Shown here: piece by piece, positions 1 to 64,000 of the stretch | Layout of the letters: every line of letters begins with the position of its first letter | Numbering within the stretch: position 1 is the first letter of the stretch | Origin: an alpha proteobacterium SCGC AAA536-G10 | GTDB taxonomy: Bacteria > Pseudomonadota > Alphaproteobacteria > Puniceispirillales > Marisalimonadaceae | Length of the DNA stretch: 64,000 bases | Assembly: GCA_000384615.1 (NCBI GenBank) | Contig: ARQU01000003.1 | Coordinates: forward strand, 104,751 to 168,750 | Reading direction: 5' to 3' | Made by a program: the position numbers and the translations under genes | The notes under the pieces: generated by a model | The model's input: only the letters and a program-made list of their open reading frames with translations | Told to the model about the DNA's origin: nothing | Database searches by the model: none

Positions 1-889
1 ACGCTCCACCCATTACCCCAACGGGAGAAATATTGAATTTTCTTAAATAATCTGTAATTACACCTAAAGATGTTGTCCCAATGGTCATCATGATTGTAGA
101 AATAAAAAGAATGTTAGCAATTTCATTTTTATTAAAATTACCTATATCAGAAAGCCAGGGTCCTGCCCATAACCCTAATATTGCAAGTCCAGTTCCTCCG
201 GCGATTCCGGATAATGGACCAATTCTCCAAAAAGCGTAGCTAGTATAAATATCTTGTAACACTTTCAAAATCGGTAATGTCTCTTCATTATTAAGAGTTT
301 CCTTTTTTTCTGGAACCACGAAAAAAATCAGTAATCCAATAAAGATTGTAGTTACTCCAAGGAATAAATAAACCCCTCGCCAATCAGTTATTTGTAATGC
401 CATTTCCAAGGGTGTAGACGCCACAATAGCGCCCATACCACCTGCTGACATGAATAGACCTATCAGCAGTGGTAGTCTTTCTTTGGGGAACCAAACGGCA
501 AAAGCTTTAAATGCTCCCATTAATGCGCCGGAAACTCCTAACCCTATTAAACCTCGAGCTATAACAAGTGACCAAACGTCATTTCCCAGACTGAATAATA
601 TAGCTCCGGTAGCAGCTACTAAAAATAGAATACTTTGAACTCTTCTAGCACCATATTTATCAAGTAGAACTCCCAAGGGTAATTGAAACAAACCAAATGT
701 TAAAAAATATGCAGATGTAATTAAGCCAAGTTGTTCTGCATTCAGACTTAAATCATTACTTAAGTAGGGAGCAAGAACCGCATTAGTAGATCGGTAAAGG
801 TAAGATAAAAAATATCCGCAAGCGAAAGGTAAAAAAATAAAAGTGAATTTTTGAAAGTTTGTTTCAGGAAGAATATTCATTCGTCTCAT
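1..889 (-). CDS. MFS transporter, N-terminal part (gene runs off the left edge of the window)
   Basis: Absent from the ORF track because it is open at the window edge. My reverse-strand translation from ATG 887-889 (alternative ATG 878-880) reads MRRMNILPETNFQKFTFIFLPFACGYFLSYLYRSTNAVLAPYLS...LPLGVLLDKYGARRV... It has repeated hydrophobic helices and the MFS loop 2-3 signature (G-x-L-x-D-x-x-G-R-R). Confidence 0.75.
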   Translation of the reverse strand, partial: MRRMNILPETNFQKFTFIFLPFACGYFLSYLYRSTNAVLAPYLSNDLSLNAEQLGLITSAYFLTFGLFQLPLGVLLDKYGARRVQSILFLVAATGAILFSLGNDVWSLVIARGLIGLGVSGALMGAFKAFAVWFPKERLPLLIGLFMSAGGMGAIVASTPLEMALQITDWRGVYLFLGVTTIFIGLLIFFVVPEKKETLNNEETLPILKVLQDIYTSYAFWRIGPLSGIAGGTGLAILGLWAGPWLSDIGNFNKNEIANILFISTIMMTIGTTSLGVITDYLRKFNISPVGVMGGA

Positions 890-1000
890 ATCTGTAAAAC
901 TCCAAAAATTATTGTTGAATAAATGATTTATAGACTTTGAAATTAGATTCGATCAAATTAGTATATCAACTCTTACAATTGTAGCATAATGATTAGAAAG

Positions 1001-1030
1001 TTGACGTTTACTTTTAAGAGTATTTATAAT
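1001..1030 (+). promoter_or_regulatory. Candidate sigma70-type promoter for the amidohydrolase gene
   Basis: TTGACG (1001-1006), 18-nt spacer, TATAAT (1025-1030). It is followed by the Shine-Dalgarno AAGGAGAG (1038-1045) and ATG 1050. The -10 overlaps the track ORF start at 1029, which argues for 1050 as the real start. Confidence 0.4.
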
Positions 1031-1049
1031 GATTGGCAAGGAGAGTTAT

Positions 1050-2237
1050 ATGAGAATATCTAATGAAATTATAAATATTGTTCCTGAAATAAAAAAATGG
1101 AGACAACAATTGCACGCGCATCCAGAGCTTGGATACGAAGAGGAATGGACATCTAATTTTGTTGCAGAAAAACTAGAATCTTTTGGCTTAGAGATTCATA
1201 GAGGGTTAGGAAAAACTGGAATTATTGGGGTTTTAAAGGGCCTTGACCCTACCCTTGGTGGTGGAGGGAATAAGGCAATTGGTTTAAGAGCAGATATGGA
1301 TGCTTTACCAATGACTGAAGAAAACGACTTTTCTTATAAATCAAAATTTGAAGGCCGTATGCATGCATGTGGTCACGATGGTCACACAGCTATGCTACTT
1401 GGAGCAGCTAAATTATTATCCTTAAAAAATGATTTTAATGGAACAGTATATTTCATATTTCAGCCAGCAGAAGAAGGTGGTGGTGGTGGCCTTGCAATGA
1501 TAGATGACGGTTTGTTTGAACAATTTCCTATGGATAGTGTGTGGGGGATGCACAATTGGCCAGGTATGAATGAAGGTACTGTTGCTATACATAAAGGTTC
1601 TGTGATGGCTGCTGCCGATAAATTTGAAGTTACCATAATTGGAAATGGTGGTCATGCGGCAATGCCTCAAGCAACAAATGATCCTGTTTTAGCAGTCACT
1701 GCTATTGTTCAAGCCTTGCAGCAAATAGTTTCACGTAAACAAAATCCACTTGATGCAGTTGTTGTTTCTGTAACTCAAATTAATGCAGGATCTGGATTTA
1801 ATATTATACCTCAAAAAGCAGATTTTATTGGTACTATTAGGACTGTTAATCCTGATACCAGAATAAATGTTCATAAACAGTTTACAGAAATATGTAATGC
1901 AACGGCACTAGCTTATGGATGTGTAGCAGAGGTGTCTGTTATTAAAGGTTATCCAGTAACGGTAAATGATGTTCAATCTAGTGAAAAAGCAATTGAAGTT
2001 TCGTCCAATTTATTTGGTAAAGACTCAGTAAAAACTAACATGGCTCCTTCCATGGGAGCAGAAGATTTTGCTTACATGTTAGAAAAAATTCCAGGATCAT
2101 ATATTTGGTTGGGTGCGGGCGAGGGAAAGTCAGGTTGTATGCTTCATAATACTAAATACGATTTTAATGATAATATTATACCTTTAGGTATTTCATACTG
2201 GGAACAATTAGTTAAATCAGAATTACCTCTTAGATAA
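1050..2237 (+). CDS. M20-family amidohydrolase (hippurate hydrolase / N-acyl-L-amino-acid amidohydrolase-like)
   Basis: Track ORF 1029..2237. Typical M20D motifs are present: HAHPELGYEE, LRADMDALP, MHACGHDGH, FQPAEEGGGG and a dimerisation-domain region. A strong SD precedes ATG 1050. Confidence 0.85.
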   Translation: MRISNEIINIVPEIKKWRQQLHAHPELGYEEEWTSNFVAEKLESFGLEIHRGLGKTGIIGVLKGLDPTLGGGGNKAIGLRADMDALPMTEENDFSYKSKFEGRMHACGHDGHTAMLLGAAKLLSLKNDFNGTVYFIFQPAEEGGGGGLAMIDDGLFEQFPMDSVWGMHNWPGMNEGTVAIHKGSVMAAADKFEVTIIGNGGHAAMPQATNDPVLAVTAIVQALQQIVSRKQNPLDAVVVSVTQINAGSGFNIIPQKADFIGTIRTVNPDTRINVHKQFTEICNATALAYGCVAEVSVIKGYPVTVNDVQSSEKAIEVSSNLFGKDSVKTNMAPSMGAEDFAYMLEKIPGSYIWLGAGEGKSGCMLHNTKYDFNDNIIPLGISYWEQLVKSELPLR

Positions 2238-2279
2238 TATTAATAGACTTGTTTACAGTTTACTAATATATATCCATAT

Positions 2280-2540
2280 ATGAAAAACATTTTATTACTA
2301 ATAATTGTGGCATCATGTGTTCTTCTAATAATCACAATTTTTGCGATCAATCTGTGGTTGCAAATGTCAGACGTTGCAATTAGCTACAATGGTAAGATTG
2401 CAATCTTTTTGGGCGCTTTTTTTACTATATTGTTAGGTTCTGGTCTAATGTCCTTGGCTTTCTTTTCTTCTCGACATGGATTTGATGAGCAAGTGGACCA
2501 TGATTTAGAAGATTTATTCAAAAAATTCAAAGATCGTTAA
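2280..2540 (+). CDS. Small membrane protein, unknown function
   Basis: 86-aa ORF with two long hydrophobic segments and a charged C-terminus. No recognisable family. Confidence 0.5.
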   Translation: MKNILLLIIVASCVLLIITIFAINLWLQMSDVAISYNGKIAIFLGAFFTILLGSGLMSLAFFSSRHGFDEQVDHDLEDLFKKFKDR

Positions 2541-2570
2541 TATTTAGACAAATATTATTTTTTGTTTTTT
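2538..2570 (+). terminator. Candidate intrinsic terminator (all-AT stem)
   Basis: TAATATTT (2538-2545), loop AGAC, AAATATTA (2550-2557): a perfect 8-bp stem followed by TTTTTTTGTTTTTT. The stem has no G-C pairs, so it is weak. Confidence 0.4.
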
Positions 2571-2590
2571 GCCGATAAATTAGGAGTTGC

Positions 2591-4201
2591 ATTATACAAA
2601 AAATCTTTAAAGAATTATCTCAAAAAATATCAGATAATGAATTACAATTTTCGAATCTAAAATTTTCATCAATATTAAAGTTTAAAACAGAAATTTTAGC
2701 AGGCTTAACAGTTGCTCTAGCATTAGTACCTGAGGCTGTGTCTTTTTCATTTGTTGCTGGAGTTCATCCTTTAGTAGGCTTATACGCGGCTTTTATAGTT
2801 GGATTAATCACGGCTTTAATTGGAGGAAGGCCTGGTATGATTTCCGGTGCAACAGGTGCATTGGCAGTTGTTATGGTTGCTTTAGTTTCTTTACACGGTG
2901 TTGAGTATTTATTCGCCACGGTTGTATTGATGGGAATCTTTCAAATTACCGCTGCTTTTTTAAGATTAGGGAAATTTATTAGACTAGTTCCTTATCCTGT
3001 TATGCTTGGTTTTGTGAATGGTTTAGCCATTGTTATTTTTTTAGCTCAAATGTCCCAATTTCAAATAACAGATTTATCTGGAAACAAACAGTGGATGGAA
3101 GGACAAACTTTGCTAATTATGCTTTTGCTTGTAATTATTACCATGATTGTAATATGGGGGATGCCTAAAATAACTACTATTATTCCAGCCCCTTTAGCAG
3201 GCATAATTTTCGTAGCTGTGCTTGTTATATCACTAGATATAGATGTTCCTCGTGTAGGTGATCTTGCTTCCATAAAAGGAGGGTTACCAACATTTCATAT
3301 TCCATCAGTTCCTCTTAATACCGACACTCTTTTAATAATACTTCCATATGCCTTGATTTTAGCAACAATCGGTTTGATTGAGAGTTTATTAACGCTCAAT
3401 TTAGTGGGTGATATTACTGGAAAAATTGGAGGAGCGTCTCAGGAGTGTGTCGCTCAAGGTATTGCTAATATGGTAACTGGTTTTTTTAGTGGTATGGGTG
3501 GTTGTGCAATGATTGGTCAATCAATGATTAATGTAAAATCTGGTGGCCGTACAAGAATATCTGGTATTATGGCATCTTTGTTTTTACTCTTATTCATTGT
3601 AATTGGATCTTCTCTTATCGAGCAAATTCCCTTAGCAGCGTTAGTTGGTGTTATGTTTATGGTAGTCATTGGTACTTTTGCTTGGCAGAGTATTTTGGTT
3701 ATTAAACGTATTCCAAGAACAGATGTGGTCGTTATGATAATTGTTACTGCCATTACTGTTATCTACGATTTGGCAATTGCCGTTATATGTGGAGTTATTG
3801 TTTCGGCTCTTGCCTACGCTTGGAATAATGCAATTCGGATAACAGGCAATGTTGCGATAGATGATAATGGTAACACAATTTATTATATAGAGGGTCCTTT
3901 GTTTTTTGGATCTGTCCAAGGCTTTTCAGAAATATTCAATATAGAAAGTGATACTGATATCGTGGTTGTTGATTTTATCAATAGTCGTGTCGTAGATCAG
4001 TCAGCGTTACAAGCAATAGAGGATCTTGCTGTTAAATATAAAAAAAGAAAGAAACAGTTACAATTGAGACATTTGTCAACGGACTGTCATTCCTTACTAA
4101 GGAAGGCTGGTCAGTTAGTTGTAGATGCTGATGACGATCCTAGTTACGGTTTGGCTGTTGACTATGGTGTGAAACCAGGAGTTTTTGGAAAAACTCATTA
4201 A
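2591..4201 (+). CDS. SulP-family anion (sulfate) permease with C-terminal STAS domain
   Basis: Track ORF 2738..4201 starts at a GTG. The frame is open from 2579 and encodes the conserved SulP N-terminal segment (KTEILAGLTVALALVPEAV) upstream of that GTG. The STAS-like C-terminus is DIVVVDFINSRVVDQSALQAIEDL. The start codon is uncertain (see findings). Confidence 0.85.
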   Translation: MIQKIFKELSQKISDNELQFSNLKFSSILKFKTEILAGLTVALALVPEAVSFSFVAGVHPLVGLYAAFIVGLITALIGGRPGMISGATGALAVVMVALVSLHGVEYLFATVVLMGIFQITAAFLRLGKFIRLVPYPVMLGFVNGLAIVIFLAQMSQFQITDLSGNKQWMEGQTLLIMLLLVIITMIVIWGMPKITTIIPAPLAGIIFVAVLVISLDIDVPRVGDLASIKGGLPTFHIPSVPLNTDTLLIILPYALILATIGLIESLLTLNLVGDITGKIGGASQECVAQGIANMVTGFFSGMGGCAMIGQSMINVKSGGRTRISGIMASLFLLLFIVIGSSLIEQIPLAALVGVMFMVVIGTFAWQSILVIKRIPRTDVVVMIIVTAITVIYDLAIAVICGVIVSALAYAWNNAIRITGNVAIDDNGNTIYYIEGPLFFGSVQGFSEIFNIESDTDIVVVDFINSRVVDQSALQAIEDLAVKYKKRKKQLQLRHLSTDCHSLLRKAGQLVVDADDDPSYGLAVDYGVKPGVFGKTH

Positions 4202-4279
4202 TTTGCTCAATTCTGTTGCAGTCATATTTCAATACTTCAACATTTTTTTAGGACTTGACTCTTAGTTAATTTTATAGGA

Positions 4280-4305
4280 GAACAAAATATGAACAAAATA
4301 TGAAC
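4280..4305 (+). promoter_or_regulatory. Tandem alphaproteobacterial-type LexA (SOS) boxes, GAAC-N7-GAAC-N7-GAAC
   Basis: GAACAAAATAT occurs three times in tandem (4280-4312). GAAC tetramers lie at 4280, 4291 and 4302, each spaced by 7 nt, and they overlap the umuD start codon. The direct-repeat GTTC-N7-GTTC (GAAC-N7-GAAC on the other strand) is the described alphaproteobacterial LexA operator. Confidence 0.7.
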
Positions 4306-4809
4306 AAAATATGTCTGGAATTAAAAATGATGAATTTAGAAGTGACTAAAAAAATCCTAGCCCAAAATGGACACTATAAAACTTCTAATAAACTAGAAGT
4401 ATTTAAGCCGTGCTTAAATCGTTCTCAAACTCTTCCTCTTTATAGCTCTAAAGTTTCAGCGGGTTTCCCTTCTCCTGCAGATGATAACTTAGAAAAAAGT
4501 TTAGATTTAAACAGTTATTTAATTAAACGTCCAGCGGCAACCTTTTTTGTTCGTGTTAATGGTGACTCAATGATTAATGCTGGTATCAATGATAATGATA
4601 TTCTGGTTGTGGATAGAAGTATTAAACCAGCACATGGAAAAGTAATTATTGCTGTTTTAGACGGGCAAATGACTGTTAAAAGATTATATAAGCGTTCTGG
4701 TAAAATAATATTGATGCCAGAAAATGACTTATACAAACCAATTGAAATCCAAGATCATATGAACATGGAAATTTGGGGAGTAGTTACAAGTTCGGTTCAT
4801 TTTTTATGA
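4300..4809 (+). CDS. umuD: UmuD-like S24 peptidase (translesion polymerase V accessory subunit)
   Basis: Cleavage-site region VSAGFPSPADD, catalytic Ser in NGDSM, Lys in TVKRL. It sits immediately upstream of umuC with a 1-nt gap. The start could also be 4327. Confidence 0.85.
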   Translation: MNKICLELKMMNLEVTKKILAQNGHYKTSNKLEVFKPCLNRSQTLPLYSSKVSAGFPSPADDNLEKSLDLNSYLIKRPAATFFVRVNGDSMINAGINDNDILVVDRSIKPAHGKVIIAVLDGQMTVKRLYKRSGKIILMPENDLYKPIEIQDHMNMEIWGVVTSSVHFL

Positions 4810-4810
4810 T

Positions 4811-6133
4811 ATGTACGGATTAGTTGATTGTAATAATTTTTATGTTTCCTGTGAGCGAGTATTCAATCCATCGTTGAGGAATAAGCCTGTCGTAGTATTA
4901 TCCAATAATGATGGCTGTATTATTGCTAGATCTAATGAAGCAAAAACTCTAGGTATACCCATGGGTGCTCCATTACACTTATATAAGACACTAATAAAGC
5001 AAAATAAGATTTTGGTATATTCTTCAAACTATACTTTGTATGGAGACATGTCTTCTCGAGTAATGAATTCACTAAATTATTTTGTACCTGATATGGAAAT
5101 ATATTCTATTGACGAAGCCTTTCTTAGTTTAAAAAAATTTAATAATAAAACTTTATTAGATGAAATGTTTACAATTAGACAATCTATTTATCAATGGACA
5201 GGTATACCTGTTTCAATTGGAGTAGGTCCTACTAAAACGTTAGCAAAATTAGCAAACAAGATGGCTAAGAAACATTCGTCTAACGGTATTTATATTTTAA
5301 CGATATCAAATCAATTGACTAATATATTAAATGATCTTCAGTTAGAAGATATTTGGGGAATATCAAAAGGTTGGGCTAACCGTTTGAAGTCTATAGGAAT
5401 TAATAATCCTCTTCAATTACAACAATCAGATCCTTGTAAGGTAAGAAAGTTAATTTCAGTTGTTGGTGAACGTATTGTTTATGAGTTAAGAGGAAATTCT
5501 TGTCTTGCTTTAGAAGAGGTAGTGAATAAAAAATCTATTACAGTTTCTAGATCTTTTGGCAAAATGATTAATGATAAATATAATTTAAAAGAAGCATTGG
5601 CAAATCATGTAGCAAGAGCAGCAGAGAAACTTAGGCATCAAGACAGTTTATGTGGAGAAATTTGTGTTTTTATTAATACTAATCGTTTTAGAAAAAAAGA
5701 TTTACAATATAATAATAGCGCAACATTAACTTTTAGTGATTTGACAGATAATACAACTGTCATGATTCAACAAGCGTTCAAGTTGTTAGAAGGTCTTTAT
5801 CGTCCAAATTACAATTATAAAAAAATTGGAGTTATATTACTTGATCTAAAACAAAGAGAAAAAGACTTTATAAATAAGCATTATATCATTCAGGGTAACT
5901 TATTCACATATAATAAAAATGAAAAAATAAATGCTAATCAATCTGATATTGATATTAAAATTTTAGATAGTATAAACGCTAAAATGGGAAAGATGTCAAT
6001 ATTTTATGGTTCTCAAGGAATTACAAAGCAACGCAGAAGAGAAAAAGTAGAAGAAGATAAATGGAGAATGCGGTCTGGTTATAAATCCCCTCTCTATACA
6101 ACAAATTGGAACGATATATTAAAAGTTTCCTAG
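4811..6133 (+). CDS. umuC: Y-family DNA polymerase UmuC
   Basis: N-terminus MYGLVDCNNFYVSCERVFNP, SIDEAFL motif and little-finger region. It is operonic with umuD. Confidence 0.9.
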   Translation: MYGLVDCNNFYVSCERVFNPSLRNKPVVVLSNNDGCIIARSNEAKTLGIPMGAPLHLYKTLIKQNKILVYSSNYTLYGDMSSRVMNSLNYFVPDMEIYSIDEAFLSLKKFNNKTLLDEMFTIRQSIYQWTGIPVSIGVGPTKTLAKLANKMAKKHSSNGIYILTISNQLTNILNDLQLEDIWGISKGWANRLKSIGINNPLQLQQSDPCKVRKLISVVGERIVYELRGNSCLALEEVVNKKSITVSRSFGKMINDKYNLKEALANHVARAAEKLRHQDSLCGEICVFINTNRFRKKDLQYNNSATLTFSDLTDNTTVMIQQAFKLLEGLYRPNYNYKKIGVILLDLKQREKDFINKHYIIQGNLFTYNKNEKINANQSDIDIKILDSINAKMGKMSIFYGSQGITKQRRREKVEEDKWRMRSGYKSPLYTTNWNDILKVS

Positions 6134-6146
6134 AATAATGATAATA

Positions 6147-7421
6147 CTAAGATTTTTTATTTGAAGGAAGAGGAATACAGCTTAGACCTGAAGTCCATAG
6201 TTCTGCACAAACTGAGCGCGCCTGGTACTCAGCCAATTCAATAAATCTAACTCTCCATAAATATTCCAAACTTTTATTTTCATTGTTAGTTTTAGTTATT
6301 TTACTTAAAGAAGCAGGCAAATTACCAAGTTGCTCTGGAACAATATTTCTAGCATTACGGGCTGCTTTATGAGCATTTAATCTATTTTTAAAAGCACCTA
6401 TTTGTATAAACCAGTCATCATGTAAACTATTGGACAATGAAAGATTAACAACTTTAGTAGGTATATTAAAATTTTTTATATTTTTTTCTGTAATAGTTAG
6501 CTTAGGACGGTTTTTAGGTAGTTCCGATGGTTTTGCTATTCTAACAAGAGGTTTAGAAGGAACTGTTTTAAAGTATTTATTAAGTAACTTAATCATATGT
6601 TTATCACGTGAGCGTGCTTTTTTACCACCAAAAACAACACCAATAATTCTTTGACCGTTTCTTTCTACTGAAGCTACAAGATTGAAGCCAGAAGCATTAG
6701 TATAACCTGTTTTTATACCGTCAGTACCAGAATAACTACCTAATAAATTATTATGGTTGGTGTATTTAATACCTTTGTAAACAAAAGATTTAGTTTTAAA
6801 TAATTTAAATAAATTAGGATGTTTTTTTCTAATGGCCATACCTAGAATTGCCATATCTCTTGCTGTAGACAATTGTCCCCTATTAGGTAAACCCGATGCA
6901 TTTTTAAATATTGTACGTGTCATACCTAACTTTTTAGCTTTTTTAGTCATTAGTTTAGCAAAATTTCTTTCAGATTTCGCTAAGTTTTCTGAGACAACTG
7001 TGGCTACATCATTTGCTGATTTAGTGATCAAAGCTAAAATAGCATTTTTGACGGTGATTTTAGAGCCAGCAGCAAGATTTAACTTAGAAGGTGGTTGTCT
7101 TGCTGCACGTTTAGAAATTTTAAATTTAGTATTCATAGATATTTTTTTTGATTTTAGTGCATCAAATATCATATATAAAGTCATAATTTTTGTTAAAGAA
7201 GCTGGATAATTACGTGTGTCAGCATTTGTGTTATGGTAAATACGTTTAGTATTTTCATTTATAACAAAAGAAGCATATTTAGCATTAGCAGTAGATACAA
7301 AAATTAAAGAAGTCAGAATAAGTACAAAAAATTGGCTTAGATTTTTGAAATAAGACAAACTGTATTTTTTATAAGATAAAAATTTATGAAAACTCACTAT
7401 ATCAATGTAATTTTTAAACAA
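6147..7421 (-). CDS. D-alanyl-D-alanine carboxypeptidase (S11, PBP5/6-like) with C-terminal SPOR domain
   Basis: SxxK motif in PASLTKIMT, SxN-like SANDVA, KTGYT motif. The C-terminal WFIQIGAFKNRLNAHKAA... is typical of a SPOR domain. An N-terminal signal or anchor is present. Confidence 0.85.
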   Translation of the reverse strand: MFKNYIDIVSFHKFLSYKKYSLSYFKNLSQFFVLILTSLIFVSTANAKYASFVINENTKRIYHNTNADTRNYPASLTKIMTLYMIFDALKSKKISMNTKFKISKRAARQPPSKLNLAAGSKITVKNAILALITKSANDVATVVSENLAKSERNFAKLMTKKAKKLGMTRTIFKNASGLPNRGQLSTARDMAILGMAIRKKHPNLFKLFKTKSFVYKGIKYTNHNNLLGSYSGTDGIKTGYTNASGFNLVASVERNGQRIIGVVFGGKKARSRDKHMIKLLNKYFKTVPSKPLVRIAKPSELPKNRPKLTITEKNIKNFNIPTKVVNLSLSNSLHDDWFIQIGAFKNRLNAHKAARNARNIVPEQLGNLPASLSKITKTNNENKSLEYLWRVRFIELAEYQARSVCAELWTSGLSCIPLPSNKKS

Positions 7422-7735
7422 AATTTATATCCAAAGATCAAATCTAACAATATTTTTCAGCATGAATATTAAAAAAATATAATCCAAACTAATTGAAAAA
7501 TACATCATTTAGATTATTTTTTTAACAAAATACTATATTTAGTATAAAATAGAAGCAATAATTATGGAAGAGCATATTAAAAAAAATTATTAACTTAAAC
7601 TTGTTGAACGTTAATATCGTTATTATATTATTAACACAACATCACTATTAAGCCGAAAGTCCAAAGACGTTGCATAATAATAAAGAGTTAAAATTTCATA
7701 TAGAGTATAGTATAAGAACTATACCATTGTCTGTT

Positions 7736-8059
7736 ATGAGTAAAAATAGTGATGAGAACGATGAAGTTGATGGAAACACAAAATTAGCAACAAAGCCAAA
7801 AACTAAAATTCCATCACTTTACAGAGTTTTAATGATGAATGATGACTATACGCCAATGGAATTTGTGATTGAAGTTTTAGAAAAATTTTTTCAAAAAAAT
7901 AGAGAAGAAGCAACACAAATAATGCTTCACGTTCATCAGCGTGGAGTTGGTGTTTGTGGAGTTTACACATATGATTTAGCAGAAACAAAAGCAATGCAAG
8001 TAATGAATTATGCCCGTAAATATGAACATCCTTTACAAGTGCAATTAGAGAAGGAATAA
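7736..8059 (+). CDS. clpS: ATP-dependent Clp protease adaptor ClpS
   Basis: Track ORF 7670..8059 uses an upstream TTG; ATG 7736 (MSKNSDEND...) gives a typical length. The conserved core is [24 protein letters not shown]. Confidence 0.85.
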
Positions 8060-8061
8060 CA

Positions 8062-10386
8062 ATGTTATCTAAATCCTTAGAAGAAACCTTAAGGCGAGCA
8101 ATGACAAATGCGTCTTCGTTAAAGCACGAGTTTGCTACATTAGAACATTTACTTTTTGCTCTGTTAGAGGATCAAGATGCGATAGAAGTTTTAAAAGCTT
8201 GTTCAGTGAATGTAAAAACTTTAGAAGAGGATATAAATAAATATTTAAAAGAAGATTTGAAGGCAATTATTGCATCAGACTCTGAAACTGACACACAGCC
8301 TACTGCTGGATTTCAAAGGGTTGTGCAAAGAGCTGTAATACATACACAATCTTCAGGTAGAAATGAAGCAACTGGGGCAAATATTTTAGTGGCAATGTTT
8401 TCTGAAAGAGATTGTTATGCAGTTTATTTGTTACAGAAACAAGATATGAAACGTCTCGACGCAGTTAGCTTTATGAGTCATGGCTTAGCAAAAGATCCAA
8501 ATTACGCAAAACCCACTTCACCTTCTGGTGCTGAAAGTGATGTAGAAGATACAGATAATAAAAAAAATGAGAAGGCTCTAGACAAGTATGCTGTAAACTT
8601 AAATGAAAAGGCAGCTGAAGGAAAAATTGATCCTTTAATAGGAAGACAACAGGAACTGGACAGAACTATTCAAGTTTTGTGTAGAAGAACCAAAAATAAT
8701 CCTTTGTTGGTTGGTGACCCTGGAGTTGGTAAGACTGCAATTGCTGAAGGCTTGGCTGATAGAGTGGTAAAAGGAAATGTACCTGAAGTTTTACTAAATT
8801 CTGAAATATATGCTCTAGATATGGGTACATTGCTTGCAGGAACTAGATATAGAGGCGATTTTGAAGAGCGACTAAAAGCCGTAATGAAAGAAATTGAATC
8901 GAATCAAAATGCCATATTATTTATTGATGAAATACACACCATAATTGGTGCTGGAGCCACTAGTGGCGGTGCAATGGATGCTTCTAATTTATTAAAACCA
9001 GCGCTTCAAAATGGTGGCTTGAAGTGTATAGGTTCAACTACATATAAAGAATACAGAGGATACTTTGATAAAGATAGAGCATTAGTTAGACGTTTCCAAA
9101 AAATAGATGTTTCAGAGCCAAATATTGATGACACAGTAAAAATTTTAATGGGATTGAAATCTCGTTATGAAGAACATCATAAACTAAAATTTACAAATAT
9201 AGCTATTAAAACTGCAGTTGAATTATCTGCCAGGTACATAAATGACAGAAAATTACCTGATAAAGCCATAGATGTTATAGATGAAACAGCAGCAGCACAA
9301 ATGCTGAAAAATAAATCTAAACGTAAGCGTATTATAGGCAAGGCTGAAATAGAAGAGACTATTGCATTAATTGCAAGAATTCCTGCTAGAAATGTTTCAA
9401 CTGACGACAGAAAAGCACTTTCTAAGTTACAAGATGATTTAAAAAGAATGGTTTATGGACAAGATAAAGCCGTTACGGAATTAGTTTCAAGCATTAAATT
9501 GTCTAGGGCAGGTTTAAGAGAGGGTGAAAAGCCTGTTGGTTGTTACTTGTTTTCTGGTCCAACAGGTGTTGGTAAAACTGAAGTCGCGAAGCAATTAGCT
9601 GAGGCTATAGGTGTAAAACTCATCAGATTTGACATGTCAGAATATATGGAAAGACATACTGTTTCCAGATTAATCGGTGCTCCCCCAGGTTATGTAGGGT
9701 TTGATCAAGGAGGTCTTTTAACTGACGCGATTGATCAGAATCCTCATTCAGTATTATTATTAGATGAAATTGAGAAAGCGCATCCTGATCTATTTAATTT
9801 ACTCTTGCAGGTTATGGATCATGGTAAACTAACGGATAATAATGGTAAGTCCATTGATTTTAGAAATACAATACTAATTATGACTACTAATGCGGGAGCA
9901 CAAGAGTTATCAAAAGCGGCAATAGGTTTTAAACAAGAAAGCCGTGAAGGTGCTGATGGTGAGGCTATCGACAAACTTTTTGCACCAGAATTTAGAAACA
10001 GACTAGATGCAATAATCCCGTTTGGATATTTACCTTTAGAAGTAGTTAGAATGGTTGTTGACAAATTTATTATGCAATTAGAAGTACAATTATCTGAAAA
10101 AGGTGTTTCTGTTGTATTAACGGATAAAGCTCGAGACTGGTTAGCAACAAAGGGTTATGATAAAACATTTGGTGCCAGACCTTTAGGAAGAGTTATTCAA
10201 GAACATATCAAAAAGCCGCTAGCTGAAGAATTATTGTTTGGAAGATTAGTTGATGGTGGTATTGTTAATGTAGATTTATCAAAAGATAAGTTAATCCTTA
10301 AGACAGAAAGTTCAGGTAATAAAGATAAAAAAAAGAAAATTACCGGATCTAAATTTAAAAGTAAAGATGCACCTGAGTTAACTTAA
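8062..10386 (+). CDS. clpA: ATP-dependent Clp protease ATP-binding subunit ClpA
   Basis: Clp N-domain, two AAA+ modules (GDPGVGKTA and GPTGVGKTE Walker A motifs), 774 aa, directly after clpS. Confidence 0.95.
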   Translation: MLSKSLEETLRRAMTNASSLKHEFATLEHLLFALLEDQDAIEVLKACSVNVKTLEEDINKYLKEDLKAIIASDSETDTQPTAGFQRVVQRAVIHTQSSGRNEATGANILVAMFSERDCYAVYLLQKQDMKRLDAVSFMSHGLAKDPNYAKPTSPSGAESDVEDTDNKKNEKALDKYAVNLNEKAAEGKIDPLIGRQQELDRTIQVLCRRTKNNPLLVGDPGVGKTAIAEGLADRVVKGNVPEVLLNSEIYALDMGTLLAGTRYRGDFEERLKAVMKEIESNQNAILFIDEIHTIIGAGATSGGAMDASNLLKPALQNGGLKCIGSTTYKEYRGYFDKDRALVRRFQKIDVSEPNIDDTVKILMGLKSRYEEHHKLKFTNIAIKTAVELSARYINDRKLPDKAIDVIDETAAAQMLKNKSKRKRIIGKAEIEETIALIARIPARNVSTDDRKALSKLQDDLKRMVYGQDKAVTELVSSIKLSRAGLREGEKPVGCYLFSGPTGVGKTEVAKQLAEAIGVKLIRFDMSEYMERHTVSRLIGAPPGYVGFDQGGLLTDAIDQNPHSVLLLDEIEKAHPDLFNLLLQVMDHGKLTDNNGKSIDFRNTILIMTTNAGAQELSKAAIGFKQESREGADGEAIDKLFAPEFRNRLDAIIPFGYLPLEVVRMVVDKFIMQLEVQLSEKGVSVVLTDKARDWLATKGYDKTFGARPLGRVIQEHIKKPLAEELLFGRLVDGGIVNVDLSKDKLILKTESSGNKDKKKKITGSKFKSKDAPELT

Positions 10387-10387
10387 T

Positions 10388-11530
10388 TTAAATATTAGAA
10401 TATGGCGAACCTTGTTCATTAATAAGTTTTATCTGTTTGTCAATTTCATTTGCTTCTATTTGAACAAAATTTCTAACTGCTTTTGCAAAAGATTCATTTT
10501 TAATTAAATGACTGCTGTATATTGATTCTGCAACGTACCCTCTTTGTATTTTATGATGCCCTTGGGCACCGGCTTCAACTGTTTTAATATTATTATCTAT
10601 CGCATATTCTATAGCCTGATAGTAACAAAGTTCAAAATGTAAAAATGGAATGTCAACTATAGAGCCCCAATTTCTTCCATAAAGTGTGTTGTCACCAATA
10701 AAATTTAAGGCACCTGCTACAATTTTATTATTTTGCCTAGCTATGACTAACAAAATTTTATTTTTCATAGTCTTATTGATCAAGTTAAAAAAACTTTTTG
10801 TTAAGTAAGCTCCACCCCATTTTTTATCAATGGTATTAAGGTAAAAGTTATAAAAAGAATCCCACATTTCATTATTTAATTCATTGCCAGTTACTTTTTG
10901 AATAATTAAGTCATTATTCAGAATAGTTCTTCGCTCTTTTCTAATAGCTTTTCTTTTTGAACTTTTTAATTTACTTAAAAAATCTTCAAATGAGTTATAA
11001 TCGTTATTATGCCAATGAAATTGAAGGCCTTTTCGCTTAATCCATTTTTCATTTTTCAATTTTTTATTTAAGTTGTCTGTAATAAAATTAATATGTGCAG
11101 AACTTAAATTATTATTTTGAACTATCACTTCAAACATATTTATTATTAGCTCAAATATTTTATTATTATCAGGATTCTTTGGATCAATTAAAATTCTAGG
11201 CCCTGTTACAGGAGTAAAAGGTATGGCGGAAAGTAATTTTGGATAATATTGACCACCAGCATTTTCAAATGCATTTGCCCAAGCATGGTCAAATATATAT
11301 TCTCCATAAGAATGCATTTTTAAATAATTAGGTGAGGCACCTATTATGTTACCTTTTTTATTTTTTATTATTATGTGCTGAGGATTCCAGCCAGTCTTAG
11401 CTGATACTGACTTTGAAATTTCTAATGAATTTAAAAAATCGTACGAAGTAAAAGGGTGATTACTCGTATTCAGTGCGTCCCATTCGTTTTTATTAACTTC
11501 AGCTAAGCTAGATACTAGTTCACATTTCAT
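10388..11530 (-). CDS. FemAB-like / DUF482 GNAT-fold acyltransferase family protein
   Basis: 380 aa. N-terminal W.ALN..NHPFTSYDFLNSLE.S.SVS..TGW.PQH matches the conserved start of the PF04339-type family as I recall it. Confidence 0.7.
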   Translation of the reverse strand: MKCELVSSLAEVNKNEWDALNTSNHPFTSYDFLNSLEISKSVSAKTGWNPQHIIIKNKKGNIIGASPNYLKMHSYGEYIFDHAWANAFENAGGQYYPKLLSAIPFTPVTGPRILIDPKNPDNNKIFELIINMFEVIVQNNNLSSAHINFITDNLNKKLKNEKWIKRKGLQFHWHNNDYNSFEDFLSKLKSSKRKAIRKERRTILNNDLIIQKVTGNELNNEMWDSFYNFYLNTIDKKWGGAYLTKSFFNLINKTMKNKILLVIARQNNKIVAGALNFIGDNTLYGRNWGSIVDIPFLHFELCYYQAIEYAIDNNIKTVEAGAQGHHKIQRGYVAESIYSSHLIKNESFAKAVRNFVQIEANEIDKQIKLINEQGSPYSNI

Positions 11531-11563
11531 TAGTTTATAGGCTGGGTTTTAAGAAAAAATAGT

Positions 11564-12034
11564 TTAGTTTTCAATCTCAAAAATACCTTCAATTTCAACA
11601 GGTACATTTAATGGAAGTGAAGCTGTTCCAACGGCAAAGCGTGAGTGTTTACCTTTTTCACCAAATATTTTTACAAACAAGTCTGATGCACCATTAATTA
11701 TTTTTGGTTGATCAGTAAAGTCTGAGGTTGATGCTACAAATCCTCCTAATTTGACAACCTTTTTGACTTTGTTAAGATTTCCATCACAAGCAGATTTAAG
11801 CTGGCTTAGTAAAGCTTTGGCGCAAGCTTCTGCCATTTTTATACCGTCTTCTAGGGACACTGTATCTCCAACTTTACCTTTTATAGTGAGTTCTCCATTT
11901 ATAAAAGGCAATTGTCCTGAAATAAAAACTAAATTACCAGAAATTACATATGGTACATAACTGCCTGCTGGAGAACTTGCTTCATCAAGCTGAATATTTA
12001 ATTCTTCTAATTTATCATTGATATCGTTGATCAT
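11564..12034 (-). CDS. RidA/YjgF-family protein (enamine/imine deaminase-like)
   Basis: 156 aa with typical YjgF/RidA-like segments (LVFISGQLP..., KVVKLGGFV, RFAVG...LP..V.VEIE). Confidence 0.75.
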   Translation of the reverse strand: MINDINDKLEELNIQLDEASSPAGSYVPYVISGNLVFISGQLPFINGELTIKGKVGDTVSLEDGIKMAEACAKALLSQLKSACDGNLNKVKKVVKLGGFVASTSDFTDQPKIINGASDLFVKIFGEKGKHSRFAVGTASLPLNVPVEIEGIFEIEN

Positions 12035-12049
12035 TAAAAATCCTTTGGC

Positions 12050-15000
12050 TTATGAACAGCCGGAAGTTGCACCACATGTATTACATTTCATACATGTTCC
12101 ATTTCTTACGAGTGTAAAGTTACCGCATTCACCACATGCTTCGCCTTCATAGCCTTTTATTTTAGCCTCAATTTCTTGAGCAAGATTTGGAGCCTTCGTT
12201 TCGCTAAAAACAATCGTAGAAGTATCATCATTATTTATTTCAACTTTATCTTCTTTAAGTGAAGTTGTTTGCGGCATCAATGTCACATTACTTGCACCAC
12301 CTGATACTACCTTGAGCTCTCTTCTCACAAAACCTCTACTTGCCACTTTTTCAGAAATAAGGGTTTTGCTATCACCTGAACCAGTTGTACTTGAATCTAA
12401 ATCTTCTGGCCCTACGTGTCCTAAGTCATTTCTGTCTAGATAAGATATTGCTAATTCTCTAAAAATATAGTCCAAAATTGAAGTTGACATTTTGATGGTA
12501 TCATTACCAGTAACCATTCCTTGTGGCTCAAAACGAGTAAAAGTAAAAGCTTCTACAAATTCTTCTAAAGGAACCCCATACTGTAATCCAATTGAAACGG
12601 CAATAGCAAAGTTATTCATTAATGATCTAAATGCAGCTCCTTCTTTGTGCATATCAACAAATATTTCACCTAACTTACCATTTTCATATTCACCAGTTCT
12701 TAGATAAACTTTATGGCCTCCTACGGTTGCTTTTTGGGTGTAGCCTTTTCTTCTGTGAGGTAATTTATCTCTTTCAGCTCTTACAAATCGTTCCACAATT
12801 TTTTCAACAACATCACTTGTACGTTTCGTTATGTCCTTTTCATTTGCAATATTATCTTGATCTTCGCTGATGTCGTCTTCATCTAGTAAGGAGGAGTTAA
12901 GTGGTTGGCTTAACTTTGAACCATCTCTATATAATGCATTTGCTTTAATTCCCAACTGCCAAGATAGCATGTAGGCATCACTACAGTCCTCTATGGATGC
13001 ATCATTTGGCATATTTATTGTTTTCGAAATGGCACCAGATATAAAAGATTGTGCAGCTGCCATCATTTTAATATGACTGTCTACTGATAAAAATCTTTTG
13101 CCTATTCGCCCACAAACATTAGCGCAATCAAATACATCAAGATGTTTTTTATTTAAATGAGGTGCACCTTCAAGTGTCATTGCTCCACAAACATGAATAT
13201 TAGCTACGTCAATTTCTTCGGCAGTAAAACCTAAAAATTCTAGCATATTAAATGTGAAATCATTCATTTGTTCAGTAGATATGCCTAGAGTATTTTTACA
13301 AAAATCTTCACCTAGGGTAAATTGATTAAATACAAATTTTATGTCAAATGCAGACTCTAAAGAGCTTTCAATTAACTGGATTTCTTTGTTGGTAAATCCT
13401 TTTGAAATTAATGCATTATGACTTATAGCTTGACAATCTTTTAAGCTACCAGTGCCAACAGCATACCTTTGCATATCATCAATTTGATCTCCGTCATATC
13501 CTAAATGTGCTAAAGCTTCAGGAACCACTCGGTTGATGATTTTAAAATATCCACCACCAGCTAATTTTTTAAATTTAACCATAGCAAAGTCTGGTTCTAT
13601 CCCAGTGGTATCACAATCCATAACTAGACCAATTGTTCCAGTTGGAGCTATTACAGTAGCTTGCGCATTTCTATAACCATTTTTTTCACCTAACGACAAA
13701 GCTTTTGTCCACGCCTCTTTGGCTGCAGAAATTAGATTTTGATCTGGGCAATCTTGAGACATAAGAGGAACTGGATTAATAGACAAGTCTTCATAGCCTG
13801 TAGTTTTACCTTCTGAAGCTCGTTTGTGATTACGTATAACTTTCAACATGCTATTTGCATTTTCGTTATATTTTGGAAATGGCCCAAGTTCCCCAGCAAT
13901 TTCTGCTGATGTTGCATATGAAATACCAGTCATTATAGACGTAAGTGCTGCACATACAGATCTTCCTTGATCACTATCATAAGGAATACCCCAGGACATT
14001 AACAAACCACCTATATTTGCATATCCCAATCCAAGTGTTCTGTATTCATAAGATCTTTGTGCAATTTCTTTTGAAGGAAATTGTGCCATCATTACAGAAA
14101 TTTCGAGAGTTAGTGTCCATAGCCTTGTAGTGTATTCATATGCCTTTATATCAAAAGAAGTGTCATCTTTTTTGAATTGCAATAAATTTATGGATGCTAG
14201 GTTACATGCTGTGTCATCAATAAACATATATTCTGAACACGGATTAGAAGCATTTATTCTTCCAGCTTCTGGACAAGTATGCCACTCATTGATAGTAGTA
14301 TCATATTGAAGCCCAGGGTCTGCACAAGCCCAAGCAGCTTCAGAGATTTTAGACCACAAATCAGATGCAATAATTGTGTTGTGAACACCTCCATCTGTTC
14401 TTCTTATGAGGTCCCATTCACCTTTTTGCTGTACTTTTTCTAAAAATTCATTACTCACTCTTACCGAATTATTAGAGTTCTGCCCAGAAACTGTTAAATA
14501 TGCCTCACTATCCCAATCTGTGTCGTAGGTTTGAAACTCAATTTCTTTAAACCCTTGACCAGCAAATTGCATAACTCTTTGTATATAGTTTTCTGGTATC
14601 ATAACCGCACGGCAATTTAAGATTGCTTTTTTAAGTTCAGTATTGGTTTTAGGGTTTAATCTTTCTTTGTCATCATAACTATCTAAATTACATGCATCCA
14701 TTACGGACTTTAAATTTTTGGCTGTTAATTTTGATCCTGCAACTAATGCAGCTACTTTTTGTTCCTCAATGACTTTCCAATTGATATACTCTTCAATGTC
14801 GGGATGATCTATATCAACGGTTACCATCTTTGCAGCTCTTCTCGTCGTTCCACCAGATTTAATGGCTCCGGCAGCTCTGTCACCAATTCTTAAAAAACTC
14901 ATCATTCCTGATGATCGTCCACCACCAGACAAACCTTCGGTACTGCCTCTTAATTTTGAAAAATTTGATCCAGTTCCAGATCCATACTTAAAAAGTCTAG

Positions 15001-15664
15001 CTTCTCTTACCCAAAGGTCCATAATTCCACCCTCGTTTACGAGGTCATCTTGAACGGATTGAATAAAACATGCATGAGGCTGAGGATGTTCGTAGGACGA
15101 CTGTGATTTCACTAGTTTTTTGGTTTCAAAATCAACATAATAATGTCCTTGACTGGGGCCATCTATCCCGTAAGCCCAGTGTAACCCAGTATTGAACCAT
15201 TGTGGTGAGTTTGGTGCGCACATTTGAGCTGCAAGCATAAACCTCATTTCATCAAAATATATTTTTGCATCTTCTTCAGTGGTAAAATATTTTCCTTTCC
15301 AGCCCCAATAAGTCCATGTTCCTGCTAATCTATCAAAAACTTGTTTAGCCGACTCTTCACCTTTATATCTTTTATCTTTTGATATTTTATTTAACTTTTC
15401 CGTATCGGGCTCAGATCGCCATAACCAATTAGGAACATTTTTTTCCACTACTTTTTTAACAAATGCGGGAACACCTGCTTTACGAAAATATTTTTGTGCA
15501 ATTATATCTGCGGCCACTTGAGAATAGTTGCCAGGAACTTCAATGTTTGGAGCACTAAAAACTATTGTTCCATCTGGATTTTTAATTTCGCTAGAAGTAG
15601 TTTTGAATTCTAAACCAGCGTAAGCATCGTTCCCTTTTGTTGTAAATTGTCTTTCAAATTTCAT
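12050..15664 (-). CDS. nrdJ: Adenosylcobalamin-dependent (class II) ribonucleotide reductase
   Basis: 1204 aa. Active-site region NPCSEYMF, long alphaproteobacterial-type architecture, C-terminal Cys cluster [28 protein letters not shown]. Confidence 0.95.
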
Positions 15665-15740
15665 CTTTTTTCCTTTTTACAATAAAGAAAACAATAATTG
15701 TGTATTTGTCAGATTTTATTGTTGAAATCTCATAATCTCT

Positions 15741-15749
15741 TGTGGATAA
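15741..15749 (-). promoter_or_regulatory. Perfect DnaA box (TTATCCACA on the nrdJ strand)
   Basis: The plus strand reads TGTGGATAA at 15741-15749, 77 nt upstream of the nrdJ start codon. Confidence 0.55.
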
Positions 15750-15859
15750 ATTGTTTAAATTTTAACAAAATGTTATGATGCTTACAATTTCCTATAAATA
15801 AACTCTTGTTTTTCCTTAATTTAATTTTATTTATTTGATTTTCGTCAATTAATACGGCC

Positions 15860-15868
15860 TGTGGATAA
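15860..15868 (-). promoter_or_regulatory. Second perfect DnaA box, same orientation
   Basis: The plus strand reads TGTGGATAA at 15860-15868. Both boxes share the extended 11-mer TGTGGATAAAT. Confidence 0.55.
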
Positions 15869-16002
15869 ATACAATATATAGTAACAACGAATATTTAAAC
15901 TACATGATTTAGTATGCATCAGTAAAGTGTATAATTCAATTTTTTTATTTTTTTTTTAACTATCTAATTTTACTTAATTTTTTACTATTTAATAAAGAAT
16001 TT

Positions 16003-16040
16003 AAAAATAATAAATATTCATTGTAATATTTATTATTTTT
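16003..16040. repeat. Perfect 16-bp inverted repeat (38-bp all-A/T palindrome) upstream of mlaD
   Basis: AAAAATAATAAATATT (16003-16018), spacer CATTGT, AATATTTATTATTTTT (16025-16040). It lies 51 nt upstream of the mlaD ATG. Confidence 0.6.
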
Positions 16041-16090
16041 ACAAATAAGTTATAGTATCTAAAAATATGAATTAATTAGGAAGTCATTTA

Positions 16091-16534
16091 ATGAGATATA
16101 GTTTAGTCGAAATATTCTTGGGAGCTATCGTTTTGCTTACTGCAATAGGCTTTTTAGTTTTAGGAATGCAGTCAATAAATAGTCAAAAGGATGGGTATAA
16201 TATTTCGTTAATATTTGGTTCAACTGCAGGTTTGAAAAATGGGGATGATGTAAAAATTTCTGGAATTAGTGTAGGTAAGATTACTAAATTAGAACTTAAT
16301 CAAGATGATTATAATGCAAAAGTAGATATTATTATCAATAACAATATAAAAATCCCAGATGACTCCTCAGCTAAGATTACCTCTTCCAGTCTTTTAGGAG
16401 GAAACTTTTTAGATATAATACCTGGCTCATCTGAAAAAAATCTAGGGCCAAGTGATATAATATACGATACGACAGATCCAGTAAATTTTACAGATATGCT
16501 TGGAAAAGTTATATTTTCAGGCAATAAACAGTAA
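16091..16534 (+). CDS. mlaD: MlaD-like MCE-domain protein (outer-membrane lipid asymmetry system)
   Basis: N-terminal TM helix followed by an MCE domain (GLKNGDDVKISGISVGKITKLEL...). Confidence 0.8.
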   Translation: MRYSLVEIFLGAIVLLTAIGFLVLGMQSINSQKDGYNISLIFGSTAGLKNGDDVKISGISVGKITKLELNQDDYNAKVDIIINNNIKIPDDSSAKITSSSLLGGNFLDIIPGSSEKNLGPSDIIYDTTDPVNFTDMLGKVIFSGNKQ

Positions 16535-16555
16535 TAAAATAATTTAGGTTTTCTT

Positions 16556-16969
16556 ATGAAACTAATGGAGCTAATTTTTTTTATAATATTTGTTCTTTTT
16601 CCTAAAATTGCATTTTCGTCTCAATGGATTGAAGGAAATAAATTGGTTATTCAAGGTCTAGATAAAATTACAGCAAGGATAGAAACTTTTGAAGTAGAGG
16701 TGGGTCAAACGCATAAGTTTGGGGTATTAGATATTTTTGTAGAAAGATGTGTTTTTTCAAAACCTATATTTAAACCTGAGTCACTAGCATTTATAAAAAT
16801 AAAGGATAACTCCGATAGACTTTCAGAAGTAAAGTTTAATGGATGGATGTTTGCATCTAGTCCAGCTCTCAATGCTTTAGAGAATCCAGTCTATGATGTT
16901 TCCATCCTTGCCTGTAAAAAAGTTGACAAACAATTAAAAAAATCATCATCAGTTGAAGGTAAACAATAA
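16556..16969 (+). CDS. DUF2155-family periplasmic protein
   Basis: Signal peptide plus the conserved LDKITARIETFEVEVGQTHKFGVLDI..ERC...P...PES.AF block, which as I recall is characteristic of alphaproteobacterial DUF2155. Confidence 0.7.
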   Translation: MKLMELIFFIIFVLFPKIAFSSQWIEGNKLVIQGLDKITARIETFEVEVGQTHKFGVLDIFVERCVFSKPIFKPESLAFIKIKDNSDRLSEVKFNGWMFASSPALNALENPVYDVSILACKKVDKQLKKSSSVEGKQ

Positions 16970-17565
16970 AATTCCGTTTTTAATCCAATTGCTTTATTTA
17001 GATCTTGTTTGAATTTAGTTTTTTTAATTTCATATGCACCAAACTGCATCAGATGATCATTTAGGAATTGGACATCTAATATTTTAAAACCACTTTTCCA
17101 TAATCTTGCAACGAGGTTTATTAAGGCAATTTTACTTCCATTAGAAATACAGCTAAACATTGATTCTGCAAAAAAAACTCCTCCTAGAGCTACTCCGTAA
17201 ATTCCTCCGATTAATTGATTATTTTGCCAACATTCAATTGAATGTGCATATTTCAATTTATTTAAAGCGATAAATAAATTTTCTATTTCATCGTTTATCC
17301 AAGTTTCTGTTCTGTTTATAGTGGCACATGATCTAATTACATCTGCAAAAGCTTTGTTCATAGTAATTTCAAACGGTCTTTTTTTTGCCAAACGAATTAG
17401 ACTTTTTGAAGCCTTAAATTTGTAGATTGGTATAAGGGCTCGATATTCAGGATCAATAAAAATAATTTTTTCATCTTTTCTGCTATCAGCCATGGGAAAA
17501 ATACCAAGCGTATAAGCTCTAACTAATTGTTCTGGCGATATTGATGGAGGGTATCTGTTGCTCAA
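16891..17565 (-). CDS. aat: Leucyl/phenylalanyl-tRNA--protein transferase
   Basis: LVRAYTLGIFPM, WINDEI, ECWQNNQLIGGIYGVALGGVFFAESMF and LDVQF..DHL..FGA motifs. Its 3' end overlaps the convergent DUF2155 gene by 79 nt. Confidence 0.9.
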   Translation of the reverse strand: MSNRYPPSISPEQLVRAYTLGIFPMADSRKDEKIIFIDPEYRALIPIYKFKASKSLIRLAKKRPFEITMNKAFADVIRSCATINRTETWINDEIENLFIALNKLKYAHSIECWQNNQLIGGIYGVALGGVFFAESMFSCISNGSKIALINLVARLWKSGFKILDVQFLNDHLMQFGAYEIKKTKFKQDLNKAIGLKTEFYCLPSTDDDFFNCLSTFLQARMETS

Positions 17566-17593
17566 CTAGATTTTCTAACATAAATAATGAATA

Positions 17594-18937
17594 TTAATTG
17601 GCATTTAATAATTTATTTTCTAACCACCTAATATCATAGGAACCTTTTTTCATTACTTCGGTGTTTAAAATATCCCTATGTAAATCTATAGTGGTGGAAA
17701 TTGGTTCTATCACAATTTCTCTTAGAGCTTGCTTAAGTCTTAGAATGCATTGATTTCTGTTATTTCCATGCACAATCAGTTTAGCAATTAAACTATCGTA
17801 ATACGGGGGAACTTCGTATCCTGAGTATATGCAAGACTCAATTCTAACACCAAGCCCACATGGAGAGTGAAATTGTAAAATTTTACCTGGAGAAGGTATA
17901 AATGTTCTTGGATCTTCTGCATTAATTCTACATTCAATTGCATGACCATTAATTTTTACATCATTTTGTTTGAAAGATAATGGTAGGCCAGCTGCGATCA
18001 TTATTTGTTCTCTTACTAAATCTATTCCCGTAATTGCTTCAGTAATGGGGTGTTCTACCTGAAGTCTTGTATTCATTTCTATAAAGAAGAACTCATCATT
18101 TTCGTATAAAAACTCAATAGTACCTAATCCTAAATATCCCATTTTCGACACAGCATTTGATGCTATCTCACCTATAGTATTCCTTGTTTTATTATCTATG
18201 GCGGGTGACGGTGCTTCTTCAATAACTTTTTGATGACGTCTTTGAATAGAACATTCTCTTTCGCCAAGATGAACAGTATTGCCAAACTTATCAGCCGCTA
18301 TTTGTACTTCTATGTGTCTTGGATTTTGAAGATATTTTTCAATATATACACGGTCATCACCAAATGCCGCTTTTGCTTCACTTTTAGCCGCTGTAAAAGC
18401 TGATTCAAGTTCTTCTTCATTTAAAGCGACTTTCATTCCTCTACCGCCACCTCCAGAAGCTGCTTTAATTAAGACAGGGTAACCAATTTTTTGGGCTTCT
18501 TCATAAGCATTTTCGAAATCATAAATATCATTTTCAGAACCAGGAACAAGAGGTATTCCTAGTTTTTGCGCTGTTATCTTTGCTTCTATTTTGTCTCCCA
18601 TGCATCTTATATGTTCCGGTTTTGGTCCTATAAAAACAATGTTATGGGCTTCAACAATTTCAGCAAAATCTGGATTTTCAGACAAAAAACCAACTCCCGG
18701 ATGAATAGCGTCAGCTCCGACTAACTGAGCGGCCGTTATTATTGCTGGTATATTCAAATATGATTTTGAAGATGGAGCAGGGCCGATACATACACTTTCA
18801 TCAGCTAATCGGACATGTATTGAATCATTATCTGCTGTGGAGTGAATAGCAACGGTTTTGATATTTAGTTCTTTACAGGCCCTTAAAACTCTTAAAGCCA
18901 CATCACCTCGGTTTGCTATTAAAATCTTTGAAAACAT
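17594..18937 (-). CDS. accC: Acetyl-CoA carboxylase biotin carboxylase subunit
   Basis: Track ORF starts at TTG 18955. ATG 18937 gives the canonical [12 protein letters not shown]-terminus and removes the overlap with accB. An ATP-grasp domain is present throughout. Confidence 0.95.
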
Positions 18938-18947
18938 GATGAACCTA

Positions 18948-19421
18948 TTACTCAATCACAACCAGTAATTGATTGAATTCTATTGGTTGACCATCTTCAA
19001 AACCTATGTGAACTATTTTTCCAGATTTATGTGCGGTAATTGAATTCATTACTTTCATGGCCTCAATAATGAGTAATGTATCGCCAATTGACACTGAAGA
19101 ATTTAACTTAATAAATGTTTCCTTACCTGGCTCTGGGGATGAATACGCTGTACCAACCATTGGCGAATTGACTGCACCTGGATGTTTGTTGTTAAACTTT
19201 TCAGGTTTTTCTTCTATTTTGATATTATTTTCTGAAATATTCGCTTTTGGAGTTTTAACAATAGTTTTTTCAGGACTTGGTGAATTATTCAGATTATTTT
19301 TAATTTTTATTTTAAAATGCTCAGCTTCATATTCTAATTCTGATAAATCATTATTATTAACAATATCAACAAAGTCTTGAACTATATTAAGGTTTTCTTT
19401 ATTCGAATTCTTCTTATTCAT
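18948..19421 (-). CDS. accB: Acetyl-CoA carboxylase biotin carboxyl carrier protein
   Basis: C-terminal biotinyl domain with EAMKVMN (biotinylated Lys), upstream of accC. Confidence 0.9.
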
Positions 19422-19441
19422 TATTTCACCTATTTTTTTGT

Positions 19442-19882
19442 TCAGTCTTTTATAAGGTCATGAACTGCATCTACAGCAAGCAAATATGAGTTCATTCCTA
19501 AACCAGCGATTATACCTGTCACAACTGGAGAAATATAAGATTTATGTCGAAAATTTTCTCTAGCGTAAACATTAGTTATATGTATTTCAATTTTAGGACC
19601 ATTAAACATACTTAAGGCATCAAAAATACCGATGGATGTATGTGTTAATGCACCAGCATTAATTATAACTCCACATCCATCATCAATCGCTTTATGTATT
19701 TCACTTATCAATTCACCTTCTACATTTGACTGAAAAAAATGTAAGTCTAAGCTGTAATCTTTACATTTTTCTAGGCATATAGATTTAACAGTTTCTAATG
19801 AAGCTTTTCCATACTTTTCGGGTTCTCGTCTTCCAAGAAGATTTAAATTTGGTCCATTAATAATGTATAGTTTTTTTTTCAA
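19442..19882 (-). CDS. aroQ: Type II 3-dehydroquinate dehydratase
   Basis: 146 aa with INGPNLNLLGRREPEKYG and HITNVYARE..R motifs. This is the classic aroQ-accB-accC order. Confidence 0.9.
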   Translation of the reverse strand: MKKKLYIINGPNLNLLGRREPEKYGKASLETVKSICLEKCKDYSLDLHFFQSNVEGELISEIHKAIDDGCGVIINAGALTHTSIGIFDALSMFNGPKIEIHITNVYARENFRHKSYISPVVTGIIAGLGMNSYLLAVDAVHDLIKD

Positions 19883-19946
19883 AATATCCCTCCAAATTCT
19901 AAATAAAATTTAAAATTGTCGATTTTAAGACATCAAGTAAAATAAA

Positions 19947-20669
19947 TTATTTCTCCCGGAAACTTTTTATCATTTGCTTTAAATTACTTTTTTGTAAAGC
20001 GCCAGGATATATGATATCACCAATAATAAAAGCTGGAGTTCCATTTAAATTTAGTAATTTAGCCACGTCTCTATTTTTCTTAAGTTTGTTTTCAATTTCT
20101 TTGCTTGTCATATCAATTTTTAGTTGATTGATATTTAGACCAGTTTTTTCTGCAATATTAAAAATTACATCTTCTGTTATTCTACCCCTTTTTTTCATAA
20201 GTGATAGATGAAAATCATTATATAAACCTTGCTTTTCTGCGGCAAGAGCAGCAGTAGCTGCTATATATGAACTTTGAGATAATATAGGAAGTTCAACAAA
20301 AACAAAGTCGACTTTTTTATCATCAGAAATAACATCCATAATTGTGTTCACAACTGATTTACAGTAACCACAATTATAATCAAAAAATTCATAAACTGTT
20401 ATATCAGAATTTTTATTAAAAATACCAGGATTATTGATGTTTTGAAGTAAAGTAATAGCATTATTTTTTTTGTTTATTTCAACTGTTTTTTTATACTCTT
20501 CAAGAGTTGATTTAATCAACTTTGGATTTTTAATTAAATAATTTTTTATAATTTTTTCAATTTCTTCTATTTTAATTTCATGAGAATAAGAAGGAGAAAC
20601 AATTAAAAAAAGTGAGACTAAAAATAAAAGTAATATTTTAATTATTTGATTCATATAATAACCTTTCAC
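19947..20669 (-). CDS. DsbA-family periplasmic thiol:disulfide oxidoreductase
   Basis: Signal peptide, CGYC active site (FFDYNCGYCK), thioredoxin fold with GTPAFIIG near the C-terminus. Confidence 0.8.
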   Translation of the reverse strand: MKGYYMNQIIKILLLFLVSLFLIVSPSYSHEIKIEEIEKIIKNYLIKNPKLIKSTLEEYKKTVEINKKNNAITLLQNINNPGIFNKNSDITVYEFFDYNCGYCKSVVNTIMDVISDDKKVDFVFVELPILSQSSYIAATAALAAEKQGLYNDFHLSLMKKRGRITEDVIFNIAEKTGLNINQLKIDMTSKEIENKLKKNRDVAKLLNLNGTPAFIIGDIIYPGALQKSNLKQMIKSFREK

Positions 20670-20681
20670 ATATTAATTTGA

Positions 20682-22040
20682 TTATTTCTTTATCTTCATT
20701 CTAGCTAAAATATCTTCCCCCCTTAATTTATAAGAGCTAGGTATAGAAGGCTGTTTGTTAGCTAAATCTATATATTTCTTTGCTTTAATAAAGTTCTTTT
20801 TTATTAGAGCCTCTTCAGCTAGAGCAATATAGGAAATACCCTTTTTATTAATTTTGCTAGACGATTTAGCTAACAATCTCCATAAATAGCTCCATTTAGG
20901 ATTGTTTTGAAGTAATTGTTCTAAAATCAGAATAGATTGATAAAGATGTTTTTTGTTATTTGTTTGAATATATGACTTCACTAATGAAAACTTGATAAGG
21001 TCATTGGATGGATTAAATTTTTCATTATTTGAATTAATTGCTTTTTTATATTCAATTATTGCTTTTTCAAAATTTCCATCTTTATAGTAAATATCTCCGG
21101 ACAATTCAAAAAAATATGGATAGTTTTTATACTCATTTTTTAAAGTTTTAAGATATTCATGAGCTAAACTATATTTTCCAACTTTGTAGCAAGCTATTAC
21201 TTGAGAATAATTAAATAAAAATGTATTTTTATTATCTTTATTTTTAAAAATCTTATCTGGATCACTTTCATATGATTTAATTTTATTTTTAATGTATTTT
21301 AACGATATTTTATTATCGTTAATTAATACATTTTGAGTTCTATTAGGAATATATTTTATCTTGGATTTATATCTTTTTAATTGGCCTAATCTTTCTTTTG
21401 AAAATGGGTGTGATCTGTAATAACGTGTAAATGAAGTTTTATTTAACACTTCTTCATTCCTTAAATTCATTAAGAGGCGCTCCAAACCATTAAAAGGAAT
21501 TTTTTTCTTTAGCATTATTTCTAATGCATATTTATCGGCTTGTTGTTCTTGAATTCTAGAAAATTGAAGTGAAGACTTTGAAGCGAGGTCTTGTGATCCT
21601 ATAATTAAGCCCATTGCTGAATTTGCATCTAATTTTCCACCAGCAGCTAGGGCAATGCCTGCTATTGAAGCAAACTTTCCATAATTAGATAAACTTTCAT
21701 TGTTAATGGACCTTGAATTATGATGATTTAAAATTAAATGTGCAACCTCATGAGCCAGAACAGCTTGAATTTCACTTAATGAATTGGATTGTTTTATTAA
21801 ACCAGTGTTTATGTAAATTTTATTTGAACCAGTAACAAAAGCATTATATTCATCATTGGAAATTAGTCTGGGATAATAAATATTATCTTTAACTTTTGTA
21901 TCAAATGTTGTTTGCAAAACTTTATGTAAAAAAAATTCAATTTCTGCATCTCTAATAATCGAGATACTTTGAGCGGCATATGCTAGCTTTGAAACAAAAA
22001 TTAAAATTATAAAAAATAAGGTTTTTATGTTGACCACCAA
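20682..22040 (-). CDS. M48-family metalloprotease with TPR repeats (BepA/YfgC-like)
   Basis: HEVAHLILNH zinc motif, signal peptide, C-terminal TPR-like repeats. Its start overlaps the rne stop by 16 nt. Confidence 0.8.
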   Translation of the reverse strand: MVVNIKTLFFIILIFVSKLAYAAQSISIIRDAEIEFFLHKVLQTTFDTKVKDNIYYPRLISNDEYNAFVTGSNKIYINTGLIKQSNSLSEIQAVLAHEVAHLILNHHNSRSINNESLSNYGKFASIAGIALAAGGKLDANSAMGLIIGSQDLASKSSLQFSRIQEQQADKYALEIMLKKKIPFNGLERLLMNLRNEEVLNKTSFTRYYRSHPFSKERLGQLKRYKSKIKYIPNRTQNVLINDNKISLKYIKNKIKSYESDPDKIFKNKDNKNTFLFNYSQVIACYKVGKYSLAHEYLKTLKNEYKNYPYFFELSGDIYYKDGNFEKAIIEYKKAINSNNEKFNPSNDLIKFSLVKSYIQTNNKKHLYQSILILEQLLQNNPKWSYLWRLLAKSSSKINKKGISYIALAEEALIKKNFIKAKKYIDLANKQPSIPSSYKLRGEDILARMKIKK

Positions 22041-24094
22041 CCTTTTTTCTTAATCTTTCCAGAATTTGAGTTTTCATCTATTTTCATTACCTCTATGGGA
22101 ATAGATGATTTCACTTCTCTTAAATCATTTTCATCTTTAGATTTAGTTGTTATATCAAATTTTTCTTCACTTTTTTTATTTTCTGAATTTATTTTTGATT
22201 TTGATTTTCGAATTGTTTTCTTTTTAGTATTTTTATTTTTAATCTCAATGTCTTTCGTGATATCTTCATTAATTTTTACAGCACTCTTTTCACCTGACGC
22301 TATTTCTTGGACTTTTTCTTTTTTATCTTTGATGATTGAATTAACCGAATTATCAATTGATTCAATGCTTTCAGGCTTTTTTCTTTTTCTTACAGGTCTT
22401 TTGCTTCTTTTTTTTGTATTTTGACTTTCATTATTATTAGAGGATAAATTTTCTTGTTTATCTTGAGAAGAATTATTTTGTTTAAAATTATTCTTTTTAA
22501 TCACTTCCAATTTCTTTGAAGGTGGAATAATTGTATTATCATTTATAAAATTAATAGATATACCATATTTTATTTCAATTTCATTTAGATGTGACCTTTT
22601 ATTATTCAAAATATGAATGATAATATCTGAGTGTGCTGAAACAGTTATTACTACATTTTCTAATGAGCTACCTTCTTCCTCAATAGATCTTAAAATTTGT
22701 ATTGCACTAACTTCTATTGATTGTATTCTTCCTGAGCCCCCACAATGTGGGCATAATTCTGAAGAATTTTCTACTACAGAAGGTCTAAGTCTTTGTCTTG
22801 ATAATTCAAGAAGGCCAAAATTACTTATTTCACCTATTTGAATTCTGGCTCTATCTTTTCGCATAGCCTCTTTTAATTTTTTTTCTATACTAATACGGTT
22901 TTTATTTTCTTCCATATCAATAAAATCAATTACAATTAAACCAGATAAGTCCCTTAATCTTGCTTGGCGTGCAAATTCATCAGCTGCTTCTAAATTCGTT
23001 TTTAAAGCAGTATCTTCAATAGATCTTTCTCTTGTCGCTTTTCCTGAATTAACATCAATTGCAACTAATGCTTCTGTTTGATCAATAATTAGATAACCAC
23101 CGGATTTAAGTGTAATTTTAGGATTAAAAATTTCATGTAATTGTGTATCTAAATGATATTTTTGAAAAAGAGGTTTTTTTTCATCATTATACAGTTGAAC
23201 TTTTTTTGCATGACTGGGCATTAACGACTTCATGTAATTTTTACATGTTTTATAAGCTTCGTTCCCATCAACCAAAACTTCATTAATATCGTTATGATAT
23301 AAATCTCTTATAGCTCTTTTAACTAACGATCCTTCCTCATGAATAAGAAAAGGTGCATTGGATTCAAGTGTTAAACTTTTAACATTTTCCCAAATATTCA
23401 TGGAATTTGAGTAATCTCTTTTAATTTCAGTTTTTGTTCTTTTACTGCCTGCAGTTCTAACTATAACAGCCATTCCATTAGAAACATCAAGGTCATCAAG
23501 GATTTTTTTTAATCTTTTTCTATCGGTTATATTAGCAATCTTTCTACTCACTCCACCACCTCTCGGAGTGTTTGGCATAAGTACACAATATCTACCAGCT
23601 ATTGAAATATAGGTTGTTAAAGCAGCTCCTTTTGTTCCTCGTTCTTCTTTTACAACTTGCACTAATAAAATTTGGCGACGTGCTATTACTTCTTGAATTT
23701 TGTAATTTCTATAGAGATTTTTTTTAACTCTTTTAATATCTTCTTCATTTAAATCGTCAGAACTATCTTCATTTATATTATCTAATAAATTTAGATCCTC
23801 ATCTGCTTTGGCAGATGCTTCGGCTATTAATTTTTTTTTATCTTCTACAGGAATTCTGTAATAATCTGGATGAATTTCACTAAATGCTAAAAAGCCCTGT
23901 CTATTCCCACCATATTCTACGAAAGCCGCTTGAAGACTAGGTTCAACTCTTGTAACTCTAGCAAGATAAATATTTCCTTTGAGTTGCTGCCTAGAGTGAA
24001 CTTCATATTCAAAATCATCTATTATGTCGTTTGTTGTAGTAATAACCCTAGTTTCTTCGGTTTGTCTTGCGTCTATTAGTAAACGTCTATTCAT
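22025..24094 (-). CDS. rne: Ribonuclease E/G
   Basis: S1 domain (NIYLARVTRVEPSLQAAFVEYG), catalytic core (DVNSGK, CPHCGGSG zinc link) and a Lys-rich low-complexity C-terminal tail. Confidence 0.9.
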   Translation of the reverse strand: MNRRLLIDARQTEETRVITTTNDIIDDFEYEVHSRQQLKGNIYLARVTRVEPSLQAAFVEYGGNRQGFLAFSEIHPDYYRIPVEDKKKLIAEASAKADEDLNLLDNINEDSSDDLNEEDIKRVKKNLYRNYKIQEVIARRQILLVQVVKEERGTKGAALTTYISIAGRYCVLMPNTPRGGGVSRKIANITDRKRLKKILDDLDVSNGMAVIVRTAGSKRTKTEIKRDYSNSMNIWENVKSLTLESNAPFLIHEEGSLVKRAIRDLYHNDINEVLVDGNEAYKTCKNYMKSLMPSHAKKVQLYNDEKKPLFQKYHLDTQLHEIFNPKITLKSGGYLIIDQTEALVAIDVNSGKATRERSIEDTALKTNLEAADEFARQARLRDLSGLIVIDFIDMEENKNRISIEKKLKEAMRKDRARIQIGEISNFGLLELSRQRLRPSVVENSSELCPHCGGSGRIQSIEVSAIQILRSIEEEGSSLENVVITVSAHSDIIIHILNNKRSHLNEIEIKYGISINFINDNTIIPPSKKLEVIKKNNFKQNNSSQDKQENLSSNNNESQNTKKRSKRPVRKRKKPESIESIDNSVNSIIKDKKEKVQEIASGEKSAVKINEDITKDIEIKNKNTKKKTIRKSKSKINSENKKSEEKFDITTKSKDENDLREVKSSIPIEVMKIDENSNSGKIKKKGWWST

Positions 24095-24506
24095 AATTGG
24101 TCTCCAATATTAATGTGTGATTAAAATTTTTACAACACACTATTTATTTGAATGAGGATTTATGAAAACAAATAAGGAAGCAACACCTAAAACGTGTTTT
24201 ATTAATTATTATAATAAAATAATAAAATACTTAATATTTTAAAATATTAAAAAACCTTTAAAAAATAATATAATAACAAATACCCTATAAATGATAAAGT
24301 AAGACTTGATTTCAACCCATTCTATTTAAACACGTATTTTGTGTTTCAGTTAATCTAATTATACTGTTTAATTTTAATAAACTTAATTATAATCAAATTA
24401 TTTAAATTCCATAACTATTTATATATCTATAACCTTATCAAGACAAACTTTATTTTTTGTTGTATTTAATTATTAACTAAACTTAAGGTAACCAAAAAAG
24501 AACATT

Positions 24507-25776
24507 GTGATAAATTTTAAATATACTCTTAACAATTTTTTCTTAATTACTATTTTTTTTGTTTCTTTACTCTTAAAAAATTCCAATGGGTTTGCTGATC
24601 AAAAAAACAAATTAGAAAAACTTTCTACTAGTTGTTCAATACATGAAAATAAAATTATATGCAGTAATTTTAATATAAATAACACATTCAAAGTTGGTTT
24701 ATTAAATGATCCATATAGAGTATTTTTAGACTTTGAAAAAAAAATTATTTTTAATAATAAAAAAAAATATAAAAAATAAATTTATTAAAAACGTTAGGTT
24801 TAATTCAACAATTAGTTCTGTGCCCAGACTTGTTCTGGAATTAAAAAAGCCCGCAATTATTTCTGAAATAATATATAATAAACATACTAATAATTTCGTG
24901 AATTTAGAAATTCGGTTTTCAGAGACAACAGTCACTAAATTTTCAATTGCAAAGCATATTTTAAAAAAAAATAATGGGAATATTTTGTTGTTTGAAGAAG
25001 AATTAAAAATCTCAAATTATAATAAATCTTTCAAATCAAAATCAGTTAAAGTCTCCAATGAAAAATCTAAAATTTTAAAAAATAATACCTCGAATGAAAA
25101 ATACATTGTATTTATTGACCCAGGTCATGGTGGCAGAGATCCTGGAGCTATAGGTCGTTTAGGCACACTAGAGAAAAATATAACATTAAAAATGTCTATT
25201 ATGTTGAGAAAAGCTCTAAAAAAGTTCAAAAATATTAATCCTATGTTATCTCGTAATAAAGATATTTATTTATCTTTAAAGGAAAGAACAAATCTAGCTA
25301 AAAAAAATAATGCAGATATACTAATATCTATACATGCCGATTCTAGTAGAAATATTAATGCGAAAGGGATATCAGTATTCAGTCTTTCTGACAAAGCATC
25401 GGATAAAGAGGCAAGAATGCTTGCTAAACGAGAAAATAAAGAAGACAATTTCTTTTCAAATAAAAATAGGATTAAAGATCCGATTATATTTGACACTTTA
25501 ATTAAAATGTATCAAAGAGAGGCAATGAATGATAGTGCTTTTTTAGCAAAAAAAATACTTGCTAATCTTGAAAAAACAAAATTAGCAGTTAATAGAGGTC
25601 ATAGATTTGCAGGTTTTTCAGTATTAAAATCATATGAAATTCCGTCGGTTCTTATAGAAATTGGTTTTTTGTCAAATAAACTAGAAGAAAAAAAATTGCT
25701 AAATACAAAATATTTAAATGAATTAAGTAATAGTTTAGCAGCAGCAATTAATAACTACTTTCATATTCATAAATAA
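24507..25776 (+). CDS. amiC: N-acetylmuramoyl-L-alanine amidase (AmiC-like: signal peptide + AMIN-like region + Amidase_3), split by a 1-nt frameshift in an A9 run
   Basis: Track ORFs 24507..24779 (signal peptide, PYRVFLDF) and 24733..25776 (PRLVLEL, then IDPGHGGRDPGA...HADS catalytic domain) are consecutive parts of one protein in frames 0 and +1. Removing one A from 24759-24767 joins them. Confidence 0.75.
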
Positions 25777-25820
25777 TAAATTGTCCTAAAAATGTCTAAT
25801 TTACTTTTTATATAATTAAA

Positions 25821-28553
25821 ATGAAACTTTTTGCTTATTTTATAACTACTTCATTTTTACTAATTATATCAGGAATAATAATTTTTTTTTATGGCTTATG
25901 GTATTTTGGTAAGGATCTCCCAGATTATAAAGAATTATCTAAATATAATCCAAAAGTAGTTACCAGAATTCATGCAGGAAATGGGGCACTTCTTGCTGAG
26001 TATGCAATTGAAAAAAGAGTTTTCTTACCAATTAACGTAATCCCAAAAAACGTTATTAATGCATTTATTTCTGCAGAGGACAAAGATTTTTATAACCATT
26101 TTGGTTTAGATTTAAAAGCAACATTAAGAGCAATTTTAACTAATATAAAAAATATAGGTTCTGGAAAAAGACTCATTGGAGCATCAACAATCACTCAACA
26201 AGTTGCTAAAAACTTTTTATTATCTTCTGAAGTATCATTTGAAAGAAAAATTAAAGAAGCTATATTGGCAATTCGTATTGAAAGAGCATTTTCCAAAAAT
26301 CAAATTCTAGAGTTATATTTAAATGAAATCTATTTAGGTTTCAAATCTTATGGAGTTGCAGCTGCATCTTTGAATTACTTTGACAAGAGTTTAGACAATC
26401 TTGATTTAGCTGAGGCCGCTTTTTTAGCAGCATTGCCAAAAGCTCCAAATAATTATAATCCAATTTACAAATTAAAGCAGGCGGTTAATAGAAGAAACTG
26501 GGTTTTGAATCAAATGAATAGAAATGGATATATTGATGATAAAACAAAAGAATTAGAGAGTATTAAAGTAATAAATATCCGAAAATCAACGGGTATTGAT
26601 GAGGGATATGCACCGTATTTTACTGAAGAAGTAAGAAAGATTTTATTAGAAAATAAAAAAATTGGGACAGGATTATATACAAATGGGTATTCAGTGAGAA
26701 CCACACTAGATCCTTTCATGCAATTTAATGCTGATTATGCACTTATAAATGGATTAGAGAATTTGGATAAAAGACAAGGTTGGAGGGGACCACTAGATAA
26801 TCTTGATTTGCTGAAACTTACAAATAATAAAATTTTAAAATATTTACAAAACATTCAAGAAATTCTCCCAAAAAACAGAGAAGCAGCTGTAGTTACTGAG
26901 GTAAATAAGGATCTTATAAAAATTTTATTACAGAGAGGAATTTCTGCAGAGATAAAATTTTTAAATGCAGCTTGGGTTAGGCCACAAACAATTAAAAAAG
27001 ATAAAAAAAATAAATTGAATATTTATCTGGGAAATAAGTTTAAAAATTTTAAACAATTTCTTAAAGTTGGAGATGTAATCGTAGCAAAAAAAAATTATAA
27101 TAAAGATAACTTCTTTTTCTCGCTTTCACAAGTTCCAATTGTAAATGGAGCTATTGTTGCTCTTGACCCACATACAGGAAGAGTTTTAGCGATGAGTGGA
27201 GGTTATAGCTTTAAAAATAGTGAATTTAATAGGGCAACTCAAGCAAAACGTCAACCTGGCTCTGCTTTTAAACCATTTGTATATTTGGCAGGTTTAGAAA
27301 GATTTTATAAACCTACAGATCTAATTTTAGATGCAGCATTAGCCTATGATCAGTGCTCAGATTGTGAAAAATGGAAACCCGCTAACTACACCAAAAAATT
27401 TTATGGACCAAGTCCAATGAGACTTGGCATTGAAAAATCAAGAAACCTTATGACAGCTAGACTTGCCATCAAACTCATAAAAGAAGAACAACAAATAGAA
27501 AACTATATTGAAAAGGGCTATTCAAACAAAATAATTGGAGAAAAATTAAACAAAGATATTCGTTTTGTAGATTTCATCGTCAAACAAATTGCTGCAAAAA
27601 AGAAAAACTCAAAAATAATAAAAAACAAGAATATAGAAAACTTTTCTATTAAGCATAATCTTGACAAAGAACAATTGCTTTCATATATAGAACAAAATTT
27701 AAATGTAGATCAGATACATAATAAAATTTTTGTAAACAAAAGTTTAATAAATAACTTACTTAAATCTTTATCTACTAAAAACATTATCCAACATTATGCA
27801 CATAAATTTGGAATTAGCAAAGATTTACCCCCATTTTTATCAATGTCATTAGGAGCTGGTGAAACTGATTTGCTTAGTTTAACTAATGCTTATGGGATGA
27901 TAATTAATGGAGGAAAAAAAATCACGCCGACTTTAATCGATCGTATTCAAGATAGAAGAGGTTTTACTATTTATAAACATGATAAGAGATTTTGTGAACA
28001 TTGTAACGGCAAAGATGCTCGTCCTAAAAATATTCCTTCAGTAGCAATCAAAGATACAAGAGAGGAAGTTATTTCATCATCTTCTGCTTATCAAATGGTA
28101 TCAATGCTAAAAGGAGCAATAGATAGAGGTACAGGAATTGTTATAAAATCACTTGGGAAAAACTTAGCTGGCAAAACTGGAACTACAAATTCAAACACAG
28201 ACGCATGGTTTGTAGGTTTTTCAAGTGACCTAGTTGTAGGAGTTTTTGTAGGATTTGATGATCCAAGACCACTTGGTTTCAAAGAGACTGGTAGTTCAGT
28301 AGCCGCGCCAATATTTAAAGATTTTATGAAAAATGCGCTTTTGAACAGTCCAGATATCCCTTTTAGAAGACCAGCAGGAATAAAAGTTATATCTGTAAAC
28401 TCAAAAACTGGTCTTCAAGTAAGTGCTGAAGATAAAAAATCTATAATGGAGGCTTTTAAACCAGGGCAACTACCAAATTTGATGTTTGATCAAAACTTTA
28501 TTGATTTTAAAAACTCAAACACAGTTATAAAAAATCTCTCTCCTCTATATTAA
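25821..28553 (+). CDS. mrcA: Class A penicillin-binding protein 1A (glycosyltransferase + transpeptidase)
   Basis: GT51 motifs (EDKDFYNHFG, RKIKEA), transpeptidase SxxK (SAFKP), KTGTTN. It carries an unusual ~102-aa insertion encoded at about 27477-27782. Confidence 0.9.
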   Translation: MKLFAYFITTSFLLIISGIIIFFYGLWYFGKDLPDYKELSKYNPKVVTRIHAGNGALLAEYAIEKRVFLPINVIPKNVINAFISAEDKDFYNHFGLDLKATLRAILTNIKNIGSGKRLIGASTITQQVAKNFLLSSEVSFERKIKEAILAIRIERAFSKNQILELYLNEIYLGFKSYGVAAASLNYFDKSLDNLDLAEAAFLAALPKAPNNYNPIYKLKQAVNRRNWVLNQMNRNGYIDDKTKELESIKVINIRKSTGIDEGYAPYFTEEVRKILLENKKIGTGLYTNGYSVRTTLDPFMQFNADYALINGLENLDKRQGWRGPLDNLDLLKLTNNKILKYLQNIQEILPKNREAAVVTEVNKDLIKILLQRGISAEIKFLNAAWVRPQTIKKDKKNKLNIYLGNKFKNFKQFLKVGDVIVAKKNYNKDNFFFSLSQVPIVNGAIVALDPHTGRVLAMSGGYSFKNSEFNRATQAKRQPGSAFKPFVYLAGLERFYKPTDLILDAALAYDQCSDCEKWKPANYTKKFYGPSPMRLGIEKSRNLMTARLAIKLIKEEQQIENYIEKGYSNKIIGEKLNKDIRFVDFIVKQIAAKKKNSKIIKNKNIENFSIKHNLDKEQLLSYIEQNLNVDQIHNKIFVNKSLINNLLKSLSTKNIIQHYAHKFGISKDLPPFLSMSLGAGETDLLSLTNAYGMIINGGKKITPTLIDRIQDRRGFTIYKHDKRFCEHCNGKDARPKNIPSVAIKDTREEVISSSSAYQMVSMLKGAIDRGTGIVIKSLGKNLAGKTGTTNSNTDAWFVGFSSDLVVGVFVGFDDPRPLGFKETGSSVAAPIFKDFMKNALLNSPDIPFRRPAGIKVISVNSKTGLQVSAEDKKSIMEAFKPGQLPNLMFDQNFIDFKNSNTVIKNLSPLY

Positions 28554-28571
28554 CTCTGTAGGGAACTAATT

Positions 28572-29679
28572 ATGCAAACTGAAATTCAAGTAAAATTTAA
28601 AGGTATTAACGATGGTTTAAGTATTTTAAAAAAAACATTTTAATTGGGAACACTCTCTAAATCGAATTAGAGAATTGGATGAATTAATTGAAACTGAAAA
28701 TTTTTGGAATGATTCATCTAAAGCTCAATCAATTATGAGAGAAAAAAAACAAATTGAAAAAATTATTGATTTAATTAAATTTATAGAAATTGAAAAAAGT
28801 AATTTATGTGAGCTGATAGATCTAGCGGAAGAAGAAAATGATAAAGTACTAATTGCCGAAACAATTTCCCAAATAGACGATTTAGCGCAAAAATGTGATA
28901 AAATACAATTGGAAAGTTTGTTATCTGGAGAAGCAGACAATAACAATTGTTTTATTGAAATTCATGCAGGGGCAGGTGGTACTGAGGCTCAAGATTGGGC
29001 CTTAATGTTACAAAGAATGTATTCTAGATGGTCAGATAAAAAAGGATATCGTGTTTCAATTATAGAAGAAAGTTCAGGAGATGAGGCAGGTATTAAATCT
29101 TGTACTTTATTAATAGAAGGATTAAATGCCTATGGTTGGGGAAAGACGGAGTCAGGTGTACATAGATTAGTAAGAATATCTCCTTTTGACTCTTCATCAA
29201 GAAGACATACTAGTTTTGCCTCAATATGGGTTTATCCAGAGATTAATAATGAAATAGACATAGAAATTGAAGACAAAGATTTAAGAATTGATACATATAG
29301 AGCCTCTGGTGCAGGCGGACAACATGTAAATAAAACTGATTCTGCAATAAGAATTACACATTTACCAACCAACACAGTAGTACAATGCCAGAATGACAGA
29401 TCACAGCATAGAAATAAAGCTCAAGCTTTGTCTATGCTTAAAGCAAAATTATATGAAATAGAATTAAAACGAAGAGAAGAAATTAATAATCAAAGCACCA
29501 ACGATAAAGGAGAAATAGGTTGGGGAAGTCAAATACGATCATACGTTTTACATCCTTATCAAATGGTTAAAGATTTGCGTACAAATATAGAAGTAGGTAA
29601 CGCTCAATCTGTACTAGATGGCGATATAGATATTTTTATTGAATCCGCTTTAGCACTGAAAGTAGGCATGAAAAGATAA
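28572..29679 (+). CDS. prfB: Peptide chain release factor 2, requiring a programmed +1 frameshift
   Basis: ORF0 is ATG 28572 ... TTT TAA (stop 28641-28643). The main frame (track ORF 28675..29679) is open from 28630 and contains SPF and GGQ motifs. The junction aligns exactly with the E. coli RF2 frameshift position: 22 residues from the junction to the conserved W in both. Confidence 0.9.
28638..28644 (+). promoter_or_regulatory. prfB +1 recoding site, UUU UAA U
   Basis: Frame 0 reads TTT(28638-40) TAA(28641-43). Frame +1 reads TTT(28639-41) AAT(28642-44) TGG GAA ..., continuing into RF2. Confidence 0.7.
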
Positions 29680-29680
29680 A

Positions 29681-30145
29681 TCAATTATTAAGATTTTTTA
29701 CAGCTTCTAAAACCTCTTCTGCATGACCAGAAACTTTGACTTTTTCCCAAACATTCGTTATTTTACCTCGTTCATTTGATAGAAATGTAGATCTTTGGAC
29801 ACCCATATATTTCTTTCCGTACATAGACTTTTCTACCCAAACACCAAATTGTTCGCATACATCATTTTCAAAGTCAGCACCAAGTTCACAAGTAAGATTA
29901 TATTTTTCTCTAAATTTACTCTGTTTTTTTTGATTATCTTTAGAAATACCAATAACAATACAATCTAATTTATCAAATTCATGTTGTAGATTTGTAAAAG
30001 CAACTGATTCAGCTGTACATCCGGAAGTGTCTGCTCTAGGAAAAAAGAAAATAACAATTTTTTTTCCTTTATAATTTGAAATTTTAAAATCGCCTCTATC
30101 AGTTAAAATTTCAAAGTTAGGTATTTCATCATTTATTTTTATCAT
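29681..30145 (-). CDS. bcp: Peroxiredoxin Bcp (thioredoxin-dependent thiol peroxidase)
   Basis: 154 aa with FFFPRADTSGCT (peroxidatic Cys), a typical Bcp/PrxQ fold. Confidence 0.9.
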   Translation of the reverse strand: MIKINDEIPNFEILTDRGDFKISNYKGKKIVIFFFPRADTSGCTAESVAFTNLQHEFDKLDCIVIGISKDNQKKQSKFREKYNLTCELGADFENDVCEQFGVWVEKSMYGKKYMGVQRSTFLSNERGKITNVWEKVKVSGHAEEVLEAVKNLNN

Positions 30146-30248
30146 TAATAAGATCTCTTATAATTAGTATTAAAAGTTTTATTAAGTTATATTATATCAA
30201 AAGAATATATCAACTACGATTTATCTAATATTATACAAAATAGGAAAG

Positions 30249-33200
30249 ATGATGAAAAAAGTTATAATTCTTCTTTTGATATTACCTTTTTTTATATTCG
30301 GGGTAGTCACAACAATGTTTGTTTATTCAGAACAAACACAAAATTTTATAATTAAATCATTTAATTTAAAAGGTATTCTTAACAAAAGGGTAAAAAGTTT
30401 TATTTCAAGAAAAATTAATGACGAAAATATAATAATTGAAATTAGTTCTATAAAGATATTAAAACCTAACTGGCCTAATATTGTGAAAATCGAATTAAAT
30501 GATACAAAAGTTCATACAATTGATCAAAAAGAAAAATCAAATATTAAGCTCATTGAATTAGGGTTTTCGTATGATTTCTTTTTTAAAAATATTTTTTTTA
30601 ATAGAGATAATCTTGAATTTAGTTACCTAAATTTTAGAGATTTATCTTTTTATGGAAAATTAGAAAAAAATAAATTTACACCAGGACCATTATTTAAAAT
30701 TTTTTTATCAATAAATCAAAAAGGTTTTGATGAACAGCACTCATTAAAAAAATTATTACAAAATAAAATTATAATCGGAAATATTACCCTTCTAATATCG
30801 GATCAGAGAGCCGCACTAAAGCATAGTATTTTAAAAATCAACTGTAAAAATGTTTTTGTTTCCCAATATTTAAACAATGCCCGTTCTCTCAACATGAATT
30901 GTAGTAAAAACAAATTATTTAAGTTTTCGGTAAAAGCCAACTTTTTAGAAAGTTTTAATAAATTCAACCTAAGCATAGAAAATATTGACCCTAAATTATT
31001 TTTAAGTAATCTTTCACAAGAAAATGTAAAATTTGAAACAGGGCTTATTTCTGGCATTTTAAAGGGTAGATTTAATATTGTTACGGATAAGAATTTTAAT
31101 ATAGAAAGTTTTAATTTCTTATCAAAGAAATCAAAATTAATTATAAAAAATAATGATGATATTATTTTAAACTCAGAATTGAGTGGCAAATTATTATGGA
31201 ACAAAAAAGATGGTTTATTAAAGATTAATGATTTATCAATAGGTGATGTAATAATAGCCTACTCTGAGATAGATTTTAATTCTAAAAATGGTTTTACTAA
31301 TTTTGTAATAAAAAGATTATCAACAAAAATATTAAAAAACCATCTAAACTCTTATGAAAGTTACTATGAATCATTTGTTAATTTAAATATTGTAAAAAGA
31401 TTTAATGATAAATTTAAAGGAGGAAGTTTAAATCACATAAATTTGAATTTGAAATTTTCATTTGAAAATAAAATTATTATTGAAAAAATAAGTGGGCGGG
31501 CAAAATTAAGTAATATTAGGTTTGAACACAATGATAAAATCTTTAAAAAAGTATTTTGCACTATATCTGGCAACTTTAAATTTGAAGTCAATAAACATAA
31601 TAACGAAATAATAATTGACCAAAGTTGGGCAAATATAGATTTAAATGCTTTGACAGGTTTTATATTATTGAAGGGGAATAATTTAGATTATAAATTTGAT
31701 AACGCCAAAATAAAATTAAAAATTCATAAAAATAATTTTATTATTAGTAAAGCTAAATTTGAAAAAGATAATTTACAGTATTCAATTGATGACGTTGAAA
31801 TTAATGGAAGTAATTATAGAATTAAAAAAGCAATGTTATTTAGAGATAATAAACTTCAATATGTTTTAAAAGACACAGTAATTAAAAATCAATTTATTAA
31901 AAACGGGCTCCTGAAAGTAAAAAATAATAAGGAATTTTCTGATTACCTTAAGAAAAATTTTAATATAGATCTGATTGGTGATACTGAGTTTAATTTAAGA
32001 TTAACTGGAGACATTAGCAATTTAGATCTAAATTTAAAGTTAAACTCAGACTTAACTGATTCAGATTTAAAAATAAATTATTTAAACTTCATAAAGAAAA
32101 AAAATATAACATCCTCAATAAAAACTGAAATTATTTATCAAAACGGTAAGCTTGCTTTTATAAAAGATATAAATTTAAAAAAAGAAAAAAATAATTATAA
32201 AATTGGTATTGTCAAATTAGATGGTATAGCTCCAACCAAAATTTTATTAAGAAATATTAAGACTCCAAAATTAGATTTAAAACAAATATCTATCGCTAAA
32301 AAAAATAAAATATTTGACTTAAATTTTTCAGGAAAAAAAATAGATTTTTCTTATTTTAAAGATAATCTTAAAAAAAAATCCGACAATAATATGAATATAA
32401 GTTTTGAAATTACTGCTGATAAGATTATCTTAGACCCCAAAATTTCTTTGGCAGGTAGCCTAAGGGGAACAATAAACAAGTCTATCTTTGAAGCAAATGC
32501 ATTTGGACAAATATGGCTTGATAAATCATCCTTATTAGATAGTGGAAAATTTGAAATTTACACAGACGATAAAATATCGAAGCTTAACGGTTTTGGTTTA
32601 GTCGGTGGTGCAGAAACCAAAATTATTATGGAAAAAAACAAAGATAAATTTCCCAAAATTATTTTTGATACTTCTGATGGAGGTAAACTTCTTAATGCTC
32701 TTGGTTTCACAAAAAATATAAGAAGTGGTGAAATGAAAATAAATATAAATTTTTTAAATAATACATATGATCATTATAAAGGAGTTATTAAATCAAAAAA
32801 ATTTAGTCTAATTAACACTCCAGGAATAATTAATTCCTTATCTGTTTTAAGTTTTTCTGGTATTCAATCTGTTATTTCCGGTGAAGGAGTTTATTTTGAC
32901 AAAGGTAGGGCGAATATAAACGTCAAGAAACATAACTTTACATTTGATAAGGTATATCTTTCTAGTGAATCATTAGGAATTGCTGCTAAAGGAAAAATAA
33001 ATTTAAAAAGAAAATTTTTAGATATGAGAGGATCAGTCGCTCCAATTAAATTAATATCGCAAATTATAAGTGTTGTTCCTGCTGTTGGTAAGTTAATTAC
33101 AGGATTAAAAAAAGAGGGACTATTTGCAGGGCAATTTAAAATGGTGGGACCAATTGAAAGTCCCAAGGTTGAATTAAATACTCTATCATTTGCGCCAGGT

Positions 33201-33272
33201 ATTTTAAGAGATTTGTTTGCAGATGATTGGTTGAATGATAATAATTTTTTTATTAATGAGAAGTCAGATTAA
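30249..33272 (+). CDS. Large AsmA/YhdP-like (DUF3971-type) envelope protein
   Basis: 1007 aa with an N-terminal TM anchor and a long beta-rich Asn/Lys-rich body. The C-terminal block LDMRGSVAPIKLISQIISVVPAVGKLITGLKKEGLFAGQFKMVGPIESPKVELNTLSFAPGILRDLF resembles the conserved AsmA2/YhdP C-terminus. Confidence 0.65.
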   Translation: MMKKVIILLLILPFFIFGVVTTMFVYSEQTQNFIIKSFNLKGILNKRVKSFISRKINDENIIIEISSIKILKPNWPNIVKIELNDTKVHTIDQKEKSNIKLIELGFSYDFFFKNIFFNRDNLEFSYLNFRDLSFYGKLEKNKFTPGPLFKIFLSINQKGFDEQHSLKKLLQNKIIIGNITLLISDQRAALKHSILKINCKNVFVSQYLNNARSLNMNCSKNKLFKFSVKANFLESFNKFNLSIENIDPKLFLSNLSQENVKFETGLISGILKGRFNIVTDKNFNIESFNFLSKKSKLIIKNNDDIILNSELSGKLLWNKKDGLLKINDLSIGDVIIAYSEIDFNSKNGFTNFVIKRLSTKILKNHLNSYESYYESFVNLNIVKRFNDKFKGGSLNHINLNLKFSFENKIIIEKISGRAKLSNIRFEHNDKIFKKVFCTISGNFKFEVNKHNNEIIIDQSWANIDLNALTGFILLKGNNLDYKFDNAKIKLKIHKNNFIISKAKFEKDNLQYSIDDVEINGSNYRIKKAMLFRDNKLQYVLKDTVIKNQFIKNGLLKVKNNKEFSDYLKKNFNIDLIGDTEFNLRLTGDISNLDLNLKLNSDLTDSDLKINYLNFIKKKNITSSIKTEIIYQNGKLAFIKDINLKKEKNNYKIGIVKLDGIAPTKILLRNIKTPKLDLKQISIAKKNKIFDLNFSGKKIDFSYFKDNLKKKSDNNMNISFEITADKIILDPKISLAGSLRGTINKSIFEANAFGQIWLDKSSLLDSGKFEIYTDDKISKLNGFGLVGGAETKIIMEKNKDKFPKIIFDTSDGGKLLNALGFTKNIRSGEMKININFLNNTYDHYKGVIKSKKFSLINTPGIINSLSVLSFSGIQSVISGEGVYFDKGRANINVKKHNFTFDKVYLSSESLGIAAKGKINLKRKFLDMRGSVAPIKLISQIISVVPAVGKLITGLKKEGLFAGQFKMVGPIESPKVELNTLSFAPGILRDLFADDWLNDNNFFINEKSD

Positions 33273-33286
33273 TTAATTTACTTAAA

Positions 33287-34528
33287 CTAAGAACAAATTA
33301 AAAATCCATGTCTTTTTTTTCCTGATGAAATTTTTACCTTACCATTTCTAAAATCATCTATTTTTAAAATATAATTTTCATCATTTACCACAATATCGTT
33401 AATTTTAGCACCGTTACCTCTTATTAACCTTCTTGCTTCGCCATTTGTTTTTAGAAAATTTAATTCTTTTAAAGCATTGATAAAGGATATTTCAGGTTTT
33501 GATATATTTATAGTGGGTAATCCTTCATCATCTATGATTTTATTAAATAAATTAGAAGCAGAAGTTGAGATTTTTTCAGCAGCCTCTTCACTTCTACACA
33601 ATTTTGTAACTTCATTTGCTAAGATTATTTTGGCATCATTTAATTCTGCGCCTTTTAATTGCTCTAATTTATAAATCTCTGTAATTGGTAATTCTGTAAA
33701 TAGTTTTAAAAATTTTATGACATCCAAATCTTCAGTGTTTCTCCAGTATTGCCAAAAATCCCAATCAGATAATAGCTCTTCATTTAGCCAGACTGCCCCA
33801 TTAGCTGTTTTACCCATTTTTATACCACTAGTGGTAGTTAATAATGGAGAAGTAAAACCAAACGTTTGTTTTGAAGTTTTCTTTCTAATTAAGTCTAACC
33901 CAGTAACAATATTTCCCCACTGATCAGATCCACCCATTTGTATTTTACAACCGTAATCTCTAAATAAATGTAAAAAATCAAATGCCTGAAGTAATGAGTA
34001 GTTAAATTCTAGAAAGGATAAATTTTGTTCTCTATCCAATCTTAGTTTGATACTTTCCAAATTCATAAGTTTATTAATCGAAAAAGATGACCCAAAATCT
34101 CTTAAAAATGATATATAGTTTAGTTTATCTAACCATTCGGAATTATTAACTATAATTGCGTCATTTTTACTAAATCCAAATTTCAAAAATTTTTCAAAGA
34201 TAGATTTAATATTCTTTTGATTTGTTTCTATATTCTCTGTGGAGAGAACTGGTCGAGCACTATCTTTTCCAGATGGATCACCAATTTTAGTTGTGCCTCC
34301 ACCCATAAGAACGATTGGTTTATGCCCTGTTTTTTGAAACCATCGAAGCATCATTATTTGTATCAGTGATCCCACATGAAGTGAGGGTGCAGTACAATCA
34401 AATCCGATATAGCCAGTCATTTTATTTTTAGATAATTCTTGGTCTAAGTTATATTTATCAGTTATTTGATGAATAAAACCTCTTTCATTCATAATATTTA
34501 GGAAATCTGAATTTATAGATTTATTCAT
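33287..34528 (-). CDS. tyrS: Tyrosyl-tRNA synthetase
   Basis: HIGH-type motif (SLHVGSL), KMSKS-type motif (KMGKT), C-terminal S4-like domain. Confidence 0.95.
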   Translation of the reverse strand: MNKSINSDFLNIMNERGFIHQITDKYNLDQELSKNKMTGYIGFDCTAPSLHVGSLIQIMMLRWFQKTGHKPIVLMGGGTTKIGDPSGKDSARPVLSTENIETNQKNIKSIFEKFLKFGFSKNDAIIVNNSEWLDKLNYISFLRDFGSSFSINKLMNLESIKLRLDREQNLSFLEFNYSLLQAFDFLHLFRDYGCKIQMGGSDQWGNIVTGLDLIRKKTSKQTFGFTSPLLTTTSGIKMGKTANGAVWLNEELLSDWDFWQYWRNTEDLDVIKFLKLFTELPITEIYKLEQLKGAELNDAKIILANEVTKLCRSEEAAEKISTSASNLFNKIIDDEGLPTINISKPEISFINALKELNFLKTNGEARRLIRGNGAKINDIVVNDENYILKIDDFRNGKVKISSGKKRHGFLICS

Positions 34529-34548
34529 TATTAATTCTCTTTTTTATT

Positions 34549-35208
34549 TTAAATCTCTCTATATTCAGATGAATCAAGAGCATTATTTAAATATTTTCTT
34601 ATAGCTTCCATTAATTCTTCATCATGGTTTGAAAACATATGATTAGCCTCTTTTATGAATTCGACATCAATTTTAATACCCTTTTGTATAGAAATTTTAT
34701 CAACAATTTTTTGAATTGCTTCACTTGGAACTCTATTGTTATTCTCTCCATGAATTATCAGGCCTGATGCAGGGCAGGGAGCAAGAAAAGAAAAATCAAA
34801 TTTATCCGCTGGTGGTGAAACTGAGATAAATCCTGTAATTTCTGGTCTTCTCATCATTAACTGCATTCCAACCCAAGAACCAAAGGAAAATCCAGCAATA
34901 AACGTGTATCTTGAATGAATATTTTGAGATTGAATCCAGTCTAAAACAGCTGCGGCATCAGCTAATTCTACTTCACCACCCTCGTAGATGCCTTCACTTC
35001 TTCCAACTCCTCTAAAATTGAAACGTAATACTGAAAATCCTCTATTTCTAAATTCATGATACATTCCGTATGAAACTTTATTATTCATACTGCCACCTTG
35101 ATTAGGTTCAGGGTGTAAAATTAGGGCTATGGGAGAATCTGTTGAAACTCCAGAATGGTATCTACATTCAATTCTTCCGTGTGGACCATTTAGAATTACT
35201 TCAGGCAT
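34549..35208 (-). CDS. Alpha/beta-fold hydrolase (COG2945-like)
   Basis: 219 aa. Nucleophile elbow GFSFGS, FNFRGVGRSEG, and a His near the C-terminus (EANHMF). Confidence 0.7.
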   Translation of the reverse strand: MPEVILNGPHGRIECRYHSGVSTDSPIALILHPEPNQGGSMNNKVSYGMYHEFRNRGFSVLRFNFRGVGRSEGIYEGGEVELADAAAVLDWIQSQNIHSRYTFIAGFSFGSWVGMQLMMRRPEITGFISVSPPADKFDFSFLAPCPASGLIIHGENNNRVPSEAIQKIVDKISIQKGIKIDVEFIKEANHMFSNHDEELMEAIRKYLNNALDSSEYREI

Positions 35209-35426
35209 TTATTTCTCCGGTGGATTTTTATATATTTATAACATAAATTATATGGCTATAAAATTAAAAGATCATTTCTATTGACTAAAATAATTATCGA
35301 ATAATAATCTATTGTTAATCTGTCAATATTAATGAATTAAATAAAAATACAACTTATACTTAATATTTTTGAGTAATTTTAGACAATGTATAGTATATAT
35401 TATTCTTAACCTCTGCAGGCATATTA

Positions 35427-36119
35427 ATGAATATTAAAAACTTTTTTAAAGAAATAGATTCTATTATTGAGAGAGATCCTGCTGCAGGAAGTAGACTAGG
35501 AGTAATTTTTCTATATCCATCTTTTCACGTAATGTTTTTTTATAAAATTGGAAATATTCTGTGGAGGTACAATTTAAAATTTTTAGCAAGACTAATAATG
35601 CATTTTGCCAGAATATTTACTGGTATAGAAATTCATCCTGCAGCCAAAATAGGATCAAACTTCTTTATGGACCATGGTATAGGTATAGTGATAGGTGAGA
35701 CTACTGAAATAGGAGAAAATGTTACGATTTATCAAGGAGTAACTCTTGGTGGCATAATGCCGTCAGTAGAAAGTGACTTACAAAGAAATCAAAAAAGACA
35801 TCCTACAGTTGGAAACAATGTTATAATTGGTTCAGGAGCTCAAATTTTAGGGGCGATTAATATTGGTGATGACGCAAGAATTGGAGCAAACTCAGTTGTT
35901 TCAAGAGATGTTCCTGCAAACGTAACTGTTGCGGGGGTTCCCGCTAGAGAATTTGCAAGATCAGCAAAAAAAGAAACCTTTAAACCCTATGCTGTATCAG
36001 ATAGTGATGCAGATCCAAGAGAAAAGGCATTAGTATCATTATTAAAAAAAGTTGAAAATTTAGAGAAAAAAATTAAAAAATTTGAAAATGATAATAAGAG
36101 TAAAAATTTAAAAAAATAA
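35427..36119 (+). CDS. cysE: Serine O-acetyltransferase
   Basis: ERDPAA N-terminal motif, hexapeptide repeats (GIEIHPAAKIG, DHGIGIVIGETTEIG, IGSGAQILG, IGANSVV). Confidence 0.9.
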   Translation: MNIKNFFKEIDSIIERDPAAGSRLGVIFLYPSFHVMFFYKIGNILWRYNLKFLARLIMHFARIFTGIEIHPAAKIGSNFFMDHGIGIVIGETTEIGENVTIYQGVTLGGIMPSVESDLQRNQKRHPTVGNNVIIGSGAQILGAINIGDDARIGANSVVSRDVPANVTVAGVPAREFARSAKKETFKPYAVSDSDADPREKALVSLLKKVENLEKKIKKFENDNKSKNLKK

Positions 36120-36152
36120 TTACAATAGTTTTTTTTAAACAAAATAAGTAAA

Positions 36153-37274
36153 ATGAACAGACAAATTTACCTAGACTATAATGCAACTGTACCAGTTTTA
36201 GAGAAAGTAAAAAATTCTTTAATTAACTGTATGAATTTTGGCCCGTTAAACGCGTCATCAGTTCATTATTATGGAAGAAAAGGTAAAAATTTAGTGGAAA
36301 AAGCTAAACTAAATATAGCTAGATTAGTAAATGCAAAGAGTGATAATATAATTTTTACAAGTTCTGCAACAGAGGCTATAAATTTAGTTTTCAGTAATTT
36401 TAATACTATTATCGTAAGTTCTATAGAACATTTGGCAGTTTTGTCTTCTTCAAAAAGTAATTTAATTATTCCTGTAAATAAAAATGGAGTAGTTGACTTA
36501 AATGCTATGGAAACATTACTTAAAAGCATCAATAAAAATAGAAAAGAAATTTTGGTGTCAGTCATGTGGGTTAATAATGAAACTGGTGTAATACAGCCCA
36601 TTAGGGAGGTTATAAGTATTTCAAAAAAATATGGATGTTTGGTTCATTGTGATGCCGCACAAGCCTTAGGTAAAATTGAAATAAATTTAAATGAATTAGA
36701 GATAGATTTTTTAACTCTCTCAGGGCACAAAATAGGAGCTCCAAGTGGTATAGGAGCTTTGATAAATAACAATCAATTTAATTTGGCTCCTCAAATATTA
36801 GGAGGGGGACAAGAAAAGGGTATAAGAGCAGGGACTGAAAATATAATTGGAATATTTGGTTTTGGTGAGGCTGCTCAAATTATGTCAGAAATGCCTAAAA
36901 AAAATGATAATCAAGTTAAATACCTCAGAGATTATCTCAGTAATAAAATTAAAAAAATAAGACCAGAAACAATTTTTTTTGGGCAGAATAGTAATAGGGT
37001 AAGCAATACCTTACTTATGGCTTTACCAAATATACCTGGTGATTTAGCTTTAATGAAATTAGATCTTGCATCATTTTCAGTAAGCTCAGGTTCAGCTTGT
37101 AGTTCGGGTAAAATAAGTAAAAGTCATGTAATTAGTGCAATGGGATATGAAGATCTTGCGTCAAATTCAATTAGATTGTCATTTCCACCAAACGATACAA
37201 TTTTAGAAACAGAGTGCTTGATAACTACTGAAGATTTAGATAACTTGGCGGAATGTTGGCTTGATTTAAAATAA
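36153..37274 (+). CDS. Cysteine desulfurase (class V aminotransferase, NifS/IscS-like)
   Basis: IYLDYNATVP start, PLP-Lys motif SGHKIGAPSGIGAL, active-site loop SSGSACSSG. Confidence 0.85.
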   Translation: MNRQIYLDYNATVPVLEKVKNSLINCMNFGPLNASSVHYYGRKGKNLVEKAKLNIARLVNAKSDNIIFTSSATEAINLVFSNFNTIIVSSIEHLAVLSSSKSNLIIPVNKNGVVDLNAMETLLKSINKNRKEILVSVMWVNNETGVIQPIREVISISKKYGCLVHCDAAQALGKIEINLNELEIDFLTLSGHKIGAPSGIGALINNNQFNLAPQILGGGQEKGIRAGTENIIGIFGFGEAAQIMSEMPKKNDNQVKYLRDYLSNKIKKIRPETIFFGQNSNRVSNTLLMALPNIPGDLALMKLDLASFSVSSGSACSSGKISKSHVISAMGYEDLASNSIRLSFPPNDTILETECLITTEDLDNLAECWLDLK

Positions 37275-37299
37275 GTATTAATAAATTTTGGAGTAAAAG

Positions 37300-37611
37300 G
37301 TGCCTAAACTTATATTTGTTGACTCAGAAGGAACTGAAAAATCTGTTGAAGCAGAAAATGGACTGTCAGTAATGGAAGTTGCTAGAGATAATGATTTAGA
37401 AATTGAGGGTACATGTGGTGGTTCAATTTCTTGTTGTACATGTCACGTAATTATTGATAAAGATTGGTTCTCAATCGTAGGTGGTCCTAATCCTGATGAA
37501 GAAGATATGTTAGATTTAGCAGTTGGGCTTCAACCTACATCCAGATTGGGATGTCAGATAGAAGTTAGTGATAAGCTTGACGGTCTTAGGCTTTTGATAC
37601 CAGAAGAGTAA
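37300..37611 (+). CDS. fdx: 2Fe-2S ferredoxin (adrenodoxin/Fdx type)
   Basis: 103 aa, GTG start. The Cys pattern CGGSISCCTCH ... C is typical of vertebrate-type [2Fe-2S] ferredoxins. Confidence 0.85.
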   Translation: MPKLIFVDSEGTEKSVEAENGLSVMEVARDNDLEIEGTCGGSISCCTCHVIIDKDWFSIVGGPNPDEEDMLDLAVGLQPTSRLGCQIEVSDKLDGLRLLIPEE

Positions 37612-37613
37612 GG

Positions 37614-38807
37614 TTGATGATTAACATTAATCAAGTAATTCAAGATATGGATTTAAAGGGTAATCCTTCCGAGCATAGAATAGTTGTAGCTATGTCTGGA
37701 GGTGTTGATTCCTCTGTCACAGCTGCTTTACTTGTTGAAGCGGGTTTTAATGTAGTAGGTTTAACTATGCAGTTGTATGATCATGGTCAGGCGCTTAAAA
37801 AAAAGGGAGCATGTTGTGCAGGATCAGATGTAAATGATGCAAGATTAGTCTCTAGTAAACTACAAATTCCACATTATGTATTAAACTACGAAAATCTTTT
37901 TCAAGATCAAGTAATGGAAGACTTTGCAGATTCCTACCTTCGAGGAGAAACACCCATACCTTGTGTAAGATGTAATCAAACAGTTAAGTTTGTAGACATG
38001 CTTGATAGAGCTAAAAAATTAGGTGCGAGTGCTATGGCAACTGGACATTATATTAGAAGAAAAAAAAATACTGGTATCCCAAGTTTGTATAAGGGAATAG
38101 ATTCTTCCAAAGACCAGTCATACTTTTTGTTTGCAACCACAAAAAATCAACTTGAGTTCTTAAGATTTCCCTTAGGTTCATTAACTAAAAAAGAAACAAG
38201 ATCTATAGCTAAAAAATATAATCTCGATGTTGCTGAAAAACCTGACAGTCAAGACATATGTTTTGTTCCAGATGGGAAGTACGCTGACGTTGTTCGTAAA
38301 TTAAGACCAGGAAGTATCGATGTTGGAGATATTGTTGATATTGAAGGAAAAAAATTGGGTCAACATAATGGTATTATTGATTTTACTATAGGACAAAGAA
38401 AGGGTATTGGAATTGGGGGACGAAAAGGGGTTAATGAAAATGATACGCTTTTATATGTTATTGCCCTGGATGCAAAAAAAAATCAGGTAATAGTAGGTTC
38501 TAAAGCATATTTGGCTTGTAAAAAAATCAAAATTAATGAATGTAATTGGATAATAGATCAACCCCAAAATAAAGAATTTAAAATCTTAGTAAAATTAAGG
38601 AATTCTTCAAAACCAGTTGAAGGTAAAATTAAAGTTGATTTTAAAACTGGTGCTTCTGATTTATATTTTAATAAACCTCAATTCGGAGTTTCGATAGGTC
38701 AAGCTGCAGTTTTTTATAATACTATAGATCATGACCACGTCTTAGGTGGGGGATGGATAACAGATGCTCCAAATATGATTGATTTGAATAATAGTATGAA
38801 TGCATAA
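37614..38807 (+). CDS. mnmA: tRNA 2-thiouridine(34) synthase MnmA
   Basis: PP-loop VAMSGGVDSSV, catalytic Cys region IPCVRCN, DQSYFL, CFV motif. Confidence 0.9.
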   Translation: MMININQVIQDMDLKGNPSEHRIVVAMSGGVDSSVTAALLVEAGFNVVGLTMQLYDHGQALKKKGACCAGSDVNDARLVSSKLQIPHYVLNYENLFQDQVMEDFADSYLRGETPIPCVRCNQTVKFVDMLDRAKKLGASAMATGHYIRRKKNTGIPSLYKGIDSSKDQSYFLFATTKNQLEFLRFPLGSLTKKETRSIAKKYNLDVAEKPDSQDICFVPDGKYADVVRKLRPGSIDVGDIVDIEGKKLGQHNGIIDFTIGQRKGIGIGGRKGVNENDTLLYVIALDAKKNQVIVGSKAYLACKKIKINECNWIIDQPQNKEFKILVKLRNSSKPVEGKIKVDFKTGASDLYFNKPQFGVSIGQAAVFYNTIDHDHVLGGGWITDAPNMIDLNNSMNA

Positions 38808-39468
38808 ATTAGATCATGTTGTTATAGCGGCGAATACTTTGGAGGAGGGAACTTCTTATATAGAAAATAAGTTACATATTAAATTAAGTGATATTGGTTA
38901 CCATAATGATATGGGTACACATAATAGGGTAGTTAAGATAAGTAAAAGTGTTTACTTAGAAGTTATTTCTATAGATCCCAACTGTGTAGACTTAAAATCT
39001 AAAAGGTGGTTCAATTTAGATAGTTTAAAATTACAATCTCAGTTAAGAAAGTCACCTCGAGTAATAGGTTATGTTATCGAAAATGTAGATACAAAAATCC
39101 TAAAATATTATGAGCCCTTTTTCAGAGCATCAAGAGGCGAATATAAGTGGAAATTTGCTATGCCAAGAAATAACTCTAGCATTTTAGCAAATCAATTTTA
39201 TCTAAGTGGTATTATTCCAAGTTTAATAAATTGGGAAAGTGAAAAGCCAATTATTAAAATGCAAGATAACCATTTAAATCTAAAAAAGATTCAGATTCTA
39301 TTAACAGAAAATCAATTACGCTTTAAAAAGTTTATGAATTCTCTGGGAGTTATTGAAAAACTTAAATATTCAATAATCAAACAAAAAAATAATTTGTTGA
39401 TAGATGATTATCCTAAATTAAAAATAAATATAAATGACAAAATAAGAGACACTATTATTACATTATAA
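38800..39468 (+). CDS. VOC / glyoxalase-like domain protein
   Basis: N-terminal LDHVVIAANTLEEGTSYIENKL......GYHNDMGTHNRVVKISKSVYLEVISIDPN matches the glyoxalase-like (PF13468-type) pattern as I recall it. It overlaps the mnmA stop by 8 nt. Confidence 0.65.
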   Translation: MHKLDHVVIAANTLEEGTSYIENKLHIKLSDIGYHNDMGTHNRVVKISKSVYLEVISIDPNCVDLKSKRWFNLDSLKLQSQLRKSPRVIGYVIENVDTKILKYYEPFFRASRGEYKWKFAMPRNNSSILANQFYLSGIIPSLINWESEKPIIKMQDNHLNLKKIQILLTENQLRFKKFMNSLGVIEKLKYSIIKQKNNLLIDDYPKLKININDKIRDTIITL

Positions 39469-39535
39469 CTTTTATTTATCTTCGTAATAACTTGACTACA
39501 AAATAATTTATATTTAGTAACTATCTTATTATAAA

Positions 39536-39612
39536 GGCGGAGTAGCTCAGCTGGTTAGAGCACCGGAATCATAATCCGGGTGTCGGGGGTTCAAGTCCCT
39601 CCTCCGCTACCA
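39536..39612 (+). tRNA. tRNA-Met (anticodon CAT; elongator type, Ile2-lysidine type not formally excluded)
   Basis: Hand-folded 77-nt cloverleaf. Acceptor GGCGGAG/CTCCGCT (G1-U72 wobble), D arm GCTC/GAGC, anticodon arm CCGGA-ATCATAA-TCCGG, variable loop GTGTC, T arm GGGGG-TTCAAGT-CCCTC, encoded CCA. It lacks the three consecutive G-C pairs at the base of the anticodon stem that mark initiator tRNAs. Confidence 0.9.
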
Positions 39613-39691
39613 AATAACAATCTGAATAATAAGCCACACCTCACTTGTTATAATTATAGAATCTCAGGATGTTTCATAAAAGTCAAAGCAA

Positions 39692-39707
39692 TTGTGACGG
39701 AGATGTG
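39692..39707 (+). repeat. Left copy of 16-bp direct repeat TTGTGACGGAGATGTG (candidate att core)
   Basis: Exact match to 53363-53378. The word is G+C-balanced in a very AT-rich context, and both copies lie within 80 nt of tRNA-derived repeats. Confidence 0.7.
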
Positions 39708-39790
39708 ACCGGTTTTAATTATTTTTTATCTCTTTTTTAGTAAATTCAAAAACTTAAAAAAAAAAGTTAAATAAATTCTAAATTGGGCCT

Positions 39791-39818
39791 TTTCTGGCGA
39801 TTCATAGCCTGATATAAT
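39791..39818 (+). promoter_or_regulatory. Candidate extended -10 promoter for the alpA-primase operon
   Basis: TGATATAAT (39810-39818) is a TGn-TATAAT extended -10. A weak -35-like TTCTGG lies at 39791-39796 with a 16-nt spacer. Confidence 0.45.
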
Positions 39819-39828
39819 ATAAATGTAA

Positions 39829-39907
39829 GGTGGGGACACCTGGCTGACATACGAGCCCAATCAGTATGGAACAACTTCAATTAACATCGTGGAAGTTGAA
39901 TCCCACC
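39829..39907 (+). ncRNA. Candidate structured RNA / 5' leader upstream of alpA (not a tRNA)
   Basis: Locally G+C-rich ~80-nt segment. The outer pairing is GGTGGG (39829-34) with CCCACC (39902-07). Internal hairpins are GGCT-N8-AGCC and CAACTTC (39872-78) / GAAGTTG (39892-98). It lies directly downstream of the candidate promoter. Confidence 0.3.
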
Positions 39908-39956
39908 CAAAAAAATCGATGCCTAATTTTTAAATTTAATTAAAAAGGAGGGCATT

Positions 39957-40166
39957 ATGGCTCTATTTGAAAATAAAACATACGCAAATGGAAAAGAAAT
40001 TCTTAAATTTTTTGGAGTTACTTCGGAAACAATAAAAGATTGGATGAAGAATAAAGATTTTCCAAAACCTATTACACCAACATCTAAAACAAGATTGTGG
40101 AGATGTTCAGAAATAGAAGATTGGCTTATGGAAATGGAAATAAGACGTGATGATGGAGACCTATAA
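39957..40166 (+). CDS. alpA: AlpA-family helix-turn-helix regulator / excisionase
   Basis: 69 aa with the characteristic ...FPKPI.......W..SEIEDWL... pattern. A strong SD AAGGAGGG precedes it, and its stop overlaps the primase ATG (TAATG). Confidence 0.8.
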   Translation: MALFENKTYANGKEILKFFGVTSETIKDWMKNKDFPKPITPTSKTRLWRCSEIEDWLMEMEIRRDDGDL

Positions 40167-42436
40167 TGCTATCTTTACAGTCTTATGGAAATGCAGCTTT
40201 GAAGTTGTATGAAAATGGTTATATCCCAATTCCAATTAAGCCATTAACAAAAAGACCAATTATTTCTGATTGGCCAAATATTAAGAACGATTATAACCAA
40301 ATTGAAAATCTATCTTCAAAATACCCACATGCAGGTGTGGGTGTTCTATTAAATGATTTAATTGCATTTGATATAGATATTCTAGATGAAACATTATGCC
40401 TCTTGGTAAAAAAAATAATAACTAATGAACTTGGGGATACTATTGAAAGGATTGGCAAATTCCCAAAGAGAGCTCTTTTTTATAGAAGAGTTGGTAAGGA
40501 ATTTAGGAAACAATCCTCTAAGATTTTCAACCTTACAAAGGGTAAAGCTCAATTAGAAATTTTAGCAACTGGCAATCAGTGTATTGCTTTTGGGACACAT
40601 CCAGAAACAAAGCAACCTTATCAATGGATTGAAGACAGTCTCTTAGACATTCACATCCAAGATCTTCCTAGCGTAAATATCAAACAAGTAAAAAATATTA
40701 TTACCCAAACTGAAATACTTTTACGTAATCAGATTGAACCTAAAGAAGAAGTTAGACCAACTATAAAGACAATAATATATGAAACCAAAAAGGAAGAGAG
40801 TTTTAAGGATAAATCCTTAATACGGGGTGCTATAAAACACATAGATCCAGAAGATTATTATACTTGGATAAAGATAGGTTTCGCACTTAAAAAGTATTTT
40901 AAAGATGAAGGCTTTGAAATTTTTGATACTTGGTCAAAATATAAAATAGATGGCTCTCCATGCCCTAATTACTATAATAAAGACTTTAATAGAGAGAAAT
41001 GGAAGTCATTTAATCCAGAAAAAATAGATAAAAGAAACATATTCAAACTTGCAATACAAAATGGCTGGCAAGGAGGTAGTATTTTTGAAATTGAAAGTAA
41101 TACACACACCTCAGTAGCAAAATATCTAAAAAAGCAATTTGAATTAGACGGCCCAATACCAGTCTACGATGAGGGAGAACTTTGGAAATATAATGGTTTG
41201 TGTTGGAAGCTTGTCCCTGATAGTGACTTAAGACAGTTAGTCCATGAACTTGATCAAAAGAAAACCAAATCAGGTAAGTTGATCCATGTAAGCAAACAGT
41301 TTATAGATGGCTGCCTTCATGAATTAATGTCAATGTGTTCGGAGCCAAATTTTTTTGAAGATCAACCAATGGGAGTAAACTGTAAGAACGGTTTTTTGGA
41401 GATATCTTTCGATAAAAAACCACGGTTGTTGGATCACGATCCAAATCATAAGCAAAGATTTATCTTTGATGCCAAATGGGATGATGAAGATTTTATATTT
41501 TCTGGATATTTGAAGAAATTAATAAACGGTTGTTTTTTTGGTTTAGATGAAATTGTCAAAGGTCAATTGATTAGGCTCATTCAACAAATCTTAGGAGTAA
41601 GTATTACTGGAATTGCAACTAAACTTTCTACACCAATGTGTTTTGTCCTATATGGTCCTTCTGCAACTAATGGTAAATCTCAGATCTTAGAATTAGTACG
41701 GTCTCTTTTACCGAAAGATGCTTGTTCATCCATACCTCCTGCTGATTTAGGTAAAGAACAATATTTAATAGAATTAGTTGGTAAAATGGCTAATTTATCT
41801 GATGAGTTATCAGGTGCTAATGCAATACGTTCAGATAAACTTAAAGCAGTTGTAACGGGCGATACTGTAACGGGTAAAAGGGTTTATAAACCAGTATGTT
41901 TATTTAAACCAAATGCTATTCATATATTTGCAACAAATGTTCTTCCTAATTTTAAGGGAGGAGTAGATGAAGGAATTAATAGAAGGGTTAAAGTTATACC
42001 ATTTGATCGATCTATTCCCGTGAATGAGAGAGTACCAAGAATTGCTGAAAAAATTATTTTAAATGAAAAAGATCAATTATTTAAGTTCGCTGTAAAAGGG
42101 GCATTGGATGTTATCGAAAATGATGGCTTTATTATCCCAGATACAGTTGAATTGTCTACAGCTCAATGGTTTGAAGATTCAGACTCAATATTGTATTGGT
42201 TTAAGGAAAATCACCTTCTTGATTTATTGGACAAAAGTAAAAGTAAAAAGGTAGGCATTACAGAGGCATATTCAAAATTTAAAGCACACATGGAGGAAAT
42301 GGGAGAAGGACAATATGTTCCGACTAGAAACAGATTTGCTCAAAGAATTAGGCAATTGGTCAGAGATGATGTTGATCTTGAAATGGGTAGGGACAAATAT
42401 TCTAACTACATAAGATATAAGCAATTGGTGTATTAG
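40166..42436 (+). CDS. Bifunctional primase-polymerase / P4-D5-type SF3 helicase (phage/plasmid primase, P4 family)
   Basis: N-terminal Prim-Pol (YENGYIPIPIKPLTKRPI..W, IAFDIDI acidic motif, HPETKQPYQW) and a PriCT-2-like region (YYTWIKIGFALKKYF...FDTWS). The C-terminal P4-family helicase has Walker A GPSATNGKS, Walker B NLSDE and the INRRVKVIPF tail. Confidence 0.9.
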   Translation: MLSLQSYGNAALKLYENGYIPIPIKPLTKRPIISDWPNIKNDYNQIENLSSKYPHAGVGVLLNDLIAFDIDILDETLCLLVKKIITNELGDTIERIGKFPKRALFYRRVGKEFRKQSSKIFNLTKGKAQLEILATGNQCIAFGTHPETKQPYQWIEDSLLDIHIQDLPSVNIKQVKNIITQTEILLRNQIEPKEEVRPTIKTIIYETKKEESFKDKSLIRGAIKHIDPEDYYTWIKIGFALKKYFKDEGFEIFDTWSKYKIDGSPCPNYYNKDFNREKWKSFNPEKIDKRNIFKLAIQNGWQGGSIFEIESNTHTSVAKYLKKQFELDGPIPVYDEGELWKYNGLCWKLVPDSDLRQLVHELDQKKTKSGKLIHVSKQFIDGCLHELMSMCSEPNFFEDQPMGVNCKNGFLEISFDKKPRLLDHDPNHKQRFIFDAKWDDEDFIFSGYLKKLINGCFFGLDEIVKGQLIRLIQQILGVSITGIATKLSTPMCFVLYGPSATNGKSQILELVRSLLPKDACSSIPPADLGKEQYLIELVGKMANLSDELSGANAIRSDKLKAVVTGDTVTGKRVYKPVCLFKPNAIHIFATNVLPNFKGGVDEGINRRVKVIPFDRSIPVNERVPRIAEKIILNEKDQLFKFAVKGALDVIENDGFIIPDTVELSTAQWFEDSDSILYWFKENHLLDLLDKSKSKKVGITEAYSKFKAHMEEMGEGQYVPTRNRFAQRIRQLVRDDVDLEMGRDKYSNYIRYKQLVY

Positions 42437-42526
42437 TGTATATATTTATCTGATAATTTTTTAATAAGAATAAAACTTGAAAAACTTTTGAGAAAATAAC
42501 CTACACTCCTACACCTGTGTTGCAAT

Positions 42527-42904
42527 TTATTTAATCCAATCTTTACGCCAATTCTTTTCTAAATGACCATGGTCCACGAACCAAGCTTCTAGCTCTTTTA
42601 ATTCACGTCGAATTATTCGTCCTTGCTCTGCTCTGGCTTTAGCTTTTGCTCGTTCTAATTTTGTAAATCTACCATGTTTAGTTTTTGAATCTGCTAATCT
42701 TTTCAAACCTTCCTTGGTCCTTGGGCCTGTGCTCGCACCTCCATGAAGTCTGCAACGACCGACAGGCAGTTTAGCTGGACGTTGACATGGTGTACCTTTT
42801 CGAGTTTTTGCTTCACATCTTTTGCCTTGCCAATTAGGCCCAAAACGCCAAGGTATACCTTTTAAAAGGTTTCTTTTTGTTATCTTGTCAATACCACCAA
42901 TCAT
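42527..42904 (-). CDS. HGGxSTG-domain protein (mobile-element associated, function unknown)
   Basis: 125 aa with CEAKTRKGTPCQRPA...GRCRLHGGASTGPRTKEG, the HGGxSTG signature, followed by a basic helical tail. Confidence 0.75.
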   Translation of the reverse strand: MIGGIDKITKRNLLKGIPWRFGPNWQGKRCEAKTRKGTPCQRPAKLPVGRCRLHGGASTGPRTKEGLKRLADSKTKHGRFTKLERAKAKARAEQGRIIRRELKELEAWFVDHGHLEKNWRKDWIK

Positions 42905-43142
42905 AGGGTTTTATTATACCACAAATTAATATGCTTATCAGCCGGGTGTTTACTTGAAACTAATGCTCATGGTCGGTGAATAATGATCAATCTCATATAA
43001 TTAGACATCAATACAACAAAAATTTTCTTTGGAGGATATGTCAGATAGTTATACATAGAAAAAATACTACTATTAACCCATCCTTACCTTAAAAGATTTA
43101 ATTGTATTTTAAGTAATTAAGTTTTTAATAATTTTTTAAATC

Positions 43143-44063
43143 TCAGGTGCCAACAGCTACCAGACCCAGAACCAACCGCTTCTTTCTAATCCTGTTCTCA
43201 CGCTTAACCGGAGAGTATAAAAACGATCTCATTGAATTTTTATTCACTTTAGTGGATTCAAGTTCTGGCTGCTTATTAAAGGGAAATGAGTATGTAAGAA
43301 TACCCTTGGTGACACTGCTTGTTCTATTTGAATCGTCAGTCGCAACGTTTAAAGTAAGCCTTTCGCTCAAAGTTAGATTAACTCCTGCCTCTGTACCTCT
43401 CTCTTTAAAACCTGCGCCATCAGACCAATTATACCCCCTGGCATATATTTCTGGGTTATAAGCAAAATCAGACTTAAAACTAATGGTATAGTCAAATCCA
43501 TCTAGAGCTGTCTCAGAAATACCTTCGTAAATACGAGTGTCAGTTAGAGCCCTGTAATAGTTAGCTCTTAAACCCACACCGTTACTTAGGGTCTCCGCGC
43601 CAAGCCCCCAACGCTTATGTCCTGAGCTGAACTCATTATCTAAAAATAAATTTGCGCCATAAAGCCAAGTCTCATTATCAGACAAAGTCCTGTAGCCAAG
43701 ACCGATATTCGCAGTGTTCCTTCCATCAACCCTTGATATACTTATTTGGTTAAAAACGGCATCGCTTTCCCCTTCATTAAGCTTGATAACAGCAGTAGCC
43801 TCGCCGCCTGTTTTGTTATCATTATTAAAAACAGAAACGGAAATGTGTTTAAGATTTTCTCCTGTAGCTTTTTCACTCATAGCTGTAGCTAAAGCGTTCA
43901 ATTTTGACACAGCAGCATCAACCAAGGACCCTTTAAGCTTTTTAGTATTAGACGACTGAGCATTTAGAGCATTAATTGGCAAAGTTACGGTAAAAACAAA
44001 CGTCAATAAAACGATGACTTTGTGTATAAAAACAGATTGGCTTTTTCCCATTTTATTCTCCAT
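43143..44063 (-). CDS. Inverse-autotransporter (intimin/invasin-type) beta-barrel domain protein without a passenger
   Basis: Signal peptide (…LPINALNA-QSS). The block VDGRNTANIGLGYR...LYGANLFLDNEFSSGHKRWGLGAE...LRANYY...ALDGFDY...YNPEIYARGY...VNLTLSERLTLNV...LTYSFPF...RSFLYSPVKRENRI aligns by eye with the intimin barrel (ANLGAGQRF..LGYNVFIDQDFSGNNTRLGIGGEY..INGYFR..PANGFDI..YPALGAKLMY..VNYTPIPLVT..RYDLVQRNNNI). The protein ends about 12 aa after the pore-linker motif. Confidence 0.75.
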   Translation of the reverse strand: MENKMGKSQSVFIHKVIVLLTFVFTVTLPINALNAQSSNTKKLKGSLVDAAVSKLNALATAMSEKATGENLKHISVSVFNNDNKTGGEATAVIKLNEGESDAVFNQISISRVDGRNTANIGLGYRTLSDNETWLYGANLFLDNEFSSGHKRWGLGAETLSNGVGLRANYYRALTDTRIYEGISETALDGFDYTISFKSDFAYNPEIYARGYNWSDGAGFKERGTEAGVNLTLSERLTLNVATDDSNRTSSVTKGILTYSFPFNKQPELESTKVNKNSMRSFLYSPVKRENRIRKKRLVLGLVAVGT

Positions 44064-44941
44064 TATTCCGCCTCCACCAAAAACTCAAATCCTCGCTGCA
44101 TAATCCCTGTGACACATCTATCACCGCCACCAACACCACAAGATGCGTGACCATTACTTTTCTGTCGAATTTTACCATTACCTGTTAGAGCAAAACTCAT
44201 TTTGATACGAGAGGTTGTATTGCTTATTATAGGTTGGTAACCAGTCTTAAAAGCCGAGATTCCAAGGAGATAGCGGGTGTCGTTATCTGAAGTTGATTGC
44301 GTGGTTTCCGCACTCAGCGCATATGAGTTATTTACTGCAAAAGTTTTATCATCTGCAGCACGCTCATAATTTGTTGCTCCAGCGTTTGAGGTCCATCTAT
44401 CCTTATCAGAAACCATATAACCAGGATTTGCATTGGCTGCTAAACCACAATCTATTGGTAAATTGGCAAACCCGTTTGCTTCATCAAAACTCTCACCTTC
44501 GAGCGTCCAACAAGTTGTCCCAGCTGTGTCAGATTTGCCACGCCTGTTTGTACTAAATGTGATTACGCCCTTTGAGTATAGTTTGTTTTCAACAAGAAGC
44601 ACGGAGTGCGTATATGTCCCTAACGGTAAAGAAAGATCAACGTTTGGGGCAACTGCGGCTTCACCGCCAAGTTCTACGCGCACTTGACTAGCGACGGCAG
44701 AATAAAACAACTGTTCACACACGGTTTGGTAGTTACTAACTGTTGGTGTTTGCTGGCATAGCCAGACACCGTGTAGGTTTAGGCCCATTGCCTGAGCATC
44801 GTTTTCACACTGGTTACTTGTATCCGTAACCACTCCCGAGCTCACAGTACAGTCAGCAGATTTAGCGGAGCCAACTAACCAAGATTGAGACATAAATAAA
44901 AAAAAGGTCACTATAAACAAATACTTCATATTATACCTCAT
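44063..44941 (-). CDS. Secreted Cys-rich protein of unknown function, translationally coupled to the barrel gene
   Basis: 292 aa with an N-terminal signal peptide (alternative start MKYLF at 44929), 8 Cys, and a Thr/Ser/Asn/Gly-rich beta-type composition. Its stop TAA overlaps the barrel ATG (TAATG at 44061-44065). G+C is high relative to the host (28/60 at 44101-44160). Confidence 0.7.
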   Translation of the reverse strand: MRYNMKYLFIVTFFLFMSQSWLVGSAKSADCTVSSGVVTDTSNQCENDAQAMGLNLHGVWLCQQTPTVSNYQTVCEQLFYSAVASQVRVELGGEAAVAPNVDLSLPLGTYTHSVLLVENKLYSKGVITFSTNRRGKSDTAGTTCWTLEGESFDEANGFANLPIDCGLAANANPGYMVSDKDRWTSNAGATNYERAADDKTFAVNNSYALSAETTQSTSDNDTRYLLGISAFKTGYQPIISNTTSRIKMSFALTGNGKIRQKSNGHASCGVGGGDRCVTGIMQRGFEFLVEAE

Positions 44942-45069
44942 AATTTATACTTAACCTGTTAACGGTATCAATTTAATACACATTTAATTTAAGGCAAGAG
45001 AAATAATCGTAATTTATAAAAAAATTAGTTTTATTAATTTTGATCTAATTTAATTAAAATTATTTTGTA

Positions 45070-46449
45070 TTAATTTATACATTTTGGTTCAAATCCAAAA
45101 TTTCTATCTACAAAATAAGCTGATTTTTTTGATTTCCACATTCCATCATTTGCAACTATGATATGATCTTTGTTTGTGTAGTTCTCAATTAACCAGTCTA
45201 ATGATATAGCCATTTGGTGAGTGTGATATGCGGCATGAGCTTTATCTTTTGTATGATTCCTCATTCCTGATGGATCTTTACGTTTTCTGTATGTTTTAAC
45301 GTCTGTAAGACCTAAGTTAAGTATATCCACAGTTTTATCAATTCTTTGCTTCAATTCTTTTGGAAACTGCTTATAACCCCATAGTTCAGCTATAGCATAT
45401 AGTCCTAGCAAATTGTTTACACCTTGTGAGTGATACCATACATCTCTAACACCTCTGAAACTATTGTTATGAATATATCCGTCCCTGTAAACAACCTTAT
45501 CAGCTTTAGCAATTCCTTTTTGAATCCATCTTGCTACTTGCTCTGGTTTGTTTTTCCAAGCTAAATATGATAAAATACCAATAGTTCCGTCAGCCAATTG
45601 AATAAAACCTCTGGTATGCTTATCTAGCTTCATAGCCTTAATAGCTAACGGTTTGACATATTTTCTGTATAAAGTATCAATATACTCGTCAACAATTTTA
45701 AATTGTTCTTTGGTAAATTGATCTTTCATCAAATATGCTTGTTGCATATAAGTGGCTCCGTATATTTGAGCTTCATGTGGTCTATGCGAGATGCAAGGTT
45801 TAGTACCGTCACCTGTACCATTTCCGTAACATAGTCTATCAACTTTGCCTTGATCTTTTAATTTGCTAATTTCTTTAGAAGTTAATGTATTTAACATGAC
45901 ACTTGCTTCTGCCCAGGCTACCATAACTTCAGCAATAAGTGGACCATGCTCGTCCATTTTGTTATTCACTATTGAATAAACAATAGTTCCATGCAGTAAT
46001 GCTAGTCTATTAGAATGTTTTTCGTGATTAACATATATACTATTTGATCTTAGTTCATGATCCTTGTTCCAATCATACTCAGTAAGTTGCATTAGGTGAT
46101 CATAGTTATTTCCTTGAAGGTCAGGATTTTTTGACTTGCTCACGTGTGTTATAGCAAGATCCATCTCCCAATATGCTTTACCCCAACTTCCATGACCATG
46201 CACACCTTCTAGTGAGCAAGTTTTTTTTGTAAGTTTGTTTGCGAAGAAATATTTTGGAATAACAATATCATTCTTTGGCATTGACGAGATTACTTTTACC
46301 GTTGTTTGGCAACCTATCAATTTTAGTATAATCAGTATAAAAAGAATACCTTTGAAAAAAGATAACCAATATATACCGTAATGAGACATATGCACTTTTT
46401 TCCTAAAAGCTTCACAATAAGACATATGCCATTTGATAATCTGATCCAT
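45070..46449 (-). CDS. Predicted lipoprotein, unknown function; weak resemblance to alginate-lyase/heparinase-type polysaccharide lyases
   Basis: A lipobox-like LKLIGC follows a hydrophobic segment (probable start MSHYG at 46389). The helix-rich body has an FRGVRDVWYHSQGV segment reminiscent of the R...YH catalytic segment of PL5-type lyases. The functional call is speculative. Confidence 0.55.
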   Translation of the reverse strand: MDQIIKWHMSYCEAFRKKVHMSHYGIYWLSFFKGILFILIILKLIGCQTTVKVISSMPKNDIVIPKYFFANKLTKKTCSLEGVHGHGSWGKAYWEMDLAITHVSKSKNPDLQGNNYDHLMQLTEYDWNKDHELRSNSIYVNHEKHSNRLALLHGTIVYSIVNNKMDEHGPLIAEVMVAWAEASVMLNTLTSKEISKLKDQGKVDRLCYGNGTGDGTKPCISHRPHEAQIYGATYMQQAYLMKDQFTKEQFKIVDEYIDTLYRKYVKPLAIKAMKLDKHTRGFIQLADGTIGILSYLAWKNKPEQVARWIQKGIAKADKVVYRDGYIHNNSFRGVRDVWYHSQGVNNLLGLYAIAELWGYKQFPKELKQRIDKTVDILNLGLTDVKTYRKRKDPSGMRNHTKDKAHAAYHTHQMAISLDWLIENYTNKDHIIVANDGMWKSKKSAYFVDRNFGFEPKCIN

Positions 46450-46574
46450 AATATTTTTCTATTTATCATAACAATTTAACTAAATTATCTTTAATTTCAA
46501 ACAAATTTACCTAACAGTAATCTTACCAACGTAACTACCAACTCCAATCCATGCTCTATCGACTACGGTCAATG

Positions 46575-46667
46575 GGCAGACCACCCCTTGACCATTGTCA
46601 TAAGTTGATTAGGAATAGGGTGCAGTAACCCTTCGTTTAATATATTCCTAGCTCGTCAGGCTCATAA
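46575..46667 (+). repeat. Copy 1 of a ~95-nt imperfect direct repeat (integrase-arm-like blocks + tRNA-fMet-like core)
   Basis: Conserved blocks GGCAGACCACCC (46575-86), TTGATTAGG (46605-13), GGTGCA and TAGCTCGTCAGGCTCATAA (46649-67) recur in the same order and spacing at 52308-52398. Confidence 0.7.
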
Positions 46668-46711
46668 CCTTAAGGTCGTAGGTTCAAATCCTACCCCCCC
46701 CCCCGCAACCA
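46649..46711 (+). pseudogene. 3' two-thirds of an initiator-type tRNA-fMet gene (fragment, with expanded C tract)
   Basis: TAGCTCGTCAGGCTCATAACCTTAAGGTCGTAGGTTCAAATCCTAC-C(11)-GCAACCA matches the D-stem 3' strand, anticodon arm (CAT), T arm and acceptor 3' strand of bacterial initiator tRNA. No 5' acceptor or D-arm precedes it. The acceptor C run is 11 nt (46694-46704) instead of about 5. Confidence 0.75.
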
Positions 46712-46851
46712 ACTTATTTTATAAAATCAATAAGTTATACGCACATCAAGAACTTCGGTTTTTGGGGTTTTTTTGCGTTTTAAGCCTGATAAGGGTTTCA
46801 CCATGCCAACCATCGTGCCAACCAGTCGTCAGGTTTATTCCATTTTAATGA

Positions 46852-47133
46852 TCATAATTCATATTGTTTATACTTCTTAGCATGCTTAATAAGTTCTGCC
46901 TTATATTCTTCAGCAGAATTACAAACTTGTTCAAATTCTAAAAAATATAATTTTTGATTTGATAAAGCAAAGTATCCTTTAACTTGTAACTTCTCCATTT
47001 TTGCATTTTTGTCTTCAATGCCATGTTGAGCATTTAATGTTGATACAATTGAATTAGAATGGTCATCATTCATGTGTTCAATTATTCTATTAGATGCATT
47101 TATAAGCCAATTAGGTACTTTGCTATCATTCAT
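46852..47133 (-). CDS. DUF2470-family protein (HugZ C-terminal-like small domain)
   Basis: 93 aa with IIEHMNDDHSNSIVSTL, which matches the HMN.DH signature of DUF2470. Confidence 0.6.
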   Translation of the reverse strand: MNDSKVPNWLINASNRIIEHMNDDHSNSIVSTLNAQHGIEDKNAKMEKLQVKGYFALSNQKLYFLEFEQVCNSAEEYKAELIKHAKKYKQYEL

Positions 47134-47205
47134 TTAAATATCTCTAATTAATTATTACTTATCTATCATATCACGTATTTAAATAAATTCATTACGATAT
47201 AGCGA

Positions 47206-47598
47206 TCAAATTTTAAACAGAATATCCCAACCAGTAACAAGCACCATTAAGTTTAAAAATGCTATTATAGCAGGGGCGACGTACCCTTCAGCAGATGTCT
47301 TTACGCCATCAACAGAACCCCAATAACTATGGATAGTTTGAAAGCAAACAACAGCGCCAATACATGCTTGCACAAAACCATAGACAAATAGTAGCCAAGC
47401 ACCTTCGATAGAAGTGAATAAAGCAATAGCTAGTGTTACTGAAAAGCCGGCAGCAAAAGTACCAACAAGTCTTGTCATAATTGCACTACCTTCACCGAAG
47501 CCATATTTCTCAATGTACTTGCGTGTTTGGAAAATACATTGATAAGCATAAACCAAATTTCCAAATATTATAATTAGTATGAGTGAAAAAATTAGCAT
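47206..47598 (-). CDS. Integral membrane protein (4 predicted TM helices), unknown function
   Basis: 130 aa, almost entirely hydrophobic helices. No recognisable family. Confidence 0.5.
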   Translation of the reverse strand: MLIFSLILIIIFGNLVYAYQCIFQTRKYIEKYGFGEGSAIMTRLVGTFAAGFSVTLAIALFTSIEGAWLLFVYGFVQACIGAVVCFQTIHSYWGSVDGVKTSAEGYVAPAIIAFLNLMVLVTGWDILFKI

Positions 47599-47874
47599 GT
47601 TAGTTTAGATCTCCAACCCTTTCAATTAGGGGACAGATTTTCCATAAAATTAACACCCATCTAAAGCATAATCACAAAAGAATAACAAAAACTTGGCTGG
47701 GTAAATACTTAATATTAATATAGGCTTATTTAATTATTTGTAAATAAGTTGGTTTCAGTTGTTAAATTGGTTTAAAAGATACATTATATGTGTGAATAAT
47801 GATGGCTAAGGAAAATATCGAACATAAAACAGTAAGTTATTTTTTGATTGAAGTTTACTAAAATACATATTGTT

Positions 47875-49041
47875 CTAAAAAAATATATTTAACGTTAAAG
47901 TGATTGCATCATCATCCGATAGCTGCCCAAATGTAGACGTGGTTGTGCGTGCATTATAAAACTGGCTGGTCAATTTGACACTGGTGACATCATTGATCCG
48001 TCGCGACGCTTCCAAAGAGGCAAAGGACTGATCCGTTTTACGATCCAACGATGCCAAAAATAAAAAATTACTGTCTGCAATGTCATTAAATACAAGCCTT
48101 ACACCCGCAACACCAAATTGATTAGCTGCGGCCTGTGGACGGTCGTCATGTTGAATTTCACCAATCAAGCCAATATCCCATATTGTTTCAAATGCTCCGT
48201 AATAAGTATATTCAATCCCCGCAACAGCCGCCGCAAAATCATGAGCGCCAATTAAGCTGCTTTGGGTGCCATGAAGGCTTTCCCATTTGAGCAATGTAAC
48301 ATCGCCAGTATATTGAGCTTCAAATCCTATTGATTTTTGTAAAGCGTAATGTGGGTTTAATGCGCTTCCATTACTGTTGACAGACAAAATGGGATCACGA
48401 GCGGTACCGTAAAAAACACTTCCTGCTAGATCCCAATCTCCAGCAAAGCTAGACAAGCGTGCCGCAAAGTCATCTGCATCCTTGCCATTCTTACGCGCAT
48501 ATTGTGCAGAACTGACTGGAACTCCACTACTTGGATGCGCGTCACTATCATTAAATGTTTTTTCTCGAAAACGAGAAATATACCAAAGCTGCAGGTTACC
48601 AACATCTAGATAGCGTTCAGCAGATATAGATGGTGCCCCAAGTTTACCTGATTTACCATCATTTGCTGCAGCATCGGACTGATTAATAACATCAACAACA
48701 TTTTTACTTTCTGCCTTACCCCAAAATTCCTGACGATTTCCAACAAAAAAATCAAATCCGGCAAAGGGACTGCGAAAATAAGCCTGTCGAGCTTCAGTGA
48801 TCCGGCGACCACTATCTTTTTTATCCCCACGGAAAATGAATTCACCCACAATTCGACTTTTGTCAAAATCATGAAAGGCATCAATCTTTACTTCCACCGA
48901 GCGTCCTTCTGACGCCGTACCATCAGCATGATCAGGATAAAAATCTAGCCGTGATGAAAGCGTGCCATTAACTTTACCAGCAAAAGCCGGTTGTGTTAAC
49001 AAAAGGACAATAGCAAAGCAACGAGCATAATACGTAATCAT
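47875..49041 (-). CDS. Outer-membrane beta-barrel protein (third gene of the RND/LolA-like operon)
   Basis: Signal peptide (…TQPAFA-GK), alternating beta-strand pattern, C-terminal LTLNIFF with terminal Phe (OMP signature). A 4-nt overlap with the upstream LolA-like gene indicates an operon. Confidence 0.7.
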   Translation of the reverse strand: MITYYARCFAIVLLLTQPAFAGKVNGTLSSRLDFYPDHADGTASEGRSVEVKIDAFHDFDKSRIVGEFIFRGDKKDSGRRITEARQAYFRSPFAGFDFFVGNRQEFWGKAESKNVVDVINQSDAAANDGKSGKLGAPSISAERYLDVGNLQLWYISRFREKTFNDSDAHPSSGVPVSSAQYARKNGKDADDFAARLSSFAGDWDLAGSVFYGTARDPILSVNSNGSALNPHYALQKSIGFEAQYTGDVTLLKWESLHGTQSSLIGAHDFAAAVAGIEYTYYGAFETIWDIGLIGEIQHDDRPQAAANQFGVAGVRLVFNDIADSNFLFLASLDRKTDQSFASLEASRRINDVTSVKLTSQFYNARTTTSTFGQLSDDDAITLTLNIFF

Positions 49042-49823
49042 CGTGTCCGTTTCAATGTGGATTTTTCAAAATCACGTTCGGTCATACCGGTCTGAAACTT
49101 CCAATCGGCAAACACGAGTTCCGTTTTCTTGCCTGTCTGGTGATTAATCATAACCAAACGATTAGACCGCCAGAATTTATCTAGATATTGATTATAATCT
49201 TCATAGGTCAAGGTTTTCAAAAGTGCGTCTTTGCGGTCATAGAAATCAATTTTGTGAACGCGGTACTCAGCTTTATCCATCCAAACAATCTGGCGCTTAT
49301 AGCCACTTTTGCGATCAACCGGATCATATTCAACAACAAAACACTCAAGACCATTCAACTCTTCATCACGCAGATAATTATAGGTGTATTTTTCAACTTC
49401 CTGACTAGCGATATCTTCATACGAAAATTCACTACCCATAAAAGGACCTGCCTTATTTGACGATGCGATACGCTTAACGCGTTTCAGAGCTGGCAAATAT
49501 AGCCATTGGTCATCCGAATCAGCCTTTTTTGTGTGCGAAAGGAAAGCTGTGCCGCGCACATCACCCGGACTATCAAATATTACAAGAGACTTATCACCTT
49601 CATTATAACCCTCAAACGTTCTATTACGGATTGTACGTTCAGTTGATTGCCCATATTTGTCCATTAGGATCATTGTTATCTGTGCGGTTGAATCACCAAA
49701 CCCCTTGTCGCGGCTATCGGCTTCAATCGCAATCTCTAGTCCTTTTTTAGGCGAGGCAAATGCCGCTGTTATCATAACGGCAGTGGTAATAGCGACAAAC
49801 ATGGTTACAGTACCGAGTTTCAT
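49038..49823 (-). CDS. LolA-like outer-membrane lipoprotein-sorting family protein
   Basis: Track ORF extends to 49880, but the probable start is MKLGTVTMFVAI (49823), which gives a signal peptide. The conserved block DKSLVIFDSPGDVRGTAFL...DDQWLYLPALKRVKRIASSNKAGPFMGSEFSYEDI is typical of the LolA_like family. Confidence 0.8.
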   Translation of the reverse strand: MKLGTVTMFVAITTAVMITAAFASPKKGLEIAIEADSRDKGFGDSTAQITMILMDKYGQSTERTIRNRTFEGYNEGDKSLVIFDSPGDVRGTAFLSHTKKADSDDQWLYLPALKRVKRIASSNKAGPFMGSEFSYEDIASQEVEKYTYNYLRDEELNGLECFVVEYDPVDRKSGYKRQIVWMDKAEYRVHKIDFYDRKDALLKTLTYEDYNQYLDKFWRSNRLVMINHQTGKKTELVFADWKFQTGMTERDFEKSTLKRTR

Positions 49824-49851
49824 TTTAGTCTCCTTAGACAACATCATGAGC

Positions 49852-52182
49852 TTAAGCATTTTGTGGTGCTTCTTTAACACCTATTATTGGTGTGGTTTCT
49901 TTTTTATCCTTATCAAGGGCAATCAGCAAAGCAGGGAGCAAAGTCATATCGGCAATTAAAGCTATAACAAGGGCTATGCCTGTTAACATTGCCATATTGC
50001 TGTTCACGCCAAAGGTTGATTGAGCCAGAATAGCAAAACCAGCTGTTAGTATCAGAGTTGTAACAACGAGTGCCGTTCCAACACCTTTGAAAGCCGAAAT
50101 GACAGCATCATGCGCAGACAGTTTTAATTCGCGTCGAGCAATCTGATATTTGCTGAGAAAATGAACACTATCGTCAACCACAACGCCAAGCGCCATACCC
50201 GCAACAACAGCGACAGCCATATTGACCTGCCCCACAAGCAAACCCCAAAGGCCAAAGGCGAGTGCCGCAGGCAGCAAATTAGGTATCAAGCTGATGATTC
50301 CAAGCCGGACATCACGTAAGGCAATTAGAATAACACCACTAATCAGAAAAACAGCAATAAGGGTTCCTAGCAACATACTTTGAATATTACGTTCGGAAAT
50401 ATAGGCAAACATCACAGTAGGTCCGACAGCTGTCAGGTTAAAATCAAGCTCATCCGCAAGGTAGCTTTCAGCCCGAGCAATCCAGGCACGAAGTTCATTC
50501 GTGGTCATATCGTCTATTGTAACAATGACCTGTGTTGATGATTTGCTTATATCAAGTTGATTGTTCAAATCCAAACCGAATGGCAACGATAGCTCATATA
50601 AAAGTAGATATTGGGCGGCAAGTTCGCGCGTATCAGGCACCTGGTAAAAAGCTGGGTCACCAGCGTTCAGATCACGATTAAGACGCTTGAAGGTGTCCGA
50701 AATAGATTGTACATGTGTTACCACAGGCTCATTATTCGCCCAGGCGGTAAAATTAGATACTTTTTCAATAAAGACCGGATCGCTAATACCATTGGATTCG
50801 CCAGTAGGCAAACTAAATTGCACCTGATTGACACCAGTTAGATTGCGACTGATCCAGTCGGTATCTTGACGATACTGGACTGACTCGTCAAAATATTTAA
50901 CAAAGTCATCATTGATTTCATTGAGTGGAATAAGTGACAGAATACTAACTGAGATAATAACACTGGCAGTTAGAACCGACTTATAACGCGAAGCGACGTA
51001 GACACCAAGCTTTCCCATTTTATCATCAAGCCTTGCCAAGGTGGCTTTTGATTTCAGCGGAACGAAGCTAATGAGAATAGGTAATAGAACGATTGAAAAT
51101 ATCCAGGCAGCCATAACACCTATGGCTGTTATATTACCCAGGTCGTGAAACGGTGGGGAATCTGAAAAATTCATCGACAGAAAACCCAGAGCCGTTGTCA
51201 GACTAGTTAGAAAAATAGGTTTACCATTAACTCGTATACTGTAAAGCAAGCTGTCGCGTTGACTATGCCCTGCCCGCATCCGGTTGAACATACTTACCAA
51301 TAAATGGATTGCGTCGGCGACCGCAAGGGTGGTGATAATGGTTGGTGCACTGGCAGATGGAGGCGTTAGGCCAATGCCCATCCACCCACCAGCGCCCATA
51401 GCTACAATGATACTTGGCACAACAACAAACAGCACCAAAAATGTTGCCATTATCGATCTAAGCAATAAATAAGCGACAATTAAAATAACCAAGTACATCG
51501 CCGGCACCAATGTTGCCATGTCTAGCATTGATGATTCCAGAAACGCGTTATTCAGAAATATAACACCTCCCAAGCGAATTTTGACATTATGTTTAGCTTC
51601 GATCTCGGCAGCCATTTCGCGTGCAGCGGCTGCCACAATGGCAACCTCGTCAGCGCTTTTACCTGGCATCTGAATGGTTGCATTTACGGATGTGGCCCGA
51701 TGTTGCTTATCATGAATTTTTCCTTCCAGAGCCGGCTCAGTCGTACTCACACGATCAACCAAAGCTTGTTCATTAGCGTTCATTGACATTGCATCAGTAT
51801 ATAAATCTCGCACAATCAGATCATCACCTTCAACCTCGGTATGCTGATGATTTGACAGGCTATCAACTCGGATGGAAAAAGGAAGTTGCCATGCAATGTC
51901 AGTCAACTCCTCAACAGCGGCCAGCACCTCAGGCGCATTAGCTTTGCCTGAAATTGGATCAACAGCAAAGTTAACGTTATCTATCTTGGTATAGGTCTGC
52001 TGGATTTTTTCAAATGCTTTAAGTTGAGGATTTTCTTTTCCAAAAAACACTCTGTAATCATTGTCAAAATAAAGAAATTGGGTTCCTACGGCAGCAAGCA
52101 AGGATACAGCTGTAATAAGACCTAAAACTAGAAATCTATATTTAAGTATCCACTCGCCGTAAGAGCCATTTTGCTGTGACAT
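49852..52182 (-). CDS. RND-superfamily exporter (MMPL / HpnN-like, COG1033-type)
   Basis: 776 aa. Two 6-TM bundles are each preceded by a large periplasmic loop. The SSD-like TM region is LTSLTTALGFLSM and the second half contains GVVVDDSVHFL. G+C is high (32/60 at 50161-50220). Confidence 0.85.
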   Translation of the reverse strand: MSQQNGSYGEWILKYRFLVLGLITAVSLLAAVGTQFLYFDNDYRVFFGKENPQLKAFEKIQQTYTKIDNVNFAVDPISGKANAPEVLAAVEELTDIAWQLPFSIRVDSLSNHQHTEVEGDDLIVRDLYTDAMSMNANEQALVDRVSTTEPALEGKIHDKQHRATSVNATIQMPGKSADEVAIVAAAAREMAAEIEAKHNVKIRLGGVIFLNNAFLESSMLDMATLVPAMYLVILIVAYLLLRSIMATFLVLFVVVPSIIVAMGAGGWMGIGLTPPSASAPTIITTLAVADAIHLLVSMFNRMRAGHSQRDSLLYSIRVNGKPIFLTSLTTALGFLSMNFSDSPPFHDLGNITAIGVMAAWIFSIVLLPILISFVPLKSKATLARLDDKMGKLGVYVASRYKSVLTASVIISVSILSLIPLNEINDDFVKYFDESVQYRQDTDWISRNLTGVNQVQFSLPTGESNGISDPVFIEKVSNFTAWANNEPVVTHVQSISDTFKRLNRDLNAGDPAFYQVPDTRELAAQYLLLYELSLPFGLDLNNQLDISKSSTQVIVTIDDMTTNELRAWIARAESYLADELDFNLTAVGPTVMFAYISERNIQSMLLGTLIAVFLISGVILIALRDVRLGIISLIPNLLPAALAFGLWGLLVGQVNMAVAVVAGMALGVVVDDSVHFLSKYQIARRELKLSAHDAVISAFKGVGTALVVTTLILTAGFAILAQSTFGVNSNMAMLTGIALVIALIADMTLLPALLIALDKDKKETTPIIGVKEAPQNA

Positions 52183-52307
52183 TAAAGCACCTTTTAAAAT
52201 TACAAACTAAGTTGAAAGTATCGTTGATAAACAATATTCAAGAAATAAATACTTCAACACAAAAAAATACAAAAATAGCTTAATAAGTTAGATTTGCCAA
52301 ATAAATT

Positions 52308-52398
52308 GGCAGACCACCCTTTAACTAAATTTCAATCTTGATTAGGTAATTGGTGCATTTACAAATAAGAATGATTGATTAGCTCGTTAGGCTCATAA
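52308..52398 (+). repeat. Copy 2 of the imperfect direct repeat; tRNA-fMet-like core overlaps the integrase stop codon
   Basis: GGCAGACCACCC (52308-19), TTGATTAGG (52338-46), GGTGCA and TAGCTCGTTAGGCTCATAA (52380-98). The integrase TGA (52393-95, minus strand) lies inside the CTCATAA anticodon-loop equivalent. Confidence 0.7.
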
Positions 52399-53349
52399 TT
52401 TAGCATTAACTTGAACATATCTAAACAACTGACTAGCCGTCTTATGACCACTAATTGATGCAACTTCTGGTACGTTTAATCCTTTTTCAAACATCCTTGA
52501 TATAGCTTCATGCCTTAAATCATGAAAAGTAAAGTCAATTAAGTTTGCTCTATTACGAAGCCTTTCCCAAGATTGTCTTAAAGCTACATCAGTAATAGGG
52601 AACACATGGTCAGTGGTCCGTGGAACTTGGCTCAATATATCTATAGCTTTTTTAGTAAGAGGCACCCATCTTGAACTACCATTCTTTGTTAATGGTAATA
52701 AGACTCTTTGATTATCAATGCCAATATGTTCCCACTTCATGCCTAAAATCTCACTCCGTCTCATTCCTGTTTCAATAGCAAAATCGATAATGAGCCATAG
52801 ATACCAAACCTTTGTTTCAGAGGATGCTCTCTTTAATCTTTCATATTCACCAGGTTTTAATCTTCTTTCTCTTGGAGGATTATTTTTAGGCAGTCTTATT
52901 TTTTCAACTGGATTATCACCTAAGCTCCAACCCCATTCTATACATGCAATGTTCCATGCATGTCTGATCAAAACTAGATCATACTGACAAGCTCGAACTC
53001 CATCCTTAAGTCTTCTGTCCCTAAAAGCAGCCAGAATATGGGGGTGGAGTCTTTCTAAGGGTAAGTTCATAAGATCTTTTTCTTTAAGTAACCTTCTTAA
53101 CCTTTGATCCTCTGAAATGAACCCTCTTTTCTTTGGTGTAATTTCATATTTATATTTTGTGATAAGAGAATGAAGAGTGAATGAATGCTCTTTGATCCTT
53201 GACCATTGACCTGATTGCATTAAGACTTCTTGTTTTTTTGCCCATTTCTGAGCATCTAATTTACTATGAAATGATTTTGATATAGACCCTATGTGTTTGC
53301 TTCTTACTTGTGCTTGCCATAAGTTATTTCTTTTACGAAAACTAGCCAC
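52393..53349 (-). CDS. int: Tyrosine site-specific integrase (intact)
   Basis: 318 aa, GTG start after GGAGGG. N-terminal arm-binding-like MASFRKRNNLWQAQVR. Catalytic residues are in ETGMRRSE (Arg), HDLRHE (His-x-x-Arg), GHKT (His) and LFRYV (Tyr). Confidence 0.9.
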   Translation of the reverse strand: MASFRKRNNLWQAQVRSKHIGSISKSFHSKLDAQKWAKKQEVLMQSGQWSRIKEHSFTLHSLITKYKYEITPKKRGFISEDQRLRRLLKEKDLMNLPLERLHPHILAAFRDRRLKDGVRACQYDLVLIRHAWNIACIEWGWSLGDNPVEKIRLPKNNPPRERRLKPGEYERLKRASSETKVWYLWLIIDFAIETGMRRSEILGMKWEHIGIDNQRVLLPLTKNGSSRWVPLTKKAIDILSQVPRTTDHVFPITDVALRQSWERLRNRANLIDFTFHDLRHEAISRMFEKGLNVPEVASISGHKTASQLFRYVQVNAKL

Positions 53350-53362
53350 TTTTTTCCCTCCG

Positions 53363-53378
53363 TTGTGACGGAGATGTG
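53363..53378 (+). repeat. Right copy of 16-bp direct repeat TTGTGACGGAGATGTG (candidate att core)
   Basis: Exact match to 39692-39707. It overlaps the hairpin CTCCGT-TGTG-ACGGAG (53358-53373) located just upstream of the integrase SD and GTG start. Confidence 0.7.
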
Positions 53379-53430
53379 GCAGCTAATTTACATTAGTAAA
53401 AATATTGTTATTAAACAGAGAGTTATAAGT

Positions 53431-53488
53431 TTAGAGCACCGGAATCATAATCCGGGTGTCGGGGGTTCAAGTCCCTCCTCCGCTACCA
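53431..53488 (+). repeat. Direct repeat 2: exact copy of tRNA-Met positions 39555-39612 (att remnant)
   Basis: 58/58 identity, checked by hand, from the D-loop/D-stem 3' side through CCA. Confidence 0.95.
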
Positions 53489-53538
53489 AAAAATCAGTAA
53501 AATCAATAGTTTATAAAATCATTGCTCAGTGGTCTTGA

Positions 53539-53557
53539 GTTATACACAGTTATACAC
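53539..53557 (+). repeat. Tandem GTTATACAC motifs (candidate integrase arm-type sites)
   Basis: GTTATACAC at 53539-47 and 53549-57 (10-nt phasing), 50 nt after repeat 2. The same doublet follows repeat 3 (56533-41, 56543-51) and precedes it (56344-52, 56357-65). Confidence 0.5.
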
Positions 53558-53570
53558 TAAAATTAGGAAT

Positions 53571-53809
53571 ATGAATAAGAACCTTACAATACAAAGAATT
53601 AATGTATCAAAAGGTCTTTCTTTATATAAAACTTGGCGAAGTCCTTATTATTTTGCTCGAATTTGGGATCCTATTGAAAAAAAATATCGTTAGTAGGGGG
53701 AAGTTTAAGAGATATTCAGATGATGGTTGGTCATAGTTCTCTTCAAACTACTCAGAGATATATTGAAGCAGATAGTCAATCACAAAGGAAAGTAATTGAT
53801 TTGATATGA
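53571..53809 (+). pseudogene. Integrase remnant (N-terminal ~40 codons joined to C-terminal ~35 codons; internal deletion)
   Basis: MNKNLTIQRINVSKGLSLYKTWRSPYYFARIWDPIEKKYR-stop (53571-53693), then ...SLRDIQMMVGHSSLQTTQRYIEADSQSQRKVIDLI-stop (to 53809). The latter is the canonical tyrosine-recombinase C-terminus containing the catalytic RY. Confidence 0.75.
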
Positions 53810-53863
53810 CATAGTGAAAGGAGTAATTATGAGTTCTGTGCTCTTTTCATTACCAGTAAACTT

Positions 53864-54193
53864 TTAACTTAGAATGGTGTCTTCAAGAACTATCCCTCTA
53901 TTACTAAAAGTCTTAATAATCATATCTTCACTCTCCTTAGCATCAATTTCTTTCCAAATAGGAAGGCATGCTTTAAATGCTTTTTCATCTTTATATTCAA
54001 AAACAAAACCTAATCTTGATATATTCTCTTTGTTCCAAATTCTTAAACTTACAAAACGTAATAATCCTAATTTTTTTAATCTTTTGTAGTAAGAATCCTT
54101 TACTTGATCCCACCTTAAACTTGCAAGTTCTAACTCTTTTTCTGACATAAAATCTTGTGTGGTAAAATTAATTAACTTTGGATTAGTTCCCAT
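53864..54193 (-). CDS. Hypothetical protein
   Basis: 109-aa ORF with host-like AT-rich composition. No family recognised. Confidence 0.45.
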   Translation of the reverse strand: MGTNPKLINFTTQDFMSEKELELASLRWDQVKDSYYKRLKKLGLLRFVSLRIWNKENISRLGFVFEYKDEKAFKACLPIWKEIDAKESEDMIIKTFSNRGIVLEDTILS

Positions 54194-54554
54194 AAATTCC
54201 TCTTTTTCGACATTATCTAATTTATTAATGAAAAAATATAATATTAAGAGTTATTTTAATAGTATAATGTTTTCGGACTTACTTTATCTGTATAGTCATT
54301 GGATTTAAATATGATACTAACATTTTTCTTTGTTAATAATTGTTTGATTTAAATTAGAAATCTGGTCTGATAATTCTTTAATATCTAATTCTAATTTATT
54401 AAGTTTATCCTTAAACTCTTTTTCATAATACCTTTCACCATTACTTATTTTTAAATAATTTAATAAAATTACTATCTTTATTATTGAAAAATTATTATGA
54501 ATGCTAAATACATTTTATTTTTTTTTCATATTTTTTATCTTTAATTTAGAGTGG

Positions 54555-55016
54555 TTAAACTCCACTTTTTCTTGGGGGATCCTCTTTTATTTTATTAAAG
54601 ATTGGTGAGGTCTCAAATTTTGCATCTATTTCATTTTTTGAAAAGTATGCTTTTGATCTACAAAAAACTTCCCTCTTTATGTCATACCAAAATGTAGGTG
54701 GGTCAAATGTTCCTCCACCAATACCAGTCATATCTTTGAAAATGTCCGCATTCCAAAAAACTGATGTCCCGCATTCAACACAAAACTTTGTTGCCACTAA
54801 ATTTCCAGATTCCGTTGTATATTCAAATTTTTTTAAATCGCCAGACAATAATTCTACATTTACACTTTTAAAATAGACTGATATGCCAAATGCCGACCCA
54901 GTTCTTAATTGACAATATCTGCAGTGACAAACTGCAGAATGTTCTGGTTTTCCGATTGTTTTATAACGAACATTTCCACATGCACAACCTCCCTTATTTA
55001 ATATTTTATCTGACAT
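54555..55016 (-). CDS. GFA-family (glutathione-dependent formaldehyde-activating / CENP-V-like) zinc protein
   Basis: Zinc-binding Cys pattern GGCACGNVRY...CHCRYCQ...C.ECGT is typical of the GFA domain. Confidence 0.8.
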   Translation of the reverse strand: MSDKILNKGGCACGNVRYKTIGKPEHSAVCHCRYCQLRTGSAFGISVYFKSVNVELLSGDLKKFEYTTESGNLVATKFCVECGTSVFWNADIFKDMTGIGGGTFDPPTFWYDIKREVFCRSKAYFSKNEIDAKFETSPIFNKIKEDPPRKSGV

Positions 55017-55533
55017 AAACTTTCCCTCTAATTAAATAAATTACCTTACTTAAATTTGATTAATAAATATTTATAAGTAAATCATAAAATAAAATTGAAA
55101 TTAAAATGCTTAAATATTAACTAGTAAGGATTAGATCTACTAGTAAGATTTACAACTTTAAAAGAATTACAACCCAAATCAAAACTACTATTAGATACAA
55201 AAAGTTATAGACTTTAGATATTAGTCTTATAAACCATTGATTTATTATTAAAATAGATTTTGGAAAATATTGTCTTTTTTTAAATTAATCTAGAGTAATT
55301 TTATCTTCAACTTTAGTTGTTTTATCTAAATAGGAATTAAATAACTCATCTCTACTAGACTTTGCTTTTTGTGCTTTTTTTAATTTTTTCTCTAATTTTT
55401 ACTCTTGATTATCCATTATCTTAGTAGTGCTTATTCTTATCAATTCATAAATATATAATTTAAATAAATGAGATAAAAAGTAAAACAATTTAATGGAAGA
55501 AGTATATTGAGATAATTTATTAGTCAGAAATAT

Positions 55534-55953
55534 TTAGTAGATTAGTGTTTTGTCAGTACTTAAAACTAAATCTAATAAAGTTTTAGGTAATACTTTTCTG
55601 ATTTTTTTTCCTTTTAAGTCTAAATTTGTAACTCCTCTGTTTTCACATGACATAGAAGAGACGTAAATGGTTACCCCTTTTTTTGTAAGTACTGCCATAT
55701 GTTCTTTTAATTTGCCTGTTCCAAGACCTACTAAGTTATCAATAATGGTGTTTCTAACAAGTTGAACACCATCGCCGGATAAAAATATTTCCACCTTATG
55801 TCCTTCTTCAACAGCAGTTCTAGCAAGTAAAAAACCTAACATTGATTTAGAAACATTATTAGGACCAGACATAATATGAAATAAAATACTTTCCATTAAA
55901 ATAGTATCTTTAAAAAAATGAACATGATTTTGTATTGCAATCTTGCATTTCAT
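55534..55953 (-). CDS. DsrE/DsrF-like sulfur-relay family protein
   Basis: Probable start MESILF (55896). The pattern GHKVEIFLSGDGV...GVTIYVSSMSCENRGV resembles the DsrE/TusD fold with the conserved Cys. Confidence 0.5.
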   Translation of the reverse strand: MKCKIAIQNHVHFFKDTILMESILFHIMSGPNNVSKSMLGFLLARTAVEEGHKVEIFLSGDGVQLVRNTIIDNLVGLGTGKLKEHMAVLTKKGVTIYVSSMSCENRGVTNLDLKGKKIRKVLPKTLLDLVLSTDKTLIY

Positions 55954-56422
55954 TTTTATTAAAATAATTTTAAATAAAAGTATTTTTTAGAAAAAGATTA
56001 TAAAATTAAAAATTTACTTATGTTAATTAGAAATATGTTAAAAATTTAATCAATAATTTTAATTCAATTTAATACATTTATTAAATCAAATTAATATTCT
56101 AATGCGTTATCAATGTTCTATTAATTTATTTAAGAATCGGGTTAACGTAATGGATTAGACTTTATCAGAAACAAACATTCATAAATACTATTAGTAAACA
56201 TTTAAGGACTACTCAGTATATATAAAAACTTATATTGATAGACTATGAACACCTATTCAAACCACTATAGAAAAGAGTTTAAATGAACCTAAAACGAAAG
56301 ATAAATCTATTAGAAAAATTTAAAGAAAAAATAGACACAAAAAGTTATACACAAGAGTTATACACTTTAAATATTAATCATATAAACTATTGATATTAAT
56401 GATAAATTATATTTAGGAAAAG

Positions 56423-56470
56423 GGAATCATAATCCGGGTGTCGGGGGTTCAAGTCCCTCCTCCGCTACCA
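56423..56470 (+). repeat. Direct repeat 3: exact copy of tRNA-Met positions 39565-39612 (att remnant)
   Basis: 48/48 identity, checked by hand, from the anticodon stem through CCA. Confidence 0.95.
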
Positions 56471-56598
56471 ATAATATCAATAAAATCAATCGTTTGCAAG
56501 GTTTCAAAATAGTCTTGAATTTCTATACTTGAGTTATACACAGTTATACAGTAAAATACAGGACTATCTCTGTAAACAAAATCACACAAAGAATACAG

Positions 56599-56807
56599 AT
56601 GTCTAACGGAATATCTTTGTATAAGACTTGAAGATGTCCATATTATTTTGTGAGATTTGGAATCCAATTAAAAAGAAATATTAAACTCGTTCCACAAAAG
56701 AAATCACTAGGATTGATGCAAGACAAGTCGCACAAGAGTTGTTTTCTAAATTACACATTACAAAGTTTAAGAAAACACCTTCAAACAAACTTTACTTCAA
56801 AGATTGA
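56599..56807 (+). pseudogene. Integrase N-terminal remnant with in-frame stops and a frameshift
   Basis: MSNGISLYKT-stop-RCPYYFVR, then after a frame change IWNPIKKKY-stop-TRSTKEITRIDARQVAQELFSKL... It parallels the remnant after repeat 2 (GLSLYKTWRSPYYFARIWDPIEKKY). The rest of the gene is missing. Confidence 0.65.
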
Positions 56808-56969
56808 TCGAAGATCTTATACACATGGTGAGATAGGAGTAGGCTTTATTCAAAGTAAATATAATATGTCCTGAACATGCTATATTTAAACAACAACCAA
56901 GACTTCATTTAAGAGGAAGTAATGGTTACAAAACTTGTATTAAGTTAAGGAAAAAGAGAAAATAAATCT

Positions 56970-58187
56970 TCATTTAATTTGTCTCTTTTTATTAATTATA
57001 TTATTCGCTACAAACGCCCCATTAGATATACAAGCTTGTAACAAATACCCTCCTGTTGGAGCTTCCCAATCTAACATTTCCCCTGCAACATAGGTGTTTG
57101 GTTTATTTACAAGCATAAAATCTTCATTTATTGAATTAAAACTTATGCCACCTGAAGTAGAAATACACCGTTCTATTGAAAAAGGCTTGTCTAAAGTTAT
57201 TTTATAATTTTTTATCATATAAGCTAGATTACTGATTTGATGATTATTAGTTCCTTCTTTATTTTTAAGCTCCATAAGTAAACCGATTGCGGCCTCTGAT
57301 AATTTTAAAGTTTTACGCAAATAATTTGTAATTGTTAATTTTAACCTTGGCTTCAATAGGAGTTTCTCTATTTTTTCAATAGTAAAATCAGGTTTTAAAT
57401 CGATTGTGATTTCTGTAGATCCCATTTTATTTATACTATCTCGTAATACAGAAGAGAAAGAGTAAATAATCCCACCTTCTACCCCGTCTTTAGTGATAAT
57501 AAATTCTCCTTTTATTTTTTTATTTTTAAAGCTTAGCTCTACGGCTTTGAGAGGAAATCCTGCAAAACGATTTTTAAAAATGTTAGACCATTTTACAAAA
57601 AAACCACAATTTGTAGGTTGTATTTTTGATACCTCAATATTATTCTTTTCCAAGATTTTTATCCAAGACCCATCAGAACCTAATTTAGGCCATGACAATC
57701 CACCTAATGCTAATAAGGTAATGTCTGCATCTACTAAAATTCTTTTTATTCCTGATCTAAAGATTAGTTTATTATCTTCCCAACCAACCCAATCATGATT
57801 AATTTTCATTTTAACATCTTGATTTTTTAATTTAAATAACCACGCTCTTAAGAGGGGAGAAGTTTTGAAACTTTTAGGGAAAACTCTGCCACTTGAACCT
57901 ATAAATGTTTTTTCTCCTAACATTTCACAAAAGCTCATAAGATTTTTTTGAGAAAAATTATTCAAAATTGGTTCAAAAATCTTTGCAGTAACACCATATC
58001 TTTTTAAAAATTTTTTTCTACATTCTGAATGAGTAATATTTAAACCACCTCTGCCAGCTAGCAAAAATTTGCGACCAAAAGTTGGTTTTCTGTCATAGAT
58101 TGTTACATCAAATTTGTTTTGAGATAATAAATATGCAGCCATAAGACCAGTTGGTCCGCCGCCAATTATATTAACATTACTTTTCAA
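56970..58187 (-). CDS. HI0933/BaiN-like NAD(P)/FAD-dependent flavoprotein (TIGR03862-like)
   Basis: Dinucleotide fold IIGGGPTGLMAA and the characteristic GRKFLLAGRGGLNITHSE segment; 405 aa. Confidence 0.75.
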   Translation of the reverse strand: MKSNVNIIGGGPTGLMAAYLLSQNKFDVTIYDRKPTFGRKFLLAGRGGLNITHSECRKKFLKRYGVTAKIFEPILNNFSQKNLMSFCEMLGEKTFIGSSGRVFPKSFKTSPLLRAWLFKLKNQDVKMKINHDWVGWEDNKLIFRSGIKRILVDADITLLALGGLSWPKLGSDGSWIKILEKNNIEVSKIQPTNCGFFVKWSNIFKNRFAGFPLKAVELSFKNKKIKGEFIITKDGVEGGIIYSFSSVLRDSINKMGSTEITIDLKPDFTIEKIEKLLLKPRLKLTITNYLRKTLKLSEAAIGLLMELKNKEGTNNHQISNLAYMIKNYKITLDKPFSIERCISTSGGISFNSINEDFMLVNKPNTYVAGEMLDWEAPTGGYLLQACISNGAFVANNIINKKRQIK

Positions 58188-58216
58188 AATTATTAACCTA
58201 CTTTAAAATTTAAACT

Positions 58217-58534
58217 TTATTCTTCAAAATATGAACAAGTATAGTTAATCAATTTTGATACTTTCACTTTGAATGAAGAATTCTTGGGAATATAGAAGCT
58301 CATACCTCCTTTAATTATTTTCCATTCTGGATTATCTAGTAATTTTAAATCTAGTTCTCCTGTAAATATCTCCATTAATTCTTTTAATTGGGTGCTGAAC
58401 TCGTATTCACCTGGAAGCATCACTCCAAGTGTTTTTTTTGACCCATCTTGAAATGTGATATTACGACTAATTACATTTCCATCAAAATATATATTTGCTA
58501 ACTTATCAACAGTAACATTTTCATAATTATTCAT
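58217..58534 (-). CDS. ppnP: Pyrimidine/purine nucleoside phosphorylase PpnP (DUF1255 cupin)
   Basis: 105 aa with ANIYFDGNV.SR...DGSKKTLGVMLPGEYEF.T...E.MEI..G.L...L......W, typical of PpnP. Confidence 0.8.
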   Translation of the reverse strand: MNNYENVTVDKLANIYFDGNVISRNITFQDGSKKTLGVMLPGEYEFSTQLKELMEIFTGELDLKLLDNPEWKIIKGGMSFYIPKNSSFKVKVSKLINYTCSYFEE

Positions 58535-58661
58535 ATACTTACTTTCTTTTGTTTTTTAAAAATTATTTTAAAAGACGCTACATAAGAAATTAAATTATAA
58601 TAGTACTACATTTTTTTTTTTTTTGACGTATTATTTATATTATAGGAAACAATAATTTATT

Positions 58662-58898
58662 ATGGAGTTCGTAATGTCTGTTTATGCAATAAAAGTATGG
58701 CTTTCAAAAAGCGAGAAAGACTGGTTTTTGTATAAAGATTTAGAGGATCATGTAGTTCATACATGGAGTAGGAAAGAAAAGGCAGAGGAAGTTATGAACT
58801 TACTAGAATGTACTAAAGCAGAAATCACCGAAGATATTCCTCCTCCAGCTCTTGCAAGGTCGACAGAAAAAAAACAAAAACTTAAAGTACAAGAATAA
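58662..58898 (+). CDS. Hypothetical protein
   Basis: 78-aa ORF, no family recognised. It is preceded by a T14 tract (58611-58624). Confidence 0.4.
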   Translation: MEFVMSVYAIKVWLSKSEKDWFLYKDLEDHVVHTWSRKEKAEEVMNLLECTKAEITEDIPPPALARSTEKKQKLKVQE

Positions 58899-58913
58899 TT
58901 CATTAATTAAAAA

Positions 58914-59213
58914 TTGGAAAATATTATTAAAAAAAATGAATGGAAAGTTAGATTTGAGGTAACATTTTATGGAAATGATCCAACAAGAGGTTCTTTCAGA
59001 GAAATTAAAGAGGACACAATAGTAATTAATGAAGAGGTCCAAATAAATAATAAAGTAAATTTTGATAATGCAGAGAATGTCGAAATTAATTTTTTACTTT
59101 GGGTAGATAAATTACCAATTGAAAAACTTACTAAAGTTCCTCATGATTATAACAATTCTAATGTAAGGTATGACCAAGAATCTATTGAAGTTATAGAGGT
59201 TACAAAGTTATAA
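58914..59213 (+). CDS. Hypothetical protein
   Basis: 99-aa ORF starting at a TTG, no family recognised. Confidence 0.35.
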   Translation: MENIIKKNEWKVRFEVTFYGNDPTRGSFREIKEDTIVINEEVQINNKVNFDNAENVEINFLLWVDKLPIEKLTKVPHDYNNSNVRYDQESIEVIEVTKL

Positions 59214-59244
59214 TAATGTAAACAAAGTATTTTGGAGTTTTCTA

Positions 59245-59646
59245 ATGAGAATTGAAGGTGGATGCTACTGTGGTGAAATTAGGTACGTCTCTAATGGAGA
59301 CGCCCAAGCTTCAGTTCAGTGCCATTGTAGGGAATGTCAATATATTACTGGAGGACATCCCAACGTTTTAATGATCATGCCGTTAGATGGATTTAAATTT
59401 CTATCTGGCAAGCCTAAAGAATTTAAAAGAAATGATTTAGAAAATTCAATGACTCGCTTATTTTGTAGTAAATGCGGTACTGCTATTGGAACAAGAAACC
59501 CAATGAGACCAAATTCAATTATTTTGAAAGTAGGTACCTTTGATGATCCAGCTATTTTTGAACCTGAAATAGCTATTTTTACGTCTGATAAACAAAAATT
59601 TCATTATATTGATGATAATGTAAAGTCTTTTGATAAAAAGCCTTAA
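59245..59646 (+). CDS. GFA-family zinc protein (second copy in the window)
   Basis: GGCYCGEIRY...CHCRECQ...C.KCGT pattern; paralogous to 54555..55016. Confidence 0.8.
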   Translation: MRIEGGCYCGEIRYVSNGDAQASVQCHCRECQYITGGHPNVLMIMPLDGFKFLSGKPKEFKRNDLENSMTRLFCSKCGTAIGTRNPMRPNSIILKVGTFDDPAIFEPEIAIFTSDKQKFHYIDDNVKSFDKKP

Positions 59647-59665
59647 CGTTAATTAATAAAATCTA

Positions 59666-60532
59666 ATGTCTTATAATAAAGCCATAGAAGAAATTTCGGT
59701 TATTATTCCAACGTATAACAGGTGTGATTCATTAAAAAGAGCTATTAATTCTGTTATAAAACAAACAATTACGCCAAAAGAAATTATTATTGTTGATAAC
59801 GGTTCAACTGATAAAACTTATCAAATGGTATCATCACTATTTCCAGAAATAAATTATTTCATTGAAAAAAAAAGAGGTGTAAGTGCTGCTAGAAATAAAG
59901 GAATCTTAGAAAGTAAATCAAAATGGATTGCCTTTTTAGATTCTGACGATGCTTGGAAACCAACAAAATTAGAAAAACAGATGAAATTCTCTGTATTTAA
60001 TCAGGATAAATACAGAATTATTCATACAAATGAAACTTGGTATAGAAATAAAAAATTTTTAAATCAATTAAAAAAACATAAAAAATCAGGTGGAAATATA
60101 TTCAAAAACTCCCTTCAGTTATGTTGTATTTCTCCAAGTAGTGTAGTTCTTAAAAAGCAAATCTTTGACGATTATGGCCTTTTCGACGAGAATCTTGAGG
60201 TTTGCGAAGATTATGATATGTGGATAAGAATAACCTCAAAAGAAGAAGTTGGATTTTTAGATAGTCCATTAGTTTTAAAATATGGGGGGCATAGTGACCA
60301 ACTATCTAAAAAATTTTGGGGAATGGACAGATTTAGGATAAAATCATTAGAAAAAAATTTAATAAATGAACATTTCTCAAAATCACAAAAAATAAATGTT
60401 TTAGACACATTAATTAAAAAATTAAATATTGTTTCAGATGGAGCACTTAAAAGAGGAAATAAAGAAACTTTTAAAAAATATAATGATAAACTTCAAGACT
60501 GGTCAATTGAATTAGATAAACTTAAAAAATGA
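59666..60532 (+). CDS. Family 2 glycosyltransferase
   Basis: ISVIIPTYNR...IIIVDNGSTDKT...AFLDSDD motifs (GT-A fold, DxD). Confidence 0.8.
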   Translation: MSYNKAIEEISVIIPTYNRCDSLKRAINSVIKQTITPKEIIIVDNGSTDKTYQMVSSLFPEINYFIEKKRGVSAARNKGILESKSKWIAFLDSDDAWKPTKLEKQMKFSVFNQDKYRIIHTNETWYRNKKFLNQLKKHKKSGGNIFKNSLQLCCISPSSVVLKKQIFDDYGLFDENLEVCEDYDMWIRITSKEEVGFLDSPLVLKYGGHSDQLSKKFWGMDRFRIKSLEKNLINEHFSKSQKINVLDTLIKKLNIVSDGALKRGNKETFKKYNDKLQDWSIELDKLKK

Positions 60533-60999
60533 ATAAAAGTGAATTTTTGAATAAAATGTCAGTTAGATGGGTTATTGCTCTCAAAGAAGAGGCCAAAGTA
60601 ATTTTAGATTATTACGAAATGGCACTAGTAAATAAAAAAACTTTATATCCTATTTACAAGAATATTGAAGAGACACATTGGCTTATCCTATCTGGAATAG
60701 GAAGGCATAATTCTGCAGCCGCTACGTCATATCTTTATACAATTAGTAATGCTTCTAAATGGACGTCATGGATCAATATAGGTATTGCTGGGTCTGGCAA
60801 AGGGGATTACGGAAATATATATCTAGTGGATAAAATTTTTAATCAAAACTCTTTTATTACATATCCAGCAACCATGCCTAAATCGAATTTACCTAAGATG
60901 AGTCTATTAACGACAGATATACCAATAACGGATTATTCTTCAAAAGAATTAATAGATATAACTAAAAATCTTTTGATTTTTGATTACAAATTGGCCTGA
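60529..60999 (+). CDS. Nucleoside phosphorylase-superfamily (PNP_UDP_1 / HpnG-MTAN-like) protein, probably C-terminally truncated
   Basis: The pattern WVIALKEEAK......LSGIGRHNSAAATSYL......INIGIAGS resembles the phosphorylase fold. At 156 aa it stops about where the catalytic D-M-E region would be expected. It has a 4-nt overlap with the GT2 gene. Confidence 0.5.
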   Translation: MNKSEFLNKMSVRWVIALKEEAKVILDYYEMALVNKKTLYPIYKNIEETHWLILSGIGRHNSAAATSYLYTISNASKWTSWINIGIAGSGKGDYGNIYLVDKIFNQNSFITYPATMPKSNLPKMSLLTTDIPITDYSSKELIDITKNLLIFDYKLA

Positions 61000-61085
61000 A
61001 ACTTGGTTAGTAGGATTGTTTATCATATTTAATCTTAAAAAATTGTTTACTCATTTTATATTGCACATGACATTATTAACGTCAA

Positions 61086-61120
61086 TAGCCTAATAAAGTT
61101 AGTCTAGGCTAATTTGTTTT
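61086..61120 (+). terminator. Candidate intrinsic terminator
   Basis: TAGCCTA (61086-92), 12-nt loop, TAGGCTA (61105-11), followed by ATTTGTTTT. Confidence 0.35.
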
Positions 61121-61275
61121 CAGCTTTCCTTTAAACCAATAATGGAAAGATTATTAAAGCTATAAAAATTATTACTAAAAATATAATGATCATTATTTAT
61201 ACCACTTAAAGCTTTTAATTAAATTCGAGTTTATTAAGTAATTTTTAATATTTATCAAAAATAAGATTAATTAGT

Positions 61276-62301
61276 TTGTTAAAATATCATTTTCAAAACC
61301 CTAAAATTAAGGTTATAAATAAAGAAAATGTTTGGATAAAATTTAGCATGCAAGTTGACAAAGATACACAAACTTTAATTAATGAACGTATTAAAAACAA
61401 TGCACCTCCCTTGGAGAGCTTTTCTCCTCAAGAACTGAGAGCTTTGAGAGCTAAAATGGCAGAAACTCCAGAAAAACTTAGAGTATACATATCAAATGTA
61501 GAAGATTTCACTATTAAGGGTTCTCTTGGTCCTATAACTGTTAGAAAATATTTTAACGAAAAATCACATACACTTATAAACCAAAAACAACCATTAATTA
61601 TTTATTTTCATGGTGGCGGTTTTGTGATGGGAGACCTTGAAAGTCATGATTTAGTTTGCAGACATTTATGTAAACAAACAAATGCAACTATAATAGCTGT
61701 TGATTACAAACTAGCCCCCGAACATAAATTTCCAGCCGCAATTACAGATACAATAGATGCTATAACTGAGATTATAAGTAAAGCAGATGAATTTAATATT
61801 GATCAAAATAAAATTATTTTGTGTGGTGATAGTGCTGGAGGAGCTTTAGCTACTGTAGGAACAATTATGTCTAGAGATAAATTAATTCCAAAAGTCCAAG
61901 GACAAATACTTGTTTATCCATGGGTAGATATGACAATGTGTCGAAGATCAATGGATATAGATCTTGAAGGTATGATTTTAAATAAGAAAACTATAAAATA
62001 TTTTGCAGATCATTACTTAAATTCTCACGAAGAGCAGGTAGATTGGAGAGCATCACCATTACTAACCCCTGATTTATCTAACCTTCCTCCAACATATATT
62101 TTTGGGGCAGGACTAGATCCTCTGGTTGATGAGGGTGATGCATATAAAAGAAGACTTTTATCTTTTGGTAATGAAGTCCATTACCGATTATTTGAAGGGC
62201 AGATGCATGCTTTTGTTAGCAATTCTGTCCAACTACCAACCGCTTTAACATGCATAAAAGAAATGAGTGACGCTGCAAAAGAAATATTTTCTAGGCAATA
62301 A
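61276..62301 (+). CDS. Alpha/beta hydrolase, hormone-sensitive-lipase-type esterase
   Basis: Oxyanion HGGGF, nucleophile elbow GDSAGG, C-terminal DPL...D and QMHAF. The track start is a TTG; ATG 61348 is an alternative. Confidence 0.85.
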   Translation: MLKYHFQNPKIKVINKENVWIKFSMQVDKDTQTLINERIKNNAPPLESFSPQELRALRAKMAETPEKLRVYISNVEDFTIKGSLGPITVRKYFNEKSHTLINQKQPLIIYFHGGGFVMGDLESHDLVCRHLCKQTNATIIAVDYKLAPEHKFPAAITDTIDAITEIISKADEFNIDQNKIILCGDSAGGALATVGTIMSRDKLIPKVQGQILVYPWVDMTMCRRSMDIDLEGMILNKKTIKYFADHYLNSHEEQVDWRASPLLTPDLSNLPPTYIFGAGLDPLVDEGDAYKRRLLSFGNEVHYRLFEGQMHAFVSNSVQLPTALTCIKEMSDAAKEIFSRQ

Positions 62302-63568
62302 ATAAATTATTTTTTAAAGTCTCAGGCTTCATTTCTACTGAAAATCCACTTTCTTTTGGGAGCATATATGCTGCATTTTTTATTATACACGGATTGATAA
62401 AATGTTCATGAAGATGATCTACATACTCTATGACTTGTTTGTCTTTTTTAGCTGATACGCATATATAATCAATCATTGCAAGATGTTGTGAATATTCACA
62501 TAAACCTACACCACCTGCGTGAGGCCAAACTGGAAGATTATTTTTAGCAGCCATTAATTGTACTGCTAACACTTCATTTAGACCTCCCATTCTGCAGGCA
62601 TCTACTTGGACTATATCAATAGCTTTCTCTGATATTAATTGTTTAAATATAATTCTATTTTGAACGGCTTCACCTGTAGCTACTTTTATAGGATAAATAG
62701 CTTCTCTAATTTTTTTATGACCAATAATATCATCTGGACTTGTTGGTTCTTCTATGAAATACGGATTAAATTCAGAAAGAGATTTCATCCATTTAATAGC
62801 TTCATCAACTTCCCAAACCTGATTTGCATCAATCATAATTTTAATCTCAGGACCCAATGAGCTTCTTGCTATTTCTAAACGCCTCATATCATCTTTAAGA
62901 TTTTTACCCACTTTTAATTTTACATATTGAAACCCTTTTTTCTTCGCATCAATACATAATCTTTTCAATTTTTCATCACTATACCCAAGCCAGCCGGCAG
63001 AAGTTACATAACATGGGTAACCTTCTTTTTTTAATATAGAAATTCTGTTTGATTTTGATTGTTGATTAGAATTTAGAATATGATTAGCTTCATCTTGATT
63101 TAGAAAATCTGTTATGTGCCTGAAATCAATAGATCCAGATATTTCCTCTGGGCTCATATCTGAGACTTGTTTCCAGAGCGGTTTATTATTCATTTTTGCC
63201 AAAATATCCCAAACAGCATTTATAATTGCACCGCTAGCCATATGGATTATACCCTTTTCTGGACCAACCCATCTTAGTTGTGAGTCAGAGGTCATCATTC
63301 TTGAAAAAGAGGAAAGGTTATCTCTTATCCATTCTATATCAAGTCCTAGTACAATATGTTGTAATGCTTGGATTGCTTTACAACATAGGTCGTTGCCGCG
63401 ACCAAGTGTAAAGGCAAAAGAATGACCTTTTAATAATTTATTTTCACTTTCAAGAATTACATATGCTGCAGAGTAATCGGGATCTGGGTTCATCGCATCA
63501 GAACCGTCAAGATTATCAGAAGTAGGGAACCTTAAATCATAAGTTATTAATTTTATTATTTTTGTCAT
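62291..63568 (-). CDS. fucD: L-fuconate dehydratase (enolase superfamily)
   Basis: The N-terminus TYDLRFPTSDNLDGSDAMNPDPDYSAAYVILE is nearly identical in pattern to characterised FucD. MR/MLE-type metal ligands are in the DANQ, EEP and ...E regions. Confidence 0.85.
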   Translation of the reverse strand: MTKIIKLITYDLRFPTSDNLDGSDAMNPDPDYSAAYVILESENKLLKGHSFAFTLGRGNDLCCKAIQALQHIVLGLDIEWIRDNLSSFSRMMTSDSQLRWVGPEKGIIHMASGAIINAVWDILAKMNNKPLWKQVSDMSPEEISGSIDFRHITDFLNQDEANHILNSNQQSKSNRISILKKEGYPCYVTSAGWLGYSDEKLKRLCIDAKKKGFQYVKLKVGKNLKDDMRRLEIARSSLGPEIKIMIDANQVWEVDEAIKWMKSLSEFNPYFIEEPTSPDDIIGHKKIREAIYPIKVATGEAVQNRIIFKQLISEKAIDIVQVDACRMGGLNEVLAVQLMAAKNNLPVWPHAGGVGLCEYSQHLAMIDYICVSAKKDKQVIEYVDHLHEHFINPCIIKNAAYMLPKESGFSVEMKPETLKNNLFIA

Positions 63569-63590
63569 TTAAATTTTTGCCTTATACAGA

Positions 63591-64000
63591 TTATTTAGGC
63601 GTATAAATATTATCCCTATTTAAATCATGGACATCTCGTTTTCCACATAGAGCCATAGTCATGTCTGCTTCTGTTTTAATAATGTCTAAAGCTTTGGTAA
63701 CACCGTCTTTACCCAAAGCACCTAGACCATATAGAAAAGCTCTACCAATATACGTACCCTTTGCTCCTAGGCACATCGCTTTTATTACATCTTGACCAGA
63801 TCTAATGCCACCATCCAAATGGACTTCGACTAATTTGCCAACTTTGTCGACTACCTCTGGTAAAATATTTATTGTTGAAGATGCGCCATCGAGTTGCCTA
63901 CCTCCATGATTAGAAACAATAATTGCGTCAGCTCCTGTTTTTGCTGCTAAAAGTGCATCTTCAGAATCTAAAATTCCTTTAATAATTAGTTTACCTCCCC
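63591..64000 (-). CDS. FMN-dependent alpha-hydroxy-acid dehydrogenase (L-lactate dehydrogenase/glycolate oxidase family), C-terminal part; continues beyond the window
   Basis: The track shows only 63591..63818. My translation upstream continues in frame (GGKLIIKGILDSEDALLAAKTGADAIIVSNHGGRQLDGASST...HLDGGIRSGQDV), the canonical FMN-dehydrogenase active-site region. Confidence 0.85.
   Translation of the reverse strand, partial: GGKLIIKGILDSEDALLAAKTGADAIIVSNHGGRQLDGASSTINILPEVVDKVGKLVEVHLDGGIRSGQDVIKAMCLGAKGTYIGRAFLYGLGALGKDGVTKALDIIKTEADMTMALCGKRDVHDLNRDNIYTPK

Follow-up and report, generated by a model that had tools for sequence, protein, structure and literature searches.

Among the closest described systems to the locus analysed here are the tycheposons of Prochlorococcus, which integrate at tRNA genes, carry partial tRNA copies and occur as stacked elements parted only by a partial tRNA (bioRxiv 10.1101/2020.12.28.424599). 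[quoted passage not shown] Another path to tandem arrays is that of the streptococcal ICESt1/ICESt3 type, where an element integrates, its recombinase is lost with attL and attR kept, and a second element then integrates at an att site, so that the two lie in tandem (Pavlovic 2004, Bellanger 2011; review PMC5704250); tandems are also known of elements with distantly related integrases of shared specificity (PMC5704250). The ssrA-specific genomic islands of Dehalococcoides reportedly lie in tandem at one small-RNA gene and carry niche-specific cargo (PMC3146451).

The locus described here lies in a 64,000-nt stretch of a SAR116 (Puniceispirillales) genome, referred to as the window, and exemplifies, in SAR116, a tandem accretion of the tycheposon-like or CIME (cis-mobilizable element) type. 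It resembles tycheposons in its integration at a tRNA, its stacked units, the partial tRNA repeats that it carries, the placing of cargo between modules, the broken integrase genes and additional partial tRNAs within islands (as in Hackl et al.), the deep-branching, hard-to-annotate tyrosine recombinase, the jumps next to short tRNA segments, and the architecture of its first island, in which the integrase faces inward from the right end, with AlpA and a primase-helicase at the left. Unlike tycheposons, it resides in SAR116 and not in a cyanobacterium, two unrelated integrase families use the same tRNA in the window, and neither capsid nor terminase genes are present in the window's elements. 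With the ICESt1/ICESt3 CIMEs it shares a recombinase gene adjoining the att site and a decayed unit (island 2) that keeps attL and attR, and the same three-step path is proposed for the array, but the array lacks conjugation and mobilisation genes, its cassettes are much smaller (1-3 kb), and for these we only infer trans-mobilisation. The Dehalococcoides islands differ in target (tmRNA there, tRNA-Met here), integrase family and host. We consider it very probable that tRNA-Met in this SAR116 genome is an integration hot spot at which elements of two unrelated tyrosine-recombinase lineages accrete in tandem.

The tRNA-Met target and island 1

ARAGORN identified one tRNA in the window, a tRNA-Met(CAT) at 39536-39612 on the plus strand, which scored 67 bits with the Rfam tRNA model. 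A previous reading, made from the sequence only, had described this gene as followed by exact copies of its last 58 and last 48 nt in the same orientation, which ARAGORN, Rfam and a repeat search confirmed:

39536-39612, plus strand: intact tRNA-Met(CAT), attachment site and attL of the array (ARAGORN, Rfam)
53431-53488, plus strand: partial tRNA copy 2, exact last 58 nt, serving island 1 as attR and island 2 as attL
56423-56470, plus strand: partial tRNA copy 3, exact last 48 nt, serving cassette 2b as attR and the island-3 relic as attL

A 25-nt core of the tRNA 3′ end, searched with ≤3 mismatches, occurred three times in the window versus 0 times in 100 shuffles, and the same search gave no fourth copy of the tRNA 3′ end in the window. 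The unit boundaries are direct repeats of the target 3′ end, represented by copies of 77, 58 and 48 nt and one deleted junction. The Dehalococcoides islands are reportedly delimited by direct repeats of the ssrA 3′ end. Upstream of tRNA-Met lies mnmA, and short-read assemblies of relatives break at tRNA-Met.

The interval between the tRNA and the 58-nt copy is occupied by island 1, in which the cargo is framed by an excisionase/replication module on the left and an integrase pointing inward on the right (Pfam). The sequence-only reading had missed the intact 318-aa integrase and the AlpA and primase module (39957-42436), as well as a deleted fourth junction at ~55267 described below.

39613-53430: island 1, intact family-B integrative element of 13.8 kb, delimited by tRNA-Met and the 58-nt copy (Pfam, GC)
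39692-39707, plus strand: family-B left arm motif TTGTGACGGAGATGTG, conserved in L001 and L002
39957-40166, plus strand: AlpA-type excisionase/regulator, 69 aa (Pfam Phage_AlpA, E 1.2e-5; PHROG excisionase)
40166-42436, plus strand: primase-helicase, 756 aa (Prim-Pol, PriCT_2, D5_N, DUF5906; P4-family primase C-terminus)
42527-52182, minus strand: cargo block, between replication module and integrase
52393-53349, minus strand: family-B tyrosine integrase, 318 aa, intact (Pfam Phage_integrase, E 1e-26, profile positions 2-170 of 172)
53363-53378, plus strand: family-B right arm motif TTGTGACGGAGATGTG, exact repeat of the left arm

An exact search of the window gave the arm motif, which has the form GTGAC-N6-GTGAC in both arms, twice, just inside the left and the right end of island 1, compared with 0.02 expected by chance. 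The integrase gene is located 82 nt from copy 2, and its translation contains RRSE, HDLRH and GHK...FRY motifs, making it the likely recombinase of island 1. An integrase with 51% identity occupies the matching position in L004, one of the relatives (L numbers) used for comparison, where the island consists of an HTH protein, an AAA_25 protein, cargo and the integrase adjoining attR. The identical protein is found in L125 in a diverged background, with the integrase end of the island showing 99.84% DNA identity versus 74.7% for the core, and island 1 is missing from L117, L118, L120 and L001. Judged by its gene content and these identities, island 1 is intact and shows signs of recent transfer, and on comparative evidence it may be currently active.

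The GC content reaches 41-45% at 48-52 kb, versus a background of ~30%. Annotated cargo proteins are an HGGxSTG protein, an inverse-autotransporter beta-domain protein, a DUF2470 protein, a LolA-like protein and an MMPL/RND transporter; those of 292, 459, 130 and 388 aa are without annotation, and PADLOC gave no match to defence systems in the cargo. Island 1 is similar to P4-like satellites and PICIs in having an integrase, AlpA and a P4-family primase-helicase and in inserting at a tRNA, but its integrase and primase are at opposite ends and its cargo consists of membrane/transport proteins. Searches with Pfam, PHROGs and PADLOC found no genes for capsid redirection, small terminase, capsid or packaging proteins or helper interference in island 1, although the absence of helper-hijacking genes is not proven, because five of its ORFs are unannotated.

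Family-A elements and the cassettes of island 2

Each partial tRNA copy had been described as followed within about 100 nt by the start of a decayed integrase gene, and such starts are indeed located 82 nt after copy 2 and 95 nt after copy 3. Both belong to a second family, here called family A, of which full-length representatives follow the tRNA in L089 and L101. The family-A integrase is ~392 aa long, highly divergent and located immediately after the tRNA, and neither Pfam, NCBIfam and PHROGs nor a PDB sequence profile gave a match to it. This divergence is no more than suggestive of the tyrosine-recombinase lineage that is specific to tycheposons. Its AlphaFold2 model (pLDDT 86.8) gave Foldseek matches to XerA, Tn1549 Int, XerH, Cre and lambda Int with E-values of 6e-9 to 1e-5, and 21 family-A sequences share R, K, R, H and Y without variation; on the basis of model and alignment, family A is a genuine tyrosine recombinase. 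The family-A arm GTTATACAC has five exact copies in the window compared with 0.36 expected, flanks family-A units on both sides, and is present after tRNA-Met beside every family-A integrase examined (L089, L102-L107). The tRNA copy was 48 nt long at 5/5 family-A right ends from three genomes, and family-B copies measured 58, ~56 and 72 nt. Two unrelated integrase families are found on one tRNA, each with its own arm motif and copy length. Copying of the tRNA 3′ end by local duplication or unequal crossing-over, with no mobile elements involved, would account for the existence of direct repeats and for nothing further, and we regard it as having a negligible chance of being correct, given that family-specific arm motifs and integrase genes or relics flank each copy, that copy length follows integrase family, and that the intervals hold cargo of foreign composition.

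Copy 3 is followed by the remains of a family-A element, beyond which the core genome resumes:

56471-56969, plus strand: island-3 relic, family-A arm motif and integrase N-terminal pseudogene; rest of the element and attR missing
56533-56551, plus strand: family-A arm motif in the island-3 relic, after copy 3
56566-56807, plus strand: integrase N-terminal pseudogene, 75 codons; start lost (ATG to ATC), two in-frame stops, one frameshift
56970-58187, minus strand: HI0933-like flavoprotein, first core gene past the array, outside the islands (Pfam)

The stop codons and frameshift reported earlier for this pseudogene are both present, with the loss of the start codon in addition. The relic shares 91.9% identity with the full-length integrase locus of L089, a genome with a core identity of only 72.6%, and the downstream order HI0933-like, Ppnp, GFA, GT2 is common to the window and L089. 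Neither the window nor L089 contains an attR for this distal relic, and hence the original downstream edge of the integration site is not defined.

The interval between copies 2 and 3 (island 2), from which a hypothetical, a GFA-family and a DsrE-like protein had been reported, encodes DUF6974, GFA-family and DsrE-like proteins, all on the minus strand:

53539-53557, plus strand: family-A left arm of cassette 2a, GTTATACAC twice (motif search)
53571-53809, plus strand: deletion scar, family-A integrase start fused to the end of a 199-aa recombinase (tblastn)
53864-54193, minus strand: DUF6974 protein, cargo of cassette 2a (Pfam)
54555-55016, minus strand: GFA-family protein, cargo of cassette 2a (Pfam)
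55176-55267, plus strand: degenerate family-A right end of cassette 2a (alignment with L001, L081 and the window copy-3 junction)
55268-56422: cassette 2b, DsrE-like gene and conserved family-A right end
55534-55953, minus strand: DsrE-like gene of cassette 2b (Pfam)
56332-56422: conserved family-A right end of cassette 2b, arm motif at 56344-56365

The scar had been interpreted as an internal deletion in one integrase gene, but tblastn and comparison with L119 showed that two different genes are fused. Positions 53571-53687 correspond to codons 1-39 of the family-A integrase (a 39 aa N-terminal match), whereas 53678-53806 plus the stop codon match the 3′-terminal 43 codons of the gene for a 199-aa tyrosine recombinase, with 43/43 aa identical to residues 157-199 of P0015 (tblastn), and this C-terminus differs from that of family A. 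The fusion point sits in A-rich microhomology, and L119, which retains the remainder of the 199-aa gene, has homology to the window beginning exactly at 53677. No similarity between family A and the 199-aa recombinase family was detected by profile-profile comparison, the only such comparison run. We found no contig with a complete family-A element (integrase, 199-aa recombinase and both att sites), and the precursor of cassette 2a was pieced together from L089, L119 and L094-L097. An integron was also considered; the sole match to the integron-integrase model was the 199-aa recombinase, at 22.9 bits versus a cutoff of 265, and the cassette ends appear to be tRNA-derived direct repeats rather than attC sites.

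The DUF6974 and GFA proteins are both 100% identical in L001, and the cargo DNA of cassette 2a is 99.2% identical, versus 87-96% for the neighbouring core. Alignment with L001, L081 and the copy-3 junction placed a ghost junction after 55267, at which a deletion has removed ~85 nt together with a 48-nt copy of the tRNA; L081 keeps the tRNA copy, followed by sequence beginning at window position 55265. By these alignments, island 2 consists of two cassettes, 2a and 2b, whose junction copy was deleted. It has kept both att copies and the arm motifs on both sides, and the scar is its only recombinase sequence.

Variation at the repeat boundaries and history of the array

The order of these cassettes differs among SAR116 relatives and metagenome contigs, with presence/absence polymorphism at att boundaries in L001, L081, L117, L118, L120, L124 and L125. 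The arrangement is not invariant among related genomes, as its presence/absence variation falls exactly at the repeat boundaries. The order in L001 is tRNA, cassette 2a, 48 nt, cassette B, 48 nt and a family-B left end, and that in L081 is tRNA, cassette B, 48 nt and the start of 2b; L081 is without cassette 2a and L001 has it, with 97.6% identity between their cores. In L117, L118 and L120, island 2 directly follows the tRNA, with no island 1, and across genomes the identity of island 2 is 99.0-99.5% versus 87.7-90.5% for the core.

The many alternative cassette orders in the population, and the metagenome and Logan contigs of relatives that break at or inside the tRNA, are compatible with an assembly chimera, in which islands of different cells were joined through the 48-58-nt repeats in an order present in no single genome, and the exact order in one cell does rest on assembly. 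We consider such a chimera very unlikely, as the single-cell genome L001 has a like three-copy array on one contig, the junction of intB, copy 2 and island 2 was found independently in L124, that of island 2 and copy 3 independently in L117, L120 and L123, and the repeats are shorter than ordinary reads. It is also improbable that the array was built elsewhere and arrived as one composite or a few large blocks. Island 2 (2a, 2b and ghost junction) does move as a 3.0-kb unit with 99% identity in several genomes, and transfer of an accreted CIME-ICE tandem is documented (PMC5704250), but island 1 occurs without island 2 in L125, island 2 without island 1 in L117, L118 and L120, and the sequence after copy 3 differs in every genome. 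Since islands 1 and 2 occur separately and the sequence past copy 3 is variable, the three main blocks are independent, and acquisition en bloc holds for 2a plus 2b only.

Stepwise accretion at the tRNA, which we prefer, retains from the sequence-only reading the repeated integration at one tRNA with decayed relics, but the elements are neither all related nor all decayed, island 1 being intact. That older copies were pushed distally and eroded is too simple, because the cassette orders cannot be produced by proximal insertion alone, and stack position cannot be equated with age.

With 99% identity across genomes whose core is 88-90% identical, and no integrase, island 2 is still spreading, probably via an integrase acting in trans and not by homologous recombination. 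A serious contender, although we give it less than an even chance, is that homologous recombination spreads the integrase-less cassettes, using the tRNA, conserved cassette ends and neighbouring DNA as arms, with the site-specific step having occurred once, long ago. This would fit the gene-conversion-like pattern of cassette 2a, with an interior 99.2% identical between window and L001 and ends of 82-92%, and the DUF6974-GFA block in unrelated backbones, with homology from 53803 (L115, L121, L122). Conversely, the 99% block begins exactly at the tRNA in L117, L118 and L120, and ends 14-20 nt past copy 3 in L117, L120 and L123 (the L118 contig stops inside island 2 and does not cover the distal end), with adjacent core at 88-90%; such edges, at the tRNA and just past copy 3, are expected of an att-delimited unit. 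Trans-mobilisation and homologous recombination are not mutually exclusive.

Repeats, gene content, family-specific arms and copy lengths, scars, presence/absence and order variation among genomes, and element-over-core identities are direct observations, on which we base a model of accretion. Integration events at tRNA-Met, catalysed by the two integrases as we infer, would restore the tRNA and leave a partial copy of it at the element's distal end. Family-B elements have AlpA and the primase-helicase proximal to the tRNA and duplicate 58 nt, and family-A elements have the integrase next to the tRNA, with GTTATACAC x2 arms, and duplicate 48 nt. Later elements would enter at the tRNA itself or perhaps use a partial copy, building a tandem array, while deletions would strip the mobility genes (scar 53571-53809, truncation after 56807, lost junction at 55267), with integrase-less cargo cassettes retaining att copies and arm sites (CIME) as the end state. 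The array in the window reads tRNA, island 1, 58 nt, 2a, deleted junction, 2b, 48 nt, family-A relic and core, with island 1 as the latest arrival. Tentatively, and with some doubt, the small units with the same ~95-nt family-A right arm and 48-nt copy could form a working integron-like cassette system on tRNA-Met att sites, where family-A integrase in trans would excise, reorder and transfer cassettes or blocks between SAR116 lineages. The combinatorial cassette orders in the population, the att-bounded island 2 at 99% identity across genomes with 88-90% core, and the arm sites retained on both sides of units without an integrase would fit such a system.

SAR116 is one of the abundant streamlined surface-ocean clades, and its flexible gene pool is poorly mapped. 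Island building seeded by tRNA genes is well known, and is found here in a clade and integrase family poorly annotated for it; the type known from Prochlorococcus operates in SAR116, at the mnmA-linked tRNA-Met. The arm motifs, core lengths and integrase sequences provide searchable signatures for two element families, and as Pfam, NCBIfam and PHROGs all fail to recognise the family-A integrase, island finders based on integrase annotation will miss such elements. The cargo of decayed-looking relics (GFA, DUF6974, DsrE-like) is nearly identical across diverged lineages, which indicates a circulating gene pool rather than eroding junk.

The tRNA-Met gene and its partial copies

The sole tRNA gene within the window, tRNA-Met(CAT) (Rfam score 67 bits), is followed in the same orientation by exact repeats of its last 58 nt (copy 2) and last 48 nt (copy 3), just as the sequence-only reading had described. 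The 25-nt tRNA core, with up to 3 mismatches, occurred three times in the window and not once in 100 shuffles, and this search gave no fourth copy in the window. The Met label was assigned solely from the CAT anticodon, which is also borne by the lysidine-modified tRNA-Ile2 and by the initiator tRNA.

Features of the tRNA-Met array and its flanks (window positions)
Upstream flank: hexapeptide transferase, class-V aminotransferase, mnmA, glyoxalase-like gene
39536-39612 (+): tRNA-Met(CAT)
39613-53430: island 1
39957-40166: AlpA-type excisionase (island 1)
40166-42436: primase-helicase, 756 aa, Prim-Pol/PriCT_2/D5_N/P4-type (island 1)
42527-42904 (-): HGGxSTG-domain protein, 125 aa (NCBIfam NF041373, E 5e-16), adjoining the island-1 primase
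Island 1, minus strand: cargo block with inverse-autotransporter beta domain, LolA-like protein and MMPL/RND transporter, GC 41-45%
52393-53349 (-): complete tyrosine integrase, 318 aa, gene start 82 nt from copy 2
53431-53488: copy 2 (58 nt)
53571-53687: scar, codons 1-39 of a family-A integrase (N-terminus)
53678-53806: scar, last 43 codons, 43/43 identical to the C-terminus of a 199-aa recombinase (e.g. protein P0015)
Cassette 2a: DUF6974 and GFA genes
Cassette 2b: DsrE-like gene
56423-56470: copy 3 (48 nt)
56471-56969: island-3 relic, arm motif plus 75 family-A integrase codons
Downstream flank: HI0933-like flavoprotein, Ppnp, GFA, GT2 glycosyltransferase

The closest genomes belong to the SAR116 clade (Puniceispirillales), the best match being the single-cell genome AG-335-B03 (L001), with core DNA ~91% identical to the window and homology that begins only at 27610, since the L001 locus starts there. 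The background GC content is ~30%; it falls to 21-26% at ~20000-25000 and 30000-33000, with ~30-35% around them, and these stretches may be further flexible regions. The GFA-family gene of the flank (59245-59646, 133 aa) shares only 32% identity with that of the island (54555-55016, 153 aa), and the island is the source of a second, divergent GFA paralogue of a resident function.

Island 1 and the family-B integrase

Island 1 is an intact element, which the sequence-only reading had overlooked along with its complete 318-aa integrase. The window has just two copies of the 16-nt motif TTGTGACGGAGATGTG (GTGAC-N6-GTGAC), one a short way inside each boundary of island 1. Both arms, motif included, are kept in L001 as well as in L002, a distant member of SAR116; the lineage is here termed family B. 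In L004, another member of the Puniceispirillales, this tRNA likewise has an island of the same layout, 3.9 kb long; it encodes an HTH protein and a replication-type protein (AAA_25), followed by cargo and by an integrase (51% identical to the 318-aa integrase) that adjoins a partial tRNA. The tRNA copy at family-B right ends measures 58 nt in the window, ~56 nt in L002 and 72 nt in L004; copy 2 is attributed to island 1 as its far-end att copy (attR), because copy length tracks integrase family.

The trio of integrase, AlpA and primase is like that of P4-like satellites, from which island 1 differs in that no helper-exploitation genes were seen in it with PHROGs and PADLOC. PADLOC likewise gave no defence genes in the islands, and scans of IMG/VR found neither the family-B integrase nor the family-B arm motif.

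In L002, a distant SAR116 single-cell genome, an integrase-less island of 8.7 kb with hydantoinase A/B and an adenylate cyclase-domain protein lies at the same tRNA, bounded by a 106-nt repeat of the tRNA end and family-B left arm (7175-7280 and 15902-16007), and is followed by a second family-B left end. The L002 locus is a tandem family-B array.

Family-A relics, a two-gene scar and a hidden junction

The integrase-like frames reported after copies 2 and 3 are both real, and belong to a lineage other than that of island 1, family A. Searches with the relic, and then with the reconstructed full-length protein, recovered hundreds of proteins of 392-398 aa from marine metagenomes. In every case examined (L089, L101 and L102-L107, covering several host contexts) the gene starts ~95-100 nt past a tRNA-Met(CAT), and the stretch that separates the two carries a tandem GTTATACA(C) motif. 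Family A had no match in sequence-profile searches of Pfam, NCBIfam, PHROGs or PDB, none among GenBank phages (tblastn), and no profile-profile similarity to the 199-aa recombinase family, the only classical family compared. Its AlphaFold2 model (pLDDT 86.8) matched XerA, Tn1549 Int, XerH, Cre and lambda Int in a fold search (E 6e-9 to 1e-5), and R235, K265, R340, H341 and Y375 are invariant in the alignment; on its predicted fold, where sequence searches gave nothing, family A is a tyrosine recombinase.

The GTTATACAC motif was found five times in the window (0.36 expected), always either on the element side of copy 2 or flanking copy 3, where it lies to both sides. The family-A right ends, five from three genomes, all have a conserved ~95-nt arm followed by exactly 48 nt of tRNA; as copy length tracks family, copy 3 is assigned as attR of a family-A unit. 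The claim of repeated integration of related elements thus holds for the shared tRNA target, but two integrase families were involved, B in island 1 and A in the relics. Four IMG/VR viral contigs with the family-A arm motif were rejected as chance matches in AT-rich DNA, since they had no integrase, tRNA piece or similarity to the window. The family-A-like integrase of L108 (45% identity), the only one on an IMG/VR contig, was uninformative, as this contig is of high GC and lacks a tRNA, and the long contigs with family-A integrases (P0186, P0192) gave no complete element with both att sites.

The sequence after copy 2, previously read as one integrase with an internal deletion, instead consists of two fused genes, the N-terminus of a family-A integrase and the C-terminus of a 199-aa tyrosine recombinase that comprises the catalytic domain only. 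The family-A C-terminus (...AKNAGTSVEQLERFYLKN...) is quite unlike the C-terminal part of this scar, and the two parts overlap in A-rich microhomology. A near-complete 199-aa gene precedes the same cargo block in L119, where homology to the window starts exactly at 53677, and in the marine contigs L094-L097 the 199-aa gene lies ~3.5 kb downstream of a full-length integrase on the same strand, with a G2P-like Rep and four small ORFs between them. In the simplest reading, one deletion would have taken out the whole mobility module and left the cargo behind. L001 shares this scar, with extra lesions, and it is also found in the metagenomic fragments P0007 and P0011.

The 199-aa recombinases (window 53678-53809, L090 10001-10600, L094 7369-7968, L092 4887-5486) lack N-terminal DNA-binding domains. 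A search for them returned 773 clusters, and among the matches listed most were 199-aa members, including one from the SAR116 isolate LSUCC0719; IMG/VR scans gave none. On several contigs they terminate a ~4-kb module that adjoins tRNA-Arg(CCT) and whose other genes are a 409-aa integrase, a rolling-circle Rep of G2P-like type and four small ORFs. A seemingly striking conservation of the C-terminus in truncated 199-aa fragments was rejected, with many synonymous differences in the DNA, and is a selection artefact, as the query held that C-terminus only. A second kind of scar was seen in the metagenome fragment P0005, where a 56-aa family-A N-terminus is joined in frame to a classical, family-B-like C-terminus (...ISGHKD..LFRYTHL). 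Deletions of this kind, in which the start of the integrase next to the tRNA becomes joined to a recombinase further downstream, seem to be recurrent.

The small genes noted between copies 2 and 3 are real, and encode DUF6974, GFA and DsrE-like proteins. Alignment of window 55150-55420 with other family-A right ends showed that the conserved arm continues up to ...GGAAAA, and that at the expected start of the 48-nt copy the window carries sequence that lies ~90 nt past such a copy in L081. Since the att copy is absent at ~55267 in this alignment, the interval (island 2) is made up of two cassettes, and a deletion of ~135 nt removed the copy and joined 2a to 2b. The DUF6974-GFA block (53803-55209) is also 98.7-99% identical in backbones unrelated to the mnmA/tRNA-Met locus (L115, L121, L122); in L115 (GCA_902528415.1, a 170-kb contig) it lies at 6001-7153, flanked by an MGMT-like gene on one side and an FGase/HsdM region on the other, with no tRNA detected nearby.

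The stops and frameshift described after copy 3 were borne out: the relic has two stops and one frameshift, and its start codon is lost as well, with ATC in place of ATG. Beyond the relic, core homology resumes at 56992. No attR follows the relic in the window, nor was one found in L089, where a full-length family-A gene and ~6 kb of cargo precede the core genes that also follow the relic in the window.

Arrangement across genomes and signs of recent movement

An invariant arrangement in relatives would refute repeated integration; the order of units varied among the genomes compared, as listed here. Furthermore, L002, L003 and L004 have islands of their own with a second tRNA-Met copy, and short-read contigs of relatives stop at or inside this tRNA.

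Order of units after the tRNA-Met gene (cassette B is a unit found in L001 and L081)
Window: island 1, 58 nt, 2a, deleted junction, 2b, 48 nt, family-A relic, core
L001: 2a, 48 nt, cassette B, 48 nt, family-B left end
L081 (97.6% core identity to L001): cassette B, 48 nt, start of 2b
L117, L118, L120: island 2 directly, without island 1
L123, L122: 2a/2b, then other cassettes
L124: family-B integrase, copy, island 2, as in the window

Island 2 (53431 to ~56484), scar and hidden junction included, is 99.0-99.5% identical in L117, L118 and L120, where the adjoining core is 87.7-90.5% identical. The high-identity block begins at the tRNA and ends at most 20 nt past copy 3 in the contigs that reach it (L117, L120, L123). 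In the comparison with L001, GFA and DUF6974 show 100% protein identity and the DNA of the cargo interior 99.2%, against 87-96% for neighbouring core genes; cassette 2a as a whole (96.2%) barely exceeds the 1.8-kb core stretch of highest identity (95.7%), and its excess is clear only after splitting by feature and in L117, L118 and L120. L089, with a core at 72.6% identity, matches the island-3 relic at 91.9%. In L125, a 1261-nt stretch that covers the island-1 integrase, its arm and the 58-nt copy reaches 99.84% identity, and the core-like DNA adjoining it only 74.7%. These comparisons provide sequence evidence that integrase-less cassettes still circulate. The 58-nt attR copy of L125 (~1205-1262, reverse-complement coordinates) differs from window 53431-53488 at two anticodon-stem positions, a compensatory pair (C to T and G to A), which if host-derived would put the crossover close to the 5′ boundary of this 58-nt core.

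Island 1 is the latest insertion, because it lies between the intact tRNA and island 2, which elsewhere adjoins the tRNA. The proposal that older copies were pushed distally is too simple for the cassette orders of L001 and L081: cassette 2a and the scar are common to the window and L001 and everything distal to 2a differs, and cassette B is proximal in L081 and second in L001. Plain accretion from a common ancestor, newest proximal and oldest distal, cannot explain all genomes. Any of three processes may be responsible: entry of units at partial, secondary att copies, for which tycheposons provide documented cases (bioRxiv 10.1101/2020.12.28.424599), movement of integrase-less units in trans, or exchange of blocks by homologous recombination.

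The array resembles Prochlorococcus islands and tycheposons in its stacked elements parted by partial tRNAs, its fragmented integrases and its inward-facing integrase with a replication module. Tycheposon-related elements are also reported from Alphaproteobacteria (bioRxiv 10.1101/2020.12.28.424599), and tRNA-Met is among tycheposon targets (PMC10872708). The array also fits the streptococcal accretion model with CIMEs, integrase-less units that keep their att sites (PMC5704250). The feature picked out by the sequence-only reading is thus real, and its interpretation broadly right. A stacked tRNA array is an already known kind of structure; what is added here is its corrected anatomy, in which island 1 is intact, the integrases are of two families, the scar comes from two genes and one junction lies hidden, and in family A an integrase family that standard annotation does not see.

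Follow-up and report, generated by a model that had tools for sequence, protein, structure and literature searches.

An intact-looking mobile island in a tRNA-Met gene of a SAR116-type marine bacterium

The analysed stretch of DNA (64,000 nucleotides, here called the window) contains an exact 16-bp direct repeat, and the first-pass annotation had read the 13.7 kb between its two copies as an apparently intact, P4-like integrative element. This raises the questions of where the element ends, what the repeat stands for and to which kind of element the locus belongs. The locus is an intact-looking mobile island in a tRNA-Met gene of a SAR116-type marine bacterium, and its kind has already been described in ocean bacteria. 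The best overall explanation, with a probability of roughly 0.8, is a tRNA-Met integrative element with a lambda-type integrase, a replication module, a composite cargo and a proposed arm-site mechanism.

The island has a length of 13,876 bp (~13.9 kb) and is inserted site-specifically in the 3′ end of a tRNA-Met(CAT) gene. Its left attachment core is made up of the 3′ 58 nt of this gene, and the DNA specific to the element (39615-53430) is located between two tRNA-derived repeats of 60 bp:

39536..39612, + strand: tRNA-Met(CAT) gene (ARAGORN; Rfam tRNA, 67 bits)
39555..39614, unstranded: attL core, left copy of the 60-bp exact direct repeat (tRNA-Met 3′ part)
53431..53490, unstranded: attR core, right copy of the 60-bp repeat (tRNA-Met 3′ fragment)

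There are exactly two copies of the 16-mer TTGTGACGGAGATGTG in the window, at the positions first given (39692-39707 and 53363-53378), with an exact identity of 16 nt; shuffles give 0.02 expected matches, even with up to two mismatches. Since the 60-bp repeats enclose both 16-mers, the latter flank genes and not the whole element, and their assignment as att site fails. The empty site is found in a related genome (L033) with the order mnmA, glyoxalase, tRNA-Met, DUF723, HI0933 and with neither motif nor int. The empty site predicted before, AAAGCAA followed by the 16-mer and GCAGCTAA, was wrong, because this empty tRNA-Met holds no 16-mer. Two further loci (L032, L034) carry other occupants at the same tRNA-Met. 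The tRNA-Met gene, its 60-bp copy, a third copy of 49 bp and an internal tRNA(CAT)-like fragment were absent from the first-pass annotation.

The genes for integration and replication are located at the two ends of the island:

39810..39818, + strand: TGATATAAT, extended -10 promoter-like element for the alpA-primase operon, conserved in 15 loci
39825..39956, + strand: alpA leader, conserved (mean column identity 92%) and predicted to fold into several stems
39957..40166, + strand: alpA, AlpA/Xis-type winged-helix regulator (PF05930, E 1.2e-5; phrog_66 excisionase/regulator)
40166..42436, + strand: primase-helicase with Prim-Pol, PriCT_2, D5_N and DUF5906 (domain matches; PHROG DNA primase families)
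42527..42904, - strand: HGGxSTG-domain protein, third conserved gene of the replication module (NF041373)
52393..53349, - strand: tyrosine integrase, 318 aa, inward-facing (intact catalytic residues, modelled fold)

The gene calls of the first reading were retained. Profile matches bear out the AlpA regulator, the Prim-Pol/D5 primase-helicase, whose gene overlaps alpA by one base (TAATG), and the HGGxSTG gene. The extended -10 promoter-like element is conserved in relatives. The intact 318-aa integrase, with its GTG start 13 nt from the right 16-mer, was likewise confirmed. The int, alpA and primase genes are all full length, with conserved catalytic residues and domains covered in full. No -35-type promoter of the alpA-primase operon was found by consensus scan. 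One predicted stem of the alpA leader pairs GCCU with the alpA Shine-Dalgarno sequence; only three pairs covary, and no Rfam family was matched. AlpA is the probable excision factor. The C-terminal domain of the primase-helicase matches TIGR01613 (P4-family primase) with 124.9 bits (cutoff 108.7). The HGGxSTG protein is 82-92% identical in the close relatives carrying the gene and 66% in a different element (L015). Among its 551 homologues, none of the 120 listed has an informative name, and a full-text literature search on "HGGxSTG" returned no paper mentioning it.

The catalytic residues R197, K222, H276, R279, H302 and Y311 of the integrase are intact and invariant in an alignment of 40 sequences. 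In the AlphaFold model (pLDDT 84.7) the N-terminal domain consists of three strands and a helix and is lambda-like, and the best Foldseek matches are full-length lambda Int structures (1z1g and 1z1b, E 2e-11). Lambda-type heterobivalent integrases (lambda Int; PDB 1z1g, 1z1b, 5j0n) share with the element the three-domain architecture seen in its model, the catalytic R-K-H-R-H-Y and repeated sites on both attP arms; unlike lambda Int, to which it is ~20% identical, the element Int is a putative arm binder.

The closest relatives of the element are found in SAR116 single-cell genomes, in agreement with the AT-rich marine alphaproteobacterial host proposed earlier. The alpA-primase-HGGxSTG module adjoins tRNA-Met in L008-L010, L012, L022 and L026 and tRNA-Phe in L005, L006, L011, L020 and L021. 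L018 is located at tRNA-Phe too, with a divergent alpA and no HGGxSTG match. The complete tRNA-Phe element L021 (12,272 bp) has its own 60-bp repeat, which begins at the same tRNA position as the tRNA-Met attL core. The host genes flanking L026 are just 58% and 36% identical to those of the window, as against 93% for alpA and 83% for the primase. A minimal relative, L024, has a single gene between primase and int and lacks the HGGxSTG gene.

Each 16-mer is part of a TGTGAC-N5-TGTGRC pair inside the true ends, 80 nt from the core on the alpA side and 52 nt on the int side:

39633..39638, unstranded: GCCACA, P′-arm half-site, variant and inverted (TGTGGC on the other strand), from sequence comparison alone
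39657..39666, unstranded: TAGAATCTCA, P′-arm block conserved in Met- and Phe-type elements (sequence comparison)
39693..39709, + strand: P′-arm pair TGTGAC-GGAGA-TGTGAC, holding the left 16-mer; proposed arm-type Int site
53356..53375, - strand: hairpin in the int 5′ region, pairing the int Shine-Dalgarno sequence (CUCCGU-CACA-ACGGAG; -20.7 kcal/mol, z -4.3)
53364..53380, + strand: P-arm pair TGTGAC-GGAGA-TGTGGC, holding the right 16-mer; proposed arm-type Int site

The pair has 2 matches in the window, compared with 0.01 expected. Relatives at tRNA-Met or tRNA-Phe, from metagenomes and from single-cell genomes of SAR116, have it at the same places, and L021 has it on both arms. Every related locus with arm coverage has the looser form TGTGAC-N5-NGTGNC, the only one matched in L004, once per arm and in homologous position. 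The P-arm motif keeps a constant distance of 52-53 nt to the core (8/8 loci with both captured), and the intervening sequence differs between Met and Phe types. Because this placement is kept in relatives and the modelled N-terminal fold of Int is lambda-like, the 16-mers are read as arm-type sites that are probably bound by the integrase. Part of the 16-nt identity may be unrelated to protein binding, since the hairpin, whose inner stem is kept in 8/8 related loci, constrains the spacer of the int-side copy. In the P′ arm, a (G/T)CACACC block is conserved across Met- and Phe-type elements, and the TAGAATCTCA block is a candidate accessory-protein site.

An element consisting of the 13.7-kb segment 39692-53378, with the 16-mer as attachment site, is extremely improbable: the repeat is exact and the only such pair in the window, but the tRNA-derived repeat encloses both copies, and the DNA from each 16-mer to the tRNA core is element DNA, which is conserved and moves with the element in other genomes. 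Moreover, the two copies differ in their spacers in the tRNA-Phe relatives, with the TGTGAC half-sites alone in common. The 16-mer as attachment site is already refuted by these comparative data and the empty site of L033. It is also unlikely that the TGTGAC pairs are operators or sites for AlpA, as excisionase or activator, or for a host factor instead of Int, co-regulating int and the alpA operon. The int-side copy does overlap the int 5′ region, the other precedes the promoter-like element of alpA by ~100 nt, and excision in PICMI is controlled by AlpA-family proteins (PMC10803314). However, L015 has kept the motif and the Int N-terminal domain with an alpA diverged to 34% identity, the motif-core distance is constant, and a lambda-like N-terminal Int fold needs arm sites.

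With the pairs as arm-type sites, Int would recombine attL and attR, and AlpA would act as directionality factor or activator. In the released circle, attP would comprise the 60-bp tRNA core with the TGTGAC-N5-TGTGRC pairs 52 nt (int side) and 80 nt (alpA side) off, serving as sites for the Int N-terminal domain. Int and alpA would then be divergent across the attachment region, as had been predicted. The primase-helicase would replicate the excised circle, for which phage capsids, vesicles or another route are candidates for passage between cells. With the int-side pair overlapping the hairpin at the ribosome-binding site of int, little Int would be made, and its production could be autoregulated.

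Behind attR, two further remnants were identified:

53491..56471, + strand: decayed second island, closed by the third tRNA-Met fragment (49 bp, 56423-56471)
56472..56860, + strand: third-island remnant with AGTTATACAC repeats and an integrase N-terminal pseudogene (56575-56795)

Within the second island are pieces of an integrase pseudogene (53529-53808), AGTTATACAC repeats and genes for DUF6974, GFA and DsrE; behind the third lies the tail of the DUF723 gene of the chromosome. Both decayed integrases belong to a family different from that of the element Int. Based on the third tRNA fragment and these integrases, the element heads a tandem array with two decayed elements behind it.

The envelope-type cargo comprises ~9 kb (43143-52182) in two blocks:

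43143..46449, - strand: block A, inverse-autotransporter beta-domain protein, 292-aa protein and 459-aa protein
46649..46710, + strand: internal tRNA(CAT)-like 3′ fragment, then ATAAAATCAATAAGTTATAC (Rfam tRNA, 24.6 bits, below gathering score)
46852..52182, - strand: block B, DUF2470 protein, 130-aa protein (no family match), 388-aa protein, LolA-like protein and MMPL/HAE3-type RND transporter

The GC content of the cargo is 0.39 overall and 0.43 for 47875-52182, compared with 0.30 for the rest of the window. Block A is 99.7-100% identical in L029 and 92-95% in L013, next to different backbones, and block B is ~99.5% identical in L001. The internal tRNA(CAT) fragment is also present in L001 and L012, with the same right flank and a different left flank. 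The cargo is thus a mosaic, with one breakpoint marked by this fragment.

The earlier reading held in that the element is integrative, looks intact and carries int, alpA and a primase-helicase without phage structural genes. Two rival readings of its lifestyle have to be weighed. If it were a phage satellite, a helper phage would induce it to excise and replicate and would package it, probably as concatemers inside helper capsids left unmodified, as for PICMIs and marine VEIMEs. This is possible, though on balance improbable. The only mobility genes recognised here, as in marine VEIMEs (PMC9618062) and PICMIs (PMC10803314), are int, alpA (PF05930) and a DUF5906 primase. The PICMI model makes these three genes mandatory, and in PICMI115 they are enough for excision and replication (PMC10803314). 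Both groups have marine hosts and lack capsid-remodelling genes; VEIMEs occur in virions although they lack capsid genes, and some of them have been mapped to genomes of alphaproteobacteria (PMC9618062). The minimal relative L024 is of PICMI-like size. In contrast to PICMIs and VEIMEs, which were shown in virions, the element family has no known helper phage, and no close relative of its primase or HGGxSTG protein was found in IMG/VR (2.9 million contigs). PICMIs are inserted beside fis in Vibrionaceae and measure ~6 kb. Pfam, NCBIfam, PHROGs and PADLOC revealed no capsid, terS, Sid/Psu/Delta, Ppi/Cpm or other packaging or interference gene, and the cargo resembles that of cargo-carrying tycheposons in being metabolic or envelope-related rather than phage-directed. 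A fixed, immobile remnant, with mobility genes intact through recent insertion or co-option, is quite unlikely. The circular junction (P motif, core, P′ motif) was not found in IMG/VR or JGI metagenome contigs (assemblies), and the neighbouring elements of the array are decayed, but three full-length mobility genes are retained and attL and attR are identical (60/60), in contrast to L001 and L003, whose attR fragments contain substitutions. Presence and absence at the site are polymorphic, and the modules are shared between insertions at two tRNAs and between diverged hosts.

The designation "P4-like" did not hold. The element shares with P4 and its relatives int, an AlpA-type regulator and the TIGR01613 primase C-terminus, and the annotated P4 attP likewise has tandem arm repeats on either side of a tRNA-derived core, one over the int start. 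However, four of the seven core components defining the P4-like family (PMC10085698) fail, and Psu, Delta, Sid and Ash/epsilon are absent. The primase N-terminal domain is a Prim-Pol, unlike in P4, the cargo is large and metabolic or envelope-related, the host is non-enterobacterial, and tblastn gave no similarity of the element proteins to P4 (best E-value 0.055).

The closest described kind is the cargo-carrying tycheposon (bioRxiv 10.1101/2020.12.28.424599). Tycheposons are also inserted in the 3′ part of tRNA genes and are bounded by partial tRNA copies. Their tyrosine recombinase faces inward from one end, and a small module for replication, with an excisionase-type regulator and a primase/helicase, occupies the other. 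They carry niche-related cargo of up to ~10 kb without capsid or conjugation genes, form tandem arrays split by partial tRNAs with decayed integrases behind, and also target a tRNA-Met(CAT) gene in Prochlorococcus. This host differs from SAR116, and the conserved HGGxSTG gene sets the replication module of the element apart. Tycheposon-related elements were stated for Alpha-, Gamma- and Deltaproteobacteria (Hackl et al., bioRxiv 10.1101/2020.12.28.424599). The supposed rarity of such elements in streamlined marine lineages is outdated, as tycheposons (bioRxiv 10.1101/2020.12.28.424599), VEIMEs (PMC9618062) and PICMIs (PMC10803314) cover them.

The element, an island of 13.9 kb, is located in a tRNA-Met(CAT) gene (39536-39612), which lies outside the left copy of the 16-mer TTGTGACGGAGATGTG, at a distance of 80 nt, and is absent from the first-pass annotation of this region. 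An exact 60-bp repeat (39555-39614 and 53431-53490), which consists of the last 58 nt of the tRNA-Met gene and two further bases, was identified, and 52 nt separate the right 16-mer from the right copy of this repeat. The 16-mer itself, which had been proposed as the attachment site, was confirmed as an exact duplicate by a search of the window (39692-39707 and 53363-53378), with no additional copy at up to two mismatches. Its copies sit in direct pairs of TGTGAC half-sites, 11 bp apart, and the pattern TGTGAC-N5-TGTGRC has no site in the window besides these two pairs. A chance origin could be ruled out, since 0.02 occurrences of the 16-mer (up to two mismatches, shuffled window) and 0.01 of the half-site pattern are expected. 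Between the 16-mers, ORF calling and Pfam/NCBIfam annotation agreed with the gene set described earlier from the sequence. The features are as follows:

Features of the element (positions in the window)
39693-39709: half-site pair TGTGAC-GGAGA-TGTGAC, alpA side
39957-40166: alpA (PF05930, 25.5 bits; cutoff 21)
40166-42436: primase-helicase with Prim-Pol, PriCT_2, D5_N and DUF5906 domains, its start overlapping the alpA stop (TAATG)
42527-42904, minus strand: HGGxSTG-domain protein (NF041373)
About 9 kb between the HGGxSTG gene and the integrase gene: envelope-type genes
52393-53349, minus strand: tyrosine integrase of 318 aa (PF00589, E 1e-26)
53356-53375, minus strand: predicted hairpin pairing the int Shine-Dalgarno sequence and overlapping the int-side TGTGAC pair
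53364-53380: half-site pair TGTGAC-GGAGA-TGTGGC, int side

The int gene faces inward, and its start is located 13 nt from the right 16-mer and 81 nt from the attR core, the right copy of the 60-bp repeat. The GC content is 0.37 in the element, 0.43 in the MMPL/LolA-like block and 0.30 in the remainder of the window.

Three lines of comparison, namely relatives of the integrase, relatives of the primase and an empty site, point to the tRNA repeat and not the 16-mer as the junction. In four related loci of the comparison set (L001, L003, L004, and L015), which encode integrases 99.7, 86, 85, and 62% identical to that of the window, the motif lies next to the int start, and some 52 nt of element DNA separate it from a 3′ fragment of tRNA-Met, past which the sequences diverge. 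Relatives of the primase, mostly 82-98% identical, were found in 8 SAR116 single-cell genomes and 16 metagenome contigs, and the genomes closest to the element belong to SAR116 rather than to SAR11, which had been considered initially. In the loci that include the left end, the stretch between the tRNA end and the 16-mer is conserved with the element, whereas the host genes further left are far more diverged. In locus L026, for example, mnmA and the glyoxalase gene are 58 and 36% identical to those of the window, while alpA and the primase reach 93 and 83%. The empty site was found in L033 (GCA_028137025.1), which shows the order mnmA, glyoxalase (82% identical to that of the window), tRNA-Met, about 150 nt, DUF723, and HI0933, with one tRNA core and with neither an integrase nor a copy of the motif. 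The tRNA repeat encloses the 16-mers, and both flanks of the 16-mers are element DNA, which does not bear out their proposed role as att site. As the empty site in L033 consists of tRNA-Met without the motif and the 16-mers are embedded in element DNA, the empty site predicted by the first-pass annotation does not exist. The corrected junctions, namely a predicted attP (53363-53430, the 60-bp core, then 39615-39709, with the two TGTGAC pairs flanking one core) and a predicted restored site (39536-39614 joined to 53491), make excision directly testable by PCR or in sequencing reads.

In L034, the same tRNA-Met carries an insert of 1.7 kb, and in L032 it is occupied by an intact island with an integrase of another family. 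Judged by sequence comparison, the tRNA-Met locus is a presence/absence hotspot, which among SAR116 relatives is empty, occupied by other islands or occupied by the element of the window. A third copy of the tRNA-Met sequence, with a length of 49 bp, was found at 56423-56471. Both downstream fragments are followed by tandem AGTTATACAC repeats and by integrase pieces broken by stop codons, and the DNA directly right of the attR core, from 53491, begins with AAAATCAGTAAAATCAATAG. Those located at 53571-53687 and 56575-56795 correspond to the N-terminal end of the intact 392-aa integrase which adjoins the same tRNA-Met in the L032 genome. Based on these extra tRNA fragments and broken integrases behind attR, the locus is a tandem array with the order tRNA-Met, intact element, fragment, decayed element 2, fragment, and decayed element 3, after which the chromosome resumes with the tail of the DUF723 gene and the HI0933-like gene (56970-58187). 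The stretch 53491-56860 comprises two decayed islands of the second integrase family, the former of which, decayed element 2, ends in the 49-bp fragment. At the equivalent position in L013, a locus sited at tRNA-Phe, a 378-aa integrase of the DUF6538 type is encoded, for which no tblastn match to the window was obtained.

The half-site pairs were further compared among the relatives. Each related locus that covers an arm has a single TGTGAC-N5-NGTGNC site at the corresponding position, this looser form being required by L004, where the second half-site is AGTGAC. The alpA-primase-HGGxSTG module is also located at tRNA-Phe(GAA) in L005, L006, L011, L020, and L021. L018 is sited at tRNA-Phe as well, but its alpA is divergent and no HGGxSTG match was obtained for it. 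The complete tRNA-Phe element of L021 comprises 12,272 bp. Its exact 60-bp repeat begins at the same tRNA position as that of the window (AGAGCA, 3′ side of the D stem), and its pairs are located about 95 nt past the tRNA (TGTGAC-AGAGG-TGTGAC) and beside the int start (TGTGAC-GGAGG-TGTGAC). In the tRNA-Phe elements the spacers differ between the two copies and only the half-sites are in common; thus, the half-sites are the conserved unit, and the exact identity over 16 nt in the window is, on this comparison, a special case. The int-side pair has a constant distance of 52-53 nt to the core, though the intervening DNA is unrelated between the elements at tRNA-Met and those at tRNA-Phe. The alpA of L015 is only 34% identical, yet the N-terminal 40 residues of Int and the motif are retained.

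The catalytic residues R197, K222, H276, R279, H302, and Y311 of Int are invariant in 40 sequences. Its best match by sequence among solved structures is full-length lambda Int, which is also the top Foldseek match (1z1g and 1z1b, E 2e-11) of the AlphaFold model (pLDDT 84.7). In this model, three strands (residues 2-7, 10-17, and 21-27) and a helix (30-46) show the fold of an arm-binding domain, with a pLDDT of 80-87 for the block of residues 1-50. A lambda-type integrase is characterized by the catalytic R-K-H-R-H-Y set and an N-terminal three-stranded sheet with a helix, both of which are present here, the latter in the model, and by Int-bound repeats on the attP arms, for which the conserved repeats on both arms are the candidate counterpart here. 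The annotated attP of P4 has the same layout, in which tandem 12-bp arm repeats flank the core and one of them lies over the int start. Taken together, the fixed distance to the core, the retention in L015, the lambda-like Int and the layout of P4 suggest that the 16-mers are putative arm-type Int sites of attP.

In the int mRNA, the copy on the int side is predicted to pair with the sequence immediately preceding it, giving the hairpin CUCCGU-CACA-ACGGAG (energy -20.7 kcal/mol, z -4.3; anti-Shine-Dalgarno stem at 53358-53363), whose inner stem is retained in 8 of 8 related loci. The int-side spacer is always GGAG(A/G), because it is constrained by this hairpin, which would limit the synthesis of Int. 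In several relatives the start codon is likewise paired, by an outer stem.

The Met-type and Phe-type integrases (window, 52393-53349; L013, L021, L024) are 81-86% identical. The positions distinguishing the two groups fall within residues 9-19 and 48-95, in the N-terminal and core-binding parts, with only one elsewhere in the protein, and the catalytic domain is almost identical. The tRNA-Met and tRNA-Phe cores agree at about 40 of 56 positions. A pair of integrases with about 85% identity and different tRNA targets represents a natural experiment on site specificity. A tentative reading, which we regard as rather doubtful, would be that of replicative integrative elements forming a SAR116 lineage not described before, whose Int would recently have been retargeted between tRNA-Met and tRNA-Phe by about twenty substitutions in residues 9-19 and 48-95 with unchanged arm sites and catalytic domain, and in which the HGGxSTG protein would provide a new core function, e.g., replication control or the hijacking of a helper phage or of vesicles. 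The AlphaFold model of the HGGxSTG protein is poor (pLDDT 70, pTM 0.33), and neither a Foldseek match in BFVD at E ≤0.001 nor a PDB profile match was obtained. The C-terminal part of the primase scores above the cutoff for TIGR01613 ("P4 family"), its N-terminal domain is a Prim-Pol, and P4 alpha gives no tblastn match. Among cultured phage genomes, only distant matches to the primase (≤27% identity, confined to the helicase part) were found, and an exact look-up in the contig index gave no entry for it.

The element had been described as P4-like and as a possible phage satellite. Of the seven components which define P4-like satellites in SatelliteFinder (PMC10085698), two are clear (integrase and AlpA-type regulator), the primase is arguable and four are absent, and the element is not a member. 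Neither the Psu/Delta/Sid capsid-hijack operon nor the Ash/epsilon helper derepressor of P4-like satellites gave a match here by tblastn against P4 or in PHROGs, and for the former Pfam and NCBIfam were negative as well. PICI and cfPICI are defined by genes for packaging or the capsid (terS, head-tail adaptors and genes of capsid morphogenesis), none of which was detected here by Pfam and NCBIfam; the sole PHROG "head and packaging" matches are AlpA itself, weakly to a terS family (E 0.004-0.009). The argument for a phage-satellite lifestyle, which we consider unlikely, comes from the PICMIs, in which int, alpA and a DUF5906 primase suffice for a satellite induced by a helper phage and packaged as concatemers (PMC10803314), and from marine VEIMEs, which also lack capsid genes (PMC9618062). 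The co-located int, alpA (PF05930/PF12728) and primase (DUF5906/DUF3987) of PICMIs are present here, whereas PICMIs adjoin fis, have a size of about 6 kb and occur in Vibrionaceae (PMC10803314), and this element comprises 13.9 kb at tRNA-Met with relatives in SAR116. Searches of the whole element with Pfam, NCBIfam, PHROGs, and PADLOC revealed no Psu, Delta, Sid, epsilon, terS or capsid gene, and its proteins gave no tblastn match to P4 (best E 0.055). Close relatives of the primase and of the HGGxSTG protein were not found in IMG/VR, where the integrase relatives from a profile search are at most 41% identical, many of them on contigs of 30-95 kb. The pattern of the circular junction (P motif, tRNA end, P′ motif) gave 0 matches in IMG/VR and JGI metagenome contigs, which is a weak negative, as exact half-sites and spacers were required and assemblies seldom retain minority circular forms. 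A conjugative or mobilisable element was rejected, because no relaxase, oriT or type IV secretion match was obtained for any ORF of the element (Pfam/NCBIfam). A relaxase and a defence system were likewise absent from the element in Pfam, NCBIfam, PHROGs, and PADLOC, and for the cargo in particular PADLOC found no defence system.

Tycheposons (bioRxiv 10.1101/2020.12.28.424599) target a tRNA, are flanked by partial tRNA copies and form arrays that include decayed members. One of their ends has a site-specific integrase that faces inward and the other a small replication module, and their cargo serves local adaptation or interference with phages. Their definition further includes a tycheposon-specific clade of tyrosine recombinases and shared hallmark gene profiles. 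Here, the integrase is present in this orientation, alpA and the primase form the opposite end, the tRNA target, flanks and arrays were all found, and envelope and transport cargo lies between the ends. The element conforms to the tycheposon definition in layout, target, cargo, and arrays. Elements of this kind had been considered rarely described in streamlined marine lineages, which was not borne out, as related elements have already been reported in Alphaproteobacteria (bioRxiv 10.1101/2020.12.28.424599). The element is well delimited, apparently intact and of a kind already described, is accompanied by informative comparative material, and represents a clean, fully delimited case of the acquisition of flexible genes by streamlined marine heterotrophs outside the cyanobacteria. 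Its main value lies in an att architecture that is now corrected and can be tested, in the tRNA fragment inside the element where the cargo mosaic breaks, and in the natural switch of specificity between Met and Phe.

As regards mobility at the family level, two different tRNAs carry the backbone modules, the hosts differing in divergence, and the cargo beyond the HGGxSTG gene differs in almost all loci. It consists of one gene in L024 and of a metabolic sulfolactate/TctA/glucuronate set (ComA, TctA, UxaC) in L021. A block designated IAT/292/459 is 99.7-100% identical in L029 (1302-4605), where it adjoins a primase of only 85% identity, and 92-95% identical in L013 (11286-14590) at tRNA-Phe. 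In L001 (1445-6772), int and the MMPL block are about 99.5% identical, followed by different genes. Over these three loci, the shared cargo blocks show 92-100% protein identity beside backbone genes of 84-92%. This points to a recent exchange of cargo modules between elements, and such an exchange of nearly 100% identical cargo between backbones agrees with island growth as modelled for tycheposons, a model which is thereby extended to SAR116.

Exactly at the mosaic breakpoint of L001, a tRNA(CAT)-like 3′ fragment was found inside the element (46649-46710; Rfam tRNA 24.6 bits, below the gathering score), which is followed by ATAAAATCAATAAGTTATAC, a sequence similar to the arm of the second integrase family. 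L001 and L012 contain the same fragment together with its right flank, and the left flank differs among the window, L001, and L012. It presumably resembles the E. coli initiator tRNA. The fragment has the appearance of a piece captured from a different tRNA island, which fits the tycheposon model of accretion. On the doubtful reading of an undescribed lineage, this third, initiator-like fragment embedded in the element would suggest that cargo was also acquired from an island at another tRNA.

A different element was identified at tRNA-Met in L015 (9862-19075), whose integrase and HGGxSTG gene are 62 and 66% identical. It encodes a divergent alpA, a RepB_primase/DUF5906 primase and two DNA methylases accompanied by a BpuJI-like nuclease, and its gene order differs from that of the window element.

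An Rfam scan of the whole island gave tRNA-related matches only, and a tandem-repeat search of the element for iterons or an origin revealed nothing convincing. Upstream of alpA (39810-39956), a conserved extended -10 element precedes a leader of about 130 nt, which shows 92% column identity in 12 loci. This leader matches no Rfam family. A multi-stem fold is predicted for it, one stem of which covers the ribosome-binding site of alpA, but this structure is not claimed here, as the leader varies too little (3 covarying pairs). Finally, two stretches of very low GC content (0.21-0.26 compared with a window average of 0.315) at 20001-25000 and 30001-33000 may represent other flexible regions.

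What the first reader, a model, noticed from the sequence alone, without database searches (positions are those of the whole stretch)
43143..44941. Passenger-less inverse-autotransporter barrel translationally coupled to a Cys-rich secreted protein: candidate split Type Ve-like surface system
The 306-aa product of 43143..44063 aligns by eye along the whole intimin/invasin beta-barrel, including the pore-traversing linker (RSFLYSPVKRENRI versus RYDLVQRNNNI). It stops about 12 residues later, with no Ig-like/Big or lectin passenger.

Its ATG overlaps the stop of an upstream 292-aa gene (TAATG) encoding a signal-peptide-bearing, 8-Cys, beta-type protein with no family I recognise. In classical inverse autotransporters the passenger is fused C-terminally to the barrel.

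A barrel-only protein coupled to a separate secreted partner could therefore be a two-polypeptide variant, or a barrel used as a partner-specific exporter or anchor. Both genes have donor-like high G+C and sit on a mobile element.
Basis: partly seen in the sequence, partly recalled or inferred. Interest (0 to 1): 0.75.

Follow-up and report, generated by a model that had tools for sequence, protein, structure and literature searches.

The report
Barrel-only inverse autotransporter with dedicated partner
A SAR11-type marine bacterium carries, on a small mobile island, an intimin/invasin-like outer-membrane barrel with no adhesin attached, and this barrel is almost always encoded next to one family of uncharacterised secreted cysteine-rich proteins; the layout looks like a two-gene form of type Ve secretion, but that function is untested.

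Summary
The gene at 43143-44063 (-) encodes a complete inverse-autotransporter beta-domain. It matches PF11924 at E 1.4e-30, and the AlphaFold2 model's best matches are invasin 4E1T and intimin 4E1S. The protein ends 14 residues after the pore linker.

It is not a truncation. All 63 homologues found are 180-326 aa and carry PF11924 only.

The upstream 288/292-aa protein has a signal peptide and 8 cysteines. It belongs to a large family with no Pfam entry: 499 clusters at 50% identity. Family members have even cysteine counts.

The two genes are almost always linked. In 80 metagenome loci fetched with a partner profile, 74 had a barrel-only gene directly upstream. Five of the other six end at a contig edge. 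No fused ORF was found.

In Pelagibacteraceae the pair (barrel then partner) sits in the core genome beside proteorhodopsin and NAD kinase. The window copy is a divergent version with higher G+C and the reverse gene order. It lies on a 13.9-kb integrative island at tRNA-Met.

Short-tailed inverse autotransporters and two-partner ones (ZirT/ZirS) were described in 2016. This is therefore a new variant of a known kind. Export or anchoring of the partner by the barrel is inferred, not shown.

The parts
43143..44063 (-). Barrel-only inverse autotransporter: Sec signal peptide (cleavage about ALNA|QS), about 35-aa periplasmic helix, 12-strand IAT beta-barrel, pore linker (SPVKRENRI), short strand and 8-residue hydrophobic tail (LGLVAVGT). 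No passenger.
   Evidence: PF11924 E 1.4e-30 over the full profile. PDB profile hits 4E1T and 4E1S. AF2 model mean pLDDT 78, with most 10-residue blocks of the barrel strands (70-260) at 85-97. Foldseek top hits are 4E1T and 4E1S, target-normalised TM 0.79-0.82. All homologues are 180-326 aa.
44063..44941 (-). Cognate partner: secreted, acidic (pI 4.9), rich in Thr/Ser/Gly/Ala/Asn, 8 Cys. The likely true start is 44929 (288 aa). Member of a large family with no Pfam entry.
   Evidence: No Pfam or NCBIfam hit. 499 clusters at 50% identity with E<=1e-3. Homologous to the SAR11 core partners (hhalign 96.6%, E 6e-10). Even Cys number in 40 of 40 members. Adjacent to a barrel in 74 of 75 informative loci.
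45070..46449 (-). 459-aa protein with a lipoprotein-like signal (…LKLIGC) and no family match. Conserved upstream neighbour of the window-type pair, so a possible third member of this cassette.
   Evidence: The order 459 aa, then partner, then barrel recurs in L101-L104, in partly different flanks. No Pfam, NCBIfam or PDB match. Absent from the SAR11 core loci.
42527..42904 (-). HGGxSTG-domain protein of 125 aa, directly downstream of the barrel on the same strand.
   Evidence: NF041373 E 5e-16. A 125-aa gene occupies the same position in L102-L104.
39536..39617 (+). tRNA-Met gene and left att repeat (39555-39617) of the integrated island.
   Evidence: ARAGORN. 63-nt direct repeat, 98% identical to 53431-53493.
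39957..42436 (+). Island maintenance genes: AlpA-like regulator (39957-40166) and P4-family primase/helicase (40166-42436).
   Evidence: PF05930. PF09250, PF08707, PF19263 and TIGR01613.
52393..53493 (-). Tyrosine integrase (52393-53349) and right att repeat (53431-53493), closing a 13.9-kb island.
   Evidence: PF00589 E 1e-26. Direct repeat.

Best explanation
This is a two-gene outer-membrane module. One gene encodes a complete type Ve (inverse autotransporter) translocator domain with no passenger. The other encodes a separately Sec-exported, disulfide-bonded protein of an unnamed family. The two are co-transcribed and translationally coupled.

The most likely function is a two-partner form of type Ve secretion. 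The barrel is inserted by BAM/TAM. Its linker and short conserved C-terminal tail occupy the pore and reach the cell surface. The barrel then exports the partner, or holds it at the surface, instead of carrying a covalently fused passenger as intimin does.

The window copy is a diverged, horizontally carried version of a pair that is a core-genome feature of Pelagibacteraceae. It rides on a 13.9-kb integrative island at tRNA-Met, so it probably gives the host an extra or alternative surface module.

Shown: domain identity, native barrel-only architecture, homology of the partners, near-obligate adjacency, purifying selection, and the island.

Inferred: the signal-peptide cleavage sites, the disulfide bonds, the physical interaction, and export or anchoring of the partner.
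For: Barrel identity:
- PF11924 is matched over the full profile, and the family profile matches 4E1T and 4E1S by sequence.
- The AF2 model's best Foldseek matches are the same two structures.
- The linker arginine and the 'VKRENxI' motif are conserved. The strand after the linker corresponds to the intimin strand that is essential for stability.

Native barrel-only form:
- All 63 homologues are 180-326 aa.
- A [ST]-G-hydrophobic tail motif is conserved between clades that are only about 25% identical.

Linkage:
- An adjacent same-strand partner is present in the window and in L001, L006, L019 and L020 (partner then barrel).
- It is also present in L002, L003, L005, L007-L012, L016 and L018 (barrel then partner).
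- The neighbours in L013 and L017 are remote homologues (hhalign 95%, E 2.7e-8).
- In the partner-seeded scan, 74 of 80 loci have the barrel directly upstream, and 5 of the remaining 6 are cut by a contig end.
- The partner's first Met lies 1-8 nt after the barrel's stop in 72 of 73 loci. No ORF carries both domains.
- The pair occurs in DNA of 30-62% G+C.

Other support:
- Both proteins have N-terminal signal peptides, read from the sequence.
- 40 of 40 partner-family members have an even Cys count.
- dN/dS is 0.09-0.32 for both genes.
- Precedent: ZirT exports the co-encoded ZirS and ZirU (PMC4943183).
Against: - There is no experimental or structural evidence that the two proteins interact.
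- The partner model was poor (mean pLDDT 45), so its fold is unknown.
- A closed 12-strand barrel with its own linker in the pore is a narrow route. Three to five disulfides, with loops of up to about 50 residues, would hinder passage if they form in the periplasm.
- Unlike ZirT, the barrel has no extracellular Ig-like domain on which a partner could dock.
- One barrel clade (L014/L015) has a neighbour that is not detectably related to the partner family.
- One partner locus (L032) has 971 nt of upstream sequence without a barrel.
Confidence: 0.45

Rival explanations
1. The two proteins form a periplasmic or outer-membrane complex without export. The partner folds and oxidises in the periplasm and binds the barrel's N-terminal periplasmic helix or its periplasmic turns. 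The barrel serves only as a membrane anchor, for example for an envelope-structural or sensing role.
For: Conserved even Cys counts fit periplasmic oxidative folding. The barrel has a roughly 25-residue helix (39-64) before the first strand. The closed barrel pore is filled by its own linker, as in 4E1S and 4E1T. This reading explains the tight linkage equally well.
Against: The N-terminal helix is modelled with low confidence (pLDDT 43-61). The conserved extracellular tail motif would have no role. Every studied member of the barrel family is a surface-display device (PMC4943183, PMC13078405).
Confidence: 0.25
2. The genes are co-regulated but mechanistically independent. The barrel-only protein is a minimal outer-membrane protein with its own function, such as a plugged porin, a structural protein or a phage receptor. 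The partner is an unrelated secreted protein that shares the operon.
For: No interaction has been shown. After intimin and invasin, the next Foldseek matches are 12-strand porins such as KdgM and NanC.
Against: Adjacency survives divergence down to about 25% identity, a G+C range of 30-62%, an inversion of gene order and transfer onto an island. Such persistence is rarely seen for functionally unrelated genes. Spacing of 1-8 nt or overlap points to a selected stoichiometry.
Confidence: 0.12
3. The barrel gene is a 3'-truncated remnant of a classical inverse autotransporter adhesin. On this reading the passenger was deleted at a recombination junction on the island.
For: An AT-rich spacer follows the stop codon. 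The gene lies on mobile DNA.
Against: All 63 homologues have the same length class and PF11924 only. The C-terminal tail is conserved. Barrel dN/dS is 0.21 against L001. A near-identical copy exists in an independent single-cell genome. Core-genome orthologues in Pelagibacteraceae have the same architecture. The next gene downstream is again 40.5% G+C.
Confidence: 0.02

Closest known systems
ZirT/ZirS/ZirU of Salmonella and SinH/SinI: the 'two-partner inverse autotransporters' of Heinz et al. 2016 (PMC4943183)
   Same: An IAT_beta barrel protein is encoded next to one or more signal-peptide-bearing proteins that have no barrel of their own. The barrel is proposed, and for ZirT reported, to export them.
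   Different: ZirT and SinH keep their own Ig-like extracellular domains, and their partners resemble those domains. Here the barrel has no passenger at all, only 14 residues after the linker. The partner is a Cys-rich family with no detectable Big or Ig signature. The gene order can be inverted. The hosts are free-living marine oligotrophs, not enteric pathogens.
Intimin and invasin beta-domains (PDB 4E1S, 4E1T; type Ve secretion)
   Same: The Pfam family, the 12-strand fold, the linker motif and the strand after the linker are all shared.
   Different: There is no LysM periplasmic domain and no D00-D3 passenger. NCBIfam intimin and invasin equivalog scores are far below their cut-offs.
[quoted passage not shown] 2016
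   Same: The architecture is the same: the beta-domain plus a few residues. Those authors suggested this group could be the origin of the superfamily.
   Different: In the sections of that paper read here, no dedicated non-Ig partner family, SAR11 distribution or island-borne copies are described.
Type Vb two-partner secretion (FhaC/FHA) and FapF/FapC amyloid export
   Same: These work in a comparable way: a dedicated outer-membrane barrel with a removable plug exports a separately encoded, co-transcribed substrate. FapF is also among the structural matches.
   Different: These are different barrel families. FhaC is a 16-strand Omp85 protein with POTRA domains, and its substrate carries a TPS domain. 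FapF is a trimeric barrel with a coiled coil. None of those domains is present here.

Membership tests
Inverse autotransporter beta-domain (Pfam PF11924, type Ve translocator) | Sequence match to PF11924 above the gathering score, over the whole domain | tested here: met
   107.3 bits against a cut-off of 22.3. Residues 36-290 cover profile positions 12-279 of 279.
Inverse autotransporter beta-domain (Pfam PF11924, type Ve translocator) | 12-strand beta-barrel fold like intimin and invasin | tested here: met
   In the AF2 model most 10-residue blocks of the barrel strands have pLDDT 85-97. Foldseek top hits are 4E1T (E 2.7e-15) and 4E1S (E 4.9e-15), target-normalised TM 0.79-0.82.
Inverse autotransporter beta-domain (Pfam PF11924, type Ve translocator) | Conserved linker (R…VxRxNxI) followed by a short strand at the extracellular mouth | tested here: met
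   The motif is conserved in 24 family members and aligns to the intimin and invasin linker. The AF2 model has a strand at 293-297. The role of this strand in intimin is described in PMC13078405. Whether the linker lies in the pore of the model was not inspected.
Classical inverse autotransporter adhesin (intimin, invasin, FdeC) | C-terminal passenger of Ig-like (Big), lectin or similar domains fused to the barrel | tested here: not met
   The protein ends 14 residues after the linker. No Big, Intimin_C or Invasin_D3 hit. NCBIfam equivalog scores are 24-59 bits against cut-offs of 508-2400. All homologues are 180-326 aa.
Two-partner inverse autotransporter (ZirT/ZirS type) | A co-encoded protein with a signal peptide and no barrel, in the same operon as the IAT barrel | tested here: met
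   TAATG overlap in the window. 74 of 75 informative partner loci have the barrel adjacent. Spacing is 1-8 nt.
Two-partner inverse autotransporter (ZirT/ZirS type) | The partner has an Ig-like fold related to the translocator's own extracellular domains | tested here: inconclusive
   The barrel has no extracellular domain to compare with. 0 of 40 partner-family members hit any Pfam family. There is no PDB relative by sequence. The AF2 model has pLDDT 45 and its Foldseek output is meaningless.
Two-partner inverse autotransporter (ZirT/ZirS type) | Secretion or surface exposure of the partner depends on the barrel | not testable with these tools
   This needs expression and fractionation experiments.
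Type Vb two-partner secretion (TpsB/TpsA) | Omp85-type barrel with POTRA domains, and a TPS domain in the substrate | tested here: not met
   At E<=1, Pfam gives only IAT_beta plus a sub-threshold Arch_flagellin match (14.7 bits against a cut-off of 29.5) for the barrel, and nothing for the partner.
tRNA-integrated genomic island | Direct repeat of the tRNA 3' part at both ends, a tyrosine integrase, and composition different from the flanks | tested here: met
   63-nt repeat, 98% identical, 13,876 nt apart. tRNA-Met. PF00589 integrase. Island G+C is 36.9% against 29.9% outside.

The most novel reading that the evidence does not exclude
The barrel-only gene plus partner gene is the ancestral, minimal form of type Ve secretion. 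In it, a 12-strand barrel whose linker acts as a reversible plug exports or displays a separate disulfide-bonded protein. This would be a core surface feature of SAR11, the most abundant marine bacteria. Classical intimin- and invasin-type adhesins would then have arisen later, by fusion of a passenger to such a barrel. The island-borne copy would be a mobile alternative allele of this surface module, possibly changing susceptibility to phage or grazers.
Probability: 0.2. Interest if true: 0.8.

Novelty: new variant of a known kind. Interest (0 to 1): 0.58.

Why it matters
Type Ve secretion has been studied almost only in enteric pathogens, where the barrel carries its own adhesin. Here the bare translocator is strictly paired with one unnamed protein family. 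The pair is a conserved core-genome feature of Pelagibacteraceae, next to proteorhodopsin, and it also occurs in other marine lineages and on mobile islands.

If the barrel does export or hold the partner, this is the simplest two-partner type V system known. It would be a tractable model for three questions:
- whether a 12-strand barrel with a linker plug can act on a substrate encoded separately;
- how inverse autotransporters originated, an idea raised but left open in 2016;
- what sits on the surface of SAR11 cells, which bears on phage and grazer interactions.

It also defines a family of at least 499 clusters at 50% identity that currently has no Pfam or NCBIfam model.

Tried and rejected
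- **Truncation or recombination junction:** rejected. The evidence is homologue lengths, tail conservation, dN/dS and the G+C of the next gene.
- **Partner structure:** the AF2 run used a 13-sequence alignment and gave pLDDT 45. The Foldseek output from that model is uninformative.
- **Partner against PDB by profile:** nothing below E 0.25.
- **Partner family against Pfam:** 0 of 40 members hit. NCBIfam also gave none for the window protein.
- **Third word-indexed homologue search, using a mixed partner alignment:** it returned only 13 proteins and missed the SAR11 core partners. The full HMMER scan was needed to size the family.
- **The search for related loci:** The narrower A2 and A10 worked.
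- **Promoter and terminator scan around the pair:** no more sites than in shuffled sequence, so not used.
- **459-aa upstream protein:** no Pfam, NCBIfam or PDB match.
- **Literature:** none of the 15 papers listed by a search combining Pelagibacter with invasin, intimin or inverse autotransporter mentions Pelagibacter.
- **Fused barrel-partner proteins:** none among the top 150 partner-family representatives, which are all 75-394 aa. None in 80 metagenome loci either. The remaining 349 representatives could not be listed.
Full report
**1. What is at the coordinates**

Two ORFs lie head to tail on the minus strand. One runs 44063-44941 (292 aa) and the other 43143-44063 (306 aa). They share one base in the sequence TAATG.

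The downstream product matches Pfam PF11924 (IAT_beta) at E 1.4e-30. The score is 107 bits against a cut-off of 22.3. Residues 36-290 cover profile positions 12-279 of 279. NCBIfam models for SinH, Ilp, YchO, Inv and intimin hit only the barrel core, far below their cut-offs.

A profile of 24 family members finds the invasin (4E1T, E 2.7e-26) and intimin (4E1S, E 1.4e-21) beta-domains in the PDB.

An AlphaFold2 model has mean pLDDT 78, and most 10-residue blocks of the barrel strands (70-260) score 85-97. It shows 12-13 strands, a short helical turn and a final strand at 293-297. Its best Foldseek matches are 4E1T and 4E1S, with target-normalised TM 0.79-0.82.

In intimin, the strand just after the linker pairs with loops 4 and 5 and is essential for protein stability (PMC13078405). 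The protein here ends 8 residues after the corresponding strand. It is therefore the complete translocation unit and nothing more.

The upstream product has a signal peptide, 8 Cys, pI 4.9 and many Thr/Ser/Gly/Ala/Asn residues. It has no Pfam or NCBIfam match. Homologues begin at MKYLF, so the start is probably 44929, giving 288 aa.

**2. It is not a truncation**

The first homologue search returned 63 proteins. All are 180-326 aa and all carry PF11924 alone. They end 15-25 residues after the linker.

Their tail contains a [ST]-G-hydrophobic motif. The motif is conserved between clades that are only about 25% identical elsewhere.

Barrel dN/dS is 0.21 against L001 and 0.11-0.13 among SAR11 core copies.

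An independent single-cell genome (alpha proteobacterium SCGC AAA536-K22, locus L006) carries the same pair. It differs from the window at 4 of 1355 positions.

The G+C argument for a junction also fails. Only a 238-nt spacer after the stop is AT-rich, and the next gene is 40.5% G+C.

**3. The partner is a real family and the linkage is near-obligate**

Close homologues of the 292-aa protein are few. However, the genes next to distant barrel homologues turned out to be related to it.

- In Pelagibacteraceae genomes and metagenome contigs (L002, L003, L007-L011) the barrel (about 298 aa) is followed by a 357-381-aa secreted protein. The whole-length alignment is collinear, including six Cys. 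Profile-profile comparison gives 96.6% probability and E 6e-10 over 216 columns.
- A partner profile searched against 1.84 billion representatives finds 499 clusters at E<=1e-3 and 235 at E<=1e-10. The 150 listed are 75-394 aa, so none is a fusion with a barrel.
- None of 40 sampled members hits Pfam. All 40 have an even number of Cys: 4, 6, 8 or 10.

Barrel-seeded look-ups in further clades always found a tightly adjacent, same-strand gene with a signal peptide and no Pfam match (L005, L012-L018).

- In L005, L012, L016 and L018 that gene matches the partner HMM.
- In L013 and L017 it is a remote homologue of the L005/L018 type (hhalign 95%, E 2.7e-8).
- Only the L014/L015 neighbour is not demonstrably related.

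For the reverse test I fetched 80 metagenome loci with a partner alignment.

- 74 have a barrel-only IAT gene directly upstream on the same strand.
- 5 of the other 6 have under 65 nt of upstream sequence.
- 1 (L032) lacks a barrel.
- The partner's first Met lies 1-8 nt after the barrel's stop in 72 of 73 loci.
- No ORF carries both domains.

The pair occurs in DNA of 30-62% G+C.

**4. Two arrangements and two genomic settings**

The common form is barrel then partner. In Pelagibacteraceae this form sits at a fixed core position: proteorhodopsin, a methyltransferase, barrel, partner, NAD kinase, glycerol kinase. NAD kinase is still the neighbour in the 62% G+C contig L005.

The window type has the order partner then barrel. 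The same order is seen in L001, L006 and L101-L104, and in the 50%-identical P0071 type (L019, L020). Its barrel is only 28-35% identical to the core-type barrels.

In the window the pair lies inside a 13.9-kb element. The element is bounded by a 63-nt direct repeat of the tRNA-Met 3' part, at 39555-39617 and 53431-53493. It carries an AlpA-like regulator, a P4-type primase, an HGGxSTG protein and a tyrosine integrase. The same primase/AlpA context recurs in L103 and L104.

L101, L102 and L001 have other flanks. A 459-aa lipoprotein-like gene precedes the pair in the window and in L101-L104. It may therefore belong to this cassette. It is absent from the core loci.

**5. Mechanism**

What is shown is the following: a bona fide type Ve translocator domain without a passenger; a cognate extracytoplasmic partner; translational coupling; and co-inheritance across deep divergence, a gene-order inversion and horizontal transfer.

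The best-supported reading is a two-partner variant of type Ve secretion (confidence 0.45). The barrel would export or display the partner rather than a fused passenger. This is analogous to ZirT with ZirS and ZirU (PMC4943183). The free, short C-terminus means the linker could act as a reversible plug. The conserved extracellular tail and the conserved partner C-terminus (K-x-G-A-D-P-…) are candidate contact elements. These last two points are inference.

The main objection is physical. The pore is narrow and occupied by the linker, and the partner probably has 3-5 disulfides.

The chief rival is a periplasmic complex anchored by the barrel (0.25). Independent functions within one operon (0.12) fits poorly with the persistence of the linkage. 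Truncation is refuted (0.02).

**6. Relation to what is known, and novelty**

Heinz et al. [quoted passage not shown] They also proposed 'two-partner inverse autotransporters'.

What I did not find described is the following:
- a dedicated, Cys-rich, non-Ig partner family strictly paired with fully passenger-less barrels;
- its status as a core Pelagibacteraceae gene pair beside proteorhodopsin;
- island-borne, order-inverted copies.

A search combining Pelagibacter with invasin, intimin or inverse autotransporter listed 15 papers, none of which mentions Pelagibacter. Source annotations for these proteins are 'hypothetical protein' or 'adhesin/invasin'.

I class this as a new variant of a known kind, with interest 0.58. 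The score is limited by the absence of any functional or structural evidence for the interaction and by the existing ZirTS precedent.

Noticed in passing
window 39555-53493: A 13.9-kb integrative island at tRNA-Met, bounded by a 63-nt direct repeat. It carries an AlpA-like regulator, a P4-type primase, an HGGxSTG protein and a tyrosine integrase. Its G+C is mosaic: about 30-33% in the maintenance genes and 40-45% in two cargo blocks.
   Followed up: partly
window 47875-52182 (-): A second cargo block of higher G+C (41-43%) on the island. It holds a 388-aa porin-like protein with no family match (weak OprD similarity only), a LolA_like/DUF1329 protein (PF17131, E 1e-66) and an MMPL/RND-type transporter. 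This looks like a three-gene envelope export module.
   Followed up: no
window 45070-46449 (-): A 459-aa protein with a lipoprotein-type signal (…LKLIGC) and no Pfam, NCBIfam or PDB relative. It lies directly upstream of the window-type partner-barrel pair in the window and in all four longer contigs examined (L101-L104). It is absent from the SAR11 core loci.
   Followed up: partly
L053 137-3376: A tandem duplication: barrel, partner, a remnant of the barrel C-terminus (HMM positions 262-301, at 2209-2394), then a second full partner. This shows how partner paralogues can arise beside one barrel.
   Followed up: partly
window 43143-44929 versus L001 5119-6902: Synonymous divergence differs fourfold between the two adjacent genes: partner dS 0.055, barrel dS 0.21. 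This suggests recombination within the pair.
   Followed up: no
L002, L003, L007-L011; L005: The SAR11 core pair always sits between proteorhodopsin (plus a methyltransferase) and a convergent NAD kinase. The NAD kinase neighbour is kept even in a 62% G+C contig (L005), which hints at old vertical inheritance of the locus.
   Followed up: partly
window 54555-55016 (-) and 59245-59646 (+): Two paralogous GFA (glutathione-dependent formaldehyde-activating, PF04828) genes lie just outside the island, both at about E 9e-28.
   Followed up: no
window 44051-44063: The first three codons of the longer barrel ORF differ between otherwise near-identical copies: MEN here, MDY in L006 and MEI in P0016. 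The real start may therefore be the second ATG (MGKSQS…). That would leave an 11-nt spacer instead of a 1-nt overlap.
   Followed up: partly
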